A stretch of DNA of 64,000 nt from an uncultured virus (IMG/VR IMGVR_UViG_3300032053_000035) (lineage: Duplodnaviria; Heunggongvirae; Uroviricota; Caudoviricetes), in IMG/VR virus record IMGVR_UViG_3300032053_000035; one strand, written 5' to 3'. Both the position numbers and the translations under genes were made by a program. This document shows positions 1 to 64,000 of this stretch, in pieces. Under the pieces are notes generated by a model. It did not search any database and was not told where the DNA came from. It worked only from the letters and a program-made list of their open reading frames with translations. How positions within the stretch are numbered: the first letter of the stretch is position 1; each line of letters starts with the position of its first letter.

Positions 1-721
1 CGCCGTCAGAGTTCAGAAAGTCTGATGTCAGAAGTTCGGCCTTTTCAACATCGCTAGGCTTCCCTATGAACATTCCTGAACCGTCTGACCCTTCCAACGC
101 TTCATCAACTGCCCACGCGATACCAAAATGATCCAAGGCTTCGGCCAGCTGCTCCATAAAGCTGGTGCCCCAAGGATGTTCAACAACAAAATTTACTGGG
201 CCGTTGGACAGCACTAGTATCGCTTTTTCCGCATCAGCCTTTAGGATTTTTCCGTTGCTTACCGATACGCCAGCCTTGGTCAGCTTTTCTTTCGCAGCGG
301 CCATAGTCGCCAGGGTGCTGGCTTTTGCCTGATTGGCCATTTTCTTGAGCATCTTTGCGTCATCGCTATTGCCGGTCAATTTTTCTATGTATTTGGCAGT
401 CAATGGTGGAATGACGCCTCTGAACCACCCGTGTTTGAATGCCGTACCAGTGCCAAGTTGTAGTTGTATCACTAAATCAAAGTTAGCCTTTTTAGACCTT
501 TTGCCAATGACATTATACGGAATAAAGACATTATCTATTCGTCCTTCAAAATTGCTTATCGTGTCGCCATAGCTAGGAAAGTCAGAATCGAGGACCTTGT
601 TATTTAATTCCATAGCCACTTGATATTGCTCGGGAGAGACCACTACATACACAGTATCTCTGTATTCCATCTGCTCATCTTCGCATACAGCGTCGCCAAA
701 TCCAATTTTGTCGGTGCTCAT
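1..721 (-). CDS. Hypothetical protein (runs off the window), paralog of 14334..14900, with an internal AGVSVSNGKILKAD tag motif
   Basis: Not in the ORF track; translated by hand. ATG at 721 overlaps the TGA of the upstream gene (ATGA), and the frame is open to the window edge: MSTDKIGFGDAVCEDEQMEY...VFIPY...IPPLTAKYIEKL...KLTKAGVSVSNGKILKADAEKAILVLSN... Confidence 0.85.
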   Translation of the reverse strand, partial: MSTDKIGFGDAVCEDEQMEYRDTVYVVVSPEQYQVAMELNNKVLDSDFPSYGDTISNFEGRIDNVFIPYNVIGKRSKKANFDLVIQLQLGTGTAFKHGWFRGVIPPLTAKYIEKLTGNSDDAKMLKKMANQAKASTLATMAAAKEKLTKAGVSVSNGKILKADAEKAILVLSNGPVNFVVEHPWGTSFMEQLAEALDHFGIAWAVDEALEGSDGSGMFIGKPSDVEKAELLTSDFLNSDG

Positions 722-1704
722 ATTTGTCCTTCTATTGCGCTGCGGTTCCTAGTTTTGATACTGCCCTTGACCAACATGTACTTTTTCTCAGTTCTGCCAA
801 CCCCAAAATAACGATGTGCCCAGTAAGCCGGTTGGGAGAAGATGTCCTTGCTGTATATAGGACTTTTCTTGTAACCAAACCCGACCAGCTCAATGTTAAG
901 GCTACTTAGCTCCTTGTCTCTCCTGACCGGCGTTTGGCTGGTTGGCGACTGATACTTTATCTCGTTTCTAAACTGCCGCAAGTCAGGCGTACCAGAGTTA
1001 AGGTAGATGAGCAGGTTGCACATGAGCCTAATGTGGTCCTCAAACCCATCTTCCAGCCGAAACACCTCTTCTTGTGCGGTAAACCCTTCCTTCACTTTGT
1101 ACTCAGCGCCCACAAATAAGTCCTTTAGTACCTCGGCACCATTCCACGGAATCAGGGCGAAGTTGGTGTGGCCCTGTTTATCTACCCACGCCAAGGACAG
1201 TATGTTGGTGTCCTGCTGTACGTCTACTACTCTGGCACCAGTCATACTACCGCGCCAATCTTCCGACCCGAAAAACTGGGTGCCTGGACCAGAGAAGAAA
1301 TAGAAACCGTCAAAGCTGTCCCCTTGCGAATCGGAAACCAACTTTGGCAATTGGCAAAACCCACACAGGTTGGTTGGTAAGGAGTCAGTCATCATACCGT
1401 TAAGAGGGACTTTGGCAAAAACATCAAAAAATTCTGGGGACACCATGAAAACTTTCTTACCGGAAACCAACCAGTGTGCGTGGCACTTGGTTAGTGCTTT
1501 GACCGGCATATCAGACAGCACACTCAGGCAGCCCAATTCCTCTACGCGGGAGACGTTATCAGGAATAGCAAACGTGTTACTTACTTTGCCACCGTCCATA
1601 GTGCCTTCGCAAAAGAGTCTTACTATATTTAGGAAGGCCTTGTTGTGGTTATCTGATGCGGTCGCCCTTTGGATTAGTTCAGGCAGCACCTTTACTACTC
1701 TCAT
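718..1704 (-). CDS. Hypothetical phage protein (328 aa)
   Basis: Long ORF with GGAG RBS. The C-terminal AYWAHRYFGVGRTEKKYMLVKG resembles the GHW..Q..G.GR motif common in uncharacterised phage proteins. Confidence 0.8.
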   Translation of the reverse strand: MRVVKVLPELIQRATASDNHNKAFLNIVRLFCEGTMDGGKVSNTFAIPDNVSRVEELGCLSVLSDMPVKALTKCHAHWLVSGKKVFMVSPEFFDVFAKVPLNGMMTDSLPTNLCGFCQLPKLVSDSQGDSFDGFYFFSGPGTQFFGSEDWRGSMTGARVVDVQQDTNILSLAWVDKQGHTNFALIPWNGAEVLKDLFVGAEYKVKEGFTAQEEVFRLEDGFEDHIRLMCNLLIYLNSGTPDLRQFRNEIKYQSPTSQTPVRRDKELSSLNIELVGFGYKKSPIYSKDIFSQPAYWAHRYFGVGRTEKKYMLVKGSIKTRNRSAIEGQI

Positions 1705-1750
1705 TGTCCACTCCTACCGATAAAAATACAAGTATTAACCGATGCACGCT

Positions 1751-1779
1751 ATTTTAGCATAAGTGACACGTTGTGTCAA
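1751..1779 (-). promoter_or_regulatory. Sigma70-like promoter with overlapping palindromic operator
   Basis: Minus strand reads TTGACA-N17-TAAAAT with an extended -10 TG. The inverted repeat TGACAC-N3-GTGTCA (1764-1778) overlaps the -35 box. Confidence 0.7.
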
Positions 1780-1810
1780 CCGTATGTTTTCGCGACATAA
1801 AGGGCTTACT

Positions 1811-2290
1811 ATGGAAAACTGGCACCCTATTGCCATCTATGTCGGCTACGCCATTGACCAAGCTGGCGAGTCCGTTTTAGAGGTCGAAACCAGAATCAAG
1901 CAGGCGTTAGGAAAATCTGACTTGCCGCTCATTGCCTACTTCCCAAGGGCGCCGTTCTTTATTCAGCAAAAGGATGAACTGGGAAGCAAATGGGGCTTCG
2001 TGAGGGAGGTTAACGAAGCCGTGATTGCAGCGGCTGACGGCTGTTTATTTTTGTCTTCTGGCGGTTTTAGCTTCGGCATGCCACTAGAGGTCGACTTAGT
2101 GAGCCGCCTTGGCAAGCCGTGGCTATTTGTTGACGAAAGCCAAAAAGAGATTGGTGGGTATCTTACTGCGCTAGCCAGTCGCGACAACTATGGCGTGGTG
2201 TCCACCAACCTGTTGTGCGTTCCCAGTTGGTTAGAAGAAGTGGCTCATAACGTTGGGCAGAAAAGGACAAGGCAATGCAATACAAAATAA
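1811..2290 (+). CDS. Nucleoside 2-deoxyribosyltransferase/DUF1937-like protein
   Basis: YFP...VNEAVIAAADGCLFL...SFGMPLEV...LGKP matches the NDT-like S-x-G...E...GKP pattern. Confidence 0.6.
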   Translation: MENWHPIAIYVGYAIDQAGESVLEVETRIKQALGKSDLPLIAYFPRAPFFIQQKDELGSKWGFVREVNEAVIAAADGCLFLSSGGFSFGMPLEVDLVSRLGKPWLFVDESQKEIGGYLTALASRDNYGVVSTNLLCVPSWLEEVAHNVGQKRTRQCNTK

Positions 2291-2499
2291 AGTACCGAAG
2301 ATTTTTATTTTGGAAAACCAAAACAATTGTTGGTCACAAGGTGGAGGACAACACGCTGGTTTTGTTCTACCAAGACGGCGGACTAGAAACCGTGGCTGGA
2401 TGGAACAGATACTCACTTAGATTAGGAACTGATTGGGTTTTGGCCGCAAAGAAGAATATGGAATCTCAATCTGGCGTTGACATCAAGCTAAACATGTAA
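2275..2499 (+). CDS. Hypothetical protein
   Basis: 74-aa ORF with an AAGG-type RBS, in an operon with its neighbours. Confidence 0.75.
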   Translation: MQYKIKYRRFLFWKTKTIVGHKVEDNTLVLFYQDGGLETVAGWNRYSLRLGTDWVLAAKKNMESQSGVDIKLNM

Positions 2500-2511
2500 T
2501 GGAGAAAAGTT

Positions 2512-2718
2512 ATGTACGAGGTCACATTAATAGACATACAATCTGGCGTAGAGCGGGTATCAATACCAGACATTATCGAAGATGGCATAATAACGGTTAA
2601 TCACAGCGTTATGCCTTACAGATTCCTAATTACGTCAAGCAATAGTCGTATTGAGTTCCCAATGGATAAGTTTATCGTGAAGTTTGGCGACAACAGGCAA
2701 ATACCACTGCCTGTCTGA
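2512..2718 (+). CDS. Hypothetical protein, paralog of 28489..28800
   Basis: GGAG RBS. Shares Y.VT...G.E...I..DG...P.R...RIE.PM...V.F...RQ with 28489..28800. Confidence 0.8.
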   Translation: MYEVTLIDIQSGVERVSIPDIIEDGIITVNHSVMPYRFLITSSNSRIEFPMDKFIVKFGDNRQIPLPV

Positions 2719-2731
2719 GCCACGGCGCTCA

Positions 2732-3031
2732 CTATTGCGGCAACTTACTCAGAACCCAATTACACCATGAGTTGACTGCAAAGTGTGCCCGAGTTTGTCC
2801 AATATCTATGATTTGCCCAATAAGCCACGTCATGAGCTTCAATTGGCCCTCAGGCGTTTGGTCCATGTTGTGACCTTCGCCGAGCAAGGCACTAGCCTCA
2901 AACCCATACGAAACAAATTGCGCTACGACAGTATTGAGTTCGGCAAAGCCGCCTGAGCTGATGCTCTCGGCGGCGGCTATGAGCATGACGCGAAGTTGGT
3001 CGGCAGTGAAATCGGTGTGTAGCACAGTCAT
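2732..3031 (-). CDS. Hypothetical protein
   Basis: 99-aa ORF ending in a TAG TGA double stop. Confidence 0.7.
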   Translation of the reverse strand: MTVLHTDFTADQLRVMLIAAAESISSGGFAELNTVVAQFVSYGFEASALLGEGHNMDQTPEGQLKLMTWLIGQIIDIGQTRAHFAVNSWCNWVLSKLPQ

Positions 3032-3138
3032 AGCGTGAAGTCCTATATCATAAGGTCAATGGCTAACACTTTTTATGCTAAGACCACACGCCACTAGATA
3101 CTATTTGCTATTCATTTTCCCTTAGGTGCTGCTGGCGG

Positions 3139-4053
3139 TCATAACTCAATTTCCACCGTGAACCAGCACTTCTCGTCGGCATGGAGTCTTATGTTTATTT
3201 TGTCCAATATTTTGCTAAAGTGCCGCTCGACAACAGCCACGGCATCCTTTTTCCCAACAAAAGTTGGGTTGTCGTCATCTTCTTCATAAGGCCTAGACTG
3301 GAAGAAGTCCCACACCCTAAACCCTCTTTGCATATGTGTTTCTGAGTTAATGCTAACTTTTTCAGAATTTTCTTGCCCCTTGAAGCTAAGTGTTGACAAA
3401 AGCTTTTCGGCTTCAATGAAAAGGCCTACAGTTTTGTCAGTAGAGCTAATTCCTTTTGCTGCTAACGACTTGCTCAACGCTACACTGCTAAACTCATCGC
3501 TTTTTACTAACCAATCCACAAGGGCGGTCTTATTTGCCACAAGATTTTGGGCACTTTCGAGAGACGCGAGCAGTTCAAACTTTGGCTCCCCATTTCCGCG
3601 AAGGTACTCCGGCTGGCAAAACAGGACCGTCGTCTCAACGCCAGAAGAGGCTACTTTTATGATAATGGTGTGGCAAATTATCAGGCCTTGGAACTGGTGC
3701 TCTGCCACTACCACCTTTTGGCCTGACAGTTGATACTTCAGCTTACCAAACTTGGACTTTACCTCGTCCATAACCGCTATTGCCTTGGCCTTACTAGCTG
3801 GGTCAACAAAAGCATTGTTTTCCAGCTTTACAATCATTGCCTTGATGTCTGTTCCCAGCTTTTGTACACGCTCCCTAGCCTGGCTCTCAAATTTTTTGAG
3901 GAGCGGGTCTGGGTCATCTTTTGCTAGCTCTATTGTGCCTAGCAGCTTTTTGTATGACTTTTGTACTTCCCGGTACTTATCGAATATAGTCTTCGAGACT
4001 GGTTTGTCGTCTGCTAGGGCAAGCAGCGAAGCTCTCAGGTTAGAATACGTCAC
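3139..4053 (-). CDS. Hypothetical protein (304 aa, helical N-terminus)
   Basis: Long ORF with a GTG start and GGAG RBS. Confidence 0.8.
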   Translation of the reverse strand: MTYSNLRASLLALADDKPVSKTIFDKYREVQKSYKKLLGTIELAKDDPDPLLKKFESQARERVQKLGTDIKAMIVKLENNAFVDPASKAKAIAVMDEVKSKFGKLKYQLSGQKVVVAEHQFQGLIICHTIIIKVASSGVETTVLFCQPEYLRGNGEPKFELLASLESAQNLVANKTALVDWLVKSDEFSSVALSKSLAAKGISSTDKTVGLFIEAEKLLSTLSFKGQENSEKVSINSETHMQRGFRVWDFFQSRPYEEDDDNPTFVGKKDAVAVVERHFSKILDKINIRLHADEKCWFTVEIEL

Positions 4054-4124
4054 AAAAGACTCCTATGGCAACAACAAGATAGTTTATCCACAATGAGATT
4101 AAGATAAGCTTTGTCCGGGCTGGA

Positions 4125-4154
4125 TTGACAGTTCATGACGCTACGTGTTATAAA
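4125..4154 (+). promoter_or_regulatory. Sigma70-like promoter
   Basis: TTGACA-N18-TATAAA with a TG extension, ~35 bp upstream of the ATG at 4190. Confidence 0.65.
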
Positions 4155-4189
4155 ACTAGCCGTTAGGCAATAGCACAGAGAGGTGGCAT

Positions 4190-4756
4190 ATGACGGCAGA
4201 AAAAGTTATATTAATTTCTTATTTTCCTTTTCTGGATAACGCTGGTGGAACCTTTACACCAGGTTCCGAGGCCGCAAAAAGCGCCTTGAAAGCTTTGCGT
4301 AAGTTAGACACTGTAGTGATAAAGGGCGTGGCTTGGCTGGGCGAGGAACAAAGCGGGATAGCAACAAGCCCGTGCTTTGTGGTGGACAACGCCGGTAAAC
4401 TAGAAGAGCACTTGCTATGGTGGTCAGAGAACAACCCAAAAGACTGGTTCCAGCTGATATGGGACAAAGACGACAGCGGGTATACCATTGCTGTCATACC
4501 AACCATCACTAAGAACAGGCTTAACATCAACGCGACCAGGACGTACTTCTTCTCCTACTTCTTTACCACCAAAGGGGCACCTTACAAAGGCACGGATTTT
4601 GCATTACCGAGGGCTGGCGAGGCAAAGATATTCTTTTGCGATGAAGTGAATTCGGATAGCATAAACCGCGACGGCATACTGATACCCTGCTATGAGAAAG
4701 AGAGCGCTCCTGAAGTCTACAAAGAGATTTTTCGGGAGCTAGATTCCAAACCTTAG
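4190..4756 (+). CDS. Hypothetical protein
   Basis: 188-aa ORF with GAGG RBS. Confidence 0.8.
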   Translation: MTAEKVILISYFPFLDNAGGTFTPGSEAAKSALKALRKLDTVVIKGVAWLGEEQSGIATSPCFVVDNAGKLEEHLLWWSENNPKDWFQLIWDKDDSGYTIAVIPTITKNRLNINATRTYFFSYFFTTKGAPYKGTDFALPRAGEAKIFFCDEVNSDSINRDGILIPCYEKESAPEVYKEIFRELDSKP

Positions 4757-4768
4757 GGCGAGAGACAT

Positions 4769-5410
4769 ATGCACAGAGAAATAGCACCGGGCGTACGGCA
4801 AATGGACTTAGACAAAAGCTGGCACAATTACGATTTTTTCGACAACGACAAGTTAAGAATTATGCCCACAGCATACTGGCAGGAGGTAGGCTACCAGACC
4901 ACCAGGACAATGCTTCACTTTAAGGCTCAATACTTTTTGCCCACCACTGAGGCAATCTCTGAATTACAGAAGCTGATAGCGCCAATAGGCCCAGAAGATT
5001 GCCTGGAGATTGGTGCCGGTAACGGCTGGTTAGGCTCGTTACTAGGCATCAAAATGACTGATAGCCATCGCCAAAGCAAAGCAGCAATTATGGCGGCATA
5101 CTTAGCTAGTGGCCAGCCAATAATCGTGTACGGCCAAGACGTAGAAAAGTTAGACGCACTCTCAGCAGTGAGAAAGTACAAACCACATACGGTAATAGGC
5201 AGCTGGGTTTCGGAAAAAAGCAGCATATTACCAGATGGGATAGATGAGGAACATTTGCTAAGGATGGTTAAACGGTATATCTTGATAGGTTCCGACACAA
5301 TACACGGCAAAAAGATAATTATGGCCAGAAAGCATCAAAAAATAAAATCACCCTTCTTGCTCAGCCGAACGGAAAAGCAACAGGAAAACTCGATTTGGAT
5401 TTGGGAGTAG
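4769..5410 (+). CDS. Class I SAM-dependent methyltransferase-like protein
   Basis: SAM-binding motif I, LEIGAGNGWL. Confidence 0.7.
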   Translation: MHREIAPGVRQMDLDKSWHNYDFFDNDKLRIMPTAYWQEVGYQTTRTMLHFKAQYFLPTTEAISELQKLIAPIGPEDCLEIGAGNGWLGSLLGIKMTDSHRQSKAAIMAAYLASGQPIIVYGQDVEKLDALSAVRKYKPHTVIGSWVSEKSSILPDGIDEEHLLRMVKRYILIGSDTIHGKKIIMARKHQKIKSPFLLSRTEKQQENSIWIWE

Positions 5411-5418
5411 CTAAGCGT

Positions 5419-5449
5419 ACCTAGCAGCAGACAGGTTCTGCTGCTAGGT
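5419..5449. terminator. Hairpin between convergent genes, probable bidirectional terminator
   Basis: Perfect 13-bp stem: ACCTAGCAGCAGA-CAGGT-TCTGCTGCTAGGT. Confidence 0.7.
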
Positions 5450-5454
5450 GGTTG

Positions 5455-6093
5455 TTATAGGGAAGTGAATGCCAGAGTGTCGTCATCATCTTCCGCAGCT
5501 TTGAACGAAGCCCACCGATACTGGGACCTCTTATTCATCACTTTATTGACGTAAGACTGATTCATGAAAGCGCCAGGATCTGAGCACTTTCTTGTGATTA
5601 GTCTAGACCTAAACTTGCACACCTTGGAGCCGCCAGAACTTGGCTCCATAAACACCTCATTTTTGCAGATGCAGGCGGTGCCGGTCTGATAGGCTGCTAT
5701 GGTTGCTCTTACTTCGCCTTGGTACCTAGCCAGCTGCTTTTGGAGGATGGAAGCCGTGCACTTGATGTTTATTCTTGACTGCATAAGAAATTTGAGATCT
5801 CTGATGTTGCACATATGCTTGGCAGTTGCCATTGTTACTTGCCCAAGCCCATAAGAGGTGACGTACACGCCAGGAGCACCAGCTGGGTTTATTGCTTTGG
5901 CTTGGAAGTTGCTTTCTGTATCGATAATAGCCAAAAGCAGGCCAATCGGAAGCTTATATCTTGCTTCTATGTTTTTGATATAGGATATTGTGCTGTTGAG
6001 CTTGGATATTTTGTAATTAGGCTGGGCGGAAGTTGATCCGCTAACACCTAATTGCATCGTAATAGCCAAAGCGGCTGCAACTAACTTTCTCAT
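5455..6093 (-). CDS. Lytic transglycosylase (SLT domain) with N-terminal signal/SAR-like segment
   Basis: SLT motifs LLAIIDTESNF (catalytic E-S), YGLGQV, NI...A..L and AAYQTG; hydrophobic N-terminus. Confidence 0.85.
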   Translation of the reverse strand: MRKLVAAALAITMQLGVSGSTSAQPNYKISKLNSTISYIKNIEARYKLPIGLLLAIIDTESNFQAKAINPAGAPGVYVTSYGLGQVTMATAKHMCNIRDLKFLMQSRINIKCTASILQKQLARYQGEVRATIAAYQTGTACICKNEVFMEPSSGGSKVCKFRSRLITRKCSDPGAFMNQSYVNKVMNKRSQYRWASFKAAEDDDDTLAFTSL

Positions 6094-6356
6094 TGGTTAC
6101 CTTAAGTTTTTGACGCATCTACTTTGGTCTCTGTTGGATGTTAGAGTTCGGTATAAATACGATTAATCTCTGTTATTGGTTTCTGTTCTAGTATCAGCCT
6201 CATGCTGTTGGCAAAAGACCTAGCTAAGTTAGCTGGATCATGACAAGCCATCGTATGGTAAGACAAAAACGTACTTGGGTTATCAGTTGCTGCTTCTAAT
6301 ACACCAACCAAGGTAGTAATCCTGTACTATTGCGCCTATCATCATAACTTTGTCTG

Positions 6357-7043
6357 CTAGTAGCTCCATGGCCTTCCCGTCCTTACCCAAAGAGACCATG
6401 CCAAATCCAACGTGCCAGCGCTAGTAAATTGCAAGTTGCTTGGGTGTACTACCATGTTAGTGTAAACACCATCTGGACTGACCGTGGTTGTGCCAAATTC
6501 CCAGGCTGTCACATTAGCAGCATAGGCCAGATTAGCGGCCTGCGTTCCTACTGTTAAAATAGCCACGGAGGCATCCAGCTTTATTGACGTCGTTAACTTT
6601 GATGCTTGCGCGTTGATCCCACACAATCTTGCCTTATTTAGGTTTTCCAACACCATTGCCGTAACAGCTGATTCAAACTGCTGTTTAGGCATAGTCTTAG
6701 CTAACACTGCCTCCTTGTACGTTCCTACTTGCCGATACTCAATATCCAATCCTGCCTTTGTTGCCCTTTCCTCGATAGTAGTTAATATCACTGACGAGTC
6801 GCCAGAAATAGTAAGCTCGCCACTTTTATCAGCCTCAGCAAGCAGCGATAAAAATGATCTAAGCTGACTAATTGACCCGCCAACCACTATACCAGACGCG
6901 TTTTCTAGACGTAGGGTTTGCAGAACCGTAATTGGGCCGAACGGAGAACGGTAGAATGGCTTATTAGCAACTAATCGTTCCAATGGTTCGGCATCGAGAT
7001 TTACGTAGAGTGAGCAATAGGCCCTATCCAACCCGCTGTCCAT
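6357..7043 (-). CDS. Hypothetical protein (3' end possibly frameshifted)
   Basis: The real start is probably ATG 7043 (TAATG coupling with the upstream gene, AAGAGG RBS), giving MDSGLDRAYC... Confidence 0.7.
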   Translation of the reverse strand: MDSGLDRAYCSLYVNLDAEPLERLVANKPFYRSPFGPITVLQTLRLENASGIVVGGSISQLRSFLSLLAEADKSGELTISGDSSVILTTIEERATKAGLDIEYRQVGTYKEAVLAKTMPKQQFESAVTAMVLENLNKARLCGINAQASKLTTSIKLDASVAILTVGTQAANLAYAANVTAWEFGTTTVSPDGVYTNMVVHPSNLQFTSAGTLDLAWSLWVRTGRPWSY

Positions 7044-7255
7044 TAACCACCTCTTACTGTCGCTGTGACGCCTATTCTGACACTGACTCCAACGGCAGAC
7101 ACTGAATCCACTACTCCCAACATAGTAACGTGTGGTGCTGTGCTTAATTGGGGCCAACAGTACATATCCCCTGTTTCCACGTTTTTATACTTAACAACAC
7201 CGTCTTTTTGGATTGGTATGACCGACACTACCAAATTGTTATATAGCATTCTCAT
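7043..7255 (-). CDS. Hypothetical protein
   Basis: 70-aa ORF overlapping or coupled to both neighbours. Confidence 0.7.
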   Translation of the reverse strand: MRMLYNNLVVSVIPIQKDGVVKYKNVETGDMYCWPQLSTAPHVTMLGVVDSVSAVGVSVRIGVTATVRGG

Positions 7256-7685
7256 TGTTTACCTCACTGATTGGTACAATAACAGCATTGTATTTTTTAG
7301 AAAAAATTTGCCGTGTCGCCTTGGACAACATCCAAAAGGCAGATGGGTCAGAATTGGGCATCAGGACGGCCACGCGCTTCTCAACGTGTAAGTCATAAAA
7401 ACCTGGTATGATTTTGCGTATGGATTCTGGGTCCACCTGCTTGACAGGTTCCAAAATAAATGCGCCGTAATTTTTCCCTGGCCGTATTTCCTTAAGTATT
7501 TTGCAGACCCAGATGGACTTATTACTAACTAAGCTAGTGTTAGCACTGCCGCGATTTAGCACCGAAAACTTGCCAAGGGTGCGAGAAATGCATTGCATGG
7601 TTCCATCTGGGGCTCTGGAGTAGAAAAACTTGGCAACAACAGTAAGCCCACAGAATGAATCATCCTCTTGCCCAGAAATAGTCAA
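7239..7685 (-). CDS. Hypothetical protein
   Basis: 148-aa ORF with GGAG RBS. Confidence 0.75.
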   Translation of the reverse strand: MTISGQEDDSFCGLTVVAKFFYSRAPDGTMQCISRTLGKFSVLNRGSANTSLVSNKSIWVCKILKEIRPGKNYGAFILEPVKQVDPESIRKIIPGFYDLHVEKRVAVLMPNSDPSAFWMLSKATRQIFSKKYNAVIVPISEVNNENAI

Positions 7686-7703
7686 AACATTTCTCCATAG
7701 CCA

Positions 7704-8603
7704 TCAGTACGGCAAGTTGTATTCACTAACGCCTATCGCCTGAAGCCTAGCTTCACGATTAACTGACAGGGCGATGTCCAACTGCACATAGACCAGACTG
7801 TTTGTCGTTTGCACCGTGTCTCGTCCAATAGCAAGTGATTTTAGGGATAGTGTCGGATTTCCTGTGAAAGGCAAGCCAGACAACAACGAGACAGTGCCCT
7901 GACTATCAATAAATTTTGGCGTTATGGAAGCATTAACATCAGTGGACAATACTAGCTGGAGAAGGGCTAGCGGCCTCTCTGATACCTTGTATGGGAAAGT
8001 AATGGTAGTTGTTCCAGTAGTGCCGGAATTGTTCCTTATCTTGACGTAAACCGAAGGAATAATGGCAGAGGTATCGTAAGTATCGGTAATGCTGATAACA
8101 CCGCCAGAAGCGGCTGTTACTAGGTAACCCGCATTGCGGATCGGTATTAACCATGGCACCGCATTTCTAGTTAGCAACACGCTGCCGATCTGCAGCGGCG
8201 GCGACTGGACAAAGTGCCCTTGCGCCAGCGGAATACCGCCACCTGGGTATCTTACGTACCCAAGGATCACGCCGTCAACAGTTTCCGGCGTCAGAATACC
8301 AGAATCAAGGGTCAAAGCTGCGGCTACGCCACCGCTGACATTGGCGTCAACATGAGCGTAGAAAATCGTGTAATCAGCTGGGGACGAGGTATTGGCAATA
8401 GTTAATGACTTAGCCTCGTTCTCAATTATTATCACGCCCTGATTCGTGACACACGAGCCTGAGTTTATTCTGACCCTGCTGGCACTTTCCACAGAAAACG
8501 CGCAGCCTACTAATATTGCCGCTGGCACCAACGAGTTAGATAGGGACTTCAGGCTTTGCGCTACGACTGGGGAGCCATAGTCTTGTATTCTCTTTTGACT
8601 CAT
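7704..8603 (-). CDS. Putative virion (tail/baseplate) protein
   Basis: The N-terminus (V.INSG.C...G.I.I....L.I) resembles the N-termini of the giant tail proteins at 18985 and 23520; beta-rich; coupled to the upstream gene. Confidence 0.65.
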   Translation of the reverse strand: MSQKRIQDYGSPVVAQSLKSLSNSLVPAAILVGCAFSVESASRVRINSGSCVTNQGVIIIENEAKSLTIANTSSPADYTIFYAHVDANVSGGVAAALTLDSGILTPETVDGVILGYVRYPGGGIPLAQGHFVQSPPLQIGSVLLTRNAVPWLIPIRNAGYLVTAASGGVISITDTYDTSAIIPSVYVKIRNNSGTTGTTTITFPYKVSERPLALLQLVLSTDVNASITPKFIDSQGTVSLLSGLPFTGNPTLSLKSLAIGRDTVQTTNSLVYVQLDIALSVNREARLQAIGVSEYNLPY

Positions 8604-11134
8604 TACACTACCTCATACAGAGAAAATCCGGAAAAATATCCAAACAACTCAACTTGCGCCTTGTTGATTGCCGTAGCAGAAGAGCGTGAAAAAAGCGTCC
8701 CTACCCCAGCGAGAACTTCCCAAGGCAGCCATGCGGTGTCAGCGCCTACTGCTATTCTTAGGCGAACCTGCACTTGGGTCCTTGGTACTGGAACTCCATG
8801 CAACCTTATTTGCACCTCTGTCGCACTGTCGATAGGAATGGGCTGCGAAAGGTAACGGTTTCTGATATTGTAAACATCATAAGTGGAAGGGCCTGGTATT
8901 ACGCTGTTTACGAAGTCGTCGTGCCTAGGCATAACGCTTTCCCCAAAGGCATCAATACCGCCAACCGCATTAGTTGTCGTAATAGCTGCTGGGTCGGCCT
9001 GAGTTGGCTCTGTAACCAAGCCGTTACCACGGGCGCCAAGTTGGGTTACAATGCAGCTGACTATGTTGGGCAGAGAACCTTGCGTTGCTACCACGCCAGA
9101 CGCAAAAGTGACGTCGTTGATTGTCAATATTATATCGTCTCTGGTGTCGGACTCTGACGAATAGGTAAAATACTGACCAGTAGCACGAATTGGGGAGCCT
9201 GACGTAACGGCAGTCAGCGTTTTGCCGTTTGGAAAGACGATTTGGTCACCTGTTTGTATTAGGTCGCCGTCAACTACCGTGATACCAAAGGTAGCCTGCG
9301 TTGCGTCTTGGTAACCAGTGGTACCATCCTTCCAGATTGGCTTGGCAAAATCTTCACTTGCCACCAAAACAGGTTCTGCACCGCCTTGCCCAAGCATTTC
9401 TGCTGCCGCTTGGAACCTGTTTGGTATGTCTGGCATAGACCTGATTATCTGTCTTGCATCCTTCACATAACTAATTGCCAGTCCGTCCCAACCAACACGA
9501 GCCACCCTAGCCAACCTGTTGAGAGCCGGTGTGGACTCAGTTTCCAGTTCAGCCCAAATTTGGATCTTGGAACTAGGACCATCGTCCGTTCTGGCAATAG
9601 CCTGGATTTCGGAAAGAACGGAAAAGGTGTTCACCGTCTTAATGTACTGGGCCGAGGTGTCAACGCCTGGGAGAGAAACGTCAACCCAGGTGGTGCCAGA
9701 AAATATGATGTCTTCCTGAATCGTCGCACTGTTGGCATCCTTGCCATACAGCCTTATTGTGATTGACATGGTTGGCACCGAATTAGCGTCGGCCAGACCG
9801 ATCGTAAGTCTGGAAGGACCAAAAAACGAAGCGGTGATTGGATAAAGAACCGAGCCGATGTCCTCAAGAACAATCGGAACCTGAATAGGCTCTGGCGTCC
9901 TCAGCAACGTTCCGTCTGGTTTGACGAACACTATGTAGTCTCTAGGAACTGGTCCAGATCCGTCAAAGTCTATCGTTGGATTTGCCAACTCAGACAACGA
10001 GATACCGCCAGAAACCACTATCTCGCTTGCTTGGTTTGGTTGCCCAAACGACAACAAGCTTGAAATAATGGTAGCGGGAGGCTCCAAGGCTTGTACTGCG
10101 TTGTATTGCATGATAGCTGTGGAAGTAAACACTTCCGGAGACGGCAAAACCACTGTGCGAGTGCCTGGGATAAGGTCCCAAGCAATAGCCCTGCCTTTAT
10201 GGCTACTTAGGTAAAAGGCAGTAATACGAACCGGAAATTTTGACAAAACGATATACTTGGCACCAACGCCGCCAAACCTGGAACCAGATGTTGCCGACCC
10301 GCCAGCATCGGTAAGAATGCGGGACACAGTGACAGTTTCCAGACAGATGGTACCGGGTATGCCTTTTGTGGCTTGGTCTTGAGCCAAAACAACGCCAGTT
10401 GGTAGGGTTTGGTCGTAAATAGTAAGGCTACCGCTAGACAAGTCGTTAAAGGTAGTTCCGTGCGGGTTGGTGTCTGTTACCGCACCACTTCCTATTTTGG
10501 ACCGGTGTTCTACGTCCACAGGCGAGTACCAGGGCCTGTTGAATGAGTAACTTGACGCCGTGTAGTCCATTTGCAGTTCCAGTCCGGACACGGTAGAAAC
10601 TACCTTAACTATTGCCAGCACTACTACATTTAGCAGGCGGCTAGGTGGAAAAAGTACGGGATTGATATAGTCAGATAACAGTGCTGACTTGATTACGTCG
10701 GTGGCCTGCTCTAGTCTTACCGCTTGGGCCGTGTTGTATCTTGTTAGCCGTATTGGGTGTGCGTCTATTATCTGGTTTTCTATGAACACAACTAACAGGT
10801 CATCAGCGTTGGTACGTGCTAAGGCTAGGTCCTCAAGCAGAGACGGATTGGTAACGGTGGCACCACTAGCACACGTGGCAGTACCAGGGGCAACATTGTA
10901 TTGCAGCACATTATTGGATGAGTTGTAGACAGCCAGTGGCCTAGTAACCTCTGATTCCACGATGTTTCGCGGGTTAATGACATCAATAATGCCGAACCTT
11001 GGTGTGGACATGCTTTCCGATCCAAACACAATCTTGGTAGCTGTTAACACAGCATTGGCAAAGGACGATTGGGCAAATTTCAGGTCGTCAACACTAAGGT
11101 TACTATCATAATTAAGTCCAGGTAGGTTGTTCAA
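8603..11134 (-). CDS. Putative virion structural protein (843 aa, baseplate/tail)
   Basis: Long T/S/G/V-rich, beta-rich ORF; NPHG motif typical of tail proteins. Confidence 0.65.
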   Translation of the reverse strand: MNNLPGLNYDSNLSVDDLKFAQSSFANAVLTATKIVFGSESMSTPRFGIIDVINPRNIVESEVTRPLAVYNSSNNVLQYNVAPGTATCASGATVTNPSLLEDLALARTNADDLLVVFIENQIIDAHPIRLTRYNTAQAVRLEQATDVIKSALLSDYINPVLFPPSRLLNVVVLAIVKVVSTVSGLELQMDYTASSYSFNRPWYSPVDVEHRSKIGSGAVTDTNPHGTTFNDLSSGSLTIYDQTLPTGVVLAQDQATKGIPGTICLETVTVSRILTDAGGSATSGSRFGGVGAKYIVLSKFPVRITAFYLSSHKGRAIAWDLIPGTRTVVLPSPEVFTSTAIMQYNAVQALEPPATIISSLLSFGQPNQASEIVVSGGISLSELANPTIDFDGSGPVPRDYIVFVKPDGTLLRTPEPIQVPIVLEDIGSVLYPITASFFGPSRLTIGLADANSVPTMSITIRLYGKDANSATIQEDIIFSGTTWVDVSLPGVDTSAQYIKTVNTFSVLSEIQAIARTDDGPSSKIQIWAELETESTPALNRLARVARVGWDGLAISYVKDARQIIRSMPDIPNRFQAAAEMLGQGGAEPVLVASEDFAKPIWKDGTTGYQDATQATFGITVVDGDLIQTGDQIVFPNGKTLTAVTSGSPIRATGQYFTYSSESDTRDDIILTINDVTFASGVVATQGSLPNIVSCIVTQLGARGNGLVTEPTQADPAAITTTNAVGGIDAFGESVMPRHDDFVNSVIPGPSTYDVYNIRNRYLSQPIPIDSATEVQIRLHGVPVPRTQVQVRLRIAVGADTAWLPWEVLAGVGTLFSRSSATAINKAQVELFGYFSGFSLYEVV

Positions 11135-11276
11135 ACCGTGGTCTCCTTTGGCATGCTTCTAAGAGGTAGGGTTGCCTAACAACCCTTTATAAGCTAAGCT
11201 TTCCGTGCTACCAAGCAAAATGTGAATGTTTGCCGCATCTCGGCTACTGCGTTGGCAACCCTAAGCTGGTCATCGG

Positions 11277-11747
11277 TCAGTCCCCAGCCCAGAATAGGCG
11301 ACCTTGGCCACGACCGTCTTCACATCCTGTCGAGCAACCGCTGGTGCCTTCGACATTGGCCTCGACCCTTTTTCTGGTTCTTTCGCGAAGCCACATTAAC
11401 GCTTCGTCTAGCTTTGTGATTGCCATAGCGTTTTCGCGGCAGGGGAAGTTTTTGTTTAGCCCTTCAATGACCAACTTAGCTGTTTCCACAATGGTGTCAA
11501 CTTGGCAACCGTTGACCCCAACCTCTTTGATTGGTCCATTCTGGACTGTGAACGAAATGCTGTTCTTGTCCTTCCTGAGGTAAATGTGGTTGGTCGGACG
11601 GATTTCTGCTTCGAACCACTCATAGTCCATAGCCCCTGTGCTAACGAACTTCTCTGGGTGCTTATCCCGCAAATCGTCCATAACCACTAAGTCAAATCCA
11701 CCGATCTTACTCACGCCTGCAAGTGTCTCTAATGCCATAGTCATCAA
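11277..11747 (-). CDS. tad1: Tad1-family anti-Thoeris/anti-CBASS nucleotide-sponge protein
   Basis: VQNGPIKEVGVNGCQVD...PCRENAMAITKLDEALMWLRERT..R.EANVEGT matches the Tad1 pattern Q.GPIKE.GVNG...CREN...IT.L..A..W...RT..R...NVEGT. Confidence 0.85.
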   Translation of the reverse strand: MMTMALETLAGVSKIGGFDLVVMDDLRDKHPEKFVSTGAMDYEWFEAEIRPTNHIYLRKDKNSISFTVQNGPIKEVGVNGCQVDTIVETAKLVIEGLNKNFPCRENAMAITKLDEALMWLRERTRKRVEANVEGTSGCSTGCEDGRGQGRLFWAGD

Positions 11748-11756
11748 CTCCTAATG

Positions 11757-14174
11757 TTAAGCCAAGCCGCCTCTAACCTTCATGATGGCCAGCCTTTTTT
11801 CTGGTATTGGGAAGCCGCCAGCCATAGTGTAGCAGTAAATGCCATTACGACTAGACTCATACACGCCTTGGTGAATAGTAAAGCTTCTATTTTCGCCCTG
11901 AAGTATCCGCTCAAGCGTGGAAAACGCTAAGTCTATATGACTTTGTGGCAACAGCGACAGGATCTTCTCTGGTGCACACAAAATGGCAGCTAGGTGGGTA
12001 GACTTAGTAAGATCCACCTCGGTCAGCATTGTCCGCTCCAGGTTAAGCCGCAGGCCGTCAGACAGGTCGGTGTCTTTTTCGTAAGAGAGGAGCTTAGTCG
12101 AGCCAAAGGTGATTAAGCCAGACTCCAACATGGTTGTGTAGTCAGCCCTGTCGAACGTGACATATGAAGACTTTTGAGCCGCCAAAATGTTGAAAACGTC
12201 AAACAGACCTAGTATCTGCTTGTTGGCCACTTGCCAAAAAGACTTAGCGCTGACAGCGCCTAGCATGTTTTGGATAACATCGTTATCTACTATTACGCAA
12301 GGCGAAATCTCCTTAGTTTCTAGCAGCACTTTGATCTTTTGCATGGCTAAATATGCATTGCTTTGGGCTTTCCCGCCTTCTGACTTCTTGGGAAGGGCTA
12401 CAATAAGGCCAATTTTTGGCTCCTTGCCGATCTCCTCCATGTACCTAACAGCCTTTTTGATAAGCGGCAATATGCCACCACTGCCACTGTTGTGTACTAA
12501 AGTTAAGGCGCCATTGCCAGCAAAATAATTTGAATTCCCAGAAACAGTAAAGTCAACAAATTCAATGGCTGATAATTTTTCTATCGCGTCAATAGCGAAA
12601 AGGGCGCCATAAATCTTCTTCAATAAACATTCGTCTTTGAGCAGCGGGGCAAATTCGTCTTCAAACCTACCATATGAGGCATTGCACACATTGTTCGCAT
12701 AGTTATAGTATTTAGGTTTCTGCTTGAACAGTCTTTCTATTTGATCGTACTTAATCGGAAAAATACTATTTGACGTGTACCCAATTGGCATTACGGTCTC
12801 ACTATCTCCAAACTCTTTCCGCAAAGCCTCAGTCAAATTCAGGCAAAATGATGCCTTTGTGTCATTGTCAAAAGCGAATATTCTAAGGCGACCAAGCGGC
12901 CTCTCATTTTTGCGTACTGAAGTCTTAACTGAGTACGTACACTTGATACCATGCGCGTTGCATAGATCTCGTAAACTTTCAACAAATACCAAGTCAACCA
13001 TAGTCAGATCTATTGAGTTACGCTGCGGCCTAACGTAGCCATCAGCACTGTGAACACCCGCCAAGTATGCCAAGAATGATTTTTTATTTAGATCATAAAC
13101 AAACTCAGGGATGACCAGATTGCCCTTAATAGGACGAAGCGGACCATACGCATCAACAAACAAATCTATTAGTTGTTGACCATACGCATACACCTCAAAA
13201 GATGCTTGCGTTTTAGATTTGCTAATTGCTACTGAACTAGCACCAAATTCTAAGCACAACTCTTTAGCTTTCAACAGATTTTCCTCAGACGCGTCATAGA
13301 ACCTAATTACGTTGATTTTGGTTGGGGTAGAATATAAGCCATCTTTGCGCCATTTGAAGTTACCATTACCAGCGAAATACCCGAGAAGCCACAGTTTGTC
13401 CTTGTTATAGTCAACGCCAAATTCTAGCTGCCCTTTATAATGAACCAAAACATCATTAACTGAAAGGTCTTTTGCCAACTTCTCAACAACAGTGTCAGTG
13501 CTGCTATTGTATACAAAAACCGGATGGTTCTCACTACACGTCAAGTGACCAAACCTGGTTGATATTTTGATGGCTGGCTTTGCAGGAACCGACCAAACAC
13601 GCTCAAGTGGCTTCCATTCAACAATGCCATCGGCACGCATGGAAGCCACATTAAGTTCCTCAGTTAAGGCAAAACCGGTCTCACCATTGTCCCCCTCATC
13701 GCATGGCACTTCCTGCGCATAGCTATCCAAGATAGAGCCAGCTGTCATCAACCCAGATGAAGTCAACACCATTGAGGTTGGCGCAACGCAACCCCCTCCG
13801 AGGCTTGATGTAATCATGATGCGGTCGATGTCGTCACCAAACGAGGCTCTCATTAGGTTAAACACCGATTCAGAACCCTTTTCTACGGCCTCCTGACCCT
13901 GGCCCTGGTCCTTCCCAGCGCCGCCTTTGGTAGTGAGAACCAGTTGGCGATTGACCGGAAGTTCCAAACCAAGGAAATCTTGTGCGGTAGTATTGATGGC
14001 ACAAACACGGCGGTAGCCGAGTGAGTAAAAGGTGTCTACCATTCTAGAACCAGCCTGGCCAGCCCCAATAATTCCGAATTTGACAGCCAGCAACTTAGTA
14101 TCTTCTTCTACCGCAATTCCTGATTGGCCAGAGGACAAATCTTCTATATCCGGTAGATCAAAATCGTTTGACAT
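11757..14174 (-). CDS. FtsZ/tubulin-family GTPase (PhuZ/CetZ-like) precursor containing an intein
   Basis: Motifs IIGAGQAGSR, AINT, GGAGKD, SLGGG|SGSG, VDND and the T7-like FDRADY. The predicted spliced product is 371 aa. Confidence 0.9.
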   Translation of the reverse strand: MSNDFDLPDIEDLSSGQSGIAVEEDTKLLAVKFGIIGAGQAGSRMVDTFYSLGYRRVCAINTTAQDFLGLELPVNRQLVLTTKGGAGKDQGQGQEAVEKGSESVFNLMRASFGDDIDRIMITSSLGGGCVAPTSMVLTSSGLMTAGSILDSYAQEVPCDEGDNGETGFALTEELNVASMRADGIVEWKPLERVWSVPAKPAIKISTRFGHLTCSENHPVFVYNSSTDTVVEKLAKDLSVNDVLVHYKGQLEFGVDYNKDKLWLLGYFAGNGNFKWRKDGLYSTPTKINVIRFYDASEENLLKAKELCLEFGASSVAISKSKTQASFEVYAYGQQLIDLFVDAYGPLRPIKGNLVIPEFVYDLNKKSFLAYLAGVHSADGYVRPQRNSIDLTMVDLVFVESLRDLCNAHGIKCTYSVKTSVRKNERPLGRLRIFAFDNDTKASFCLNLTEALRKEFGDSETVMPIGYTSNSIFPIKYDQIERLFKQKPKYYNYANNVCNASYGRFEDEFAPLLKDECLLKKIYGALFAIDAIEKLSAIEFVDFTVSGNSNYFAGNGALTLVHNSGSGGILPLIKKAVRYMEEIGKEPKIGLIVALPKKSEGGKAQSNAYLAMQKIKVLLETKEISPCVIVDNDVIQNMLGAVSAKSFWQVANKQILGLFDVFNILAAQKSSYVTFDRADYTTMLESGLITFGSTKLLSYEKDTDLSDGLRLNLERTMLTEVDLTKSTHLAAILCAPEKILSLLPQSHIDLAFSTLERILQGENRSFTIHQGVYESSRNGIYCYTMAGGFPIPEKRLAIMKVRGGLA
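12489..13790 (-). mobile_element. Intein with LAGLIDADG homing endonuclease (residues 129-562, 434 aa)
   Basis: Starts C-VAPTSMVLT, has block B TCSENHPVF, LAGLIDADG motifs LLGYFAGNG and YLAGVHSADG, and block F DFTV; ends LVHN followed by Ser+1. Confidence 0.92.
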
Positions 14175-14333
14175 AACGTATCTCCTTTTACTGTTGCAAT
14201 TTTTTATGGAAAGCGCTTGTTACAAGATGCAGCCAATGTGGCCTAATCTGGTTGGCTGTAAAAGCTTTGGCTTGTAGCTTGCGCTTATTTTACATTAGTT
14301 AGATATGGTTCAACATAACTAGGCGGACGGCCC

Positions 14334-14900
14334 ATGAGCTTACAAAACGCGTTTATAGCTATTGCTGCTGCGAACAAAATTGGCTTTGGTAGCGTGCTTG
14401 ACAGAGACAGCTAAACCTTATACAAAGGAAATCTTTGGGCCGAAACCACTCCTGGACAATACAAAATAGCCTTAGAATTAAATAAACACTACTTCGGCAA
14501 TAGTAAGCCAGATTATGGTGACGCTAGGGAAATGGAAGGTGAGTTGAGCGGCGTGTTTATTCCTTATGAAGAGGTAAGCAAATCGGCCAAGAAGAAAGAT
14601 TTTAACTACCTTATGCATCTAATTATTTACGACAATTTTAATTTTGGTTCTACCGGCATTCCTCCGCTCACACTCAAGTATATCGGAAAGCTCAGCGGTA
14701 AGGACAAGATGACCCAAGAACTTAGGAAAATGGCCGGTATTAACATCACCACAATTAATGGGTCCATCAGCAGTTACGTTTCCGCCTACATCAGCACAAA
14801 AGCTATTACTGAGGCAGCTATCAAAGCCGGTATAACAGTATCAAATGGCAAAATTAAGGACTCAGACGTGCCCAAGCTGCTAGCAGCAATAGATGATTAA
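14334..14900 (+). pseudogene. Paralog of 1..721 with a C-terminal tag motif, interrupted by an in-frame TAA at 14412-14414
   Basis: ATG 14334 is in frame with ORF 14532. Sequence on both sides of the TAA aligns to the paralog (KIGFG...QY..A.ELN...YGD...EG...VFIPY...IPPLT.KYI.KL). Confidence 0.75.
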
Positions 14901-15396
14901 GAACTTCTTTGATCAGTTTTACGGAGTGATATTGCCAAACGGTTTCGTATCTGGCGGGGCCGCTTTGGCACTCGCGTGGAACTACGAGCCTAGTGACATA
15001 GACATTTACCCGCGTACCAAGGAACATGCAGCAGCTCTTTTGTTTGATCTGGTAGGGGCTGGCCTTGTTGACCTACAGTATCGGTTCTGCCTAAAGTATG
15101 AATGCGTACAAGGCCAGTTAGGCGGATACAAGTGCCAAGTGTTTGCAGACGACTATAGAAAACTGTTTGATATTAAATGCTGCCAAGCTTGGGTTAACTC
15201 AGAGTTGCAGGTTATGGATATAGGTCCTATAGAGGAAATACCGAATAATGTGATTAGGAACAGCACGAAGTCGCGCATAAACAAGTACCAAAATAGGTAC
15301 AAGGCATACGAGGTACAACATGAACGAAAAGACTTTGACAGCCGAGTTAGGCAAACTTGGTATAGACGTGAAGGACGGAAAAGTAAGAAGAGCTGA
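14893..15396 (+). CDS. Nucleotidyltransferase-like protein (polyA polymerase/CCA head-domain type)
   Basis: FVSGGAAL...SDIDIY (GG and DxD motifs), followed later by FD...CQ. Confidence 0.65.
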   Translation: MIKNFFDQFYGVILPNGFVSGGAALALAWNYEPSDIDIYPRTKEHAAALLFDLVGAGLVDLQYRFCLKYECVQGQLGGYKCQVFADDYRKLFDIKCCQAWVNSELQVMDIGPIEEIPNNVIRNSTKSRINKYQNRYKAYEVQHERKDFDSRVRQTWYRREGRKSKKS

Positions 15397-15571
15397 CGTC
15401 AAAGCAGTTATCGACAACGTTGTTGGAAGTCTCGTAAACGTGACCATCATCACGAGCTGGCTTATAATCATACCAAGCTCACCCAGCTTTTTGTTTACCG
15501 CAGCCAGCGAGTCGGACTCAGACCAGTCGCCATCAGCAGCTATTCGCACAAGGTTCTTAAGCATGGCTTAG
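15320..15571 (+). CDS. Small protein with N-terminal tag motif; possible frameshift near 15428
   Basis: LGKLGIDVKDGKVRRADVKAVI; GAGG RBS. An alternative frame continues SRKRDHHHEL...AAHNLT to TAA 15618. Confidence 0.65.
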   Translation: MNEKTLTAELGKLGIDVKDGKVRRADVKAVIDNVVGSLVNVTIITSWLIIIPSSPSFLFTAASESDSDQSPSAAIRTRFLSMA

Positions 15572-15644
15572 CAAAAACAGCGAACAAGGCTAAGGAAGCT
15601 GCGCATAACTTAACTTAAACAAACTCAAACAAGAAGAGGTTAGC

Positions 15645-16238
15645 ATGGACTCAGGAAATTATCAGTTATCGCCAAAGGTGCATATGTTTATTAGTAGGTA
15701 CACGTTGGCCAAAATAAAAGCTGACGAAATGGAATACCCTCCTTTCGCGTCCGATATTTTTAACGCGGTTGTCTGGAATGCTATGCTTTGGATGAGCGAG
15801 GACACATTTCAATTTGCGACTGACCTGATTACTTATGCAAAAAGAAATCCAAACTGCGCGTGGGTTACCAGCGACGAAGACGAAGACATTATGTACATGT
15901 TCCCAGACGTGGATAAAGCGCTAGCTAGCCTAGACAAGGTTGTTAAGGAGCATACTGGACCAGGTGGGCACCTTGCTGGACATATTGAGAAGAATTGGTA
16001 TGCCAAGGTTTACCTTGTCTGCCATTTGTAGCCCCACCGTACGGTTAGAGGGTTGGAATGGTACGCTAAGCAAATGGGACAACTGCCACCATTTAGGCCA
16101 GGAATAGGCCAAGTGTGGGTAACTTTGGTAGATGACAGCGATAATAGTGAGGTGCCAAAAGGCATGCTGTTCATCGATGCTAGTGACCAGGAGTGGGCCG
16201 ACCGCCTAGTAGGTTGGCTGGCGGAGTGGGATAGTTGA
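15645..16238 (+). pseudogene. Hypothetical protein split by an in-frame TAG (16029-16031) within a 63-nt degenerate duplication
   Basis: ORFs 15645..16031 and 16053..16238 share a frame; WYAK is encoded twice, 63 nt apart. Confidence 0.5.
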
Positions 16239-16279
16239 GATCCGTAAAGTAGCCAACATAAACCTAATAAGGTGGCCAA

Positions 16280-16795
16280 ATGAGAACAATCAAAATCATA
16301 CTTTCAAAAGCCGGTATAGAAGTAAAGAATGGCAAGATAAAATTGTCCGATGTGGCGAAGGCAGTGAAGGTTATCAGCGCCACAGAGACCGATCCGGCTT
16401 TCATGGGCCAGTTTATCGACGCCTTAGCCACGAAAGGCTACAAGGTGGATGGCGGCCCTAACATGTGGCGTAGCCCTAACGTTGATGACCATACGTCTAC
16501 CAATTGTCGTGACAATGGAAATGGCAAGCTGACGGTCAAAATAAGATTTAGTTCAGACGGCAAGAAAGTTCTGCAAGACATTGAATACGACGACCCAGAA
16601 GATTCAGACTCTTGGGGTTTTGATTACGTTATAAAGGACGAACGAGAGGTTAAGGCAATAGTGTCGTCTGTGTGCGGTGACATAGGAACAACAGTATCTG
16701 ACTTTGGAATTTTTCAGAACATAGCCACCTTTGTGATCAACGCCCCTGACGGATTAGACATTCCTAGAGGACGTTCTAAGAGAGACTGGCGGTGA
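16280..16795 (+). CDS. Hypothetical protein with N-terminal tag motif
   Basis: LSKAGIEVKNGKIKLSDVAKAVKVIS followed by an unrelated acidic region. Confidence 0.85.
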   Translation: MRTIKIILSKAGIEVKNGKIKLSDVAKAVKVISATETDPAFMGQFIDALATKGYKVDGGPNMWRSPNVDDHTSTNCRDNGNGKLTVKIRFSSDGKKVLQDIEYDDPEDSDSWGFDYVIKDEREVKAIVSSVCGDIGTTVSDFGIFQNIATFVINAPDGLDIPRGRSKRDWR

Positions 16796-16798
16796 GTC

Positions 16799-17101
16799 TT
16801 AGGCCAGTGCTTTTGGCCTAAACGACACTTTTCCAGCCCAAGATGGGATCATAACAAACGGCTCTCTGTACTCGCTTGGTGAAGCCTCTGGTACGACGCG
16901 CAGGTACTCGCGCCGTTCGATCAAGTATCCAGAGTCAACAAATTTAGCACCATCCAGCGTTATGCACTCGTCCCTAACAGCAACAGGCTGGCTGGTTCTA
17001 AACTCTCGCCCAAGAATAGAATATCCACGAACCAGAACCGAAGGGTCTTCGGTAATTAGTATAACTATATCAAATCTGCGCATGAAATTGTCTGACAGCA
17101 T
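16799..17101 (-). CDS. Hypothetical protein
   Basis: Likely start is ATG 17101 (MLSDNF...), just downstream of 17121..18503. Confidence 0.65.
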   Translation of the reverse strand: MLSDNFMRRFDIVILITEDPSVLVRGYSILGREFRTSQPVAVRDECITLDGAKFVDSGYLIERREYLRVVPEASPSEYREPFVMIPSWAGKVSFRPKALA

Positions 17102-17120
17102 AAACCCGCCTGGAGACCTG

Positions 17121-18503
17121 CTAAAAAAACACTTTGCCGCTATCGAAATTGGTGCCGTCGTCCCACGAAGAGTGCAAAAACTCAGGACCAATGAAATAAG
17201 GTTTTATGCTTAGCCCGGTTGTCTGGTAAGTGGCCTCGCCAGTGGCCTCGGCAACCAGCGAGTATTCTAGCTGCTCTACTGTGTCAATAACGGGAGTCCA
17301 GTCGCTGACAGCTATTTCGCAAACCGTCTCACTGATAGCATTAATTTCTAGTGAGGTGGCAGGCTCGTAACCAACCGGAAAGTCGACAAGTATTACAGTG
17401 TTGGCGCCAGAATTAAGCGTAAACTCCTGTGGCGGATTGGGATGGAAAATAAACCTGATAGTACTGTCCTCAGTGCTGCGCAGCGAGATGCGCCACTTGC
17501 CTGGTGGCTGTATCGGAGGCACGCACCTGAATCCTACGCAGAACTGGTGCAACGAGTTAACCTTAAATATCACCCGCCCAGGCGTTAACCTCATAGTGCC
17601 CTCTGCTAAGTCCCAAAACATCGGAAATTGAGCAATTAGTGGGCGTCTGAATATTAGGTAATTGTTGTCTATAACTAGGTAGTCACTAGACGTACCAATA
17701 ACATACAAACCAGAACGGGATAACGCTTTCAGGGACAGCGTTTGGTTAAAGCTTTGTCCTTCCAGCAGATTGCCAGACAGCAAGTCAACCAGGAAAGGCC
17801 CTTGCGGTTCAGCGGTAAAGACAGCGTTAGGTACCCTAAACACAGTTGAGAAATATGCCGGGTAGGCCCTAATGTAACACTTGAAGTTTGATATTAGTGG
17901 CCTGTGTATAGGCTCGGCTAACGTAAGGATATACAGCTCAGTAAAGAATGGGTCCGTGGTGGAGCCTATGCGTTGGGCTAGAACGATTTTGGTCTCAGAC
18001 AAGCTTTGCAGGAGACCATCAGTGTTGAAATACGTTAGGACATCACCATTGGCTAGCTTGTAGTGCGACTTGACTGTTATTACTGTTGCTCCTGCTGCAG
18101 CATCGGCACCGAGTAGCATTGGATAAGCATGGAGAAGCAATCTGTCGCTGGAGCTATAATTTTGCGTAATAGGCTTATCTAGCAGCAGCACATTGTCCAC
18201 AACATCATTAACCTGGTGCAGCTCCTTACCAGGCCCAACCGACACTATTACGCCTTCAGTCATCCATTGCGACGTTATTGTGATAGCAATGGACGTGTCT
18301 AGCTGCTGCGGTGGAGTCTCGAATATAAAAGTATTGTCTGGGTTTAGGACTGACACGGTATTGCCAGTCCTTTTGCCAAACCTTATTGTGCCTCTCAACT
18401 GAGGGTCGGCAAACAGTAGTAGACCACGAGGAAACAACTTTACATGAGCATACGTAGATATTGTGTCATTAATAACACCTTCTATTTTCTGCAACCGCCC
18501 CAC
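17121..18503 (-). CDS. Putative baseplate/tail structural protein
   Basis: 460-aa beta-rich ORF in the virion operon. Confidence 0.65.
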   Translation of the reverse strand: MGRLQKIEGVINDTISTYAHVKLFPRGLLLFADPQLRGTIRFGKRTGNTVSVLNPDNTFIFETPPQQLDTSIAITITSQWMTEGVIVSVGPGKELHQVNDVVDNVLLLDKPITQNYSSSDRLLLHAYPMLLGADAAAGATVITVKSHYKLANGDVLTYFNTDGLLQSLSETKIVLAQRIGSTTDPFFTELYILTLAEPIHRPLISNFKCYIRAYPAYFSTVFRVPNAVFTAEPQGPFLVDLLSGNLLEGQSFNQTLSLKALSRSGLYVIGTSSDYLVIDNNYLIFRRPLIAQFPMFWDLAEGTMRLTPGRVIFKVNSLHQFCVGFRCVPPIQPPGKWRISLRSTEDSTIRFIFHPNPPQEFTLNSGANTVILVDFPVGYEPATSLEINAISETVCEIAVSDWTPVIDTVEQLEYSLVAEATGEATYQTTGLSIKPYFIGPEFLHSSWDDGTNFDSGKVFF

Positions 18504-18511
18504 ATCTCACC

Positions 18512-18964
18512 TCAGAACTGAATAATTATTCTGAAAACAATTGCTTGGCGCAAGGTCTTAGCAATAATCGGAAAATGACCTATTGCCATCAAAAATTGCG
18601 TTCCTACTTCTCCTGGGTCAACCGATGAGTAAACTATTTCCGCCCACAGCCCTATCTCGCCAAGGGAGGAGATGGCTTCTGACGATCCAAGTCGGCAATT
18701 GGCCACAAAAGTTTTAGGCGAAATATACTCAATTAGCACAATTGGTGCTATACCGACTGGCGGGTACACCTGCGCCTCAAGAGTCAACAGGCTAGTATCA
18801 AGCGGTTTGATTTTGACTGGGTTGGTGTCGTTGTAACCGCCACGTCCGACCGCAAAACCTCTAACCTCAAATGACACCTCTCCTAGCAACGCTCTGGCAA
18901 AGTTGGTTCGCCCTAAATCAGTAAGATTTCCGATAATGGGATCTGGCGTATCAATAAACGGCAT
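18512..18964 (-). CDS. Tail-collar/fibre-attachment-like protein, paralog of 27704..28135
   Basis: LTDLGR..FA...FAVG.GG...EIGL pattern of DUF3751-like tail-collar proteins. Confidence 0.7.
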   Translation of the reverse strand: MPFIDTPDPIIGNLTDLGRTNFARALLGEVSFEVRGFAVGRGGYNDTNPVKIKPLDTSLLTLEAQVYPPVGIAPIVLIEYISPKTFVANCRLGSSEAISSLGEIGLWAEIVYSSVDPGEVGTQFLMAIGHFPIIAKTLRQAIVFRIIIQF

Positions 18965-18984
18965 CGTCCAACCTCATGTCTTAA

Positions 18985-21900
18985 TTACCCAATCAAACTT
19001 CTCGCAATAAACACCAGCTCATAATTGGACGTTGGCAATGGCGCATTCCATGCAACAGTAAAACCCGACAACGTCTGGACAGTAATCACGACCGATTGGT
19101 AAGCTGGGTAGGCGTCAACCGAGTTTCTGATATTGCACATAACTATGTAACTAGCATCAATGTAGGGCTCATCAAACAGCACCGCTTGTGATGTCGTGCC
19201 GATAGTAAGGTCTTTTACACCACTAGCAAAAAATCCGACATTGGTTGCGTCAGTGGTACTGGCAGCAGGGGTCAGATCAACGGCATTAAACTTCCTTGTG
19301 TCATTAAGAGATGAATAAATGCCTTGGTTAAACGACAGCGTCAAAGTTCTAGAATAGTTGCAAACATAGATGCCAGTGAATGCCATTGCATAGCCGGAGG
19401 ACGACACATTTTTGGTGCGAGGATTTTCGATCTTGGCGGTAACCTTATGGTAACCAAAAGCAAAACCATACGCGCCTATGTTGCGACGTGAGTAAGAGGC
19501 CGAGTAAGCGTCTACCTGGTTACCAGTATAAGTGCCAACAATAGTGGCACTAACTACTGACTGGAGTTGGACGCTATCGACAGACACCTTAAATATGCCG
19601 TGGTCCGGACCAGTTATGTACTGAAGCTCAAAGGCCGAACCAAGGAAGTAGAACTCCATTTCCGCATCTTGGTTACCTGACGCTATGTACTTGTAATATG
19701 GAGTCTTAGCATAGTTTAGTATTACCTGCCAGTCAGCGTTGGCCACTAAGTTAACTGTCCACTTGGCATTGTCCGAACCAGCCACTACGCTGAAACTAGT
19801 ACCGCCGTTATCACTTACGACTGCCTGGCCATTTGCGTAAGGGTTAGCAGAATCAAGGCGCACCAGTAATTGATTGGTAGTGGCTGAGGTTACTTCCACG
19901 GTCCAAGCATATGTGGTGCTAGGGCTAAGGTTAACACCAGCAAAAGTAAACGCGCTGGGGGTGCCATAGGACGTGGACAGGGAGCTAGCCGCTACCGTGT
20001 TGGTGGAAGTAGCTACTGTTGAGGTTGGCACACCAGCAGCAGTGTTCCAAATTTTGCACACTACCTGGGCAGCGCTTATTTCTCCTGCCTGCTTTATGAT
20101 GTCTACTGTCACCGACGATAGCGCCGAACTTCCCAGCGTTGGTGTTAGGAAAGTGTTACCTCGCAAGCGCAGCGGCGAAAACTCTACAGGAGTGTTAGAG
20201 GTTCCGGGCTGGCTAACACCAATAGCCTCAGCAACAGGAGTACCAGTGAGATACGACATATGGTGAGTGGATGGGTAAAACACGCCACCAAGCGGGTACA
20301 AGAACGGTGCCGAAGTAAACCCTGACCTCGATGCTTCGTAGGCTGCTATTCTGCCTAGATCGGCGGTGCTAGTGGTGGTTCCGGGAACGACAGGGTCGAT
20401 AGGCAAGAACAGCATGATTTCGCTAAGAGCCAGGGCTCCTGACGTTGGTGTTATTACTACTTCGTGCGATTGGTATCTAGCATTGGAAAAGACGCTGTAC
20501 CGGCGTGCCGACCCAGCAGCAAGGGTTTCTGAGAAGTTCGGGGAACCATCAACGCTAATGTTAAATGTTACTGCTGAAGCGCTGTTGATTATTAAGTCCA
20601 GACGAGTAGACGTTACGCAAAATCTAATGTCAGAACCAAAAGCCGTATCGACAATTACAGCTTTGGCCACACCGGTAATATCGGCAATACCGGACACACC
20701 AACCGAAATGGCCTTCCCGGATATAAGAGTAAGGCCATCCCTGGAAACCACCATTCGGTCAGCCAAGTCAGGTTTGCTCAGATCTGTGCCAGAAGCGTCA
20801 GCAAAATCAGTCAAAAGGGAATATCTAGTCAGCAACTCCTCTTCTAAATTAGGTGCCGGTGAGCCAGTACTAGCGATATGGCGCAGCGTAACTGCATCAC
20901 CAGCATACGACGTTGCTGAATCCAACGTGATTACTGGCAATGCTAATACTGATATTCTTCTGATAACTGACGTTGTTACGTTAGCAACCAGAATAATGTC
21001 ATTAACCTTATAGTTGGTAAGTTTGCCAGCGCCAGCGGTAATGGTAACTACCGCCCCAGTTGCATTTCCTGACGGCGTGCCGCCAGCGTCCAGATCGGTA
21101 AGCTCACCAAAGCTAACTCCGTAAGATTGCTCAGCCAGGTAGTATGATGACTGGCCACCGCGAGATAAGGCTCCAATGGCAGAAATTGGTACGGAGTCGT
21201 CTATAGTGTCGCGCTTCAGTATCCTAGCTTCCTGGAAAGCCCTACCAGACTCAAGTAGCGCAAGACTGTCTGAGTTGTCCCTTACCATTTCGATACCAAA
21301 CACATCCAACGTTCCTACGGTGTTGGACAGAATTGAAATGGTAAGCGTAGTCGGTCTATTCGTAGGCAAGCCGGAGGCAAGAACCACGCGTTGGTACTTG
21401 GGACCTTCGTCGTTGGCCACATTTGCCGAGATGGCACCAATGGCGCTAGTAGACACCGTCACAGCCGCTTGGCCGTCAATGGAGACACCAAGAGGAGGGC
21501 TATTGGGTTTACGCCTAAGGAGAATGGCCACGCTGGTAAAGAAGCCAGTCAGCATAATGGAGCCATTGGCACCATCGTTTCTTACATATTTCTGCCGCGT
21601 CGGGCTGCGGTAATTTTCCCACGCGCCATAGAACACAACGCGTGGATCAAACCTTCCGTCAGCGTTGACGACGCCAAGTGCTACCTGTCCGCCAGGAACA
21701 GAGAACTCGTTGCTGATGGAAACCAGCGTTGCCACTTTGATGTGCTCGGCACCAAACGACAACTTCATTTCGGACAACAGCAAATTGCGAGGATTGAAGT
21801 TTATCTGTGTGGACCCATCCGGTGCGGTACCAACGGAGGTAACTATTGCGTTAGGAATTAGACCGGTAACAGCCGATACAATCCCTAGCGTATCGGCAGG

Positions 21901-23493
21901 ATCGTTAACGGCTGTCACGTTGTACAAGTTGCCAGCGCCATCCCTAAATAGATCGCCGATGCGGACGCCGGACAGATTTACTGGGCTAGCAAAAGTGACT
22001 ACGCCGACAGCATATGAGAAAGACACTAAGCCAGTGTTAGAGAAAGTATAAACTAGGCTAACGCCAACGTTTTTCACAAACGAGGGGCCGTAAATGGGGT
22101 CTTGCGACAGCCTAACAAAATCATCGTTAGCAGCTACGACATTGGTTTCCAGCACGGTCCCAAGGTAAGAACCAACATCGTCCAAGTCGCTGCGCAGGTT
22201 TATGTTTTGCTCGCGGGTTGGCGTTGGGTCAGCAAAGGCTCTACCCTTGATGTTGGCTATTCTCTCGATAGCTAGCCCTGGAACTATCGTAGTAGCTGGC
22301 GTTGGTAGCATTACTACGTTGCGCCCAACGGTCTGCAACACTTTTCTCTTGCCATAGATAAGCCGCGAGTATGAATCTACTGGGCCATCGCACGAAACGT
22401 ACAAATCGCCGGTAAAGAACCCATCGGCGTCTACGTTAACATCAGTGGATGGGTCCAGCGGGATGGAAAGGAATGGATCAAGAAAGAGGCCGTTAACGTT
22501 AACTGCCTCCTCGGCTAGGTTAACGTATCCAAGATCGGTCAGCCCGAGAAGTGCGAACATGTTATTGGCCGACCCAACTCCGCCAGTTCCAACAAATGCT
22601 GGGCTGTCCACCACCGGCACAACAATAATGCTGCTGCCTACCGGGAAAATTAACTGTGTGGGCTCCGCAATAGCATATTCTGCTGTTATGTATCTATTGG
22701 CGTTAGACGGCGACCCATCAGAGCCTAACAGCGCGTCATTTTCGTTTTGCGTTGGCAACCGCGTATCTAGCTCAGTAACATACCTGTTAACGGCACTTGG
22801 CGAACCGCTAGAACCCAACGCGGCATCGGCTTGACTATCAGTAAGGTGAATCTCATTGGTAAATAGGTTGGCCCTGTGCTGAGCCAAATCAGTAGCCAAC
22901 GAGCCGATGCTGGTGATGTCTACCCAGTTAATCCCATTCCACGAGTATAGAGTGGGAGCGTCACCGATGCCTTCTGTTACCACCCAGATGTCACCTGGTT
23001 TGATGGTGTTAGGATCAGCCGGTAGGTCAATAGCATAAGCTAATCTGCCACGAAAGGCATCTCGGCCACGCTTGTCCTGCTCCTCTCTGGTAGCATAAGA
23101 GATATCAGTAACTAGGAAGTCAACAGCTGGACTGGACTTGGTAACAGTAGCAAACACTACGTGGTCGGCTCTGTTTATTAAGCCATTAAACACTGACACT
23201 TCTATCACAACAAGCTCAAGATCTGGCGGTGCTCCGATAAGATGCTTTGCTCTTAGCGCGATGACTGATGTCTGATCAAGCGGCACAGTGATAGTTGCTG
23301 ACTGAGTATCTTCGACCAACATGCCATCGTTAGACATACATGTGAATGACTCCACTGCTACTGACAACTGCCCAGTCACTGGCGTTACTGCTCCGCCAGT
23401 TAACACGCCACGATCAAACAGGCCGCCAAACCGCTTGTTCATATCCGCAGTTGAATCGTCGTTTCGCCACTTAAGTACCGCCGAAAGAGTCAT
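18985..23493 (-). CDS. Giant tail fibre/baseplate protein (1502 aa), paralog of 23520..27554
   Basis: Shares blocks LKWRN, HRANLFT, TQ.ENDAL.GSDG.PS, NARYQSHE and the C-terminal WNAPLPT.NY with its neighbour. Confidence 0.8.
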   Translation of the reverse strand: MTLSAVLKWRNDDSTADMNKRFGGLFDRGVLTGGAVTPVTGQLSVAVESFTCMSNDGMLVEDTQSATITVPLDQTSVIALRAKHLIGAPPDLELVVIEVSVFNGLINRADHVVFATVTKSSPAVDFLVTDISYATREEQDKRGRDAFRGRLAYAIDLPADPNTIKPGDIWVVTEGIGDAPTLYSWNGINWVDITSIGSLATDLAQHRANLFTNEIHLTDSQADAALGSSGSPSAVNRYVTELDTRLPTQNENDALLGSDGSPSNANRYITAEYAIAEPTQLIFPVGSSIIVVPVVDSPAFVGTGGVGSANNMFALLGLTDLGYVNLAEEAVNVNGLFLDPFLSIPLDPSTDVNVDADGFFTGDLYVSCDGPVDSYSRLIYGKRKVLQTVGRNVVMLPTPATTIVPGLAIERIANIKGRAFADPTPTREQNINLRSDLDDVGSYLGTVLETNVVAANDDFVRLSQDPIYGPSFVKNVGVSLVYTFSNTGLVSFSYAVGVVTFASPVNLSGVRIGDLFRDGAGNLYNVTAVNDPADTLGIVSAVTGLIPNAIVTSVGTAPDGSTQINFNPRNLLLSEMKLSFGAEHIKVATLVSISNEFSVPGGQVALGVVNADGRFDPRVVFYGAWENYRSPTRQKYVRNDGANGSIMLTGFFTSVAILLRRKPNSPPLGVSIDGQAAVTVSTSAIGAISANVANDEGPKYQRVVLASGLPTNRPTTLTISILSNTVGTLDVFGIEMVRDNSDSLALLESGRAFQEARILKRDTIDDSVPISAIGALSRGGQSSYYLAEQSYGVSFGELTDLDAGGTPSGNATGAVVTITAGAGKLTNYKVNDIILVANVTTSVIRRISVLALPVITLDSATSYAGDAVTLRHIASTGSPAPNLEEELLTRYSLLTDFADASGTDLSKPDLADRMVVSRDGLTLISGKAISVGVSGIADITGVAKAVIVDTAFGSDIRFCVTSTRLDLIINSASAVTFNISVDGSPNFSETLAAGSARRYSVFSNARYQSHEVVITPTSGALALSEIMLFLPIDPVVPGTTTSTADLGRIAAYEASRSGFTSAPFLYPLGGVFYPSTHHMSYLTGTPVAEAIGVSQPGTSNTPVEFSPLRLRGNTFLTPTLGSSALSSVTVDIIKQAGEISAAQVVCKIWNTAAGVPTSTVATSTNTVAASSLSTSYGTPSAFTFAGVNLSPSTTYAWTVEVTSATTNQLLVRLDSANPYANGQAVVSDNGGTSFSVVAGSDNAKWTVNLVANADWQVILNYAKTPYYKYIASGNQDAEMEFYFLGSAFELQYITGPDHGIFKVSVDSVQLQSVVSATIVGTYTGNQVDAYSASYSRRNIGAYGFAFGYHKVTAKIENPRTKNVSSSGYAMAFTGIYVCNYSRTLTLSFNQGIYSSLNDTRKFNAVDLTPAASTTDATNVGFFASGVKDLTIGTTSQAVLFDEPYIDASYIVMCNIRNSVDAYPAYQSVVITVQTLSGFTVAWNAPLPTSNYELVFIARSLIG

Positions 23494-23519
23494 ATCAAAC
23501 CCTCTGAGTGTCTGCCTAG

Positions 23520-26500
23520 TTAATATGCAATAGCTATGAAGCTTAGCAAGTAATTACCAGTAGGTAATGGAGCATTCCAAGACGCCGTAAAACCGGTCAC
23601 ACTAATAGCTGTCACCACTATCGGCTGGAAGTTTGGCGCTACATCCACCGTGTTGATCATGGTACACGTCACAGCAAAGCTGGCAGTAGTGAAAATAGAA
23701 AATAGCACATTTACCGACGTAGCGCCAGGAGACAACACGACAATACTGGCCAAAAACTTGTCCAAAAGTACCGTTCTTACTGACAGCACTTCCTCTTTGG
23801 CTATGGCTCCGCTGTCAAAATTACGGTCGTCCCTATGAGCTTCTAGACCGAATGCAAAATCAAAAGGTCTGGACCCCCTCGAAGGCGTTACGGCCAGCTT
23901 ACCATCGTAGTTGATCAGATAGAATAGGCCGACACTGATCGCAAATCCTGTACTGGACGGATTCTTTTGTCTAGGAGTTTGGATGCTGACTTTGATTGTG
24001 TATCGGCCATAAACCAAACCAGTTACGGAAGCTTTTTTCCTCACCGGGGTGGCTGACGCCGTGTACATGTCAAGCTCACCAGTAGCAGCAGTAACGCCCT
24101 TGTATGCAGACCCTGCAAAGTTGGCGGTTGTGGCAAGAATGTTATTAATGAACACCAACGGCTTACCATAGTCAGACTTAGCAAAATACTCTAACTCAAA
24201 GCCCTGTCCAATAAACTGGTACTCAAAATAGCTACCTTCCAAAGAGCAAATAAGCGCCCTGCCCCACGACGGATTAAGGGCGTAATCATATGAGTAGGCC
24301 CACGCCGTACCAACACCAACTCCGTTAACATACACGCCGCCCATGATAAATGGGTCGACAGCCACGGCTCCTGTTGGTACCACAGCACCAGCTTGTGATA
24401 AGCTGACTCCGTATCTAGCTAGCACATTTCTTGTTGAGAGCAGAGCCCCTTCTGGCACACTGGGCAGAGTAGGTTGATGAATTATGATGCCAGTGACATT
24501 AAGTCCTGAGGCTACTGTTATTACTGCCTCGTGAGATTGATAACGAGCGTTCAACCATAGTGGTATTCTTGTTAACCCAGAAACGGTTAGTACCTGCGAA
24601 TAGGCTGGGCTGCCATCAATAGAAATGCTTACCGTCACACTGGATGAATTAACTACCAGTATGTCCAGACGCGAAGCAACTGCCCTGATAGTAAGTATTG
24701 ACGTGTTGTCAACCAACTCTAGCCCAACACTAGCTCCGTCAATACCAGTGGCTGAATACATAACGTTCTTGGCAGCCACCATGGTGGTGCCGTCTTCTAC
24801 GGTAAAAATACGGTCAGCTGGCGCGAAGAATGGCAATGTAAAGTCGACTGACTGGCGAGCGCCAAGCTCATCGATGCCGTATCTGGTGTACTCGTTGGTT
24901 GGGTCTGCCGGGTCGCCAACAGTGGATGCAACGTGGATCAGAACAGCAGCACCAGTGCCTGTCACGTTAGAAGTAAATACTACTTGGCCGATACCAGGAC
25001 CAATCGACAATATTCTTAAGGTTTCCTCGACAAGAGCTGTTACCAGCTTAACAATATCTCCGGCCTTGAAGTTGGCAAACTTAAGTAATCCTGACACTAC
25101 TGTAAAATTTGGGAAACCTGGCGAGGCGGTGCCAGCTGGTACCCCAATAACGCCATCAAAATCGCCCATCGTGTATGCCGTTGTTTGCTGCGCTAGGGAC
25201 CTGTTGATGAATCTGGTAACAACTGCGCCACGGCCTAACGCGGCAACAGTCAGCGGAGTATAGGACAGATAAGCGTCGGCTTTGTAGAGATCCGACTGGA
25301 CAAACGAACGGCCTGGTAAGATTGCGATCACGGTTTGGTCGGCCCTAACTAAGTCAAAGCCGTAGAAAACGATAGGGTCAGCAGCGTTGCCGATATCAAT
25401 TCTTACCGTGTGCGGAACTAGGTCAGACAGCCCAGTAACCACAGTCACGTTTTGGACCCGCAAGTCAGCATCAGTACCAAGATCGGCAACAGTGCCGGAC
25501 CTGGATAGGTTAATAACAGTGCCGACCGGATTGCCATCTACCCTGACTGTTATGGAAGGCGAACCAGAGAACAAACTGGCCAGCATGTACAAATCAGTGA
25601 ACACACCTGTTATAAGCAAAATGCCGGTGCCGGTGCAAACTACTTTCGCAGAACCCTCTGAACCAGAATTAATAAACCCACCATACAAGCGTAGTCTGGG
25701 CTCCGGATAGAAAGAACTTCTTAGCGGTTTCCTAACCTGATAGGCCACGTTGCCAGTAGGTGGGAAAAACTCGTTCGGTACAGATTCTATCTCTCTGACG
25801 AAAATTCGGTCACGAGTACCAAGGGTTCCTAAATCTGCCAAGTTAATCTGGCGAGGATTGTTGTCCGGCTTAGTGCTACCATGGGCTGAATCAGTAATAA
25901 CAGTGTTTATTGCGGCTGGTGTCGCACCTGTCCTAGTTTGGATAGTGAGAGTGCTAGTAGTTGGCACTGTCAGTATTATGTATTCAACACCGGACCCATC
26001 AATAAACACGTTACCTGGTATAGTGGCCACTGGCAGTACGGCAGCAGCATAGGTAACCAAACCAGCCGAATAGGAGAAAGCGGTCAATAAAGTGTTGGCA
26101 TAGGTGTAGCTAGGTGGTATTCCAATATTTGTTGGAAAATCAGCGGTGAACTCAGGAACGCCGTCAAGTTTAGAGAAATCGCCAACAACATGATCGGCTA
26201 AGAACACAGCAGACAGGTACTCTTTGATGTCTACTATATCTTTCCGCAGCTCTATATTTTGTTCAGGTACCGGGGGTACGATGTCAAATGGTCTACCTTT
26301 GATGTCCTCTATCGTTTTAATTAGCTCAGCTGAGGTTTGGCCGTCATTAATATTGCGGCGAAGCAAGGTATCTATTGGCAAAATACCCATGGTTCTGCGA
26401 CGACCATAACCAACACGAAAATCAACATCAGGTTGGACTGGTGAAAAACTTAGGTACAGGTCGCCAGTGTAAAACCCGTCAACGTCAACATTAGGATTTG

Positions 26501-27554
26501 TGGAAGGGTCTAACTCGCCAGTCAGTAGGGGGTCAGCAAAGACGCCCCCTACTGACACTATGGCACCGGTAGTGTTTACTAGCCCTCTTGGCTCAGTAAT
26601 ATGAAAGTACTTAAAGTATTGGTTGGCAGACCCGACAACACCGAGACCTACGAAAAATTGACCTTCTGCGGTCAACATCTCTGCCGACGTAACGCCCACG
26701 CCTATTGCTTTTTCGTCTGGTACGGCAAGTGGATACTCTTCTGTAAGATACAAATTGCCACTTGATGGCGCCCCATCGGAGCCAGCAAGAGCATCATTTT
26801 CGAACTGAGTAGGTATGCGCGTATCAACGTCGTCTATTAGCTTATTTGCACTTCCTACTGGCGTACCAGAAGTGCCGACAACCGCTAACTTTTCGTCGTC
26901 AGTTAGATGCTTTTCGTCAGTAAACAGATTGGCTCTATGCGCAGCCAGGTCCGACGTGATTTGGATAACGTCGGTCATGGAGACCCACTGCATACCGTCC
27001 CAGCCATATAGCATGGTTGGGCCACCAACTCCGTCCACCACCATGTAAAAATCGCCAGTCTGATTAAACAAGGCGCTAGGCAGACCAGATGGGTTGTTGA
27101 CTTTGCCTCTGAATTGGCTGCGACCAAGCCTATCCAGAGTAGTTCTCTCAGTTAAATCTATGTACCCGGTCAACACTTCTGTGGCTATTGCTGGCACTAC
27201 TATGTGGCCAAAAACCACATATTCGCTCTGGTTGGGCATACCATTAAAGACCGACAGTTCGATGCCAGTAATGTCAACAGTTGGTTCATTGTTTTGCACA
27301 TAAACAGCATGGCATACTACTACTGTGGTTTGCCCAGCTGGTGTATTAATCCTGGTTGTGTCGAAAGTCTCTTCCACAACCATGCCATCAAAGCTTACTA
27401 GCTTAAATGGCAGTAGATCTACTTTTAGCTGTAGCAGAACTGGCACTATCGTTCCGCCCTCAAATACTCCTGAGGAAATAAGGCCAACATAGCGGTCATT
27501 AATGTCTGCTGATAGGTCTAAGTTTCGCCACTTAAGAAGTGTTCTGATTGTCAC
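23520..27554 (-). CDS. Giant tail fibre/baseplate protein (1344 aa)
   Basis: Tandem paralog of 18985..23493; beta-rich; GGAG RBS. Confidence 0.8.
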   Translation of the reverse strand: MTIRTLLKWRNLDLSADINDRYVGLISSGVFEGGTIVPVLLQLKVDLLPFKLVSFDGMVVEETFDTTRINTPAGQTTVVVCHAVYVQNNEPTVDITGIELSVFNGMPNQSEYVVFGHIVVPAIATEVLTGYIDLTERTTLDRLGRSQFRGKVNNPSGLPSALFNQTGDFYMVVDGVGGPTMLYGWDGMQWVSMTDVIQITSDLAAHRANLFTDEKHLTDDEKLAVVGTSGTPVGSANKLIDDVDTRIPTQFENDALAGSDGAPSSGNLYLTEEYPLAVPDEKAIGVGVTSAEMLTAEGQFFVGLGVVGSANQYFKYFHITEPRGLVNTTGAIVSVGGVFADPLLTGELDPSTNPNVDVDGFYTGDLYLSFSPVQPDVDFRVGYGRRRTMGILPIDTLLRRNINDGQTSAELIKTIEDIKGRPFDIVPPVPEQNIELRKDIVDIKEYLSAVFLADHVVGDFSKLDGVPEFTADFPTNIGIPPSYTYANTLLTAFSYSAGLVTYAAAVLPVATIPGNVFIDGSGVEYIILTVPTTSTLTIQTRTGATPAAINTVITDSAHGSTKPDNNPRQINLADLGTLGTRDRIFVREIESVPNEFFPPTGNVAYQVRKPLRSSFYPEPRLRLYGGFINSGSEGSAKVVCTGTGILLITGVFTDLYMLASLFSGSPSITVRVDGNPVGTVINLSRSGTVADLGTDADLRVQNVTVVTGLSDLVPHTVRIDIGNAADPIVFYGFDLVRADQTVIAILPGRSFVQSDLYKADAYLSYTPLTVAALGRGAVVTRFINRSLAQQTTAYTMGDFDGVIGVPAGTASPGFPNFTVVSGLLKFANFKAGDIVKLVTALVEETLRILSIGPGIGQVVFTSNVTGTGAAVLIHVASTVGDPADPTNEYTRYGIDELGARQSVDFTLPFFAPADRIFTVEDGTTMVAAKNVMYSATGIDGASVGLELVDNTSILTIRAVASRLDILVVNSSSVTVSISIDGSPAYSQVLTVSGLTRIPLWLNARYQSHEAVITVASGLNVTGIIIHQPTLPSVPEGALLSTRNVLARYGVSLSQAGAVVPTGAVAVDPFIMGGVYVNGVGVGTAWAYSYDYALNPSWGRALICSLEGSYFEYQFIGQGFELEYFAKSDYGKPLVFINNILATTANFAGSAYKGVTAATGELDMYTASATPVRKKASVTGLVYGRYTIKVSIQTPRQKNPSSTGFAISVGLFYLINYDGKLAVTPSRGSRPFDFAFGLEAHRDDRNFDSGAIAKEEVLSVRTVLLDKFLASIVVLSPGATSVNVLFSIFTTASFAVTCTMINTVDVAPNFQPIVVTAISVTGFTASWNAPLPTGNYLLSFIAIAY

Positions 27555-27652
27555 GTTGGAACTCCCGTTCTTAAACAGCCGAGGCTAATCGACCCGCGCT
27601 GGTCATACGCTCTATGTAGCTAAGATAAGTCTAGGGATTTTTAGATAGAACG

Positions 27653-27675
27653 ACGCCCACTTTAGCAGTGGGCGT
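27653..27675. terminator. Hairpin, probable terminator after 27704..28135
   Basis: ACGCCCACT-TTAGC-AGTGGGCGT; the U-tract is weak. Confidence 0.5.
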
Positions 27676-27703
27676 TTAAATGTTAAGAAGTCAATATGGC
27701 AGG

Positions 27704-28135
27704 TCAGAATTGGACCTGCACAGAGAAGCTGAGAGAGGACGCATCTGTTTTTATGATTAGCGGAAAGTTGGCAACACTGAATAGGAAGGTAGTACCAACC
27801 AGCGGGTCACCACCTATCGGTGAATAGGTGTATGTGGCAATCAGCCCTATGTTGGACAGCGGACCAACCGCCTCCAACTGGTCTAACTCGCACAAATATT
27901 CAACACAATATGGAGAAATAAGAGTCTTAGACGAAATCGGCTTTGGTCCAAAGCTTTGCAGCGGAAGCGTAGTGCTAGTAGGGTCAGGGGTCAGAGCCAC
28001 GGCCACGTCGCCAGGGTCATGACCGCCCTCGCCAGCCACAAAATCTGTAATGGTGAAGGCACGACCTACCGAGAGCATCTCTGCGAACTTAGATCGAGCG
28101 AGATCAGTTATAGTAGCAACAATTGCCTGAGCCAT
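27704..28135 (-). CDS. Tail-collar/fibre-attachment-like protein, paralog of 18512..18964
   Basis: ITDLARSKFA...FVAGEGG...NIGL...FP.I.KT...QF, as in the paralog. Confidence 0.7.
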   Translation of the reverse strand: MAQAIVATITDLARSKFAEMLSVGRAFTITDFVAGEGGHDPGDVAVALTPDPTSTTLPLQSFGPKPISSKTLISPYCVEYLCELDQLEAVGPLSNIGLIATYTYSPIGGDPLVGTTFLFSVANFPLIIKTDASSLSFSVQVQF

Positions 28136-28152
28136 CTAGTCACCCATGTCTG

Positions 28153-28368
28153 TTATCGTGAAAGTACGTCCTCAGGTGCCTCAAATAGTTGGTCTTCTGG
28201 TCTTACCACTGTTATGAGCTGATGAATGCCATGGTCCAACATCTCAAATATGCGTATCGGGTATACCATCTGCTTAGCTGCCCAGGTAGCATCCTTCAAG
28301 GCCTTATCCAGCTCGGTATAAGTATTGTCGCGCTGGTTAGCTTCCAAACCCAAGTAATAATAGCTCAC
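28153..28368 (-). CDS. Hypothetical protein
   Basis: 71-aa ORF with AGGAG RBS. Confidence 0.7.
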   Translation of the reverse strand: MSYYYLGLEANQRDNTYTELDKALKDATWAAKQMVYPIRIFEMLDHGIHQLITVVRPEDQLFEAPEDVLSR

Positions 28369-28389
28369 ATTTACTCCTACGGTTATTTA

Positions 28390-28459
28390 GGCTAGTCCCA
28401 GGACTTGAACCTGGATCTCGTGCAACCAGTGCTGCTTGCTCTTATTGAGCTAAACTAAC
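28390..28459 (-). tRNA. tRNA-like element/pseudo-tRNA with a non-canonical anticodon arm
   Basis: Acceptor GTTAGTT/GACTAGC, D arm GCTC-AATAA-GAGC and T arm CCAGG-TTCAAGT-CCTGG. The anticodon arm GCAGC-ACTG-GTTGC has no 7-nt loop, and no CCA is encoded. Confidence 0.65.
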
Positions 28460-28488
28460 CTAGCACAATCTAACCACGCGACACAGTA

Positions 28489-28800
28489 TCACTTGAACGA
28501 ACCCTTGTCCTGGGCTGTTTGTTTAGACTTTGGTGCTAATTGTACTGGCTGATTAGCATCAGCCTCTTTGCGCTTTTCTGCTCTTGCTAATTCCTCAGCA
28601 TCAACAATGTCTTGCCTACCTGACGAGAATCTGACAACGTAGTGCTCCATTGGCAGTTCAATGCGCTCTCTGCCTTCGCTCTGAAAGTACCTGATTGGGC
28701 TAGAGTTGATGGTTTTCTCGAAAACTCCATCTTGTACAATACCAGTAAGTACCATTTCTTTGCCAGTGACGTTATTAGTAGCTGTAACGGTGTATGCCAT
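28489..28800 (-). CDS. Hypothetical protein, paralog of 2512..2718
   Basis: Shares the RIE.PM...V.F...RQ motif; AAGG RBS. Confidence 0.75.
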   Translation of the reverse strand: MAYTVTATNNVTGKEMVLTGIVQDGVFEKTINSSPIRYFQSEGRERIELPMEHYVVRFSSGRQDIVDAEELARAEKRKEADANQPVQLAPKSKQTAQDKGSFK

Positions 28801-28817
28801 GTTTGTACCTTATTAAA

Positions 28818-30044
28818 TTAGTTACCTATTTTTATCGCATAGAACTGTGCATAACCAGAAGGACCGTGACTAGTGTTGGCAAAGCCGACCCCAACAGTGT
28901 CACTCTTCATGACTCTTACTTTTATGGTTTTCGATCCCGTTAGATCTACATAACTAAGGTTTAAACTGTGAATCGCCACATTGACAATAGCAGCAACGGT
29001 TTTAACGGCAATTGATCTTTCGCAGTCGCCTACGATGTTATCACTGCTATCAGTTACTTTTGCCGCAGCTATTTCTAGATCGCCAGCAGCAGCCCCAGTA
29101 CCAATAGTCATGAACATGTTTAGCACAACGTGCCAGACGCCAGCAGGCAATACTATTGTGGCATTTGGCCAGTCGACATACGAAGTTGTGAAGGCAAAGG
29201 TGCTGGCAGACGGCGGCGTTGCCCAAGTAACAACATTAGCTGGCCCACTGGTTCCAGTGCTGCCTTGGACACCAACAAGACCAGTGTGGCCTTGAAAACC
29301 TTGGATGCCTGGCACGCCAGTTTTCCCCGTATGGCCTTGCGGCCCTGTGTTACCGATCGCTCCTGTTGCGCCAATAGGGCCGCCAAGTGGCCCAGTCTCA
29401 CCCTTGACACCCGTGCCGCCTTGCGGACCTAAGACACCGGTGTTACCAGCAATTCCTTGGGTTCCAGTCGTGCCCTGAATGCCAAAGCCGGTAGCTCCTT
29501 GTGCTCCGGTAGGACCACGAAAACCAGTTGGGCCAAGGGCGCCCATTGTTCCGGTAGCACCTTGGACGCCAGTATTGCCTAGTGCACCAGTAAGACCGAT
29601 AAACCCGGTTCCGCCCATTGCTCCTTGCAGCCCGGTAGCCCCGCCTACCCCGGTTGAACCTTGGACGCCGGTTTGACCAACAGGACCACCAAATGGACCG
29701 GTTTGACCTTGTATGCCGGTAACACCTTTTGGCCCGCTTGCAGGACCAGTTGGGCCGCGTAATCCAGTGTCGCCCTGAAGTCCAACCCCAGTTACGCCCT
29801 GCAGTTGGGCTCCTGTTGGACCGGGCAAGCCAGTTTCCCCAGCCACGCCAGTAGTTCCTTGTGCCACGGAGACAAATTGTCCAGTATAGCCGTCCGAGTA
29901 TTTTAACTCTCCCGTGGATGGGTTTAACCATATTTGGCCGGTTTCAGACGACAGAGGGTTTGCAGAGCGTATTTGTATTCCGCGTTCTTCTACAGCTTCC
30001 TCGGTTCGTCCTAGGTGCGTCTTGTCGGCCATTGTCGTCTCCAT
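28818..30044 (-). CDS. Collagen-like fibre protein
   Basis: About 200 aa of G-X-Y repeats dominated by GxT/GxQ; C-terminal beta-sandwich head (LPAGVWHV). Confidence 0.9.
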   Translation of the reverse strand: METTMADKTHLGRTEEAVEERGIQIRSANPLSSETGQIWLNPSTGELKYSDGYTGQFVSVAQGTTGVAGETGLPGPTGAQLQGVTGVGLQGDTGLRGPTGPASGPKGVTGIQGQTGPFGGPVGQTGVQGSTGVGGATGLQGAMGGTGFIGLTGALGNTGVQGATGTMGALGPTGFRGPTGAQGATGFGIQGTTGTQGIAGNTGVLGPQGGTGVKGETGPLGGPIGATGAIGNTGPQGHTGKTGVPGIQGFQGHTGLVGVQGSTGTSGPANVVTWATPPSASTFAFTTSYVDWPNATIVLPAGVWHVVLNMFMTIGTGAAAGDLEIAAAKVTDSSDNIVGDCERSIAVKTVAAIVNVAIHSLNLSYVDLTGSKTIKVRVMKSDTVGVGFANTSHGPSGYAQFYAIKIGN

Positions 30045-30236
30045 AGGCTGTCGTTCTATTGGTAAAATAGCCTGTCATTAAGTTAATTGCTGAAAACCTA
30101 CTTATTGATGGTTAATATGCCAAAAAAAGCATTGCCACTTGGACTGTCTTGCCAACTGCACAAGAGCAAACCGCTGCCAGTAGTTATTTTTGACACTTAG
30201 TGGTATTTATCAAAACCTGAAGCGCTAGGAGCCAGT

Positions 30237-30632
30237 ATGGAAAAGAATGAGCTACACGAAAAGCTAGTCAACGCTGGCATAGAAGTTAAGAACAATTGTG
30301 TGCGTAAATCAGACGTTGTGCTAGCTGAGCAAATACTGAACACAATCGACGGCTGGGAACACGATAGCAACAGTGGCTCATGGGTTTACGACCCAGAAGG
30401 TATCCTATTGGAGGATGGCACAGCATCAGTGCCGACAGTTGTGTTGGAAAATGGCGGCTACAACTATTACTGCCGAGGTGACGACTACCCATCTGGTTCC
30501 GTTACAACAAAAGAATTTATCGACTTAGACATGAGCGAAGAAGAAGCAGAGGAAGCTGCACTAGCAGCGGCAAAAGAAGCCGCTCTGGAAGGCAGTGAAA
30601 ACATGGACCCTGACACACAAAATATTTGGTAA
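30237..30632 (+). CDS. Acidic hypothetical protein with N-terminal tag motif
   Basis: LVNAGIEVKNNCVRKSDVVLAEQILN; AGGAG RBS. Confidence 0.8.
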   Translation: MEKNELHEKLVNAGIEVKNNCVRKSDVVLAEQILNTIDGWEHDSNSGSWVYDPEGILLEDGTASVPTVVLENGGYNYYCRGDDYPSGSVTTKEFIDLDMSEEEAEEAALAAAKEAALEGSENMDPDTQNIW

Positions 30633-30770
30633 AGTAGCTTTACTTTTTGATTTTGCTGATAATAAACGAAATCGGTACGCTGAGGGAAACGCTAAACGCT
30701 ATTCCCCTCTTTAGAAACCACTTTTTTACGTCGCTATACCAAATAATCAGGCCCACCTATTTTCCGGCAA

Positions 30771-30992
30771 TCAACGTGCTATGCGCTTTCCCCGGCGCAA
30801 ACTAGCCTTATATCGGTGTATGCACAAGCGGCAAATTTTTGGATGGTCTGATCGGCTGGCATTTTGTGCTAACTGCGCAAAACTGCCACTACAATCTAAA
30901 CACACCGAAAGCTCTAGCAGCTTAGCGTTGCTCTTACAGCATCCGTTTATTAAATCGATAGCTTGTTGGAGTTCTGGATCTGCGGTTGCCAT
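30771..30992 (-). CDS. Small Cys-rich (CxxC...CxxC) protein
   Basis: Start ATG 30992 with AAGGAG RBS; CLDC and CRLC. Confidence 0.65.
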   Translation of the reverse strand: MATADPELQQAIDLINGCCKSNAKLLELSVCLDCSGSFAQLAQNASRSDHPKICRLCIHRYKASLRRGKRIAR

Positions 30993-31270
30993 GTTAATCT
31001 CCTTTGCGTGAAGTGGTATCCTACCACGCCTGACGCTTTGTGTCAAGACTACCTGTTGATCAGTACGGTGCCAATTAACCTTAACCGGCACCACAGGACC
31101 GATGCGGACCGCGCCAGATAAGTAACGCTATTTTATGTCATTCACAAAGTCACCAACGGAGTAACGTGATGCCAACACACTAGCCAGCTTTTTGCCTAAC
31201 TGTTTCAAAGGCAGTTGGGCCATAGCCTCGCGACTATGGCCCAACTACGTGCTGACTGCCCAAACGTCAC

Positions 31271-31555
31271 TTATGCCGGTTGTGCCGCTTCCGCTTCTGA
31301 TGATGCGCTAGACGCCTTAGACTCATTAACTGACGCTGAGTCAGCCGTGTCACTATCAGCCAGCTTAGCCGCTCTCTGCCAGTTGTTGGACAACAGGTAG
31401 GTTTTTAGGTTATACTTAGCCAGCATGCGTTGGAGCGTCCTTATTCCAATGCCAAGCCCCCTGGCCGTGTGAGTACGGTTGCCTTTATAGTACTCAAGAG
31501 CTTTGACAGCATTTGCACGAACAACTTCTTTCTGCGTCGAAAATGTAGAATTCAT
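31271..31555 (-). CDS. Fis-family helix-turn-helix protein
   Basis: ALEYYKGNRTHTARGLGIGIRTLQRMLAKY is the Fis/NtrC-type HTH_8 pattern; low-complexity S/A/E tail. Confidence 0.8.
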   Translation of the reverse strand: MNSTFSTQKEVVRANAVKALEYYKGNRTHTARGLGIGIRTLQRMLAKYNLKTYLLSNNWQRAAKLADSDTADSASVNESKASSASSEAEAAQPA

Positions 31556-31656
31556 CAAAAAGTTCCTTTGATAGGTGCCAGATAACACTGTTTGACCTTC
31601 TTTTACAAGCAATGCCAAATCCTATATGCATACGTACCTTAATGTCAGCACAGAAA

Positions 31657-32679
31657 TTACAGGCGCCCCAGGGCCGTGTCAAGCCCACGCAGATGGTGCG
31701 GAAGTGCATGTCCTAGCACAATCATTCCAATGAGAAAGAGCACTCTCACCAGAAGCGTTACTTTGCCAGTCGTTAGACTGCTTATAACGCTACGGTCGGT
31801 TAGGATGGCATGCTCGCGTGCTGTCATTTGGTCCGATATATCATTAGCCTTTTTGCGCAGCTCCGCAAGCCTTGTCGCCCTACTCACCGAGTCCAGCCCA
31901 TCCCGCTCCAGCATGATTCTCTTGTGCTCGGCAGCGAGGCGCAGGTATTCAGGATTCGCCGAGGCTGCACTTTTTTCTACTACTGAAGCATCTCTTTGCC
32001 GCATCGCTTCTAGTGAATAAAGGTCAGCACAAACAAAGCCTGTCAGAACTAGGCCTCTTATCAATTTGGCATCGATGAAAAATATAAATGCCATAGGCAA
32101 AAGAATAAGCAGCATTGCCGGTACGACCCCGTATAACGGCACTGTGGCTATAGCAAGCTGCCACGCTATAGCGCCGCATAAAGCAATAATAAGAGTTATG
32201 CTAAGGATTCGCCCGGCTAAACCAAGATAACACCGAGCCTCTATCATACCGCCTGACGTCTTGTCTTTGCTGGGTTCGGCTGATCCAGAATCAGCCCACG
32301 ACCTGTCCGGCATTTCTATAACCACGCCATCGGCTAGGATGGAAAGCTTGCTGACCTCCAGTGCCCTCATTCTGGTTATCTCCGCCTGGATCTCTGCCGG
32401 AGTGGGTTCGTAAGGCTTTGGGTAAAGTGGTTGTCCCTTGTGGGCCTCTTTCGGCTCTAGGATAGGCTCCGGCTGATCCAGGTTTAGCTGCGGTTCAGCC
32501 AAAACCAGTGCCACAGCTTCGGGCCAGGCTTGCTCAAGCCAGGCCATAATAGCACTCTCTGGCACGTGCGTACCGCGCCGATAGTTCACCCCGCTGCGGG
32601 CCGCTTTTCTCTCTTTAACGTTGTTGATTGACTGCACAATACGTGCAATTCTTATGTCATCCATCCAATTCCTCGTCAA
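31657..32679 (-). CDS. Membrane protein with coiled-coil
   Basis: Three hydrophobic segments, a coiled-coil and a C-terminal TM helix. Confidence 0.7.
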   Translation of the reverse strand: MTRNWMDDIRIARIVQSINNVKERKAARSGVNYRRGTHVPESAIMAWLEQAWPEAVALVLAEPQLNLDQPEPILEPKEAHKGQPLYPKPYEPTPAEIQAEITRMRALEVSKLSILADGVVIEMPDRSWADSGSAEPSKDKTSGGMIEARCYLGLAGRILSITLIIALCGAIAWQLAIATVPLYGVVPAMLLILLPMAFIFFIDAKLIRGLVLTGFVCADLYSLEAMRQRDASVVEKSAASANPEYLRLAAEHKRIMLERDGLDSVSRATRLAELRKKANDISDQMTAREHAILTDRSVISSLTTGKVTLLVRVLFLIGMIVLGHALPHHLRGLDTALGRL

Positions 32680-32682
32680 CCT

Positions 32683-32710
32683 TTATCGGACCTAGTACTA
32701 CCAGCCTTTA
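32683..32710 (-). promoter_or_regulatory. Sigma28 (FliA/SigD)-like promoter
   Basis: TAAA-N16-TCCGATAA upstream of 31657..32679. Confidence 0.5.
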
Positions 32711-33169
32711 ACCAATTTTTATATTATTAGCCTCAGTAGCTCTTTGTTTTGCTTCTTTGCTGGCTATGATGCTGCCTTTGGCGCCATGATGCCCTCTAAC
32801 CCACTTCCATGTTATTATGTGCCGGTTAACGTGAGTTAATAACTCTTCCCAAAGCTCTTTGTGTTTAATCACTCCCTTTTTGGCGGTGCGCCAATTGCTC
32901 TTTTCCCACGCTCTCACCCAACCTTTACAAAACCCGTCAATTATGTATCTACTATTGGTGGCAACGGTGACTTTTGCTGGCCCTGCTATGCTTTTTAGAC
33001 CCTCAAGAACGGCGGTCATTGCCATTTGATCACTGCTTGTTAACCTACTGCTAGCCGACAACATCAACTCCGTCTCGCCATTGGTAACCAAGGCGGCCCA
33101 ACCTCCTGGCCCTGGGTCCCCGAAACAGCAGCTGACTGCCGATATTGTCACTTCTTTATTTTTTTCCAC
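32708..33169 (-). CDS. RNase HI homologue with all catalytic acids substituted
   Basis: The RNase HI scaffold is present (CFGDPGPGGW, TNSRYI, W...W...W, ELW, WKWVRGH), but D10/E48/D70/D134 are V/A/N/S. Confidence 0.85.
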   Translation of the reverse strand: MEKNKEVTISAVSCCFGDPGPGGWAALVTNGETELMLSASSRLTSSDQMAMTAVLEGLKSIAGPAKVTVATNSRYIIDGFCKGWVRAWEKSNWRTAKKGVIKHKELWEELLTHVNRHIITWKWVRGHHGAKGSIIASKEAKQRATEANNIKIG

Positions 33170-33209
33170 AACAACTCCCTAAGCCAAAAACAACATACCT
33201 ACTTGGTAG

Positions 33210-33264
33210 TTTTATGTGTCGTGGGTAATCAGAATGTAGTCGGTATGACGCTGCCTAGTCATAT
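33210..33264. repeat. Direct repeat copy 1 (~55 bp, promoter/stem-loop-like)
   Basis: TTTTATGTGTC-GTGGGTAATCAGAATGTAGTCGGTATGAC-N4-CCTAGTCATAT, near-identical to 34178..34238. Confidence 0.85.
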
Positions 33265-33313
33265 GAACGTTTCACGGCTCAGAACTGAGCAAAATTAGCA
33301 CATGGGCAACTAG

Positions 33314-33538
33314 CTATCTTTGCCTCTTCAATTCTGCTTCGTATTCAGCTTTCTTGTAATAAAAATCTTGAACAGCAAGATCATAAACATCTCTTGCTGA
33401 ATTTATTTTTGCCTGGTGCATAACGAATGCGGGAATAATAGGAAGATCAATTTCAACCCTGGCGAATATTTCAGAACACGTAATCACACATTTATTTGAG
33501 GCAATCATAGCTACTCTAAGTTCTTGCAATTTTTCCAC
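33314..33538 (-). CDS. Hypothetical protein
   Basis: 74-aa ORF with GAGG RBS in an AT-rich stretch. Confidence 0.65.
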   Translation of the reverse strand: MEKLQELRVAMIASNKCVITCSEIFARVEIDLPIIPAFVMHQAKINSARDVYDLAVQDFYYKKAEYEAELKRQR

Positions 33539-33707
33539 ATCTCACCTCTTAAGATGTCTATAAGGCAATAAATAATAAAAATAAAAGCTATAAGCAAATC
33601 CATACAACCATCCGCTCTCGACGCTTTGCTAATGTTATTTCACGTTCTGCAATAGTCCGCCTATGTGCCTGTTCATCTCATTAATTAGTTTGATAAATTT
33701 AGCCATG

Positions 33708-34139
33708 TCAAAAATCTCCAGGAGCCACTTGCAAGCAAGTTATGCCCAAGCTTCGGAACATTGCCACGGACTGATTCCGGTCATCAAAGGCCATAGCAAT
33801 GTTATCTATTCCAATCTCTCTTACCCACGCCTCTTTCAATATGTAATCACTATTGAAATTGCCATTTGGACGCATAAACATTTCATGCCATGTTACGTCG
33901 TAAGTATCTAACCATTTAATGGTCTTGTCCTTAACTTGGTCAGACCGACCTGTCAGAATAAAAATTTCATAAGCATAAGAGCGGAGGCTGTTGGCCAAGC
34001 TTATAATTGGAAAATTTGGCTCATCCATATCACATGCGTCGTAGTATGCGTCCCAATTCGTAGGTTTTTCGATAAAGTGTTGGCGATGCTCAGTCAAAGC
34101 CAAGGTTCCGTCCAGATCAAAAACAACAATATTAGACAT
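33708..34139 (-). CDS. HAD-family phosphatase (T4 PseT/PNKP phosphatase-domain-like)
   Basis: VFDLDGTL, ILTGR, MRP...D..LK and FDDR motifs. Confidence 0.88.
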   Translation of the reverse strand: MSNIVVFDLDGTLALTEHRQHFIEKPTNWDAYYDACDMDEPNFPIISLANSLRSYAYEIFILTGRSDQVKDKTIKWLDTYDVTWHEMFMRPNGNFNSDYILKEAWVREIGIDNIAMAFDDRNQSVAMFRSLGITCLQVAPGDF

Positions 34140-34177
34140 TCTTACTCCTTATTTTGGGCCTCATCCTCTTTCAGTCT

Positions 34178-34238
34178 TTTTATGTGTCGTGCGGTGGGTA
34201 GTCAGAATGTAGTCGGTATGACAGGGGCCTAGTCATAT
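34178..34238. repeat. Direct repeat copy 2
   Basis: TTTTATGTGTCGTGCGGTGGGTAGTCAGAATGTAGTCGGTATGAC-N5-CCTAGTCATAT. Confidence 0.85.
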
Positions 34239-34239
34239 T

Positions 34240-34727
34240 TGCATTATAACACTATCCTCCTCGATCCAACAGCCAAGGCGCTCAGTCTGCTCCGCCTGGT
34301 GGTTTAGGCTCTCAATCTCAGAAGTTGCTCCGCCAAAGTGGTTTCTCATCGGTTTAAAGAGAAGGGTTAAGGGTTCCCGGTTTGTCCTTCCGGTTTCAAA
34401 AAGTAACTCAGGAGGCACTGGCTTCTTAATTTCGGCTTCCAAACATCTTTTCTGGTTTCCACAAGATTGGCCTTTCCTGGCTTCCTTGGTTTCCAACCCG
34501 CTTCGGCCCGCAGCTAAATTCCCAGAAGAAGTAGGAGTACCGAGCCGCAGCATCCGGCGCGAAGCGGCGGTGCTAGCGGGTTGGACTCCACTTCTACTGA
34601 GGAAGGGGATGGGCGAAGCCCAGCCCATTTATTAGTAAAATTGGATTCTATCCGATCTGTTTTCCTAGCAAATACTTTTTTGGGCCGCCGGGGCAGCCTC
34701 AATTCTTCTCTTAATTTTTCCAGTCTA
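34240..34727. other. Probable non-coding region, candidate replication origin
   Basis: No convincing gene; many GG(C/T)TT motifs and GCGAAGC-type mini-hairpins directly downstream of the primase-domain gene. Confidence 0.3.
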
Positions 34728-37700
34728 TCAGGCTGCCTTGCGACTTGCTCGATTGGCGCCAGCTTCTGTTCCAGTAAGGAATACTGACTCCCTAAGGCGC
34801 CTGAAGTATTTAACCGAGTACTGCCTACTGTCATAATAGCCATGTTTAAGTAAAATCTTTAACGCTCGGCTAAGAATCTTAAATCTGAGGTCAAAGTCTT
34901 CCGGTACTATTTCTCGGTTGATGTGAACCAGCGTGTGCGCATCCCTGGCGGCAGCAAGAATGTCGGTGCCACCGTCGGCTCCGGTCGCCGAGATAGCTGT
35001 GGCTGCCAGGGCGACCCTGAGAGAAACGGTTGAATAGCGGGAGAGGAGGCTCTCTAGCTTGGAACGAAGCGGCCCATTTTCTGCCCTTGCCCAAAAGGCG
35101 CGAGTACCAGTCCAGGTAGAAAAGGCACCGGTCACGCAGGCCTCAGTAAAGTCCGGATGGTCCCGAAGAATGTACATGGCTTCGGTGACACCGGCTAGGT
35201 CTGGAAGAGACAGCTGGCGGCGGTTCCCTACTTTTTGCAGTCGGTTAACTTCGGTGCCGAGGCCGGTCTGCTGTGGTGGCAGCACTTTTCCTGCTACCTG
35301 CCTATTGACTTCTGCCGCCATACCTGCCAGCTGCTCACGGACATCATCAGTTATGAGCGAGAGTAGATTTGGATGTTGGCAGAGTTGGTAGAGGGAGATG
35401 GACATCCACCGGACGCTGGACAGGCCTTGCGAGGAGTAAGCTCCGTCTTGGAATGGGTCGTCCTTGCCGAACCATTTCCGGTTGTGCTCCTTTTGCTCCT
35501 TGCCGACTGCGGCCATAAAGGCTGCCTTGCGGGCCGCTTTAGCCTTGTTTGACGCTCTGAGGTAGCCAAGCTCTGTGTAGATTAAACCGGCGTTGGAAAA
35601 GTCAGCTAGGTACTCGTAACCGTGGCCGTTGGGCAGGGCGTCGGCGCTAATAATAAATGGCATAGTAAGCATCACACCGCTTGGGCTGTCCCTTAGCATA
35701 AACCCTGGGCGCGACTGCACGGGAATGGCGTCGCCGATCTTGATAACTTCGCCAGCCTTAACCGCGCTGGCTCCGCCCTCGGGGTCAGAAAGCGGGTGGC
35801 GACAAGGGGAAATTAGGCAAGAGGCAGAGATTCTAACTGCCGTGGCTAACAGCTCCATAACCTTGGCTCTAGGCTTATTATTGAGCATGCCTGGCGCCCA
35901 TACGTCTGCCTGTTCTACTAGGCAGGAGTGAAGATCGGTCCCAACGTTGGCGTACCTGGTAAATGGCAGATGGTCGAGCCTGAACATGAGGTCGGCGTGA
36001 GAGACTGCTGGCAACTCTGGCGTAGCTAGTACAGCGGCGGGAACGTACTGCTTTCCTGGAAAAATTTGGCTTTGGCCATCGCAAATCCGGCACAACTCCT
36101 TGAACGTAACGTCGTCCCTACTTGGCTTTAGCTTAGGGTCATAACTTCCTGAGTAACGAGGACCAAGAAGCTCCCGTATGTCCAGGTAGAACAGGTAGAC
36201 GGAGTCGGTTGACGACATGTCGTAACGCTTGGATGCCAGCTGTACAATGGTTCGCAAAAACAAGTGCATTTTGCCGGTTAGATTGAGCACCATTTGTCCG
36301 TCTGGCGTTTCCAGCATAGACAATATGCCACGCCTGGTAACAGTGTCTCTAAGGTAAAGCAATTGGCGGAGCGATGTATTTTTGGTGATGCCAAGATCGC
36401 AGCGTGCTCGGTTCTTTCTTTCAAGTTCCCTAAATGGCGACATTACTTTCCCCAGTCTTGTATTTTTCTTCTCGTCCAGGCAGAGGTAGGCCTTAATTGT
36501 TGCCATCCACTTTGACTGCTCCACAGCACGGCGAGCCTCTTCCGTTGTTTCGGCTGCCAAGCGAGCTGCCATTAGAGCTGGCGAATTGTAGTAAATGGCT
36601 GGTGCTACCGACTTTACTGCCTCCTGAAAGGGAACGAAGGCTGGGGTGCCAGTGGTGTGCGACTTAGTAATACGAAAGGCCGCCATGCGGTCCAAAACGG
36701 AGGCGGCGGCGTTGGCATAAACTGTGGTGACCATATGGCCGTTCTTGGGATTCACAAAGCCTGGCAGGGCTAGGATGCGAAGCGGGTCCAGCACATTAAG
36801 GTCGGAGCCAACCGTGGTAGCCACTAGCCTCTCTAAGGCACACATATAAACAAAATCTGGCGCATCAACTGAGATTCCGTCCAAGGCTTCGCCAACGACA
36901 GTCTCCTTGGTTCCCTCTCCCCCAGCTTTAAATGCTACCTGTTTTTGCCATGGAGTAATGCCAGGACTGACGGGGGCGATCCGGATGAAGACGTGATATT
37001 TGCCTGGGGACGTTTCGTTAATAGCCGATACGTATTGCCAGAGTGAGCCAAAAGTGGTGCGAAAGCAATCAATAACTAATGGCAACCTTTTCGCTGGGAC
37101 AACATGGCTTAGGTCCAGTGGTTGATCAAAGTCAAAGGCAAACATACGCTTAGCTAGGAAGTCCTGAGTTCTTACTTTTCTGTCAGGCTTCATAACGTCG
37201 CCATCACTACCAAACTGCGCTTCGTACTTTTGCTTGTACCAAGACTCTTTGGACTCGCTTGGTGGCTTGCCACCGGCTTGCCTTTTCTCATTGGCCTTAT
37301 CCAAGAATCTGACGGCTTTTCGCTTGCCAATTTCGATGTGTGGCGTGACGGTCTGTACAAAGAAACACGCCTTCATGCCGCAAATATTCTTAACGACGGC
37401 AGATCTGACACTGCCAATGTCGGCGGCACCGCGAACCTGAGACTTAGCCTCTACGTGGTCCGTCTGTGCGTCTCCTGAGTACATTGGCCCGTAGAGGACC
37501 GGGACACAGCGAAGGTTGACTGAGTGACGCACAGATGGGGAGCGGTTGGACAAGGACAGCAGTTCGTCCTGTTGCTGCAAGCTGTTTATTGCCAGTTTCA
37601 CTCTAGCTTCAAAAGGTGCCCTTACTCGTTTCTCGTACTGCCCAAAGGTTTCGAGGCCGTTTCGTTTGTACTGCGGTTCTTCGGCACAGTCGTAAATAAA

Positions 37701-37832
37701 CATGTCTTTGAGAGTGCTGGCCGGGTACCAGGAGTTGTGTTGGGTAGAAACCAGCGTTTCCCTGTCCATCTTGGCTTTTTGGTAAGCGGTAGCACCAGAA
37801 TAATTGCCAGCTTGATTTGCTGCGTCCATCAT
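34728..37832 (-). CDS. Large replication protein with RepB-type (AEP superfamily) primase domain
   Basis: FAFDFD (DxD), NETSPGKYHVF and D...D..RILALPGFVNPK are RepB primase motifs; the remaining ~600 aa are unassigned. Confidence 0.75.
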   Translation of the reverse strand: MMDAANQAGNYSGATAYQKAKMDRETLVSTQHNSWYPASTLKDMFIYDCAEEPQYKRNGLETFGQYEKRVRAPFEARVKLAINSLQQQDELLSLSNRSPSVRHSVNLRCVPVLYGPMYSGDAQTDHVEAKSQVRGAADIGSVRSAVVKNICGMKACFFVQTVTPHIEIGKRKAVRFLDKANEKRQAGGKPPSESKESWYKQKYEAQFGSDGDVMKPDRKVRTQDFLAKRMFAFDFDQPLDLSHVVPAKRLPLVIDCFRTTFGSLWQYVSAINETSPGKYHVFIRIAPVSPGITPWQKQVAFKAGGEGTKETVVGEALDGISVDAPDFVYMCALERLVATTVGSDLNVLDPLRILALPGFVNPKNGHMVTTVYANAAASVLDRMAAFRITKSHTTGTPAFVPFQEAVKSVAPAIYYNSPALMAARLAAETTEEARRAVEQSKWMATIKAYLCLDEKKNTRLGKVMSPFRELERKNRARCDLGITKNTSLRQLLYLRDTVTRRGILSMLETPDGQMVLNLTGKMHLFLRTIVQLASKRYDMSSTDSVYLFYLDIRELLGPRYSGSYDPKLKPSRDDVTFKELCRICDGQSQIFPGKQYVPAAVLATPELPAVSHADLMFRLDHLPFTRYANVGTDLHSCLVEQADVWAPGMLNNKPRAKVMELLATAVRISASCLISPCRHPLSDPEGGASAVKAGEVIKIGDAIPVQSRPGFMLRDSPSGVMLTMPFIISADALPNGHGYEYLADFSNAGLIYTELGYLRASNKAKAARKAAFMAAVGKEQKEHNRKWFGKDDPFQDGAYSSQGLSSVRWMSISLYQLCQHPNLLSLITDDVREQLAGMAAEVNRQVAGKVLPPQQTGLGTEVNRLQKVGNRRQLSLPDLAGVTEAMYILRDHPDFTEACVTGAFSTWTGTRAFWARAENGPLRSKLESLLSRYSTVSLRVALAATAISATGADGGTDILAAARDAHTLVHINREIVPEDFDLRFKILSRALKILLKHGYYDSRQYSVKYFRRLRESVFLTGTEAGANRASRKAA

Positions 37833-37879
37833 AACTCCACATCAACTTAGAACAGAAATAGTTACCGCATTTTTAGGGA

Positions 37880-38563
37880 ATGCTAGCATTCCATGCACAT
37901 GAAAAGTATAAGCATTTGTCGGTCATAAAATATGAGGACTACTACGAAGGGAGTAAACAAGTGGACCAAAGATATCACAACACCCAGTTTGTTACGCATA
38001 AGTCGCATGAAATCGAGATACCAAGGTGGTACGAAGGACAGAAACGGTTCATTGAAGAGTGGATGACCGACATACCCAAATATGCTAAAATACTAGATAT
38101 TGCCTGCGTGGGCTTTAGACACTTCCGCGAACTTGGATATGAGAACGTGACAGGCGTAGGGCGCGAGGCTAGCAAGCAGGCGTTGGACAATAAGTATGGC
38201 TACTTGGTATTAGCGCTTGATATGCACAGGCTTGGTGCTATTCCTGACGATAGCTACGACGTGGTTTACGCTAGCCACGCTATTGAGCACTCACACAATC
38301 CTATCTTGGTGGTGGAGGGCATTAGGCGCATTCTAAAGCCTGGCGGGAAACTGGTTGTGGTGCTGCCTTACCCGGACGCTGGTCCTGACAATGCTCATTG
38401 TGGCAAGTTTGCATTAGGAACCAATAACAGCGACAATGCAATATCGGTTAGAAACTTCTTTTGGCTAAGTGGCTTTAAGATCTACGAGTGGAAGGTGGAT
38501 TCGTTTAGGGAGCCAGAAGTGTGGTTGAAAATGGAAAATGCAAAAGACCTAGGACAAGCGTGA
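37880..38563 (+). CDS. Class I SAM-dependent methyltransferase
   Basis: ILDIAC, DMH.L..PDDSYDVVYASHAIEH and RILKPGG. Confidence 0.85.
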   Translation: MLAFHAHEKYKHLSVIKYEDYYEGSKQVDQRYHNTQFVTHKSHEIEIPRWYEGQKRFIEEWMTDIPKYAKILDIACVGFRHFRELGYENVTGVGREASKQALDNKYGYLVLALDMHRLGAIPDDSYDVVYASHAIEHSHNPILVVEGIRRILKPGGKLVVVLPYPDAGPDNAHCGKFALGTNNSDNAISVRNFFWLSGFKIYEWKVDSFREPEVWLKMENAKDLGQA

Positions 38564-38693
38564 TTTTCGGCCTCGCTGCTTCGCCATATACACACCTGTG
38601 CTTATGCCCTCTTGCGCCGTCTTATTAACGGCGCACTTTTCTCACCTGTACGCCTTTAGGTAAAATAGCAAAACAAAAGTCTATAGGGACAAA

Positions 38694-38939
38694 ATGAATA
38701 CGCTGGATCGCCTTAAAATCTTGTACGCCGAACGCTACCTGGAACATCTTGACATTGACTTGTGGAACGAAGCTATCGAAAGGGAGTGGACCAAAATCGT
38801 GGCTGTGGTAGAAGCAGCTAATCGCGTGGTAAAATCCGACATTGTAAGAGCTGCCTACTTTGCATCATATAGCGAGGCTTTGTTTGACCTGGGTGAAGCA
38901 TTGGCGACACTGACTGGCCAAAAGGCTATTTGGCCATAA
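38694..38939 (+). CDS. Hypothetical protein
   Basis: 81-aa ORF with AGGG RBS. Confidence 0.65.
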   Translation: MNTLDRLKILYAERYLEHLDIDLWNEAIEREWTKIVAVVEAANRVVKSDIVRAAYFASYSEALFDLGEALATLTGQKAIWP

Positions 38940-39036
38940 TCGTGGCAACAAGTAGATGGTTGGCAACAAAATTGTTGTGGTGAGCATAGGTTCGCTTTCT
39001 TACTTTTGCAATAGCTAACACTAAAGGTTGTCTAAC

Positions 39037-39480
39037 ATGAAAATAACGAAGGTGGCGTGCGTAAGCAACGTCACAGGCTACATTATTGGCATAGTCTTGC
39101 CTGGAATAACAACTGGTAAGTGCTACGACGCTACTATTAATGGGCGTTATTACGAGGTAAGAAATGATAATAACGAAATAGCCTTGTATAATGGTGACTT
39201 TTTCCAAGTCCTGGAAATTGATTTCTGCCAGAGCTTAGCTAATGCGAAAATGGATCTTGAGTCTGTAATAGCTTCGTGGGAAGTTACAAGGGAGTCAATG
39301 CTAAAACTGGTTGACATTGCCGAAACGGCGTGGACGGCAGCAGCTGCGGAAGAAGCTAGTTCTTATGACCGCCTTCTCTCTGCCCTTTGCTTACTTGATC
39401 AGGGCGACCGTCAGCGGAGAACGGCAGAGGACAGGTTAAAACAAATCAATGTGAAAATAAAGGAGAGAAAAGATGGTTGA
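39037..39480 (+). CDS. Hypothetical protein with C-terminal coiled-coil
   Basis: ORF overlapping the start of rmlC. Confidence 0.7.
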   Translation: MKITKVACVSNVTGYIIGIVLPGITTGKCYDATINGRYYEVRNDNNEIALYNGDFFQVLEIDFCQSLANAKMDLESVIASWEVTRESMLKLVDIAETAWTAAAAEEASSYDRLLSALCLLDQGDRQRRTAEDRLKQINVKIKERKDG

Positions 39481-39991
39481 CAAGGTGAACATTGACGAGA
39501 TTTCTGGCGCGTTCATGTTATCGAGGCCAACCTTTGCCGACGCCAGAGGGGAATTTTCTGAGCTATCCCGTACAGATTGGGATCTGCCGGAGTTTAAACA
39601 GACCAACATAGTGAAGAGTAATGCCATGGTGGCAAGGGGGCTGCATTACCAGGCCGAGGTGCCGCAGGGTAAGTTAGTCACATGTGTCAGCGGATCAATT
39701 ATAGATTTTGTATTAGACCTAAGGCCCTCTTCGCCCACACGTGGTACCTTGTACCACGTCCGCCTAAGACCTAACGGGCATAGCATTTATGTGCCAGAAG
39801 GGTGTGCTCATGGTTACGTCACGATGGAACCAGCCGTTGTGCATTATGCATGCACAGAGTTGTACGTCGGCGCATGGAACAGCGGGTACAATATGGCAGA
39901 TTTAATGCGGCGCAACAACATACCGTATATGTTAGCGTTACAATTTAGTAAGCAAGACGAGGGGTGGCCAAAGTATGATCAAAATGAATGA
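39473..39991 (+). CDS. rmlC: dTDP-4-dehydrorhamnose 3,5-epimerase
   Basis: DARGEFSE, RGLHYQ...QGKLV, DLRPSSPT and YVPEGCAHG. Confidence 0.92.
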   Translation: MVDKVNIDEISGAFMLSRPTFADARGEFSELSRTDWDLPEFKQTNIVKSNAMVARGLHYQAEVPQGKLVTCVSGSIIDFVLDLRPSSPTRGTLYHVRLRPNGHSIYVPEGCAHGYVTMEPAVVHYACTELYVGAWNSGYNMADLMRRNNIPYMLALQFSKQDEGWPKYDQNE

Positions 39992-40364
39992 GCTTTCTGG
40001 TGTCTGTGTGCTAGTGGTAGACGATTCGGAAGACCTAGCTGAACTAACCAGACATTGGTTTGCCAGCGTTGGTGCGAAAGTTGTAACAGTATCTTCTGGC
40101 GCGGAAGCGCTAGTGGCCGTAGCCTCTCAGCAATGTCACCTAATCGTTATGGACATTGGGATGCCATTCCTTGACGGTTTCGCAGCAGCCGAACAAGTTA
40201 GAGGACTTGGCTACCGCATGCCAATCATAGGGGTAACTGCAAGCGTTTTTGACGACAGCAGGTGGACACCAAACTTTGATGCCCATTTCTTAAAACCGGT
40301 TAATAAACAGTTATTGATTGCTGCTGCTCATGCTCTTACTCATAAAACCTTGCCGACTGCCTAG
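39975..40364 (+). CDS. Single-domain response regulator (CheY-like receiver)
   Basis: VLVVDD, MDIGMP.LDG (phospho-Asp), GVTA and LKP. Confidence 0.9.
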   Translation: MIKMNELSGVCVLVVDDSEDLAELTRHWFASVGAKVVTVSSGAEALVAVASQQCHLIVMDIGMPFLDGFAAAEQVRGLGYRMPIIGVTASVFDDSRWTPNFDAHFLKPVNKQLLIAAAHALTHKTLPTA

Positions 40365-40419
40365 CTAGCAGTCATGCAAATACTAAGTTGGCGGTGTTTG
40401 TGCCAACAAAAGGAGAGAT

Positions 40420-40914
40420 ATGCTCAAGAAAGCAGTTATTGTGTCGTTGCTAGGCGCTGGCACCGGAGCCATTGCCGGAGTTGTCTGGGTTTACACCAAA
40501 AGGGTGAAGTCTGACACGGTCAGCCCTGTGGGCGAACAGCCAAAGCCAAAACAAGAGGAAGGCCAACTTATTATTTCGCCATGGCAGTCGCTTGTTGAGG
40601 CCAAGAAGGAGGGAAAAACAGTTGCCAAAGCAAAAGATGGCGGCGGAGACGTGGAGGAGATGATCGAGGACCGAATGCTGGCTACTCTCAGAAACGATGC
40701 GGCAATTCAGGAAATTGCCGACGTGATTAATGTTGAATGTCATGGTCTGGAGTGTAGCGTAGCAGTAGAAGCTAAAAATCCTGAATACTCTGGCGTGCAA
40801 ATGGCTGTACTAAAGTTTGTCCAAGCTCATCCGGAGTATGGCACTAACTTTACTATCGACGAATCCAAGGACGATCCGAAAGTGACGCTGTTTACATTTT
40901 CGCGAAGCGAATAG
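40420..40914 (+). CDS. Membrane-anchored hypothetical protein
   Basis: N-terminal TM segment; ECxxxxC motif; AAGGAG RBS. Confidence 0.8.
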   Translation: MLKKAVIVSLLGAGTGAIAGVVWVYTKRVKSDTVSPVGEQPKPKQEEGQLIISPWQSLVEAKKEGKTVAKAKDGGGDVEEMIEDRMLATLRNDAAIQEIADVINVECHGLECSVAVEAKNPEYSGVQMAVLKFVQAHPEYGTNFTIDESKDDPKVTLFTFSRSE

Positions 40915-40920
40915 GTTGAC

Positions 40921-41155
40921 GGTTAGCGGCGGAGTCGAGTAGTGTTAAGCTATGTTTTGGTTGGTAAGGCGATGTGTTGGTGATGTGAGGTCGGGCGATG
41001 TAGCGTATCGGCGGGGTCAGGTCGAGTTGAGTAAGGTTCGCGGTAAGGTCAGGTATTATGTCGTAAGTGACAGTTTTGTGAGGTGCTGCGTGGTATGGTG
41101 CAGCAATGGTAAGGTCGGGCAATGTAGAGTTTTGTCTGGGTAGTATAGGGTAAGG
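40921..41155 (+). repeat. Degenerate 5-bp-periodic G/T-rich array (NNNGY)n
   Basis: ggagt cgagt agtgt taagc tatgt ... aaggt cgggc aatgt agagt tttgt: G-pyrimidine recurs every 5 nt with occasional phase slips. Confidence 0.8.
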
Positions 41156-41161
41156 AAATTT

Positions 41162-41374
41162 ATGAAGTTAGTTGTTTATTGTGCTGTCTTGTTTTCTACG
41201 TTGGCGTTTGCCGATATCGTGGTCAAACCAGACGGCACCATTACGTGTACTGGTGGCTGCACTGGAACGATTACGGGTTCGACCATTACTATGTGCCAAG
41301 GAAGCACGTGTGTAACGATGTCAACTAACCCGCCGCCAAAGCAAATACAGAAGCCGCCGAAAGACGATTTGTAG
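41162..41374 (+). CDS. Small secreted Cys/Thr-rich protein
   Basis: Signal peptide ending in AFA; four Cys in the mature part. Confidence 0.75.
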   Translation: MKLVVYCAVLFSTLAFADIVVKPDGTITCTGGCTGTITGSTITMCQGSTCVTMSTNPPPKQIQKPPKDDL

Positions 41375-41437
41375 TTGGTTTAGCCTAAGCGCGGTGGTTG
41401 CTAGCACGATGGCTCACAACTGTGGGCCGGTCAAATT

Positions 41438-41683
41438 ATGAGGGCAAAAATGCTTGAACCAAAAATTATTGAACTAAAAGCGATCTGTTGCCCTAGCTGC
41501 CACGCCTCTGAAAGCTGGACGGTTGGATTTGGCCCTGGTCTTCCAATTGGAGCTAATAGAATTATCCTTGATTGCAAGTGCGAATATCGGTTGAGTCTGC
41601 CATTTTATTATAATGATATGAATACAATGGCCTATTGCACGATGCCTCTAGAATACGATCTTACCAGAGATTTAAGAAACTGA
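41438..41683 (+). CDS. Small Cys-rich (zinc-ribbon-like) protein
   Basis: CPSC...CKC. Confidence 0.55.
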   Translation: MRAKMLEPKIIELKAICCPSCHASESWTVGFGPGLPIGANRIILDCKCEYRLSLPFYYNDMNTMAYCTMPLEYDLTRDLRN

Positions 41684-41745
41684 TATCGTCGCTCAGGCAT
41701 CAAACGAAGGGTTACCTTTATCTCTGAGCTACTTTAGGGGGTATT

Positions 41746-41904
41746 ATGGCTAAGGCAAAAGGTACATCGGATAGTGGTCCTCACAGAATCAGGTCTGGTC
41801 GGTCAAAGCGTACCGGGCAAGGCAACAGCACCAACACTAGATACACTAACAAGCACAAAAAGCGCAGTGCAGGGAAAACCAGGTATCGCGGCCAAGGCCG
41901 TTAA
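41746..41904 (+). CDS. Small basic protein (52 aa) ending YRGQGR
   Basis: Below the ORF-track cutoff. MAKAKGTSDSGPHRIRSGRSKRTGQGNSTNTRYTNKHKKRSAGKTRYRGQGR, with GGGGG RBS. Confidence 0.75.
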   Translation: MAKAKGTSDSGPHRIRSGRSKRTGQGNSTNTRYTNKHKKRSAGKTRYRGQGR

Positions 41905-41915
41905 ATGGAGAAGTT

Positions 41916-42128
41916 ATGACAGACAAGGTAATTGCTAAGCTTACGCCAACAGATGCACTGAAAAATTTAGGAGCGGCTGCGGCGGCGTTCAAAGGAGATC
42001 TTAAGGAGCATCAGGCTTTGCAAGAGTCCTTGCACATTGTTGAGGAGATAGTGAACGCCCACGTGCAGCAGCTAGGTGCGGTTCCGAAGAGCGACTTAGT
42101 AGCACCGGCCTCACCAGATCTTAACTAG
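41916..42128 (+). CDS. Hypothetical protein
   Basis: 70-aa ORF with GGAG RBS. Confidence 0.75.
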   Translation: MTDKVIAKLTPTDALKNLGAAAAAFKGDLKEHQALQESLHIVEEIVNAHVQQLGAVPKSDLVAPASPDLN

Positions 42129-42172
42129 ATTTGCCGATAAAAGGCCCTAGCACTTCTGCTGGTAGGGCTACT

Positions 42173-42574
42173 ATGGACCTAACAAGACTAGTCAAGCTTC
42201 TCAACCTGACCACTTCTGACAATGATCACGAGGCTTTGCTTGCTATAAGGCAAGCAAACCTGCTGGTCAATGGCAACTGGTCAGGCGTTATTGCTTATAG
42301 CAATAGCAACCCTGGTAGCAGCCAATATCAACAACCCAGACCTGAGCCTAGGCCACCAAAGCAAGAGCCCAAACGCCAAGAGAGCACTATCAACGGCGTA
42401 CCGGTCGGAAAAGTGTTGGAAATTATTTCGGCCAATATGGGAGCGCTTCACACCAATAACAAAAAATGGTTTCACATCATGAATGCAAGCTTTGTGACGC
42501 AGCAAGGTGTTATGACAGAACGGCAGCTAACGGTGCTAGCTGGTTTGTGGGAAGAAGTAATACGGCGCACCTAA
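42173..42574 (+). CDS. DUF2786-like N-terminal domain protein
   Basis: RLVKLLNLTTSDNDHEALLAIRQAN. Confidence 0.65.
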   Translation: MDLTRLVKLLNLTTSDNDHEALLAIRQANLLVNGNWSGVIAYSNSNPGSSQYQQPRPEPRPPKQEPKRQESTINGVPVGKVLEIISANMGALHTNNKKWFHIMNASFVTQQGVMTERQLTVLAGLWEEVIRRT

Positions 42575-42608
42575 CCATTTGACGAGGACATAAGCAAAAG
42601 GAGTGCGC

Positions 42609-42776
42609 ATGAGCTTTAAAAAAGGCGACGTCATCAGCTTCTGCGGACAAGAATTCAAAGTCCTAGAAGATTACGGAGACTCCGGCCTTGTCCAAGAGTA
42701 CCCAGACGGTGATAAGATCGATAACTTTCGTTGGTCTTTTGAAGGAGCTAATTGCATTTTAGTCAAAAGAGCGTAA
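42609..42776 (+). CDS. Hypothetical protein (55 aa)
   Basis: Hand-translated as MSFKKGDVISFCGQEFKVLEDYGDSGLVQEY...; AAGGAG RBS. Confidence 0.7.
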   Translation: MSFKKGDVISFCGQEFKVLEDYGDSGLVQEYPDGDKIDNFRWSFEGANCILVKRA

Positions 42777-42822
42777 GTGTCAGAAACCTAAACGATTTAG
42801 GAACCATCATGAGCATAGTTAC

Positions 42823-43083
42823 ATGACAGCAGAAAAAGAAAGCGCAGTTAAGAAGAGATCTGCCAAGCGTAAAGCCTACCGTCAGGCGAACAAGGAAAAA
42901 ATAGCCACCGTGAACAGAGCTTACAACGAGGCGAACAAGGATAAGATAGCTGCCGAAAAGAGAGCCTACCGTCAGGCGAACAGAGAGAAAATGGTTGCAT
43001 ACCAAAAAGCCTACCGTCAGGCGAACAGAGAGAAAATGGTTGCATACCAAAAAGCCTACCGTCAGGCGAACAGGAAAAGATAG
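42823..43083 (+). repeat. 45-bp tandem repeat encoding KAYRQANREKMVAYQ-type units; probable truncated endonuclease-associated repeat protein
   Basis: About 4.5 units of 15 aa; the last unit has lost bases and stops early. Confidence 0.75.
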
Positions 43084-43113
43084 ATATCGGCTCGGTGATA
43101 ATTGGCATGACTA

Positions 43114-43896
43114 CTATCCGTAGGGAACCATTTTTGCACCTTTCGCAACATCTTCTATGGCTGGGAGGCGGCCAACCCTGAGTGAATTAAGTCTTATCAT
43201 CAGGTTTGTCTCTGCCGAGAAGTTGTCTAGCTTCTCTTTTGTCCATTTCTTAAGGCTTTTCCTGAGTTTACTGGCACTGGTTTCGGCCTCCATAGCCTCT
43301 ATATTTTTGTACGCTTCGATTAGGCGCTTGGTATTGTCTTCGTCAATTTGTTGCTGTGCTAGCTTGGCCCTTAGTACGTTAAGCCTTGCTAGGAAATCAT
43401 CATCATATGGCAGCTTCTGTAGGCGCTTAGCAGTCCACTTCCTAACTCCATTTTTGAATTTACCTGGGTTTGTCTCAGCCTCTAAGGCTTCCAAGGATCT
43501 TAGGGCGTCTCTCAGTTTCCTAGTGATGTTCTCGGCGCTAGTTTTTTGGTCGTGGCAGGCTAAGCATAGTTTTTGAAGTTCTGCCTTGCTTTGCACAAAC
43601 GTTCTGGCATAATAGGTGTTGAAATCAACAAATCCAACCTCTGGGTCCACAACTGGCACTATGTGGTCAATAGCCACTTTGCCGCGTTTCCACTTGCCAC
43701 AGCAAGCGCAGAGGTGCTCAGCGGCGTCTATCTTGTGTCTTTCGCCATTTTTGAGGTATTGAGGAACCTTACGAAAGTTTTCCTCTCTAGTCATGGTTAT
43801 GACTAGCGGGGAACGGGAGAAAGCGCGACGGATGGCGTTTCTTACTGATCCTTCCGGGTTGTAGGCGCCTTTCTTTTTTTTCTTATCAGTTGTCAT
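43114..43896 (-). CDS. HNH endonuclease with duplicated C-terminal helical module
   Basis: CACCG...IDHIVP...LQKLCLACHDQKT; two copies of EA.EAET...K.....KWT...L...RLN.LR. Confidence 0.85.
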   Translation of the reverse strand: MTTDKKKKKGAYNPEGSVRNAIRRAFSRSPLVITMTREENFRKVPQYLKNGERHKIDAAEHLCACCGKWKRGKVAIDHIVPVVDPEVGFVDFNTYYARTFVQSKAELQKLCLACHDQKTSAENITRKLRDALRSLEALEAETNPGKFKNGVRKWTAKRLQKLPYDDDFLARLNVLRAKLAQQQIDEDNTKRLIEAYKNIEAMEAETSASKLRKSLKKWTKEKLDNFSAETNLMIRLNSLRVGRLPAIEDVAKGAKMVPYG

Positions 43897-44150
43897 ACTT
43901 TGGTTTTTCTTATTGTTAGTTCGCTATTGGCCAAAAAGGCGACGATTTCGCCCTTCCTGGTTACCAGGCACTCGTCCACATCAAACCTAGTCATGTACTT
44001 AATTTCGTGCCTCAGACGCTCATAGGCCACCTCTGGCAATTCCAGCGAGGTCGGGGAACAACCAGTTTCTTGCTGCATTCTCATAATAAACGAATGTAAT
44101 GCGTCCACTATCATTGGTTGTTCATCCCTACGCTTGCGCTGTACTAGCAT
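43893..44150 (-). CDS. Hypothetical protein
   Basis: 85-aa ORF coupled to the HNH gene by an ATGA overlap. Confidence 0.7.
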   Translation of the reverse strand: MLVQRKRRDEQPMIVDALHSFIMRMQQETGCSPTSLELPEVAYERLRHEIKYMTRFDVDECLVTRKGEIVAFLANSELTIRKTKV

Positions 44151-44159
44151 TTTGCTACC

Positions 44160-45797
44160 TCAAGGGAAAATTTTAGTAGTCTGCAAAGTGTTCAGATTGG
44201 TAACTTCCACATTCCACACAGAGCTATCGGTCGCTCTTATGTAGATGGTGGTTTCCAGCAGTCCTGGCCCAGGTGGCTCAATTACTTGTATTTCTCCAAG
44301 ATTTGTGATGCCAAACGACACAATGGTTAGGTCGGCTCTGGCATGCAAAAAGCTGGAAATCGGCCCTACTGCACCAGATACGGCCACCAAAGTGCCTGTG
44401 ATAGCATTAACATAAACATTCCATAAGGTTAGGTCCGGTGATTGCAACACCCAAGGTATGGCTTCCTGGTAATATCCGGAGACCAAGAAATTTGTTATTA
44501 CGTCAAAATCCATTACTTCGTTGACGACAAGTTGCGTGTAGTACCCTGGATAAATACAATCTGGGCCGACGTACGACGTAGATGGCTGTATGAACGTGTC
44601 TAGCCCGTGTAGGTATGGCCAGTCTTGTTCAAATCTGCCAGACAAAGACAGTCCGACCCAGCCATCAGTGAACAGATCGGTGTCGTCAGTATCAAATGGG
44701 TGATTGGTATCAAATTCGACCTGCATATCAAGTGGGCCGCGTTGGTTACCCAGCATTGCTGAGGAATCGACAAAAAGGTCAAACGTATAAGACGCAGCAC
44801 ACAAGGCTATTGTGGTGTCAATCATCATCGAGGCGGTTACCAAGATAGACTTAAAACATTCAGACTGCGCAAGAGACGTAAGAAAGGCAGTCCCAGAGGC
44901 ATCAAAATCAAACAAGTGCTGCTGAACTTCGCCCTGGTACGAAATAACCACTTCCCGCTCGGTTACCTTCAGCAAGTCATACAAGTCAGGCTGATTAGCT
45001 ACGTACTTAAGAAATGCCAGCCACGAAGCTATTCCGACATTCGGTATCCAAACATGGGCCTCCCTACCGCTGTATTGAGAGGCAGCATTGGTCCAAGGGT
45101 CTAATGCTGGGAATAAGTCAGTGGTAATTTTGTCCATAGTGGCCATGGCTGGTGTACCAAGGGTTAACGCCTTAGTGAGGTCAATTACGCCACCAGCTTT
45201 TCCTACTTCATGAATTAGCCCTCTGGTAGCCAGCCTAGTTGCTAAGATTCGCAAACTCTGAAGATCTGGCAAAAGGTTTTGGAAGCTGATGAACGGCTCA
45301 ATTAACCGAGTAGCTAGCTTGGACGATGTGGCTTGCACCAGCTCATCTACCACTTTTGAGGAATTCTCGTACAAGACTCTTGCAAACGCTTCCCAAAGGG
45401 CAACGATTGTAGTGGCTCTGACCGTTACGTAAGTAACGTCTTCTTCTCTCCCAATGACCGAAACGGTTATCCTGTTTTCTCCGCGACCAAGTCGCACGCC
45501 AATAGACGTTGTTGGTGTCGATGGTACAAAGGTGGTAGTTAGCGACGTGTTCCTAGGGTCGGCGTTTGCAACAGGCACCAGCACCGTTGTTACCTGAATC
45601 TCTATAGGCTCGCCAATACGATTTGTTTCTATTTTTAGCATGGTCGGCGATGACGAGAATGGTACAATTGTGCCACTCAGCTGGTAAAATGGACCCTCCG
45701 GAGCGGCCCAAGGCGCATTGCCCCCTTGCATGGACTCTATGATCGGTGCATAAATAGTCGCTTGGACTGATGCTTTTATCACGGTTGGCTCCGCCAA
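44160..45797 (-). CDS. Putative baseplate wedge protein
   Basis: 545 aa, directly downstream of the baseplate J-like gene. Confidence 0.6.
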   Translation of the reverse strand: MAEPTVIKASVQATIYAPIIESMQGGNAPWAAPEGPFYQLSGTIVPFSSSPTMLKIETNRIGEPIEIQVTTVLVPVANADPRNTSLTTTFVPSTPTTSIGVRLGRGENRITVSVIGREEDVTYVTVRATTIVALWEAFARVLYENSSKVVDELVQATSSKLATRLIEPFISFQNLLPDLQSLRILATRLATRGLIHEVGKAGGVIDLTKALTLGTPAMATMDKITTDLFPALDPWTNAASQYSGREAHVWIPNVGIASWLAFLKYVANQPDLYDLLKVTEREVVISYQGEVQQHLFDFDASGTAFLTSLAQSECFKSILVTASMMIDTTIALCAASYTFDLFVDSSAMLGNQRGPLDMQVEFDTNHPFDTDDTDLFTDGWVGLSLSGRFEQDWPYLHGLDTFIQPSTSYVGPDCIYPGYYTQLVVNEVMDFDVITNFLVSGYYQEAIPWVLQSPDLTLWNVYVNAITGTLVAVSGAVGPISSFLHARADLTIVSFGITNLGEIQVIEPPGPGLLETTIYIRATDSSVWNVEVTNLNTLQTTKIFP

Positions 45798-45800
45798 GTT

Positions 45801-47201
45801 TTACTTAATTACTCTTATTGACACATAGTCAGCGGAATACACCGACGTTTCGTTCCTAGCAAACTCCATAGGCTCTATTTGTTGCAGCGACCCTGTGGCG
45901 CGTCTGAACTCGGTCAGCTTGAAGCTAAGCACTCCGGACACCTTGGTAGCCACGTCTTGCCTTACTGTTTCTGGGTAGACAATCTCGGTGAATGCCGTAA
46001 AGGTAAAGTACGCAGCCAAATAGTTAATAACATTTTGCTCCACTTCGTCAGGCGAGTACGATGCCAGCGCCTGAACCTCGCCGGTAATCTTAGGATTTAC
46101 CACGAAGGCGGCTCGCGATAGCATATCGGTGTTAAACAGGTAAGTCTCGCCATCAAGGAACACCTGATTTTGCACTTGGTTAAGTATGTCGTTATACGAG
46201 TACTCAATATACACAATATCGCCAGCCATCAATGGCGTGTCTAGCACCACTAAGTCAGTAGCCTTTATCGAGCTACCATATTCACTTGAGGTGTCCTTAA
46301 CCAAGGAGTAGCCTACGGCACCAGATATACCGTTAACAGTCAGAACGCTGATGGCAGTGGCTGGCACTTCGTCTAGTGTGATGACGGTTTGCCCAGAAAT
46401 GGCAATGATGGTCTGATTTGCCGTTTTTGGTATTGATCCTATTACATAAATGTCTAACGCTGGCCCAGCAATTAGCCTAGTGAATTCCTGCTCAAAAGGC
46501 TGTACTATTGCCACGTCCAATACTGTTTCCGGAAGGGCGTTCATTATGGAGTTGGACAGTCCACCTGGAGAGCCAAGGTTAATGCCAAGTAACGATTGTT
46601 TAAGACGGTTAGATTGCGAAGTAATAGACTCGGAGTCTAACCCTCCCTGACTCTTCACTCGGTTTTCGGTAGAGTCTATGCCAATAACTGGCGTAGTAAT
46701 AGTCTGCACTCTGTATTTTGGCAGATTGTAGGCGGTGCCAGAACCTGTTGCTTGCACCAGTATGCCTATTTCGTAAGTACTTCGCGACGGGTTGTAGAAC
46801 GACGCAGCCGACGCCACCGTGATCGTGCCTGGCGAAATAACTGTGTAAACTAAGTCGCCAGTGCTGTTTGAAACCAAGGTCCCAGCGGGAATGGTGATAT
46901 CAGCTGTTGGTTTTGTGAAGCGCATGAAGTATTGAACATGTTGGGCGTACGTGCCAGCGCCTGGCGTGCTGCCGTAATTGGCCAAACTAGCCCTGATTTC
47001 GTCATCGGTAGCTGCTTGGTCGAATTGCAAGGTGAACAAGGTTCGCAACGAGTCCGTTTCTTGTTCGACGATCGCAAGTTGTCCGGCCTGCGGCCTCGTC
47101 ATGACGTCCGCAATTGGACCTTGCTCCGTGTCTAGCGTGTTGTCCGACTGTTCTATTGAGCTTCTCAGTTCCTGTTCTATATCTGCTGCCGACCTAGCCA
47201 T
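45801..47201 (-). CDS. Baseplate J-like protein
   Basis: ITIPAGTLV, VQATGSGTAYN and GGLDSES motifs. Confidence 0.85.
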   Translation of the reverse strand: MARSAADIEQELRSSIEQSDNTLDTEQGPIADVMTRPQAGQLAIVEQETDSLRTLFTLQFDQAATDDEIRASLANYGSTPGAGTYAQHVQYFMRFTKPTADITIPAGTLVSNSTGDLVYTVISPGTITVASAASFYNPSRSTYEIGILVQATGSGTAYNLPKYRVQTITTPVIGIDSTENRVKSQGGLDSESITSQSNRLKQSLLGINLGSPGGLSNSIMNALPETVLDVAIVQPFEQEFTRLIAGPALDIYVIGSIPKTANQTIIAISGQTVITLDEVPATAISVLTVNGISGAVGYSLVKDTSSEYGSSIKATDLVVLDTPLMAGDIVYIEYSYNDILNQVQNQVFLDGETYLFNTDMLSRAAFVVNPKITGEVQALASYSPDEVEQNVINYLAAYFTFTAFTEIVYPETVRQDVATKVSGVLSFKLTEFRRATGSLQQIEPMEFARNETSVYSADYVSIRVIK

Positions 47202-47215
47202 GTTTAATCCTTCAG

Positions 47216-47656
47216 TTAGATGCTAACAAAACCCTCAGACCCGTTTACCTGCCTAAGCGACGTTGGCTTAAGATTTATTGTGTTAACGACACTGGCCACT
47301 TCTCCGCTGGCAAACAAAATTTCGGCGAGGAAAACCAAGGTGGTTAGCCCCACTATGCGAGTTCTAACCTGCAGCACTCTCACTATCATACCCTGGCCGT
47401 CCGTCGTATTTTGCTTGGCTATCAGTCTATTAATGGCCTCGGTTATCTGGGTGACAGCCATAGACTCAGACACCGACCCTGGCGTGCCTAAGGCAGTGGT
47501 TAGCAGTTCATTGCCTTCGAAGAAGAACGAGTTAAACACGCACAGTAAGTGCCTAGCAACGTCCTGGCCGCCTTTCTCAATGTCGTCAACGATTTCTAGT
47601 ACTCCAGTGCCGCTGCCTGACACCATGTCGCCATCAGAGATTCTTAGAGTTTTCAT
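47216..47656 (-). CDS. gp25/GPW-like baseplate protein
   Basis: L.ISDGD...L.IV....K..Q...L...GNEL pattern, upstream of baseplate J. Confidence 0.6.
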   Translation of the reverse strand: MKTLRISDGDMVSGSGTGVLEIVDDIEKGGQDVARHLLCVFNSFFFEGNELLTTALGTPGSVSESMAVTQITEAINRLIAKQNTTDGQGMIVRVLQVRTRIVGLTTLVFLAEILFASGEVASVVNTINLKPTSLRQVNGSEGFVSI

Positions 47657-48264
47657 GTTGGGGTTAGTCCTCCGAGTGGTGTGGACCCATTTTGCTTGGC
47701 GCCTGATGCCTGTCCTTTGTAGGCAGACATTATTGTTTGCCAGCTTTCCAACTCTCTTATCGTGTCGCTAGTCACCTTGCTTAATGCCAACTTGGAGCCC
47801 TGCACTTTTGCCATGTTTTGCTCATGAATGGCTCGTTCCCTTCTAGTAGCTATGTCGCCAAGTGGCTGTTGCACGCTCTGCAAAAAGATGTTTACCTCAG
47901 ATATGTCGGCAAACCTAGACGTGTCAGATCCGTCAGTTAGGAAGTCACTCTTGAAGTTGTCGAAAGTCGTCATCACCTTACTGATCTCGCTAACTCTTAC
48001 CGCTGCATCGGTGTTCCTAATTGCAATGTACTCTTCAAGAATGACGTTTTGGTCAGCTCTTTTTGTGTCAAGCTTAGTCGCGTCAGTTATCCAGGCTAGT
48101 GCTTTTTGCTTAGATTCAGACGCCTGTAGTATTAGGAAGCCCTCAAAATCGTCAGATATTGTAGTCAGAGATTTTTGGACGCTGTCGTAATACAGTGGTT
48201 TTAACCCGGCTGGGCGTCTCTGGGACGATATCGTTATCAATTCGTCATTAGTAAAGGTTGCCAC
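47653..48264 (-). CDS. Hypothetical helical protein in the baseplate operon
   Basis: 203-aa ORF coupled to both neighbours. Confidence 0.7.
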   Translation of the reverse strand: MATFTNDELITISSQRRPAGLKPLYYDSVQKSLTTISDDFEGFLILQASESKQKALAWITDATKLDTKRADQNVILEEYIAIRNTDAAVRVSEISKVMTTFDNFKSDFLTDGSDTSRFADISEVNIFLQSVQQPLGDIATRRERAIHEQNMAKVQGSKLALSKVTSDTIRELESWQTIMSAYKGQASGAKQNGSTPLGGLTPT

Positions 48265-48265
48265 G

Positions 48266-50593
48266 CTAGACTCCTAATGGCGAGGTTGGTATTTTTATCT
48301 GCAGCATTGACTTATTGAAAAAATCAGAAACCTGAGAGGAGCTGCAATTAGTCCCAGACTTAAACTGGTTGGTCCTTGTTGGCGCTGATTCTACGATAAT
48401 TTTTACTCTAACAGTGTCCCTACTAAATGCACCAAACACGATAGTCTTAGCTACCCCAACAAACTTCATTCTTTCCAAAGCAGCAGTTAGGTCAGAGCCC
48501 AGACTTATTCTCGGTACCACGCAACCAGCTGGGACCGGAGGAACTTTGCCTACGAACATGTCTATTAGGTTGCTAGATAGACATATTATCTTGTCTACCA
48601 AATTACCTGACCAGGCAGCCACCGCAGACAGGAATAGGCCAGCCACAGCCGCTATTTGCGTTACTATATTGAGAAGATTATCCAATGCTCCTAGTGATAT
48701 GCCAATGTTAACTGTTATACACTTAAGAATCGACTTCTCGTAGGAGCCAGAACCGGTTAGAGTGAGAAACCTAGACATAAACGAGTCTAGCTTGTTCTTC
48801 AGTGGTAGTAAAATGGCTCTGGCCGTTGCAACCGATCTTGCGCAGGTTCGCATGGACTGCTCAAACAGCGAGGCTAGTATGTTCGATATCCTGGTTAGCG
48901 GTGCAGCTATTTCTGGCGGGTACAGGTTGAACAACGTGTCGTTAGCAGCAGTTATTACATCGGCTATTCGCTGTCCCATATTTAGCGTTTCCCCAGGGTC
49001 AAACAAGTTGGTAAACACTGAGGCTGGGCTAGATGCTGACGGTTGCCCCTGAAGAGGTTCCCCACTAACAACGCTAGTGCCGAAAACGCCACCAACTTTG
49101 GGCGGCGGCTGGCCAGACAGCGAATCATAACCAGTCGCGGTGGTAACCGGGTCAGCAACAGTAGAACTGTTTACGTTTTGCAAAGCCGGACTTTGGGCTG
49201 TGGATGCTTTCGCAGCACCATCGGCGAGAGTAGAGAAAGCTCTTAGAGGTTGGTGATTTTGAAATTCGGTTAGGTTCCGAGAGGAGTTAGACAGTTGGAG
49301 CTTCGTTAATATGTTTTCTAGCCCAGCGTCGTCCAAATCACCAAGCCCAGCCATAAATTCAGAGATGTCTACCTTGGAAAATGTTTGTGTGTTCAAGTAT
49401 CGATTGGACAATGTGCTTGAGCCTGGCGGAGCTGATTGCATAGCCTGGCTTAATGCCCGACCAAAGGCATCGTCCGGAGGAGACCACCACAGGCCAGTGA
49501 TATCAGCACGTTCCTCCAACAGCCGTATTATGGCATCGTCGGAATGTTTGGTTCTCAGCTGTGCTAACGTGTCATGTTCCATAATTATTGCTACCTGGAA
49601 CAAGCTATCAGTTAACGTTGCTAGGTAGCTGGTGGATAGGGCTGAAATTCTTGCTGAAATTTTTTCTACGAATGTAGACTTATTCTGGGCGCCTAGGGTC
49701 CCAAATCGTAAGCTCACAAAGTTTTCTAGTTCTATCAAAGAAGCTGATTCGGCATACTCGGCAGTTAACTGTGCTTGGACAGGGCTTTGCGCAGACAATA
49801 CCAAGTCCTGACCGGCTAATATTGCTGACAGTTTGGCATCGGTGAAACCGTACCTTTGAAACTTATTGATTGACGATGTTGAGTTGTCCACTGCGTCCTG
49901 GTGGAACACGCTAACTGCGATAGAACTGGTTTGCAAGCCAAATTTTTTGCCGATTACAGGCAGAGACTCATCCTTGTCTAAATAGGTGCTGCGCAGTACG
50001 ATAGCGCTAAAATCTTCAAGAACAGCATACTGGCTAACGTAAGGATCTCCCAACATGGCCTTTATTTCGCTTAACGAAAAAGCCTCTCCTGGCCTCTTTG
50101 GTCTTATTTTCTGCACCGATAGGTTCGAATATGCAACAACGGACTGAGGGCTAGCATAAACCTCTTCTACGATACTCAACGACCTTCCAACAGCTAAGTA
50201 AACTTTCCTTAGCATCTCAATATTGTCCTCGTGAGCAGCATTCGGCGAGCTAGTACCTGGCAGGTATGCAATGCTGTCGAACATAATCACACCAGACTTG
50301 GATGCGAAAGCTTCCTCGTCGGATAGCGTTGGGCTTTCGTCAAGCGTGCCAAATTGGGTTGATAAATCTGACAAATTCCTTATCGACGTAGCAGCATCAC
50401 CGGCCAGAATCAGGTTCTGCAAAATGGCGTTGCCTTGATCAATAAGTGCGTCCAGATTGCCAGCCGCCGCTTGCGCCTGATTCAGCAGGCTTAGATTGTC
50501 AGCCAACCTGTCAGATATAAGCTCCTGCATGGCCACGGTGGCAGCTTCTAGATCTTCTGGGAACAAACATTCTCTTGCGAATTGCGTGGCCAC
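48266..50593 (-). CDS. Hypothetical virion-associated protein (775 aa)
   Basis: Long ORF at the head of the baseplate operon. Confidence 0.7.
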   Translation of the reverse strand: MATQFARECLFPEDLEAATVAMQELISDRLADNLSLLNQAQAAAGNLDALIDQGNAILQNLILAGDAATSIRNLSDLSTQFGTLDESPTLSDEEAFASKSGVIMFDSIAYLPGTSSPNAAHEDNIEMLRKVYLAVGRSLSIVEEVYASPQSVVAYSNLSVQKIRPKRPGEAFSLSEIKAMLGDPYVSQYAVLEDFSAIVLRSTYLDKDESLPVIGKKFGLQTSSIAVSVFHQDAVDNSTSSINKFQRYGFTDAKLSAILAGQDLVLSAQSPVQAQLTAEYAESASLIELENFVSLRFGTLGAQNKSTFVEKISARISALSTSYLATLTDSLFQVAIIMEHDTLAQLRTKHSDDAIIRLLEERADITGLWWSPPDDAFGRALSQAMQSAPPGSSTLSNRYLNTQTFSKVDISEFMAGLGDLDDAGLENILTKLQLSNSSRNLTEFQNHQPLRAFSTLADGAAKASTAQSPALQNVNSSTVADPVTTATGYDSLSGQPPPKVGGVFGTSVVSGEPLQGQPSASSPASVFTNLFDPGETLNMGQRIADVITAANDTLFNLYPPEIAAPLTRISNILASLFEQSMRTCARSVATARAILLPLKNKLDSFMSRFLTLTGSGSYEKSILKCITVNIGISLGALDNLLNIVTQIAAVAGLFLSAVAAWSGNLVDKIICLSSNLIDMFVGKVPPVPAGCVVPRISLGSDLTAALERMKFVGVAKTIVFGAFSRDTVRVKIIVESAPTRTNQFKSGTNCSSSQVSDFFNKSMLQIKIPTSPLGV

Positions 50594-50744
50594 TGTTTTG
50601 CTACCCCTGTGGTTGACAAGTAAAAATATACTGCTAATACAAAATAGCTACAAAACTGAACAAAAGTAACAACGCGCCTTTTTTACGTATCTGCACAACA
50701 GTTCCGGTTTATATTGTAATAAGGCTATTGCTAAGGAGGCAGAA

Positions 50745-51005
50745 ATGGAAGAAGATAAGTTCGGCCAAGAAGCATCGCAGTTGATCTTGGTTATGGCTAG
50801 ATCTCTTGTCGATAGCCCAAAAGAAGTCGAAGTAACAGCTTCGGCTGGCAACTTCCAAACCGTATTGTTTAGCCTTAAGTGTGCTAAAAGCGATTTAGGA
50901 AAGGTTATCGGGCGCGGGGGCAAAACTGCCGCTGCTATGAGGCAAATCATTTCTTCTGTGGCTGCCAAACATGGCAAAAGAGCGGTCTTAGATATAGAGG
51001 AGTAA
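50745..51005 (+). CDS. khpA: KH-domain RNA-binding protein, KhpA/UPF0109 family
   Basis: LVDSPKEVEV...SDLGKVIGRGGKTAAAMRQII...LDI. Confidence 0.88.
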   Translation: MEEDKFGQEASQLILVMARSLVDSPKEVEVTASAGNFQTVLFSLKCAKSDLGKVIGRGGKTAAAMRQIISSVAAKHGKRAVLDIEE

Positions 51006-51007
51006 TT

Positions 51008-51238
51008 GTGAGCGTAGAGCATCCTTCTTATTATGGCGGCGGAGACAACCCATACGAAGCAGTCAAAGTAATAAATGCGTGGAACCTTAATTTTAGTCTT
51101 GGTTCTGCAATAAAGTACATTTGCAGAGCTGGACGAAAAGACTTTGGGAAACAAATAGAGGATCTAGAGAAAGCGGCTTTTTATCTAAAGCTAGAGATAA
51201 AAAGACTAAAAGACGAAAAGGAGACGCAGCTGACATGA
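51008..51238 (+). CDS. DUF3310 family protein
   Basis: VEHPSYY...EAVKVI...FSLGSAIKYICRAGRK...EDLEKAAFYL. Confidence 0.9.
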   Translation: MSVEHPSYYGGGDNPYEAVKVINAWNLNFSLGSAIKYICRAGRKDFGKQIEDLEKAAFYLKLEIKRLKDEKETQLT

Positions 51239-51369
51239 AGATAGAGCGGTCAATATGGAGCATCAATCTTATTCCGGAAAATGCAGAAGATATTGAGCTG
51301 CTACGCCGATTATTCCTTAGTCTGCCAGAATGCGAAAAACCAACCCTGGACCCATATGACCTCAAGTAG
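51235..51369 (+). CDS. Small hypothetical protein
   Basis: MKIERSIWSINLIPENAEDIELL...; the frame stays open for 20 codons past the TAG, to TAA 51432. Confidence 0.55.
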   Translation: MKIERSIWSINLIPENAEDIELLRRLFLSLPECEKPTLDPYDLK

Positions 51370-51432
51370 GAACCTATCTGGCCGCAGATGGGTCGCTTCA
51401 GTTGTACCGATGAGGAGCATGAGGAGGCGTAA

Positions 51433-51690
51433 TTGAAGTATTTTGTTATAAATGACATATATAATCTATCAAAAGAAGATTTTCTTCTGTCCTCTAAATG
51501 CATTGGCACCAAGTTGCCAGCATCAGGCAATAGATTTGCATTTATTTGGCACGACAGAACGCTGTCCGAGGCAGGGGTAAAGCGTTTAGTATATCATGGT
51601 TGGCGGGTTACTGACGAGAGTCAGGACATTACATACGACATATCCGATATACTAGGTCAATGCGAAATGATCTTTTACTCAGAGGCCTGA
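51433..51690 (+). CDS. Hypothetical protein
   Basis: TTG start with strong GAGGAGG RBS. Confidence 0.7.
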   Translation: MKYFVINDIYNLSKEDFLLSSKCIGTKLPASGNRFAFIWHDRTLSEAGVKRLVYHGWRVTDESQDITYDISDILGQCEMIFYSEA

Positions 51691-51772
51691 TTAAACGCCT
51701 TTGATATCAGGCGGTTATGACCTTGGCGGCGGCTCTGATCTGGTGGCGAAGGGTGGAACGACCGGCCTTCGC

Positions 51773-52387
51773 TTAAAGGTCATCAATTCCCATTTTAGAC
51801 AGAAAACGGGAAACAGCGTCGGAGTATCCCCAGGGGATGTTTGTAACATCGTAATGGGCATTGGCGGTTCTTGATTCTCCAAGACGTCCAACCGCCTTCA
51901 GTAATTTATCTCGACTTTTCTTATCGTGAAAACACACATCGAACCAAATTGGATTGGGTGCGAGATCAGATGTCGATGGTATAATCAGTTGATTCCCGCC
52001 ATCCGGCTCATTAGATCCAGTCCCGGTAACAAGCAATGAATCGAAACCATTCTTTGAACATAACTTAGAGAGATTCTCGCAAGATACGGTAGACCCCGTT
52101 TTCTTTTTAATGGCATTCGCCAATGAATTGGATCTGATCTTGAGATCAACAGCATCGACAAGATCTGGCTCATCTTTGGATTGAATAGAAAGTGGGTTTT
52201 TAGGAGAAATCTTATAGGCGGTAATCACACAAAATTTATGATCATCATCCATTGACCACTTGTATCTGTAGTTAAGATGAAAATAGGTTCCATCGCCAAA
52301 TATACCACCGCCTTCAAAACGATGGTCTATCTTTGAAGGAATAATGTCCGAAACCATTCTGTAAAATGTTGTATGTGCCATATTCAT
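51773..52387 (-). CDS. ADP-ribosyltransferase-fold protein (ART-PolyVal-like)
   Basis: FYR...GIFGDGTYF...NPL...GFDSL...NQLII; AT-richer than the flanking DNA. Confidence 0.55.
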   Translation of the reverse strand: MNMAHTTFYRMVSDIIPSKIDHRFEGGGIFGDGTYFHLNYRYKWSMDDDHKFCVITAYKISPKNPLSIQSKDEPDLVDAVDLKIRSNSLANAIKKKTGSTVSCENLSKLCSKNGFDSLLVTGTGSNEPDGGNQLIIPSTSDLAPNPIWFDVCFHDKKSRDKLLKAVGRLGESRTANAHYDVTNIPWGYSDAVSRFLSKMGIDDL

Positions 52388-52417
52388 CCCCCTCCTTTAA
52401 ATTCGCCTCTATCTATA

Positions 52418-52443
52418 TTATCGGAATTTGTTAAGCATCTTTA
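52418..52443 (-). promoter_or_regulatory. Sigma28 (FliA/SigD)-like promoter
   Basis: TAAA-N14-TCCGATAA, ~30 bp upstream of 52387, with AAGGAGG RBS. Confidence 0.55.
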
Positions 52444-52530
52444 ATTATTATCTTTTTTAGATTCGCGATTCTTACTTTTCGGTTATTTCTAGCCATTCCC
52501 TTTTTCAAAGGCGTCTTACAACTGCCCTCC

Positions 52531-54495
52531 TCACTTCTCAGGCTCCCAGTTCATATACTCAGGGTGTTCCTTACCAAGCCGATTCCATTTGTTGAGACAA
52601 GCTGTGCAGGTCGGTAGGTCTTTGGTCCACTGAGTGCGGTCATCCATAATGTTCCTGACCTTCTTACAAAGAGAGCGACCTGTGTCCCAATTGAAGTCCG
52701 GAGTCACAAGCACCGCATGAGTTAGCATCTCATTGCCTGGACGCTCAACCTTATAGGCACCTCCAAAGACCCCAGTCGTTATGAGTTTAGTCTTTTCGGT
52801 TTCGCGCAGAGCTAATACTTGGTTGATTATTTTCAAACTGTCCTGGCGCAATCGCCCATCAAAGCCCTTATTAGCGATTAACCCAACAAGGTTCTTTTTG
52901 CTTAATATCATATGGCTAAGAATTATTTCTGATTCGTCATGCAATTCTGAACACTGGGCAACCATGTTAATATTGACAATCACATCACTTATGCCTGGGG
53001 TACATTCAAAAATAGCCCCGTATGGATAACCAGTGTCAAACATGAAGTTAGATGCCACCGCCTTGCTTTCGGACCAGGATTCTACAGGCTGGGTTCTTAG
53101 GTGCTTACCGGCGTCCAGAGCTGCCACAGTTTCTTCGCTGGCGGCCACACCACGATAAACTTTTCCTCCCAGGACTTTACGGTATTTAACAGGCAGCATG
53201 TTTTTCAAGGCTAGCATTTCTAACCGTACTTGGTCATTTGAAGAGCTTTCTACCCAGCGGCAAATCGTAGAAAGTTCATCGTCGGTGAGAGCTTCATTTT
53301 TACTTCCGGTAAGGTTGGAATTACCAGTGTTGTCGCTATCCCACTTGGTAGTATCAGCAGATGAGCCAATGAAACCGTGCCCTTCTTGTTTATTAATCTC
53401 CTCAGCCAAGTCCTTATACAGGTCTCCGTGATTGACGTTTTCCTTATCAGCAGTATCGCCAAACATTTCGTATATGTAGTAATGAACAACTTCATGCGCC
53501 AGAATCTGGCGTAAATCTTCCGACACCAGATACTTGCTGTTTAGCGTGATATACGTGTGACCGGTTTCATTGTTATGTCTCGTGGAGGCTACAAATGGAG
53601 GAGAGTGTATAATGACAACTTCCGGGCGGCCTTCGCAATCAGGGAAATATTCGCGCAGTAGCTCGGCAGCTAGTGCACTGGCCTCGTAGCCTAGGCTGTG
53701 TGCTGTTATTTCCAGGTCCGTAAAGTCTAATAGGTGCATATCGAGATTAAGTTGCTCATCTCGCAGTGGGAGCTTACTGCCAGTAGATGTTATTAGGTAG
53801 GTGGTGCCGCCAAACGACGTCTCCAGCCCAACAATATTGTCTTTGCTACCTATTGTGATGCCCGTGTCCAACCCAAGTACTCTGATTCTCTTGTAGTTAT
53901 CAAAGTAGGCTGGGAAGGTGGAGGTAGAAAAGTCATAAGTCTCATTGTTGTCTGTAATTTGCTTAAATTTTAATTGCTTGCCTTTAGAACGTAGCTGCGC
54001 TAATTTTGGCATAGTTTGCCAAATGACGTCATCAGCAAATTCCATTATAAGCTCATCATCACAAAACACCTGCATTTTGCCACCGAAAGCCACGTTGGTG
54101 GCTTCTGATTCGTGTTGTGCAAGAAGCCACCCAAACAGAATCGACTCTGAATAATCATCCATGGGAGGAGGTTGGTCTGGGTTAAAATACACCAGTTCGA
54201 GGTGGTCAAATTCGCCATCAGGATCACCAAGCGAGGTCAGTGGTAGCCCAACCTCAATGTCAACTCTGTAGACTCTATTGTCATAAGCGTCAAACAAGTG
54301 CGCTATTTTGGCAATCTCCGTTACACCTGACTCTTCTCTCAGCTCTCTTCGCAGGGCAACTTCTTCCGTCTCCCCGTCGTCTACTTTGCCGCCAATTAGT
54401 CCATACTGACCCAGAGCCGTAACGCCAAACAGAAGCCTGCCATGTCTGTCAACAGCAATCGCTCTCACTCGTTGCATGGCAGACTCCGTGCTCAC
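52531..54495 (-). CDS. Multidomain protein: Nudix hydrolase + SprT-like zinc protease + R-S-E ART + C-terminal Cys/His finger
   Basis: Nudix box GGKVDDGETEEVALRRELREESG; LAHEVVH...HG; VYRG...SWS...ESE; HAV...LC...CTAC. Confidence 0.8.
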   Translation of the reverse strand: MSTESAMQRVRAIAVDRHGRLLFGVTALGQYGLIGGKVDDGETEEVALRRELREESGVTEIAKIAHLFDAYDNRVYRVDIEVGLPLTSLGDPDGEFDHLELVYFNPDQPPPMDDYSESILFGWLLAQHESEATNVAFGGKMQVFCDDELIMEFADDVIWQTMPKLAQLRSKGKQLKFKQITDNNETYDFSTSTFPAYFDNYKRIRVLGLDTGITIGSKDNIVGLETSFGGTTYLITSTGSKLPLRDEQLNLDMHLLDFTDLEITAHSLGYEASALAAELLREYFPDCEGRPEVVIIHSPPFVASTRHNNETGHTYITLNSKYLVSEDLRQILAHEVVHYYIYEMFGDTADKENVNHGDLYKDLAEEINKQEGHGFIGSSADTTKWDSDNTGNSNLTGSKNEALTDDELSTICRWVESSSNDQVRLEMLALKNMLPVKYRKVLGGKVYRGVAASEETVAALDAGKHLRTQPVESWSESKAVASNFMFDTGYPYGAIFECTPGISDVIVNINMVAQCSELHDESEIILSHMILSKKNLVGLIANKGFDGRLRQDSLKIINQVLALRETEKTKLITTGVFGGAYKVERPGNEMLTHAVLVTPDFNWDTGRSLCKKVRNIMDDRTQWTKDLPTCTACLNKWNRLGKEHPEYMNWEPEK

Positions 54496-55253
54496 AAGAT
54501 TGGCGCTAGTGATTCAACAGTAAACAAGTCGCCGCCTACAAATGCTATTGCACCGTCCGTTATTGTCGCAGTAAAGCCCGGTGCGGTAAACAAAACTCCT
54601 ACGGTAGCCGTACCCAACGCGCCGGAAACAGTGCCGCTAACTGTGAAAGAGGTAGCAGAAGTAGCAGTAAATGTCAATGTTTCCAGAACTGACGTTCCTG
54701 GGTTGAGCTTTACGGAAATAGTACCGTTGCCGGTACCAACATAGCTACCGGCAGTTGGTGTTCCTGCCAGAGCTGCATAATGTTTAGGATGAATCAGGTA
54801 GCCAAGAACAACACCTTGTTTTTTGGTGTTGGGCTCCATAGCAATACGGTCGGAGTCGTCAACAAAGTATGAGGACGATGCTACGAAGGAAAAGACGGCA
54901 AAGCCGTTGATGCTCAAGCCTTCCATAGCGGCGCGGTCGGCTTGCGCTGAAGTCTGGACTACTCCGTTAAGCAAGTCCATAAGAACGGATAAGTTGCGGC
55001 TCAGGAAAGTGGCGTCCTTCTCGGCCATGGAGTAGCCTGGTACTGCTGCGATCACAGCGGCAAAACCGGCCACCTTGGTGTCCCACCAATCTTTGGCCAC
55101 TAAATACCCAGTGATATCAGAAGCAACCAAACGCTTGATAGGGCGTACTGGATTGGCTGCTGACAGTTGCCGCAATACCTGAATTGTCCGCTGGCCCTGC
55201 ACGTTGTCATAGGTGTAGGTAGTAGGCGAGGACAAGAAAACTGTGGAAGTCAT
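54492..55253 (-). CDS. Putative structural protein
   Basis: C-terminal T/G-rich beta module (TSATSFTVSGTVSG...F..GD.F) of the kind seen in virion proteins. Confidence 0.6.
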   Translation of the reverse strand: MTSTVFLSSPTTYTYDNVQGQRTIQVLRQLSAANPVRPIKRLVASDITGYLVAKDWWDTKVAGFAAVIAAVPGYSMAEKDATFLSRNLSVLMDLLNGVVQTSAQADRAAMEGLSINGFAVFSFVASSSYFVDDSDRIAMEPNTKKQGVVLGYLIHPKHYAALAGTPTAGSYVGTGNGTISVKLNPGTSVLETLTFTATSATSFTVSGTVSGALGTATVGVLFTAPGFTATITDGAIAFVGGDLFTVESLAPIL

Positions 55254-55278
55254 ACCGTCTCCTGGTGATCTGTTATAG

Positions 55279-56037
55279 TTACGTTTTCAAAATACTCTTG
55301 GTGATACACTGTTCAACCCACTTCGCTAACATGGCTGAGTTTGTCTGTTGCGACCCTTCACTGCTGCTAAGTCTCGGACTTGTGTCGTAAACAATAAAAC
55401 TAACTGACCAAGCTGACACTTTGCTAGGTGCCGTTGATGAATCGGTAAATGTTATGCCCTCAGAGTCAAACATACCTATTAGTGTCAGCTGCGGGAATAG
55501 AGTGGAGCTGTACTGTATATACACCAGGTTGGCTCGCGGCGGGTTTGCCGCAGTACCAAGGGTTAACTTAGGAGCGTCAATCAGCTGCATAAGGTCATAA
55601 AAATTAGTGATGCCGCCAGAAGGTTTATAGCCTTCATTGGTTACGTAGACAGGCATTAGGTTGCCCGACTGCAGACTTAACGTCAATCTGAACTCGTCAT
55701 AGAAAGTGCCACGATGGCTATCTGGCCAAACATGCAATACTGTTCCATAAAGGTTTCTACTGTGGGCTGACCGCTGTCCCATCTTCCACGTCACATCACT
55801 TGGGTTGGCATTCCAATAAATGCCGCGAGGCTGAGCAGAGTTTATCCACTCGGTAGTGGTCATAAACCAACCGTCTCGTATTACTCCGTTCTCGCCCTGC
55901 CTTGCCTTAATGGCCTGAATAGACTCCGAATATATACGGTCCGTCTTAGCCGTGCTGGTAAGCGCCTGTTGTGCAGCAACGACGCTGTCAAATAATGCCT
56001 GGCCTGGACCTACCCTGTTTCCCATAACGGCTCCCAA
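55279..56037 (-). CDS. Putative tail tube/baseplate-hub-related protein
   Basis: NP...W...LTLSLQSG...G.F...TF.....P...WSVSF pattern. Confidence 0.5.
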   Translation of the reverse strand: MGAVMGNRVGPGQALFDSVVAAQQALTSTAKTDRIYSESIQAIKARQGENGVIRDGWFMTTTEWINSAQPRGIYWNANPSDVTWKMGQRSAHSRNLYGTVLHVWPDSHRGTFYDEFRLTLSLQSGNLMPVYVTNEGYKPSGGITNFYDLMQLIDAPKLTLGTAANPPRANLVYIQYSSTLFPQLTLIGMFDSEGITFTDSSTAPSKVSAWSVSFIVYDTSPRLSSSEGSQQTNSAMLAKWVEQCITKSILKT

Positions 56038-56061
56038 TGTGCATACAAAACTAACATAAGC

Positions 56062-56262
56062 TTAACGCCTAGGCTTCGGACAGGCCACTATTTTGTGCAA
56101 AATCCTGGCCAAGGACAGGACGCTGCCAGTGCAGTTATCGCTGTACTCAATTGGCGTATTAGGAACAATACCCTGATCGATCCCATCAACTATTATGCGG
56201 CCCTTTACGATCTGTATCGACTTGCCCTCATACGTTTTCCCCTCAAATACCATCTTTGCCAT
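56062..56262 (-). CDS. Small hypothetical protein
   Basis: EGKTYEGKSIQIVKGRIIVDG. Confidence 0.55.
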   Translation of the reverse strand: MAKMVFEGKTYEGKSIQIVKGRIIVDGIDQGIVPNTPIEYSDNCTGSVLSLARILHKIVACPKPRR

Positions 56263-56392
56263 GCTGTTTCTCTCAATCGTGGTAGCCTGTACTCACATAC
56301 AGAAAGAAATATAATACAGAAAGAAACTATTGTTTTTCCGCCTTTTTGTCAGTAGATTAAGTCCGCAATAGATAACATAGAGGACTAATTCC

Positions 56393-56923
56393 ATGGACTA
56401 CTGCGGTCTCCAACATCTTTATGGCGTTACATCTTTGCGCCGTATTATAGAAATACTGGGAGAAGCCAACAAAAACTTGCTAGAAAAATTTGTCTTCCCA
56501 AAAATTATGTTGGTTGGCCAAAAATCAGAGCAATTAGTGATAATCACTGTTGACGGTGACCCAAACAACACATTGCCTAGTAATGTCGTTCTGGTCAGCG
56601 AGTCCAATATCCGTTCTTGGAAGTGTCTTGTGTCGTACAAGCTGCAATGCGAATTTGGCACCATTCATTTCCGCAGTCCGCTAGATTTTAAGGTTGCTAA
56701 TCAAAACTTTTTGGCCGAAGCTAGCTATGACGACTTTTGTGTGCTAACGGGTGGGTTTTCCTTGTCCCAGGAGGCCCTCATAAGAGCGTGGGAGTATCTT
56801 ACCCAACATCACGTTAAGGGGATCGAGCAGATCGATTTCGCAAAGCATGATGTGTCCATTGACCAAATGTCAGTCAAAATTTGGCAGCAAGCAGCTGCTA
56901 TTCAAACCTTAGGAGGTAAGTAA
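56393..56923 (+). CDS. Hypothetical protein
   Basis: 176 aa with GAGGA RBS, coupled to the next gene. Confidence 0.75.
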   Translation: MDYCGLQHLYGVTSLRRIIEILGEANKNLLEKFVFPKIMLVGQKSEQLVIITVDGDPNNTLPSNVVLVSESNIRSWKCLVSYKLQCEFGTIHFRSPLDFKVANQNFLAEASYDDFCVLTGGFSLSQEALIRAWEYLTQHHVKGIEQIDFAKHDVSIDQMSVKIWQQAAAIQTLGGK

Positions 56924-57813
56924 TGAAATTGGCCACTTTGCCACCCTCAGCGCTAGAGAAATTGGTTAACCAAGGTAAGTCGATCTACGTGATTAACACG
57001 TCTAGCTTACCATCAGGCGATAAGGGCATGATCGTCGTTAACTTCTACGACGGCAATCAACGCGAGTTCTTCAAGATGCCACCGACCTATATCCCAATGG
57101 CCATATCAGATGCGATCCCATCTAAGCGCCTTATCGAGTCACGGGACTTCAAGCAATGTCTGCTGAAAGGCATGTTAACGCTAGTCACTCCTGAGTCCGC
57201 CGAGGCTTACCTTAGCCTACCAGAAGCACGAGAAGAGTATGATGCTTTGGTTCTTTCTGAGCATTCCCAAAAGAACCACAGGATTGATGTCGAAGCAGAG
57301 GTATCCCGCCGGTCGCGAGTGTCGCATCACTCCGATCACCAGGGCGCTGGCCCGGTGCAAGACACTTCCATGTCGGACTCCGTTTCTAACCGGGTAAGAG
57401 GCGTGATTGAGAGCTTGCGTTCTGGCGATCTTAGTGCCTCGGAAGCGCTGAGAACCCTTAAGCGGCATCAGTCGGCGCTGTCGCAGGTAGATTTTGATTA
57501 CGTGAGAACCAATATTGGCGATCCTGGAATAGAAGAGTGGGCCAGCAGAGCAGCTGAGGCTAGTGCGCCAGTGAAGAAAACATCGGTTGCCAAGAAAGCG
57601 CCTCCTGCACCTCCTGCACCCAAGAAGGCCGCCAAAAAGAAGGATGACGATTTTAAGTCATTTGACTTTGACGACGATGGGTCCGAAATGACCGCCGAGG
57701 AACGTGCGGCTGACGCTAGGGCCAGAGCTATGGCAGTAAGTCAGCAAGCCACCAATGGCCAGAGCAGAGCAGAAGAAGAGATCAACAACTTACTTTCTGG
57801 TGGTGGCCGGTAA
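56923..57813 (+). CDS. Hypothetical protein with a K/A/P-rich linker
   Basis: 296 aa with AGGAGG RBS. Confidence 0.8.
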   Translation: MKLATLPPSALEKLVNQGKSIYVINTSSLPSGDKGMIVVNFYDGNQREFFKMPPTYIPMAISDAIPSKRLIESRDFKQCLLKGMLTLVTPESAEAYLSLPEAREEYDALVLSEHSQKNHRIDVEAEVSRRSRVSHHSDHQGAGPVQDTSMSDSVSNRVRGVIESLRSGDLSASEALRTLKRHQSALSQVDFDYVRTNIGDPGIEEWASRAAEASAPVKKTSVAKKAPPAPPAPKKAAKKKDDDFKSFDFDDDGSEMTAEERAADARARAMAVSQQATNGQSRAEEEINNLLSGGGR

Positions 57814-57835
57814 CTCCCAACGTTTACTATTGTTG

Positions 57836-57860
57836 GCGGCACCGGCATGGCTGGTGCCGC
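57836..57860. terminator. Hairpin between convergent genes
   Basis: GCGGCACCGGC-ATG-GCTGGTGCCGC. Confidence 0.6.
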
Positions 57861-57876
57861 TCTTATACGCAATCGC

Positions 57877-58083
57877 TCAACCGTTTAGGCATATCCGATG
57901 CCCACGATGATCCCAGCTATCGTTGTCATCCTTACTGATACAAGGCGCAGTAAAAATTCCTGGACTGTCCTCCCAAAGGTCATCAGCTATCTCATAGAAG
58001 GCTGGCCACCATCCGCAGCTGTGGCATTCACCTTGTTTCGCCCAAGCTTTTTCCAGTAGTACCAGGGTTTCTTCATTGATCAT
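57877..58083 (-). CDS. Small Cys/His-containing protein
   Basis: ECHSCGW...PC...HRGH. Confidence 0.7.
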   Translation of the reverse strand: MINEETLVLLEKAWAKQGECHSCGWWPAFYEIADDLWEDSPGIFTAPCISKDDNDSWDHRGHRICLNG

Positions 58084-58093
58084 TTGCTATTTC

Positions 58094-59056
58094 CTACTGT
58101 TTGCTAATGCTGTGCTTGCATAACAGGCACAACACAACAGTAGCATACTCCCTTGGATAAATAACATTCTGTCTCATGCTAGCTCGGAAACTTATGATTT
58201 GCGGCCAAACATCTGCCAAAAGTGACGGAGTAGTTATCATGGCGCTGTCCAGAGCTTCGTCTAATAGCGCTACGTCGTATGGCGATACATCGGGCCTATT
58301 TATTTGCGCTATATGGCCATAGTTAGCAGCCCTTGGATCTTGTACGATTTTTCTGATGACGTCCGACCACACGATGCGGCTCTCTTCTTCCTCAGGCATG
58401 CCGCCGTCAATTAGGGACGAGAGGTTTCGGACAGTTAGCTTTAACAGGTCCCTAGCGTGCCCACGGGAAGATTGCCATAGCGACTGTGCCGCCTCTTTTG
58501 ATACGGTCAATTCACCTCCTGATGCTAGCCTTATCAGTGTTCGTACCTCCTCCTTTGGCAACGGCTTTGTTTCTAGGCATAAACACCGAGACCTAATCTG
58601 CGGCTGAATTTTGATTGGGTCCGATGTTACCAAAATGAACATGTTGCCTCTGGGTGGCTCTTCTAGTACCTTTAGCAACGCCGTTTGGGCATGCGACACA
58701 TAGCCATGAAACTCGTCAATGATAAAGGCACGTTTGCCTCCTGCTGGGTGATATCTGGTTTGGTCTATTATTGCTCTGACGTCATCTATCTTGCGATCGT
58801 CGCCAGCATTAATTTCTTTGACATCATGACCTCTTGCTCCTGCCATATCGGCAATAATCCTGGCCAGCGTAGTTTTGCCGGTACCAAACGGGCCGGATAA
58901 CATAATAGCGGTTGGTATTGCTCCTGGGTTTTCCTCCCACATCGATACTACTGAGATAAGATGGTCCGAACCAAGTAGTTCCCCTAGGCTGGTCGGTCTA
59001 AACGCAAGTATCTTTTGCGACAGTTCGGCTATATTCACTTTGTTTTCCTTTGGCAA
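58094..59056 (-). CDS. dnaX: DNA polymerase III gamma/tau-like clamp-loader ATPase
   Basis: RP...ELLG, GPFGTGKTT, EINAG...IDDVR, IIDEFH, ALLKVLEEPP and IRSRC. Confidence 0.85.
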   Translation of the reverse strand: MPKENKVNIAELSQKILAFRPTSLGELLGSDHLISVVSMWEENPGAIPTAIMLSGPFGTGKTTLARIIADMAGARGHDVKEINAGDDRKIDDVRAIIDQTRYHPAGGKRAFIIDEFHGYVSHAQTALLKVLEEPPRGNMFILVTSDPIKIQPQIRSRCLCLETKPLPKEEVRTLIRLASGGELTVSKEAAQSLWQSSRGHARDLLKLTVRNLSSLIDGGMPEEEESRIVWSDVIRKIVQDPRAANYGHIAQINRPDVSPYDVALLDEALDSAMITTPSLLADVWPQIISFRASMRQNVIYPREYATVVLCLLCKHSISKQ

Positions 59057-59202
59057 CTAACATTGGGAAACAGTTTTTATATCATCATAGGCTCAAAGTT
59101 TTTACTTTAGACTTCGGTGTCCAAAAACTAAAAGGTTAAGACTGCATTACGGCAGCTAGCCGCTAGCTCCCATGACAAACAAGCGTACTAAACGGAGGGC
59201 TT

Positions 59203-60255
59203 ATGCTCCTAAGAGATTCCTATGTGCCAGAAACCAATGATACGTCAGACCGCATTTTGCCTTGGATACCAAAAGCAGTACCTGCCGTGGAACCAAAAGG
59301 ACTAAGGAAGCCTCGCATAGTTTACGCTCCATTCGAATACCAAAAAGCCTACGACTACTGGCACAAGCAGCAGTGCGCACACTGGCTCCACACGGAGATA
59401 AACCTGGCGCAGGACCTGCAAGACTGGAGCGTGATGTCCAGCCTGGATAAGCACGTGGTAGGATCGGTGCTCAAGGGTTTCGTCCAAGCTGAGGTAGTGA
59501 TCGGTGATTATTGGAGTACTAAGGTGTCATCTTGGTTCCCTAAACCTGAGATAGCCCTGATGTGTGGCGCCTTTGCCGCTATGGAGGGTGTCCACCAAAC
59601 TAGTTATGCCTATTTAGGCGATACCCTGGGCCTTGACGATTACAAGGCTTTCTTAGAGGAACCAACCGCTCGGAGCAAAATAGATCGACTCGTATCAGCT
59701 CCGCGTGACGCCAATAATCACGATGTCGCAGTGTCGCTAGCGTCATTTTCGGCGTTTGGCGAGGGTGTCAGCCTTTTCTCCTCTTTTGCGGTTCTTCTTC
59801 ACTTTTCCACAAGAAATATGCTAAAAGGTACCGGCCAAATCATCTCATTTTCTATAAGAGATGAGTCCTTGCATTCAGAGGCAGGATGCTGGTTGTTCAA
59901 GGAATTCATGGCGGAAGAGCCGTCCTTGTTTTCTAAGCGTCTTACTTCTGACATCAAGGAAGTGGCTCGCGAGACCGTGCGGCTCGAAGAAAACGCAATT
60001 GACCAAATATTTGACGGCGGGGCGCTTGGATCTTTTACTCCGCAGCACCTAAAAGCCTTTATTAAGTTACGTGCTAACAAAAAGCTGCAGGAAATAGGTG
60101 TACAGTCAATCTTTGGCAAAATCGATGAACAGGCGGTGGCTAAGACCATGGGCTGGTTTGATGCTATTTCAGCAGGACGTGAGCACGCGGATTTCTTTGC
60201 TACGAGAGTGACCGAGTACGGCACTACCGATGGCAATTGGGAAGAAATTTGGTAA
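59203..60255 (+). CDS. nrdB: Class I ribonucleotide reductase beta subunit
   Basis: HWLHTEI, E..H...Y, EGVSLFSSF, RDESLH and DFFATRVTEY. Confidence 0.95.
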   Translation: MLLRDSYVPETNDTSDRILPWIPKAVPAVEPKGLRKPRIVYAPFEYQKAYDYWHKQQCAHWLHTEINLAQDLQDWSVMSSLDKHVVGSVLKGFVQAEVVIGDYWSTKVSSWFPKPEIALMCGAFAAMEGVHQTSYAYLGDTLGLDDYKAFLEEPTARSKIDRLVSAPRDANNHDVAVSLASFSAFGEGVSLFSSFAVLLHFSTRNMLKGTGQIISFSIRDESLHSEAGCWLFKEFMAEEPSLFSKRLTSDIKEVARETVRLEENAIDQIFDGGALGSFTPQHLKAFIKLRANKKLQEIGVQSIFGKIDEQAVAKTMGWFDAISAGREHADFFATRVTEYGTTDGNWEEIW

Positions 60256-60275
60256 TACAATGCTAAGAGGGCATA

Positions 60276-62015
60276 ATGTCTCAGACTTGGAAACGCGGTA
60301 TCGACTATCCTGAATTTCTAACGGAAGAGGGCTTAACTACCCTTAAGGGCGGATATTTACTTGATGGCGAAACGCCTATGCAGATGTATGCCCGTGTTGC
60401 TCATGCTGCGGCTAGTAATGTGCACCGGACTGATTTAGAAGCCCCCATGTTCGAAGCCCTAATTAAGAATTGGATCTGTTTGGCGTCACCAGTTGCGGCC
60501 AATGTAGGAACCACGCGGGGGTTGCCAATATCTTGCTTTGGTTTGACAGTATCTGACAGCGTGGCTGGTATTTCAACGGCTTACAACGAACTGATGATGA
60601 TGGCAAAAGGTGGGGGCGGCGTTGGCGTTTCTTGGAGTGGCGTCCGGGGAAGGGGCACCAAGATTGCCCAAAACGGCGTCTCCAATGGCACCATTCCCTG
60701 GATCAAGGTGCAAGACTCTCTGACAGCCGCCGTTAACCAGGGGTCGGTACGCAATGGTGCCTCCTCCGTCTACATGAGCATTAACCATCCTGACATCGAA
60801 GAGTTTATTAGGATTCGTCGTCCTAAGGGTGACCCAAACACGCGCTGCCATAACCTCCATCATGCTGTTGTATACGATGACGCCTTTATGCAAAAGGTAG
60901 AGCTTGGTGATCCGGAAGCCAGGAAGCTCTGGATGGAAACTATCAAGATGAGGAAGGAGACCGGCGAGCCCTACCAGATGCACATCGACAACGTCAATCG
61001 CAAAAGGCCTAAAGCTTATGTAGACAACGGCTTGTTTGTTACTATGTCACAGCTGTGCTCAGAAATTGTTTTATACTGCGACGAGACGCATTCGTTTGTT
61101 TGCTGTTTGTCTTCTATGAACCTGGCTAGATACCATGAGTGGAAGGGAAAAGGCATCCCTTACCTAGCCACCTGGCTCCTAGACGGGGTTATGCAGGACT
61201 TCATCAACAAAGCCGAAGGCCTACCTGGCATGGAGAAAGCCAGGCGTTTCGCAGTAAAATCTCGGGCTCTTGGCCTGGGCGGATTAGGCTGGCATTCGCT
61301 GTTGCAAGCAGAGATGACACCGTTCAACTCGTTGCGAGCCAAAATACTAAACAAGGCCATCTGGAAAGAAATAAGAGAGGATGCCGACAGGGCGTCGCAG
61401 GACATGGCCAAATATTTGGGCGAAGTGGAATGGACTAAGGGCCTTGGTGAGCGACATACGCACAAATTGGCCATTGCTCCGACTACCTCCAATGCCACTA
61501 TGTCATCAGATAGTAATGGACACACCGTGTCCTTCTCCATCGAACCGTGGCCAGGCAACATATTCACGCAGAAGTCAGCAAAGGGCACGTTTGTTCGTTA
61601 CAACCCGATGTTTACCAAGATGTTGGAAGAGCACAAAAAGTTTACACCGGACGTCATCCAGTCAGTTGTGGAGGCCCGTGGCTCCGTCCAGCATTTGTCC
61701 TTTCTTACTGACGAACAACGAGAAGTATTCAAAACGGCCTATGAGATTGACCAGTTTGCTATCATTGAGCAGGCAGCAGACAGACAAGAGTTCTTGGACC
61801 AAGGCCAGTCGCTCAACCTTTTCTTTAAGGCTGACGTTGACCTAAGGTACTTCAACGCTGTCCACTTAGACGCATACAAAAAGGGTCTGTTTACACTGTA
61901 CTATGTGCGATCTGAGTCACCAATACAAGGTGATACTGGCGTATCTACTAAATCTGATGACACCGACCTATTTACCCCTATAGAACCAGCCGAGTGCACT
62001 TCCTGCGAAGGATAA
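60276..62015 (+). CDS. nrdA: Class I ribonucleotide reductase alpha subunit (short, no ATP cone)
   Basis: ISCF, GGGVG, LCSEI, AIAPT, DQGQSLN, TLYY and C-terminal CTSCEG. Confidence 0.95.
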   Translation: MSQTWKRGIDYPEFLTEEGLTTLKGGYLLDGETPMQMYARVAHAAASNVHRTDLEAPMFEALIKNWICLASPVAANVGTTRGLPISCFGLTVSDSVAGISTAYNELMMMAKGGGGVGVSWSGVRGRGTKIAQNGVSNGTIPWIKVQDSLTAAVNQGSVRNGASSVYMSINHPDIEEFIRIRRPKGDPNTRCHNLHHAVVYDDAFMQKVELGDPEARKLWMETIKMRKETGEPYQMHIDNVNRKRPKAYVDNGLFVTMSQLCSEIVLYCDETHSFVCCLSSMNLARYHEWKGKGIPYLATWLLDGVMQDFINKAEGLPGMEKARRFAVKSRALGLGGLGWHSLLQAEMTPFNSLRAKILNKAIWKEIREDADRASQDMAKYLGEVEWTKGLGERHTHKLAIAPTTSNATMSSDSNGHTVSFSIEPWPGNIFTQKSAKGTFVRYNPMFTKMLEEHKKFTPDVIQSVVEARGSVQHLSFLTDEQREVFKTAYEIDQFAIIEQAADRQEFLDQGQSLNLFFKADVDLRYFNAVHLDAYKKGLFTLYYVRSESPIQGDTGVSTKSDDTDLFTPIEPAECTSCEG

Positions 62016-62137
62016 GCCACGATAACACAGTATTAACTTTCTGGTAGGAGATATTTCTCCTGCCAGATTTCCGTCTGCTTGCCATTCGATAAAACACGCT
62101 AACCGAGCTGTTACTTCGGAGTGACTTAGGAGACAAA

Positions 62138-62842
62138 ATGGATGGAAACTTAGCCAAAACCAAAAAGAAAAAGCGCAAGACTGCAGCTGAGAAACGAGCC
62201 ATAGCAGCGGCCAAGGCGGCTGTTAGCCAAGCGGAAGCAAAAGCTGTCTCACTCGCCCTAGCGGAAAACGATAACGGCCAAGCCATTGCCGTAGAAGTAC
62301 ACAAAACACCGGTTGCCAAGAAGAAGCGGAAAACTGCTGCTGAGAGACGAGAGGCAGCTAAGATAAGGGCTACTGCAGAGGCTGAGGCGGCAAGTAAGCC
62401 AGTTAGCCAAGGTCCAAAAATATCTCAGTGGCTCAGCCTGTTCGCTAAGGACAGGTTGACTGACGCCGAGCTTGCCACGATAGAAAACGATTATGTTATT
62501 CCTAGCGAAGTCATGTACGACCCAAGGGTGGAGTTGGAAAGGACCGCTAGGCGCAAGTTGGCCACGTTAGCTTTTCAGCAGCGCTCCGTGCAGCAGTCCT
62601 TGGCTTCCATTGGTGGGAGTGATATTCCGGTATTGGACGAGTTCTTCCCGAGCCCGGAGGCCATTTTAGTAGCCGCCGACAGGCTAAGCCGTGATGCAGC
62701 AGTCCTTAGGCAAGTCAAGGGCAAGGCAGACAAGACGCACGTGCAGCTGGACCGTATGTCTGCTTTTCTTATGGCTTGGCATAAGTTTGTGACAGCAGAG
62801 GTAAGGAAAACAAAAGTGGCTATTGGCTACTCACAAGATTAG
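62138..62842 (+). CDS. Hypothetical protein with duplicated basic KKKRKTAAExR motif
   Basis: AGGAG RBS; the motif occurs twice in the N-terminal 75 aa. Confidence 0.8.
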   Translation: MDGNLAKTKKKKRKTAAEKRAIAAAKAAVSQAEAKAVSLALAENDNGQAIAVEVHKTPVAKKKRKTAAERREAAKIRATAEAEAASKPVSQGPKISQWLSLFAKDRLTDAELATIENDYVIPSEVMYDPRVELERTARRKLATLAFQQRSVQQSLASIGGSDIPVLDEFFPSPEAILVAADRLSRDAAVLRQVKGKADKTHVQLDRMSAFLMAWHKFVTAEVRKTKVAIGYSQD

Positions 62843-62866
62843 TGTTATGTTAACGGAGATGGTTAC

Positions 62867-63055
62867 ATGAAGAAAGCTAGTTTAATGTTGATCAAGGCTG
62901 GTATACAGGTAAGCAATGGAAAAATCAGAAAGGATGACTTGGCAAGAGCAACGTTTGTGTTATCCAACGATCTGAGCCTTCCGGAGTCTATCGCAGCAGA
63001 CGCAGATGTTAGTATAACTGTGACGATAAGTGGTCTACCAAGTCCGAGTAAGTAA
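62867..63055 (+). CDS. Small protein consisting mostly of the tag motif
   Basis: LIKAGIQVSNGKIRKDDLARATFVLSN; GGAG RBS. Confidence 0.75.
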   Translation: MKKASLMLIKAGIQVSNGKIRKDDLARATFVLSNDLSLPESIAADADVSITVTISGLPSPSK

Positions 63056-63634
63056 ATGATTGATCCGCTAGCTATTTGGAAATCAGAGTTTGCTAAGCTA
63101 CCTCTTGACCCTACCGGCGCTGCCGGAGCGCTTAATTTAGCTAAATACATAAACGCCAGAGTGTCTAACAAGCTTGGCATGTCGCCAAAGGTGGCCGCTG
63201 TTGACGCTCCGGCCAAGGCTGTTTTTACTTGGCAACCGTCAGTTTTTGTGGCCTCACTTCTTGGCCTCACTTTTTCGCCAGTGGCTGCTGTCGGCGCTCT
63301 CAAAATGTCCTCGGCCTGGGCGTCAGCTACTCAGGCATCTACGTTTATTGTGGCGCCCGGTGCCGTCATTTCTCCGCCCCCGCCCCCGTCCACCGGCGCA
63401 TCGTCAGTAATTACGTTGTCAATCGTAGAGCCGCCTAGCATAGTCAAGTCCCAGCAAGCTCTGTTCAAAGGGCTGTTGTCGGCTGGCCAGGCTGCTACCG
63501 CACTGGAGTCAGAAATGCCTAAACTTCTCTATGAAGCTTTTCTAGGACTAACCTTTGCCGTTTCCGGCCTAGATACTACCCCTACTCCGGCTGGGCCACT
63601 ACCTATCACACTGATAGGCGTGCCAGCCGAGTAA
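63056..63634 (+). CDS. Hypothetical A/P/S-rich protein
   Basis: 192-aa ORF starting in frame immediately after the TAA of 62867..63055. Confidence 0.7.
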   Translation: MIDPLAIWKSEFAKLPLDPTGAAGALNLAKYINARVSNKLGMSPKVAAVDAPAKAVFTWQPSVFVASLLGLTFSPVAAVGALKMSSAWASATQASTFIVAPGAVISPPPPPSTGASSVITLSIVEPPSIVKSQQALFKGLLSAGQAATALESEMPKLLYEAFLGLTFAVSGLDTTPTPAGPLPITLIGVPAE

Positions 63635-63636
63635 GG

Positions 63637-64000
63637 TTATGTGCTGCGACCGCTAAGATACGCCACTGGCGTACCGGCATTGACGCCAGTCATTACCAAT
63701 TGATTAAGTTCACTGATCCACAGCAAGTCATACCATGTTGTTATTGTTGTTATTGTGGCAAAGGTAGCAATACCAAAAGTCACCCCATCAGCAGTAATCG
63801 GTCTTGTAAGGAAATTTAATGTACCGTTAGGCGGTGTTATGACAAATATACCAAGTGGATCAGCCCAAACAATCTTGCCTAATATTTGTGTAGTGCTGCC
63901 AGTGTTCCAAGTGGCGCCATCAACGCTATGCATAATCATTGCTGATCCGGCTGTTTGAACAGTAGCAGTACCAACAAACCTAGTTAGCCGCGACGACCAA
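63637..64000 (-). CDS. C-terminal part of a beta-propeller-like (Asp-box) putative tail protein
   Basis: The frame is open to the window edge; HSVDGATW and repeated W....L..FV blades. Confidence 0.65.
   Translation of the reverse strand, partial: WSSRLTRFVGTATVQTAGSAMIMHSVDGATWNTGSTTQILGKIVWADPLGIFVITPPNGTLNFLTRPITADGVTFGIATFATITTITTWYDLLWISELNQLVMTGVNAGTPVAYLSGRST

Follow-up and report, generated by a model that had tools for sequence, protein, structure and literature searches.

A putative portable mini-domain shared by otherwise unrelated proteins of a large uncultured phage

Introduction

In phage T4, internal proteins are directed into the prohead by a capsid-targeting sequence (CTS), which is then removed by the prohead protease. 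The CTS is a short linear peptide at the extreme N-terminus of the precursor. Large DNA viruses have also reportedly been described, by Iyer, Koonin and Aravind in 2002, as shuffling N-terminal DNA-binding modules (Bro-N, KilA-N). The internal proteins of T-even phages are diverse and are described as keeping only a conserved targeting sequence (PMC3012670). Among small DNA-binding domains, Lsr2 is described as reading the minor groove via a Q/RGR hook (PMC6936261).

A preliminary description of a 64,000-nucleotide stretch of DNA from an uncultured virus (hereafter the window) proposed that six dispersed proteins carry a common tag, likened to PSBD (a domain that binds peripheral subunits) and to Lsr2, as a modular address label. 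The tag, its distribution and its possible role are analyzed below.

Tagged Genes in the Window

A regular expression applied to the six-frame translation of the window gave exactly six matches, at 245-283 on the minus strand and at 14817-14855, 15347-15385, 16301-16339, 30264-30302 and 62888-62926 on the plus strand, and these are the six proteins of the preliminary description. An HMM built from the six copies and run over the 1824 frame segments of the six-frame translation scored each copy at ~51-62 bits, with the next-best segment at 5.6 bits. As the same six copies trained the HMM, this rescoring is circular; an independent control of 40 shuffled windows reached a maximum of 9.5 bits with the tag HMM, and the protein search of the next section is a second independent control. 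That the tag is shared was upheld, while its suggested length of ~27 residues was too short, the domain covering about 32. The tagged genes and tag copies are as follows:

2..721, minus strand, ORF1, a gene for 376 aa of which the window start cuts off all but the 5′ 240 codons
203..295, minus strand, tag copy 1, internal, in ORF1 (HMM 52.7 bits; residues 143-173 of the 376-aa P0003)
14367..14900, plus strand, ORF2 paralog region, homology to ORF1 beginning near 14367
14805..14897, plus strand, tag copy 2, C-terminal, in ORF2 (HMM 53.0 bits)
15335..15430, plus strand, tag copy 3, N-terminal, in ORF3 (15320-15571) (HMM 51.2 bits; tag of P0013 94% identical)
16280..16795, plus strand, ORF4, 171 aa, equal to P0006, consisting of tag, linker and alpha/beta cargo
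16289..16381, plus strand, tag copy 4, N-terminal, in ORF4 (HMM 51.9 bits; the copy with structure models)
30252..30347, plus strand, tag copy 5, N-terminal, in ORF5 (30237-30632) (HMM 59.3 bits)
62876..62971, plus strand, tag copy 6, N-terminal, in ORF6 (62867-63055) (HMM 61.6 bits)

As had been claimed, the tagged genes lie on both strands (five copies on the plus strand, one on the minus) and the tag occupies variable positions (four N-terminal, one internal and one C-terminal). Full-length ORF1 (376 aa) is present in L001/L002 and as P0003. ORF2 is a paralog of ORF1 (33% identity over 182 aa, E 9e-31), with homology that continues upstream across an interrupting in-frame stop (TAA, 14412-14414), past which ATG first occurs at 14532. 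ORF5 encodes 131 aa with an acidic body and has a homolog, P0011, at 72.5% over 102 aa, and ORF6 encodes 62 aa with GGAG 8 nt upstream of its ATG.

When the tags were masked, only ORF1 and ORF2 were related (E 1e-11), with one further pair at E 3.7, which agrees with the claim that the flanks are unrelated apart from one paralog pair. The flanks had also been called often acidic; the net charges outside the tag are -21, +3, -1, -6, -21 and 0, so this applies to three of the six proteins and not to the other three. The window tags share 29-52% protein identity with each other and a mean DNA column identity of 56%, which suggests that they are old copies.

Distribution and Cargoes of the Tag Family

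A search with the tag profile of 1,835,955,588 proteins (E<=1e-3) matched 40 proteins, 39 of them credible. Carriers comprise an uncultured large phage (at least 141 kb, tubulin/FtsZ-encoding) and about 30 other metagenomic protein clusters. The tag lies at the extreme N-terminus in 25 of the 39 proteins and near it in two, is C-terminal in four and internal in four, and occurs in several copies in the remaining four (four copies in P0001, two adjacent copies in P0009, and one at each end of P0017 and P0025). Several copies per protein are typical of polymer-binding modules.

The net charge of the tag is positive in 35 of the 39 proteins and negative in four, and outside the tag 17 of the proteins have a net charge no higher than -5. 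Binding to DNA would be hindered by cargo that is strongly acidic, except where such cargo is auto-inhibitory or a mimic. Between orthologs, tag and cargo conservation were 66 vs. 80%, 58 vs. 58% and 39 vs. 36%, the tag being no better conserved than its cargo; this observation, like the four net negative tags, is also to be set against a nucleic-acid reading.

P0015 has a GGACT domain at 36 bits, above the cut-off. Below curated cut-offs, P0040 gave weak NlpC/P60-like, LRR and CHAP/LRAT-like matches as well as a match to phrog_329, a minor tail protein (E 2.7e-4), and P0015 and P0025 gave weak matches to DMP19-like proteins (DNA mimics). The body of P0017 matched Bro-N weakly (E 0.001). The NlpC/P60-like and minor-tail hints of P0040 suit virion docking at least as well as DNA binding. 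These few cargo types in relatives (NlpC/P60-like with LRR, DMP19-like, acidic tails) hint at proteins that would fit ejected effectors.

No informative name was obtained in 30 look-ups of the family's 39 clusters, and searches of IMG/VR with the tag alignment, P0003, P0040, P0043 and P0027 as queries found no relatives. GenBank phages gave no match by DNA or tblastn, P0043 had no match among the genome contigs and a homolog search with P0003 returned P0003 alone. P0027 and P0043 lie on contigs of 328 and 377 kb, and L002 and L001 on records of 92 and 50.5 kb. A degenerate DNA pattern of the tag had one chance match in IMG/VR and three in species genomes (two FAD-oxidoreductase-like hairpins and one 20-aa frame). 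Motif strings of the tag matched no paper in the full text of the literature.

Predicted Fold and Search for Known Relatives

The tag is predicted to be an independently folding mini-domain of about 32 residues. Its layout is a first helix ending in L-x-K-A-G, a tight hairpin, an S/A-D-V cap and a second helix; the hairpin motif, GI-x-V-K-N/D-G-K-I/V, would form two strands joined by a tight N/D-G turn. In the AlphaFold2 model of the tag the first helix spans 2-10, the hairpin 15-20 and the second helix 22-36, with a core pLDDT of 91-92, and in the whole-protein model of ORF4 a linker at a pLDDT below 50 comes after the tag. Among 46 aligned tags the best conserved residues are L5 (44/46), G9 (44/46), V12 (43/46), K16 (40/46) and D21 (44/45), and Lys or Arg makes up at least 72% of columns 7, 13, 16, 18 and 19.

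It had been left to a profile search whether a characterized domain covers the tag, and no Pfam, PHROG, NCBIfam or PDB-sequence family was found to do so (best E among PDB sequences 0.33). Judged from these searches the tag appears to represent an undescribed family, and would add a new small domain family (39 clusters) for the annotation of "dark" phage genes. The only Pfam model matched by more than one member (4/29) was CysS_C (PF23493, the C-terminal anticodon-binding domain of cysteinyl-tRNA ligase). The best match had an E of 0.0022, and it is helix 1 together with the hairpin that aligns, to positions 29-46 of the 51 in the model. The tag was rejected as a CysS_C domain at 18.5 bits against a cut-off of 23, with a partial model and an hhalign probability of 0.8% against Escherichia coli CysS. 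It was likewise rejected as a helix-extension-helix module of the Rho_N/SAP/HeH kind (0/29 members match the Pfam models; hhalign probability against E. coli Rho 0.2%). One of the 29 members matched the Thymopoietin Pfam model at E 0.031.

The likeness to PSBD and Lsr2 did not hold as kinship. None of the 29 members matched these Pfam models at E<=10, a limit at which the HMMER filters already remove many matches above about 0.1. Alignment by hhalign of a 47-row tag profile with E. coli AceF, which has a bona fide PSBD, gave a probability of 0.4% and a score of 13.3, compared with 16.5 for reversed AceF, and the best AceF stretch for the profile was residues 353-364. Among 36 relatives there was no match to E3_binding (PF02817) at E<=0.01 and no lipoyl or acyltransferase domain, i.e., no E2 context. 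The likeness appears limited to a short motif. The preliminary description had noted that the tag is without the RGR hook, which is correct: columns 14-16 hold N/D in 42 of the 46 tags (N 24, D 18), G in 37 and K in 40, with R found twice. The missing Lsr2-type Q/RGR hook is an observation against DNA binding.

A Foldseek search of the tag model against the PDB returned no match at E<=1e-3 (best 0.58), and VIA-align against 48,161 chains returned none at Z>=5; no PSBD or Lsr2 chain was among the matches listed by either. The best E in a BFVD fold search with the tag model was 1.1, and the ESM Atlas gave no usable feature match for the tag part, its structure rows being under the tool's bar. 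No DNA-binding fold stands out (the plasmid Par DNA-binding domain reached a Z of only 2.8), and this too is an observation against DNA binding. The best VIA-align matches were EscJ (Z 4.5) and PrgK (Z 4.4, rmsd 1.9 over 37 residues), together with ACT domains, in a range (Z ~4.5) that the tool itself calls a common arrangement or noise level. The ring-building motifs of EscJ and PrgK (type III secretion) and the ACT domains have an alpha-beta-beta-alpha arrangement like the tag, but they possess a third strand which the tag does not, and share no sequence similarity with it.

As these weakly matching domains oligomerise, the tag could be a self-association module in which two hairpins pair into a four-stranded sheet, giving homo- or hetero-oligomers with no third party. 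The exposed strand edges of its alpha-beta-beta-alpha unit, the adjacent tandem tags of P0001 and P0009 and the tags at both ends of P0017 and P0025 would suit such a role. However, the tool's own note grades these fold matches as noise and no conserved exposed hydrophobic position is evident outside the core among the 46 tags, and we consider this reading quite improbable. Prediction of a two-tag (A2) complex scored 0.17 against a mark of 0.42, which gives no answer on self-association.

Strain Variation and Portability

Two segments around ORF2 and ORF3 differ between strains:

14330..15318, no strand assigned, 989-bp segment holding ORF2 and most of a 167-aa ORF (14893-15396), missing from the contigs of three other runs
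15421..15542, no strand assigned, 122-bp segment, inverted relative to other haplotypes, with an opposite-strand joint in X2 and X13

The joint 14329->15319 was seen in X2, X9 and X13, and loose ends occur after 15420 in X2 and X9. In the other orientation of the 122-bp segment the tag reads directly into the cargo, as it does in P0013 and P0014, and the tail of ORF3 in the window is antisense sequence resulting from the inversion. Two of the six tagged genes, ORF2 and ORF3, are thus damaged or strain-specific. The idea that 15421-15542 is a programmed switch worked by an invertase was set aside: the boundaries are without inverted repeats (best 42% identity) and no recombinase is nearby, and the inversion is treated as a strain rearrangement for these reasons. 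Stop-codon recoding was also rejected as an explanation for both in-frame stops, since these are different codons (TAA and TAG), all three stops terminate genes (33, 27 and 20 of 80 ORFs) and no tRNAs are present. None of the 22 runs listed was an RNA run.

L001, a sister strain, has an additional tagged gene of 378 bp which is missing from the window strain. Over 96 nt, the tag DNA of this gene shares 87.5% identity with that of the tag inside the adjoining ORF1. Gain, loss and scrambling at strain level mark the tagged genes as fast-evolving, the behavior expected of host-interaction genes.

It may be asked whether the six genes are simply one old paralog family whose bodies have diverged, the tag being the best-conserved stretch and having no shared function. 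ORF1 and ORF2 are true paralogs and the apparent age of the window tags would agree with this. However, the tag is found at N-terminal, internal and C-terminal positions; P0018, a homolog of ORF4 with the same cargo, has its tag internal with a domain added ahead of it; L001 has a near-identical tag copied onto an unrelated body; and the recognizable cargo domains of relatives differ (e.g., GGACT in P0015). This explanation is considered very improbable.

The claim of a modular label was sustained as far as a portable module on unrelated cargoes is concerned, given its variable position, gene-to-gene copying, own folding unit and low-confidence linker. On sequence comparison, the tag is established as a portable module copied between genes. 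Through duplication and recombination it has come to lie at either end of, or within, small accessory proteins that are unrelated to one another.

Proposed Binding Role

It is probable that the tag gives different cargoes one shared binding address. Conserved Lys and Arg residues, some on the hairpin and others where helix 2 begins, would form a basic face that may bind one shared polyanionic target. Every tagged cargo, acidic in many cases, would then be delivered to a single site. The shared target would be nucleic acid, most likely phage DNA, in which case tagged proteins could also travel along with the DNA. DNA binding is suggested by the charge, the copy number and a loose likeness at the level of motifs. 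A portable mini-domain whose basic face tethers cargoes to one polyanionic target, namely nucleic acid, is accordingly a tentative proposal, held at somewhat less than even confidence. Among targets we infer that nucleic acid is the most likely, with a virion or hub protein next.

Should the tag indeed send different proteins to a common destination, it would serve as a short handle that can be transplanted. Accessory or effector proteins of a large phage could then be recognized straight from their sequence, and chosen proteins could be loaded onto the target of the tag.

The tag may instead dock different cargoes at one site on a protein hub of the phage (scaffold or capsid interior, portal or neck, or tubulin filament), with the cargo packaged and ejected or transported; the CTS has this role for the internal proteins of T4. 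One label on many unrelated cargoes within one genome would suit this, and tagged genes vary between strains, as is described for the internal proteins of T-even phages (PMC3012670). The weak cargo matches of P0040, P0015 and P0025, all below curated cut-offs, fit ejected proteins, and the cargo model of ORF4 resembles phage neck and terminator proteins at a Z of only 4.0-4.7. The PSBD is likewise described as binding partners through a basic face (PMC6270654). However, no hub candidate was identified, the tag alignment has no conserved cleavage motif past helix 2, and 12 of the 39 proteins have the tag inside, at the C-terminus or more than once, which makes a cleavable N-terminal signal a poor fit. 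Hub docking is judged somewhat unlikely. The loading put forward in the preliminary description, with the capsid, a common hub or DNA as its destination, is possible.

A further reading would make the tag an address within a sorting system of phages that has not been described, in which a dedicated reader loads or transports changeable effectors. The reader would recognize the folded 32-residue domain and could be a protein of the scaffold or the capsid interior, the neck or the tubulin/FtsZ filament of the phage. Among the effectors would be acidic DNA mimics and a wall hydrolase, and to recruit new ones it would be enough that they recombine onto the DNA encoding the tag, as the additional gene of L001 suggests. 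We regard such a system as unlikely.

Comparison with Known Systems

The PSBD belongs to the E2 chains of 2-oxoacid dehydrogenases, where it lies between the lipoyl and catalytic domains. It resembles the tag as modelled in its size of about 35 residues, its pair of helices, its hydrophobic mini-core and the basic face with which it binds (PMC6270654). A local motif, G-K/R-I-x-K/R-x-D-V, is also common to the two and stands where helix 2 begins. The connector between the helices differs, being a tight two-stranded hairpin in the tag and a strand, helix-like turn and irregular loop in the PSBD. The C-terminal domain of Lsr2 is, like the tag, a helix-loop-helix mini-domain with a G-basic-I/V stretch ahead of the second helix. 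Bro-N and KilA-N are, as the tag appears to be, small modules joined to many bodies in multi-gene families of large viruses, but their fold and sequence family are different, and for the tag DNA binding is what we infer.

The T4 CTS has in common with the tag that a conserved label is carried by very diverse, fast-changing small phage proteins. However, whereas the CTS is a short linear peptide, the tag is predicted to be a folded domain of about 32 residues, and whereas the CTS is confined to the extreme N-terminus, the tag is N-terminal or nearly so in 27 of the 39 proteins and internal, C-terminal or multi-copy in the other 12.

Tag copies and relatives

The six tagged genes of the window are:

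2–721, minus strand, ORF1
14367–14900, plus strand, ORF2
15320–15571, plus strand, ORF3
16280–16795, plus strand, ORF4
30237–30632, plus strand, ORF5
62867–63055, plus strand, ORF6

A six-frame pattern search returned exactly six copies of the tag, the same set as listed in the preliminary description. A profile built from these copies scored 51.7–62.3 bits on them and 5.6 bits on the next best of 1824 frame segments. As these scores are circular (the profile having been trained on those copies), two independent controls were added. The score did not exceed 9.5 bits over 40 shuffled windows. Against 1,835,955,588 proteins, the tag profile gave 40 matches at E ≤ 1e-3, of which six reached E ≤ 1e-10. 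Four of the 40 were the window's own ORFs (P0002, P0005, P0006, and P0007), P0003 is ORF1 at its full length of 376 aa, and one repeat protein (P0024), whose stretches score just 7.7–10.3 bits, was removed as false, leaving 39.

Look-ups for 30 of the 40 clusters found no informative name, with five entries being "hypothetical protein" and one 117-aa, mostly-tag protein being labelled sulfurtransferase. The source of all looked-up clusters is metagenomic; P0027 and P0043 are carried on very long contigs (328,451 and 377,292 nt, respectively).

When the tags were masked, only ORF1 and ORF2 were found to be related among the six window proteins (E 1e-11), in agreement with the earlier claim that the flanks are unrelated save for one paralog pair. 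That the six are simply a diverged paralog family is considered most improbable.

Fold, conservation and position of the tag

The tag is a mini-domain that stands on its own and is portable between proteins; it has a conserved basic face, and the bodies that carry it are varied and in many cases acidic. From an alignment of 29 tag-bearing sequences, AlphaFold2 gave a 47-residue model with a mean pLDDT of 78.3 (91–92 for residues 11–30), which consists of a helix (2–10), a two-stranded hairpin (15–16 and 19–20) and a second helix (22–36). This shape is retained in the whole-protein model of ORF4 (171 aa); past the tag, pLDDT falls below 50 at residues 36–39, after which comes an alpha/beta body modelled with low confidence. 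Across 46 tags there is little variation at the hydrophobic positions, at G9, in the N/D-G turn, at K16 or at D21 (44 of 45), and five columns on or around the hairpin each have K/R in at least 72% of cases. The net charge of the tag is positive in 35 of the 39 proteins. Outside the tag, 17 of them have a net charge of −5 or below and five have one of +5 or above.

The tag lies at the very N-terminus in 25 of the 39 proteins, near it in two (where gene starts may be mis-called), at the C-terminus in four and internally in four, and is present in several copies in four. In P0018, the ORF4 body (58% identity) follows an internal tag and an additional front part of 170 residues. Between orthologs, the tag is conserved no better than the body.

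Genome context

The G+C content of the window is even (44–50%) and its recognisable genes are phage-like, including:

11757–14174, minus strand, tubulin/FtsZ-family GTPase gene, 805-aa ORF, intein-interrupted
28818–30044, collagen-repeat tail fibre
45801–47201, Baseplate_J protein
58094–59056, clamp-loader ATPase
59203–62015, ribonucleotide reductase, both chains
In the window, HNH endonuclease
In the window, SLT transglycosylase, RNase H, PNKP-type phosphatase and NUDIX+SprT fusion

The 805-aa ORF starts as a tubulin/FtsZ GTPase (Pfam Tubulin 20.8 bits, below the cut-off; FtsZ-named PDB chain at E 3.5e-5) and is split by an intein that includes a homing endonuclease of the LAGLIDADG type (Intein_splicing 35.9 bits, LAGLIDADG_3 39.1 bits; intein endonuclease in the PDB at E 3.3e-7). 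An adjoining 156-aa ORF (11277–11747, minus strand) scores 27.3 bits for the Acb2/Tad1 hairpin domain (cut-off 27), and its product may act as a sponge that takes up nucleotides used in defence signalling. The dTDP-sugar epimerase, stand-alone response-regulator receiver domain and 654-aa NUDIX+SprT-like fusion found at 39473–40364 and 52531–54495 are unusual phage cargo. Two neighbouring giant ORFs (1502 and 1344 aa; 18985–27554, minus strand) have a weak CE2_N match in the first as their sole family match, and most window ORFs had no match to anything.

No relative of the window was found among GenBank phages. Locus L002, from another strain, is 99% identical to it, and the source contig of 92,433 nt reaches 77 kb past the window start, which indicates a phage genome of at least ~141 kb.

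State of the tagged genes and strain variation

Tagged genes are gained and lost between strains. ORF1, ORF4, ORF5, and ORF6 appear intact, and two variable segments affect the others:

14330–15318, 989-bp segment with ORF2 and the greater part of the ORF that follows (167 aa), skipped by contigs of other runs
15421–15542, 122-bp segment, present in both orientations in public metagenomes

In ORF2, an in-frame TAA (14412–14414) cuts the homology to ORF1, which continues upstream. In contigs from three further public sediment runs (depths 14.1, 40, and 10.2), 14329 is connected to 15319 through "CC" and the 989 nt are skipped, so the segment is a strain-specific insert.

The tag of ORF3 is intact, and in its homologs P0013 and P0014 the tag leads into a body whose coding sequence lies on the other strand in the window. 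Contigs of two runs hold 15421–15542 in the other orientation, which fuses the tag in frame to this body; loose ends after 15420 (two runs) spell the P0013-type junction, and in one run the frame is restored by a 7-nt insertion behind 15469. P0014 may itself be an assembly product that mixes graph paths. One contig, from what is probably the source run, backs the window's orientation at the right junction, and no inverted repeats were found at the boundaries. We read the inversion as a probable strain rearrangement that scrambled ORF3 rather than a switch, although an invertible switch is conceivable.

The ORF at 15645–16031 ends in TAG with ~70 open protein-like codons beyond it in the same frame (16029–16238), and may be a second interrupted gene of the same small-gene cluster. 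Stop-codon recoding was rejected as the cause of the in-frame stops. Contigs of 3601 and 2192 nt from two runs match only 15358–15399 (42 nt of tag, six differences) before continuing into unlike sequence, and probably hold more tagged genes, either from this phage or from a relative.

A sister strain (L001, 93% identity) has an extra tagged gene directly after ORF1 (L001 11151–11528, 378 bp, 115 aa, equal to P0004), which is not in L002 or the window. Over 96 nt, the DNA of its tag shares 87.5% identity with the internal tag of ORF1 while the bodies are unrelated, as if the stretch that encodes the tag had recently been copied and joined to a different body. Also in L001, a 328-aa gene upstream is open in frame into ORF1. 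The six window tags are, judged from sequence, old copies (29–52% protein identity, 56% DNA column identity).

Proposed role

The tag would bind one shared target. Nucleic acid is tentatively proposed as this target, since polymers are the usual ligands of small basic modules that occur more than once in a protein. DNA-associated proteins are also known to combine a basic domain with an acidic tail.

Few cargo domains were recognisable in the relatives. P0015 matches GGACT above the cut-off (36 bits); the other matches are below cut-off or weakly significant, namely DMP19-like in P0015 and P0025, LRR, CHAP/LRAT-like and a minor-tail PHROG in P0040, and Bro-N in P0017. These weak hints, and the T4 precedent (PMC3012670), fit docking on a protein hub or virion site, which is held to be somewhat less likely than nucleic acid as the target.

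Comparison with known domains

The tag belongs to no known domain family. No family covered it in Pfam and PHROGs searches of the six window proteins, in Pfam, PHROGs, and NCBIfam searches of 35–36 relatives, or among 29 alignment members at E ≤ 10. The lone recurrent weak match was the cysteinyl-tRNA ligase C-terminal domain (four of 29; best score 18.5 bits, cut-off 23), which spans helix 1 and the hairpin only. A PDB sequence search with the tag returned nothing, and fold searches with its model returned just a generic alpha-beta-beta-alpha arrangement, the one seen in ring-building domains and ACT domains (Z 3.5–4.5). A role as a self-association module is improbable.

The Q/RGR hook that Lsr2 has (PMC6936261) is absent from the tag, as had been stated. 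The likeness to the PSBD given in the preliminary description was put to a direct test. When a 47-row tag profile was compared by hhalign with E. coli AceF, Rho, and CysS, the best stretches were the AceF PSBD (353–364), the N-terminal helix of Rho (28–37) and the CysS tail (440–453), all with probabilities below 1%, and reversed AceF outscored AceF. The likeness is therefore one of a motif of 10–14 residues (G-K/R-I-x-K/R-x-D-V, where helix 2 starts), with kinship not demonstrable.

Follow-up and report, generated by a model that had tools for sequence, protein, structure and literature searches.

A phage gene for an RNase HI-fold protein was found to have lost every acid of the catalytic tetrad and to persist as an intact reading frame. 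The gene lies in a 64-kb stretch of viral DNA, analysed as a whole and called here the window, and the product of its 153-aa RNase HI-like ORF is called the window protein. This product is very likely a selected, catalytically dead derivative of RNase HI, and probably a kept non-cutting protein rather than a broken gene. The fuller statement, in which the maintained pseudo-enzyme would also bind RNA:DNA hybrids, is a serious but tentative reading.

By the predicted functions of its genes, the window is a novel, large, tailed-phage-like and jumbo-like genome, with Baseplate J, a collagen-like tail fibre, an SLT lysin, a clamp loader and both RNR subunits. Jumbo-phage clamp loaders are 27-35% identical to that of the window, the baseplate protein has a single match (27%), and megablast of 30000-38000 against GenBank phages gave no nucleotide match. 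Near-identical DNA occurs in sediment metagenomes, where 16 runs contain at least half of the sampled words; these runs possibly derive from one campaign, and one of them is possibly the source sample. No RNA run was present among the listed sequencing runs with matching DNA.

Several other loci of the window were recorded on the way. An 805-aa ORF at 11757-14174 (minus strand) has a weak match to tubulin/FtsZ GTPase (E 5e-4, below the cut-off) and contains an intein with LAGLIDADG; it would be a phage tubulin-like gene interrupted by a LAGLIDADG intein. The 156-aa ORF at 11277-11747 (minus strand) matches the Acb2/Tad1 hairpin domain PF24729 with 27.3 bits against a cut-off of 27, and is a candidate cyclic-nucleotide sponge directed against CBASS or Thoeris. 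Five tandem units of 45 nt, 62-74% identical to the reference copy, are found at 42828-43073, just upstream of an HNH-endonuclease-like ORF (43114-43896). At 39473-40364 (plus strand) a dTDP-4-dehydrorhamnose 3,5-epimerase gene overlaps the gene of a stand-alone response-regulator receiver domain, and at 52531-54495 (minus strand) a 654-aa ORF combines an N-terminal NUDIX domain with a SprT-like metalloprotease domain.

Profile comparison and structure prediction agree that the window protein is an RNase H-fold protein. Pfam RNase_H (PF00075) matches its residues 6-144 over profile positions 3-140 of 141 (E 1.3e-24), a full-length domain match scoring 87.4 bits against a cut-off of 25.8, and phrog_531 'Rnase H' matches with E 4.4e-30. 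A total of 47 distinct PDB sequences are matched; T. thermophilus RNase H (1ril) ranks first (E 6.7e-30), and the E. coli enzyme with its mutants comes next (E about 1e-23). The AlphaFold2 model, predicted from a 55-sequence alignment with mean pLDDT of 94.6 and pTM of 0.90, displays the strand and helix order of RNase HI. Foldseek places E. coli RNase HI at the top for this model (TM 0.87-0.88, rmsd 1.3-1.4 A, 141-142 columns), and crystal structures of the E. coli mutants E48A, D134A/N and D10A are among the best matches. The protein-atlas comparison returned ordinary RNase H clusters only. The gene and the features around it are listed in Table 1; an AGGAG-type motif precedes the phosphatase gene just as a Shine-Dalgarno-like motif precedes the RNase HI-like gene.

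Table 1. The RNase HI-like gene and neighbouring features of the window.
Feature	Position	Strand	Remarks
340-aa protein, hydrophobic membrane-like segments	31657..32679	minus	begins 28 nt past the RNase HI-like stop; relatives 83-84% identical
RNase HI-fold ORF	32708..33169	minus	153 aa, GTG start; D10V, E48A, D70N, D134S, N16D, N44S, N45D (E. coli numbering)
Ribosome-binding region	33170..33185	minus	GGGAG, Shine-Dalgarno-like, 5 nt before the GTG start
Upstream element, copy 1, ~55 nt, TATGAC-N8-GTCATA palindrome	33210..33264	minus	ends 40 nt before the RNase HI-like start
74-aa ORF directly upstream of the RNase HI-like gene	33314..33538	minus	no family match
HAD phosphatase, PNKP-type, phosphatase domain only, DLDGT motif	33708..34139	minus	PF25109 E 9.5e-29; phrog_415 E 1e-42
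Upstream element, copy 2	34178..34238	minus	ends 38 nt before the PNKP-type phosphatase start
ORF of 1034 aa, putative AEP/RepB-like primase	34728..37832	minus	protein-atlas features 0.90-0.92

The residues V12, A50, N72 and S137 of the window protein align to the catalytic acids D10, E48, D70 and D134 of E. coli RNase HI, and D18, S46 and D47 align to N16, N44 and N45. This placement agrees among HMMER alignments, a 14-sequence MAFFT alignment and a mapping of positions against all collected relatives. An earlier sequence-only reading of the DNA had named the same seven replacements and had described an intact ORF with the GPGG loop, the Trp-rich basic protrusion and WVRGH retained; the alignments reproduce the former, and all of the latter are present in the 153-aa protein, which carries GDPGPGGW and WVRGH. 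In active enzymes, D10, E48 and D70 are each individually essential, and N16, N44 and N45 touch the RNA strand, as seen in RNase H-hybrid structures. With D10, E48 and D70 lost, the window protein should therefore be incapable of two-metal cleavage, and the prediction that it cannot use the DEDD mechanism is well supported. Since N16, N44 and N45 are replaced as well, partly by acids, hybrid recognition is uncertain and may be lost.

Conservation was assessed against 57 canonical stand-alone relatives of 135-175 aa. D10, E48 and D70 are kept in 57 of 57 and D134 in 94.7% (about 54 of 57). A total of 34 positions are at least 90% conserved in this set, and 19 of them are kept both in the window protein and in its one diverged relative, the 150-aa protein P0002. 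The kept positions, which include C15, PGPGGW, T44, M49, A53, Y75, W84, W88, W93, L106, W107, L110, G126 and A140, fall in the fold core, the GPGG turn or the Trp protrusion. In both proteins a further 11 are replaced; the four catalytic acids, both residues flanking D10, N16, T43, N44 and N130 belong to these. The other four (N45, S71, N100 and H124) are changed in one protein alone, S71N and H124Q being losses in P0002 only. The losses thus listed map largely to the surface that the RNase HI literature treats as catalytic and substrate-contacting. The basic Trp-rich protrusion keeps W84, W88, W93 and W107, with seven Lys and Arg in residues 84-107 of the window protein and six in P0002. Canonical enzymes have a median net charge of +2; the window protein (pI 9.6) reaches +8 and P0002 +4. 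NCBIfam NF001236, the RnhA equivalog model, has a cut-off of 160 bits; the window protein (126.1) and P0002 (128.7) both fall below it, and the canonical relative P0003 scores 206.8. Judged by tetrad, equivalog score and contact residues, all of which fail, the window protein is not a functional RnhA. In the alignments and the predicted model, the whole catalytic and RNA-contact surface is gone, and the hydrophobic core, GPGG turn and basic protrusion are intact.

The dead form has a narrow distribution. In a search of 5.8 billion proteins, the cluster of the window protein itself (P0001) was found on 14 contigs, the longest of 78,913 nt, together with a single diverged relative, P0002, which is 71-72% identical and occurs on 6 contigs. 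P0002 has A/A/N/S at D10/E48/D70/D134 and D/S/N at N16/N44/N45. The next match in that search, P0003, is 50% identical and all others are at most 44% identical; DEDD is kept in P0003 and in every more distant relative. The inactivation is thus shared by a diverged homologue, P0002. P0003 and P0189 sit on chromosomes of Solirubrobacterales MAGs (loci L090-L093, 79-88% identical). When 1.84 billion representatives were searched exhaustively with HMMER (E up to 0.001), 12,882 matches were obtained, of which P0002 was the sole close one and canonical RNase HI proteins were the next-best with a single domain; a fused or longer form of the dead clade was absent among these representatives of all lengths. 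Only two lineages of the dead form are known from these searches (two 90%-identity clusters, one 50% representative). In GenBank phages, RNase HI homologues occur in 953 records; none reaches 60% identity to the window protein, and the best is 36.8% identical. Searching viral contigs with the window protein and P0002 did not recover the DNA of the P0002 gene, the relatives there being only 29-37% identical, and a metagenome scan with an overly general pattern gave canonical RNase HI in at least 598 stretches, with 45% as the best identity among the matches listed. A quick maximum-likelihood tree groups the window protein with P0002 (SH-aLRT 100) and nests them among canonical enzymes. The stem of the dead clade measures 1.03 changes per column against a median tip of 0.46, and the tips within the clade measure 0.22 and 0.13.

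Two kinds of unusual gene products were seen in these searches. The gene calls P0185 (105 aa, 2 contigs) and P0187 (102 aa, 1 contig) are shorter and both start at the internal Met49; they span both dead RNase H clusters and could be alleles with a truncation, contig ends or choices of the gene caller. Many of the best-scoring representatives are proteins of about 300 aa with two RNase HI domains, one D-E-D and the other degenerate. Examples are P0038, P0043-P0045, P0048, P0049, P0053 and P0054, from sources including bacterial MAGs and Tritrichomonas foetus, and P0064 and P0145 are among the few that appear degenerate in both domains.

The loss of the four acids is common to the window protein and P0002, and the inactivation therefore predates the split of the two lineages. 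Since then the proteins have accumulated 43 differences over 150 aligned positions, with internal gaps and stops absent. The 43 replacements have a mean BLOSUM62 score of +0.67, and 81% of them score 0 or higher. For comparison, the window gene was mutated neutrally, 3000 times over, until its product had diverged as far as the two proteins have (kappa 3, about 72 substitutions); the simulated mean was -0.43 +/- 0.24, none of the 3000 runs reached the observed value, and 7.1% of the runs were free of stops. The best-conserved stretch between the two proteins is the basic protrusion, or handle, with residues 76-90 identical at 13 of 15. Direct codon evidence is thin. Near the start region, a contig from run X19 has a 30-letter end that codes for residues 9-17 of P0002; counted by eye, four synonymous and four non-synonymous changes separate it from the window. 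In the gene of the 340-aa neighbour, the 2523-nt contig of the relative shows 59 differences from the window over 409 positions and 56 over 313, and 26 of the 40 differences listed, out of 149, fall at third codon positions. This third-position excess indicates that synonymous divergence between the lineages is high. Compared with other proteins of the region, the dead RNase HI (71%) is no more diverged than the adjacent phosphatase, whose relatives are 74, 70, 65, 61 and 60% identical, and somewhat more than the 340-aa neighbour (83-84%). On reasonable but incomplete evidence, these patterns point to a fold held by purifying selection and an old active site that is still relaxing (S71N and H124Q in P0002). 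The suggestion that retention was selected and not neutral, made from the sequence alone, thus gains from the losses shared with P0002 and from replacements that appear conservative beside the neutral simulation.

On the minus strand, the genes are arranged in the order 1034-aa protein, phosphatase, 74-aa ORF, dead RNase HI, 340-aa protein and Fis-type HTH protein, and no second RNase HI was found within the 64-kb window. The 28-nt gap between the RNase HI-like and 340-aa genes implies that these two are probably co-transcribed. The gene of the 1034-aa protein is 1.5 kb upstream of the dead RNase HI gene. Its protein-atlas neighbours are 'putative RepB DNA primase', AEP-TOTE and RepB_primase clusters, and DxD (FAFDFD) and GxxH (GKYHVF) motifs can be read in it. 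The protein has no Pfam, PHROG, NCBIfam or PDB match, and as a query it found no related phage among viral contigs. Its assignment as an AEP/RepB-like primase is a lead only, and it is in this form that the nearby primase of the sequence-only reading stands. A relative of the phosphatase (P0215, 60%) and the shortened P0002-cluster member P0187 each have a longest contig of 3890 nt, a hint of conserved synteny but no proof of it.

The sequence-only reading had also assigned the RNase HI-like gene a repeat element of its own upstream. The 55-nt element is real, and it does not belong to this gene alone, for a second copy, with insertions of 5 nt and 1 nt relative to the first, precedes the phosphatase gene. 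The two copies are the only ones in the window, and the 21-nt core is expected 0 times in shuffles. A sigma-70 promoter at the element was considered and rejected, as the scan gave no matching minus-strand site; the spacing from the -35-like to the -10-like sequence is 12 nt in one copy and 17 nt in the other. For these two reasons no more is claimed for it than that it is an upstream element common to both genes. A role as their joint promoter or operator is presumed, and its presence before both genes suggests co-expression of the RNase HI-like and phosphatase genes. Rfam gave no match in 30000-38000.

Three further observations concern this region. At 32220-32307, a diverged relative has 80 unrelated letters replacing 86 nt of the 340-aa gene (runs X16 and X17), which looks like a variable linker of the 340-aa protein. 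A contig of run X18 matches the window from 32772 up, in the 3' part of the RNase HI-like gene. Ahead of this coordinate it carries over 255 letters that do not match, and it may represent another genomic context or a chimera. The 2-kb bin at 32001-34000 has the strongest negative GC skew of the window (-0.151) and also contains the cumulative-skew minimum, which may reflect only gene orientation and composition.

We propose that the RNase HI fold would have been acquired from a bacterial-type RnhA, and that an ancestor of at least two phage lineages would then have lost the whole metal-binding tetrad and most RNA-strand contacts. The same ancestor would have retained the hydrophobic core and the GPGG turn, together with the 'handle' that binds duplexes, the Trp-rich basic protrusion. 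The resulting non-cutting protein may still bind nucleic-acid duplexes; primers, R-loops and other RNA:DNA hybrids are the most plausible ligands, and binding would go through the conserved basic protrusion and a groove made less acidic (net charge +8, pI 9.6). Within the phage replication module, the window protein would occupy such hybrids or compete with host RNase HI for them. This binding or shielding mechanism is, taken by itself, slightly more tentative than the statement as a whole. A stronger version, in which the protein acts as a dominant-negative mimic of host RNase HI by binding hybrids uncut and so makes the infected cell resemble an rnhA-null one, is unlikely, if worth stating.

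Because N16, N44 and N45 are replaced, other readings stay alive, namely a decoy or anti-defence factor, a replisome scaffold and, less likely, a relic. In the first of these, which we regard as somewhat less likely again than the dominant-negative mimic, the dead fold would imitate host RNase HI and titrate a partner or block a hybrid-dependent defence; retron msDNA maturation, defence reverse transcriptases and RNA-guided Argonautes are the targets envisaged. The fold surface is conserved while the asparagines contacting nucleic acid are lost, as expected of a decoy, and the Acb2/Tad1-hairpin-like ORF at 11277-11747 would be a second candidate anti-defence gene of the phage. Disturbed msDNA, however, tends to trigger retron toxins rather than to disarm them. 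The introduction of 10.1101/2023.03.15.532788 describes digestion of the retron msd RNA by RNase H, which counts for the decoy. Against it, the anti-retron protein Rad, which the accessible text describes as a primase/helicase plus Toprim/RNase-domain protein, works differently, by degrading the ncRNA, and is in that description unrelated to RNase HI. Neither a link of the window protein to retrons nor the origin supposed in the sequence-only reading finds support. The most conserved region is the basic handle, and nucleic-acid binding therefore fits better than a decoy.

It is improbable that the protein is a non-catalytic subunit of the replisome, that is, an RNase H-derived adaptor on polymerase, primase or SSB. 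This reading, which likens the protein to degenerate RNase H-like domains acting as scaffolds, accords with clustering beside the putative primase, with a clamp loader and RNR in the same window, and with the many proteins of about 300 aa that pair active and degenerate RNase HI domains. The Rhc protein of Goslar is, in the portion of its description available to us, a phage RNase H protein serving as a DNA polymerase subunit (PMC13648698). According to that same portion, however, Rhc requires RNase H catalysis and carries a clamp-derived fusion, whereas the window protein stands alone with 153 aa and dead-clade fusions are absent among the 1.84 billion representatives.

More doubtful still is a functionless relic, an inactivated gene yet to be disrupted or deleted. 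The narrow distribution in two 90%-identity clusters, the long stem branch in the quick tree and the active-site residues still being lost in one lineage are what a relic might leave. Yet the 29% amino-acid change since the split, which the inactivation predates, is conservative and free of stops and internal indels, none of the 19 conserved positions away from the catalytic and contact surface has been lost from either protein, and divergence is no greater than in the adjacent phosphatase. Phage genomes, moreover, quickly delete useless DNA. That the window protein is still a nuclease with a relocated active site can practically be dismissed: three non-canonical carboxylates (D18, D47 and E139) do lie near the old site, but P0002 has only D18 and E139 of the three and has lost H124 too, and RNase HI cannot do without any one of D10, E48 and D70.

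Set beside known systems, the proposed hybrid-binding pseudo-enzyme is closest to bacterial RNase HI (RnhA; 1rch/2rn2, 1ril), with which it shares fold and length at 31-36% identity to the solved enzymes, as well as the GPGG turn, the basic protrusion and, in the window protein, H124. A Gly-80b-type 'KGW' insertion is shared with T. thermophilus RNase HI, and the closest active relative, 50% identical, is encoded on Solirubrobacterales chromosomes. Unlike RnhA, it is phage-encoded and has DEDD and N16/N44/N45/N130 all replaced. Engineered dead RNase H (E. coli D10/E48 mutants, human D210N) serves as a probe for hybrids and R-loops, and likewise combines the RNase H fold with absent catalytic acids. 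Those probes, however, retain the asparagines that contact RNA and are changed at one or two acids, whereas the whole groove of the window protein is remodelled, so that its hybrid specificity is not assured. The two-domain proteins P0038, P0044 and P0045 also keep a degenerate RNase HI copy without acids; in them this copy shares its chain with an active domain, whereas the window protein is alone and has no active copy in the 64-kb window. The RNase H-clamp protein Rhc of Chimalliviridae, compared by its partial description only (PMC13648698), is again a phage RNase H-type protein and is tied to the replisome of large phages. It differs in having a clamp-derived DNA-binding domain fused and in requiring catalysis, the window protein being stand-alone with its acids absent.

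Literature searches outside the subscription journals found no account of a phage RNase HI that stands alone and is catalytically dead. Few nucleases have been studied as thoroughly as RNase HI, of which laboratories make dead versions to detect R-loops. If a phage has evolved and conserved such a dead version naturally, it would mean that viruses exploit the device that laboratories do, and it would give a simple test system for how phages handle RNA:DNA hybrids, whether primers, R-loops or defence intermediates. If true, an rnhA-null-like state of the infected cell would mean that R-loops and primers are stabilised for the phage, or that hybrid intermediates of defence are masked, and a dominant-negative mimic of RNase HI would constitute a new class of host-takeover pseudo-enzyme.
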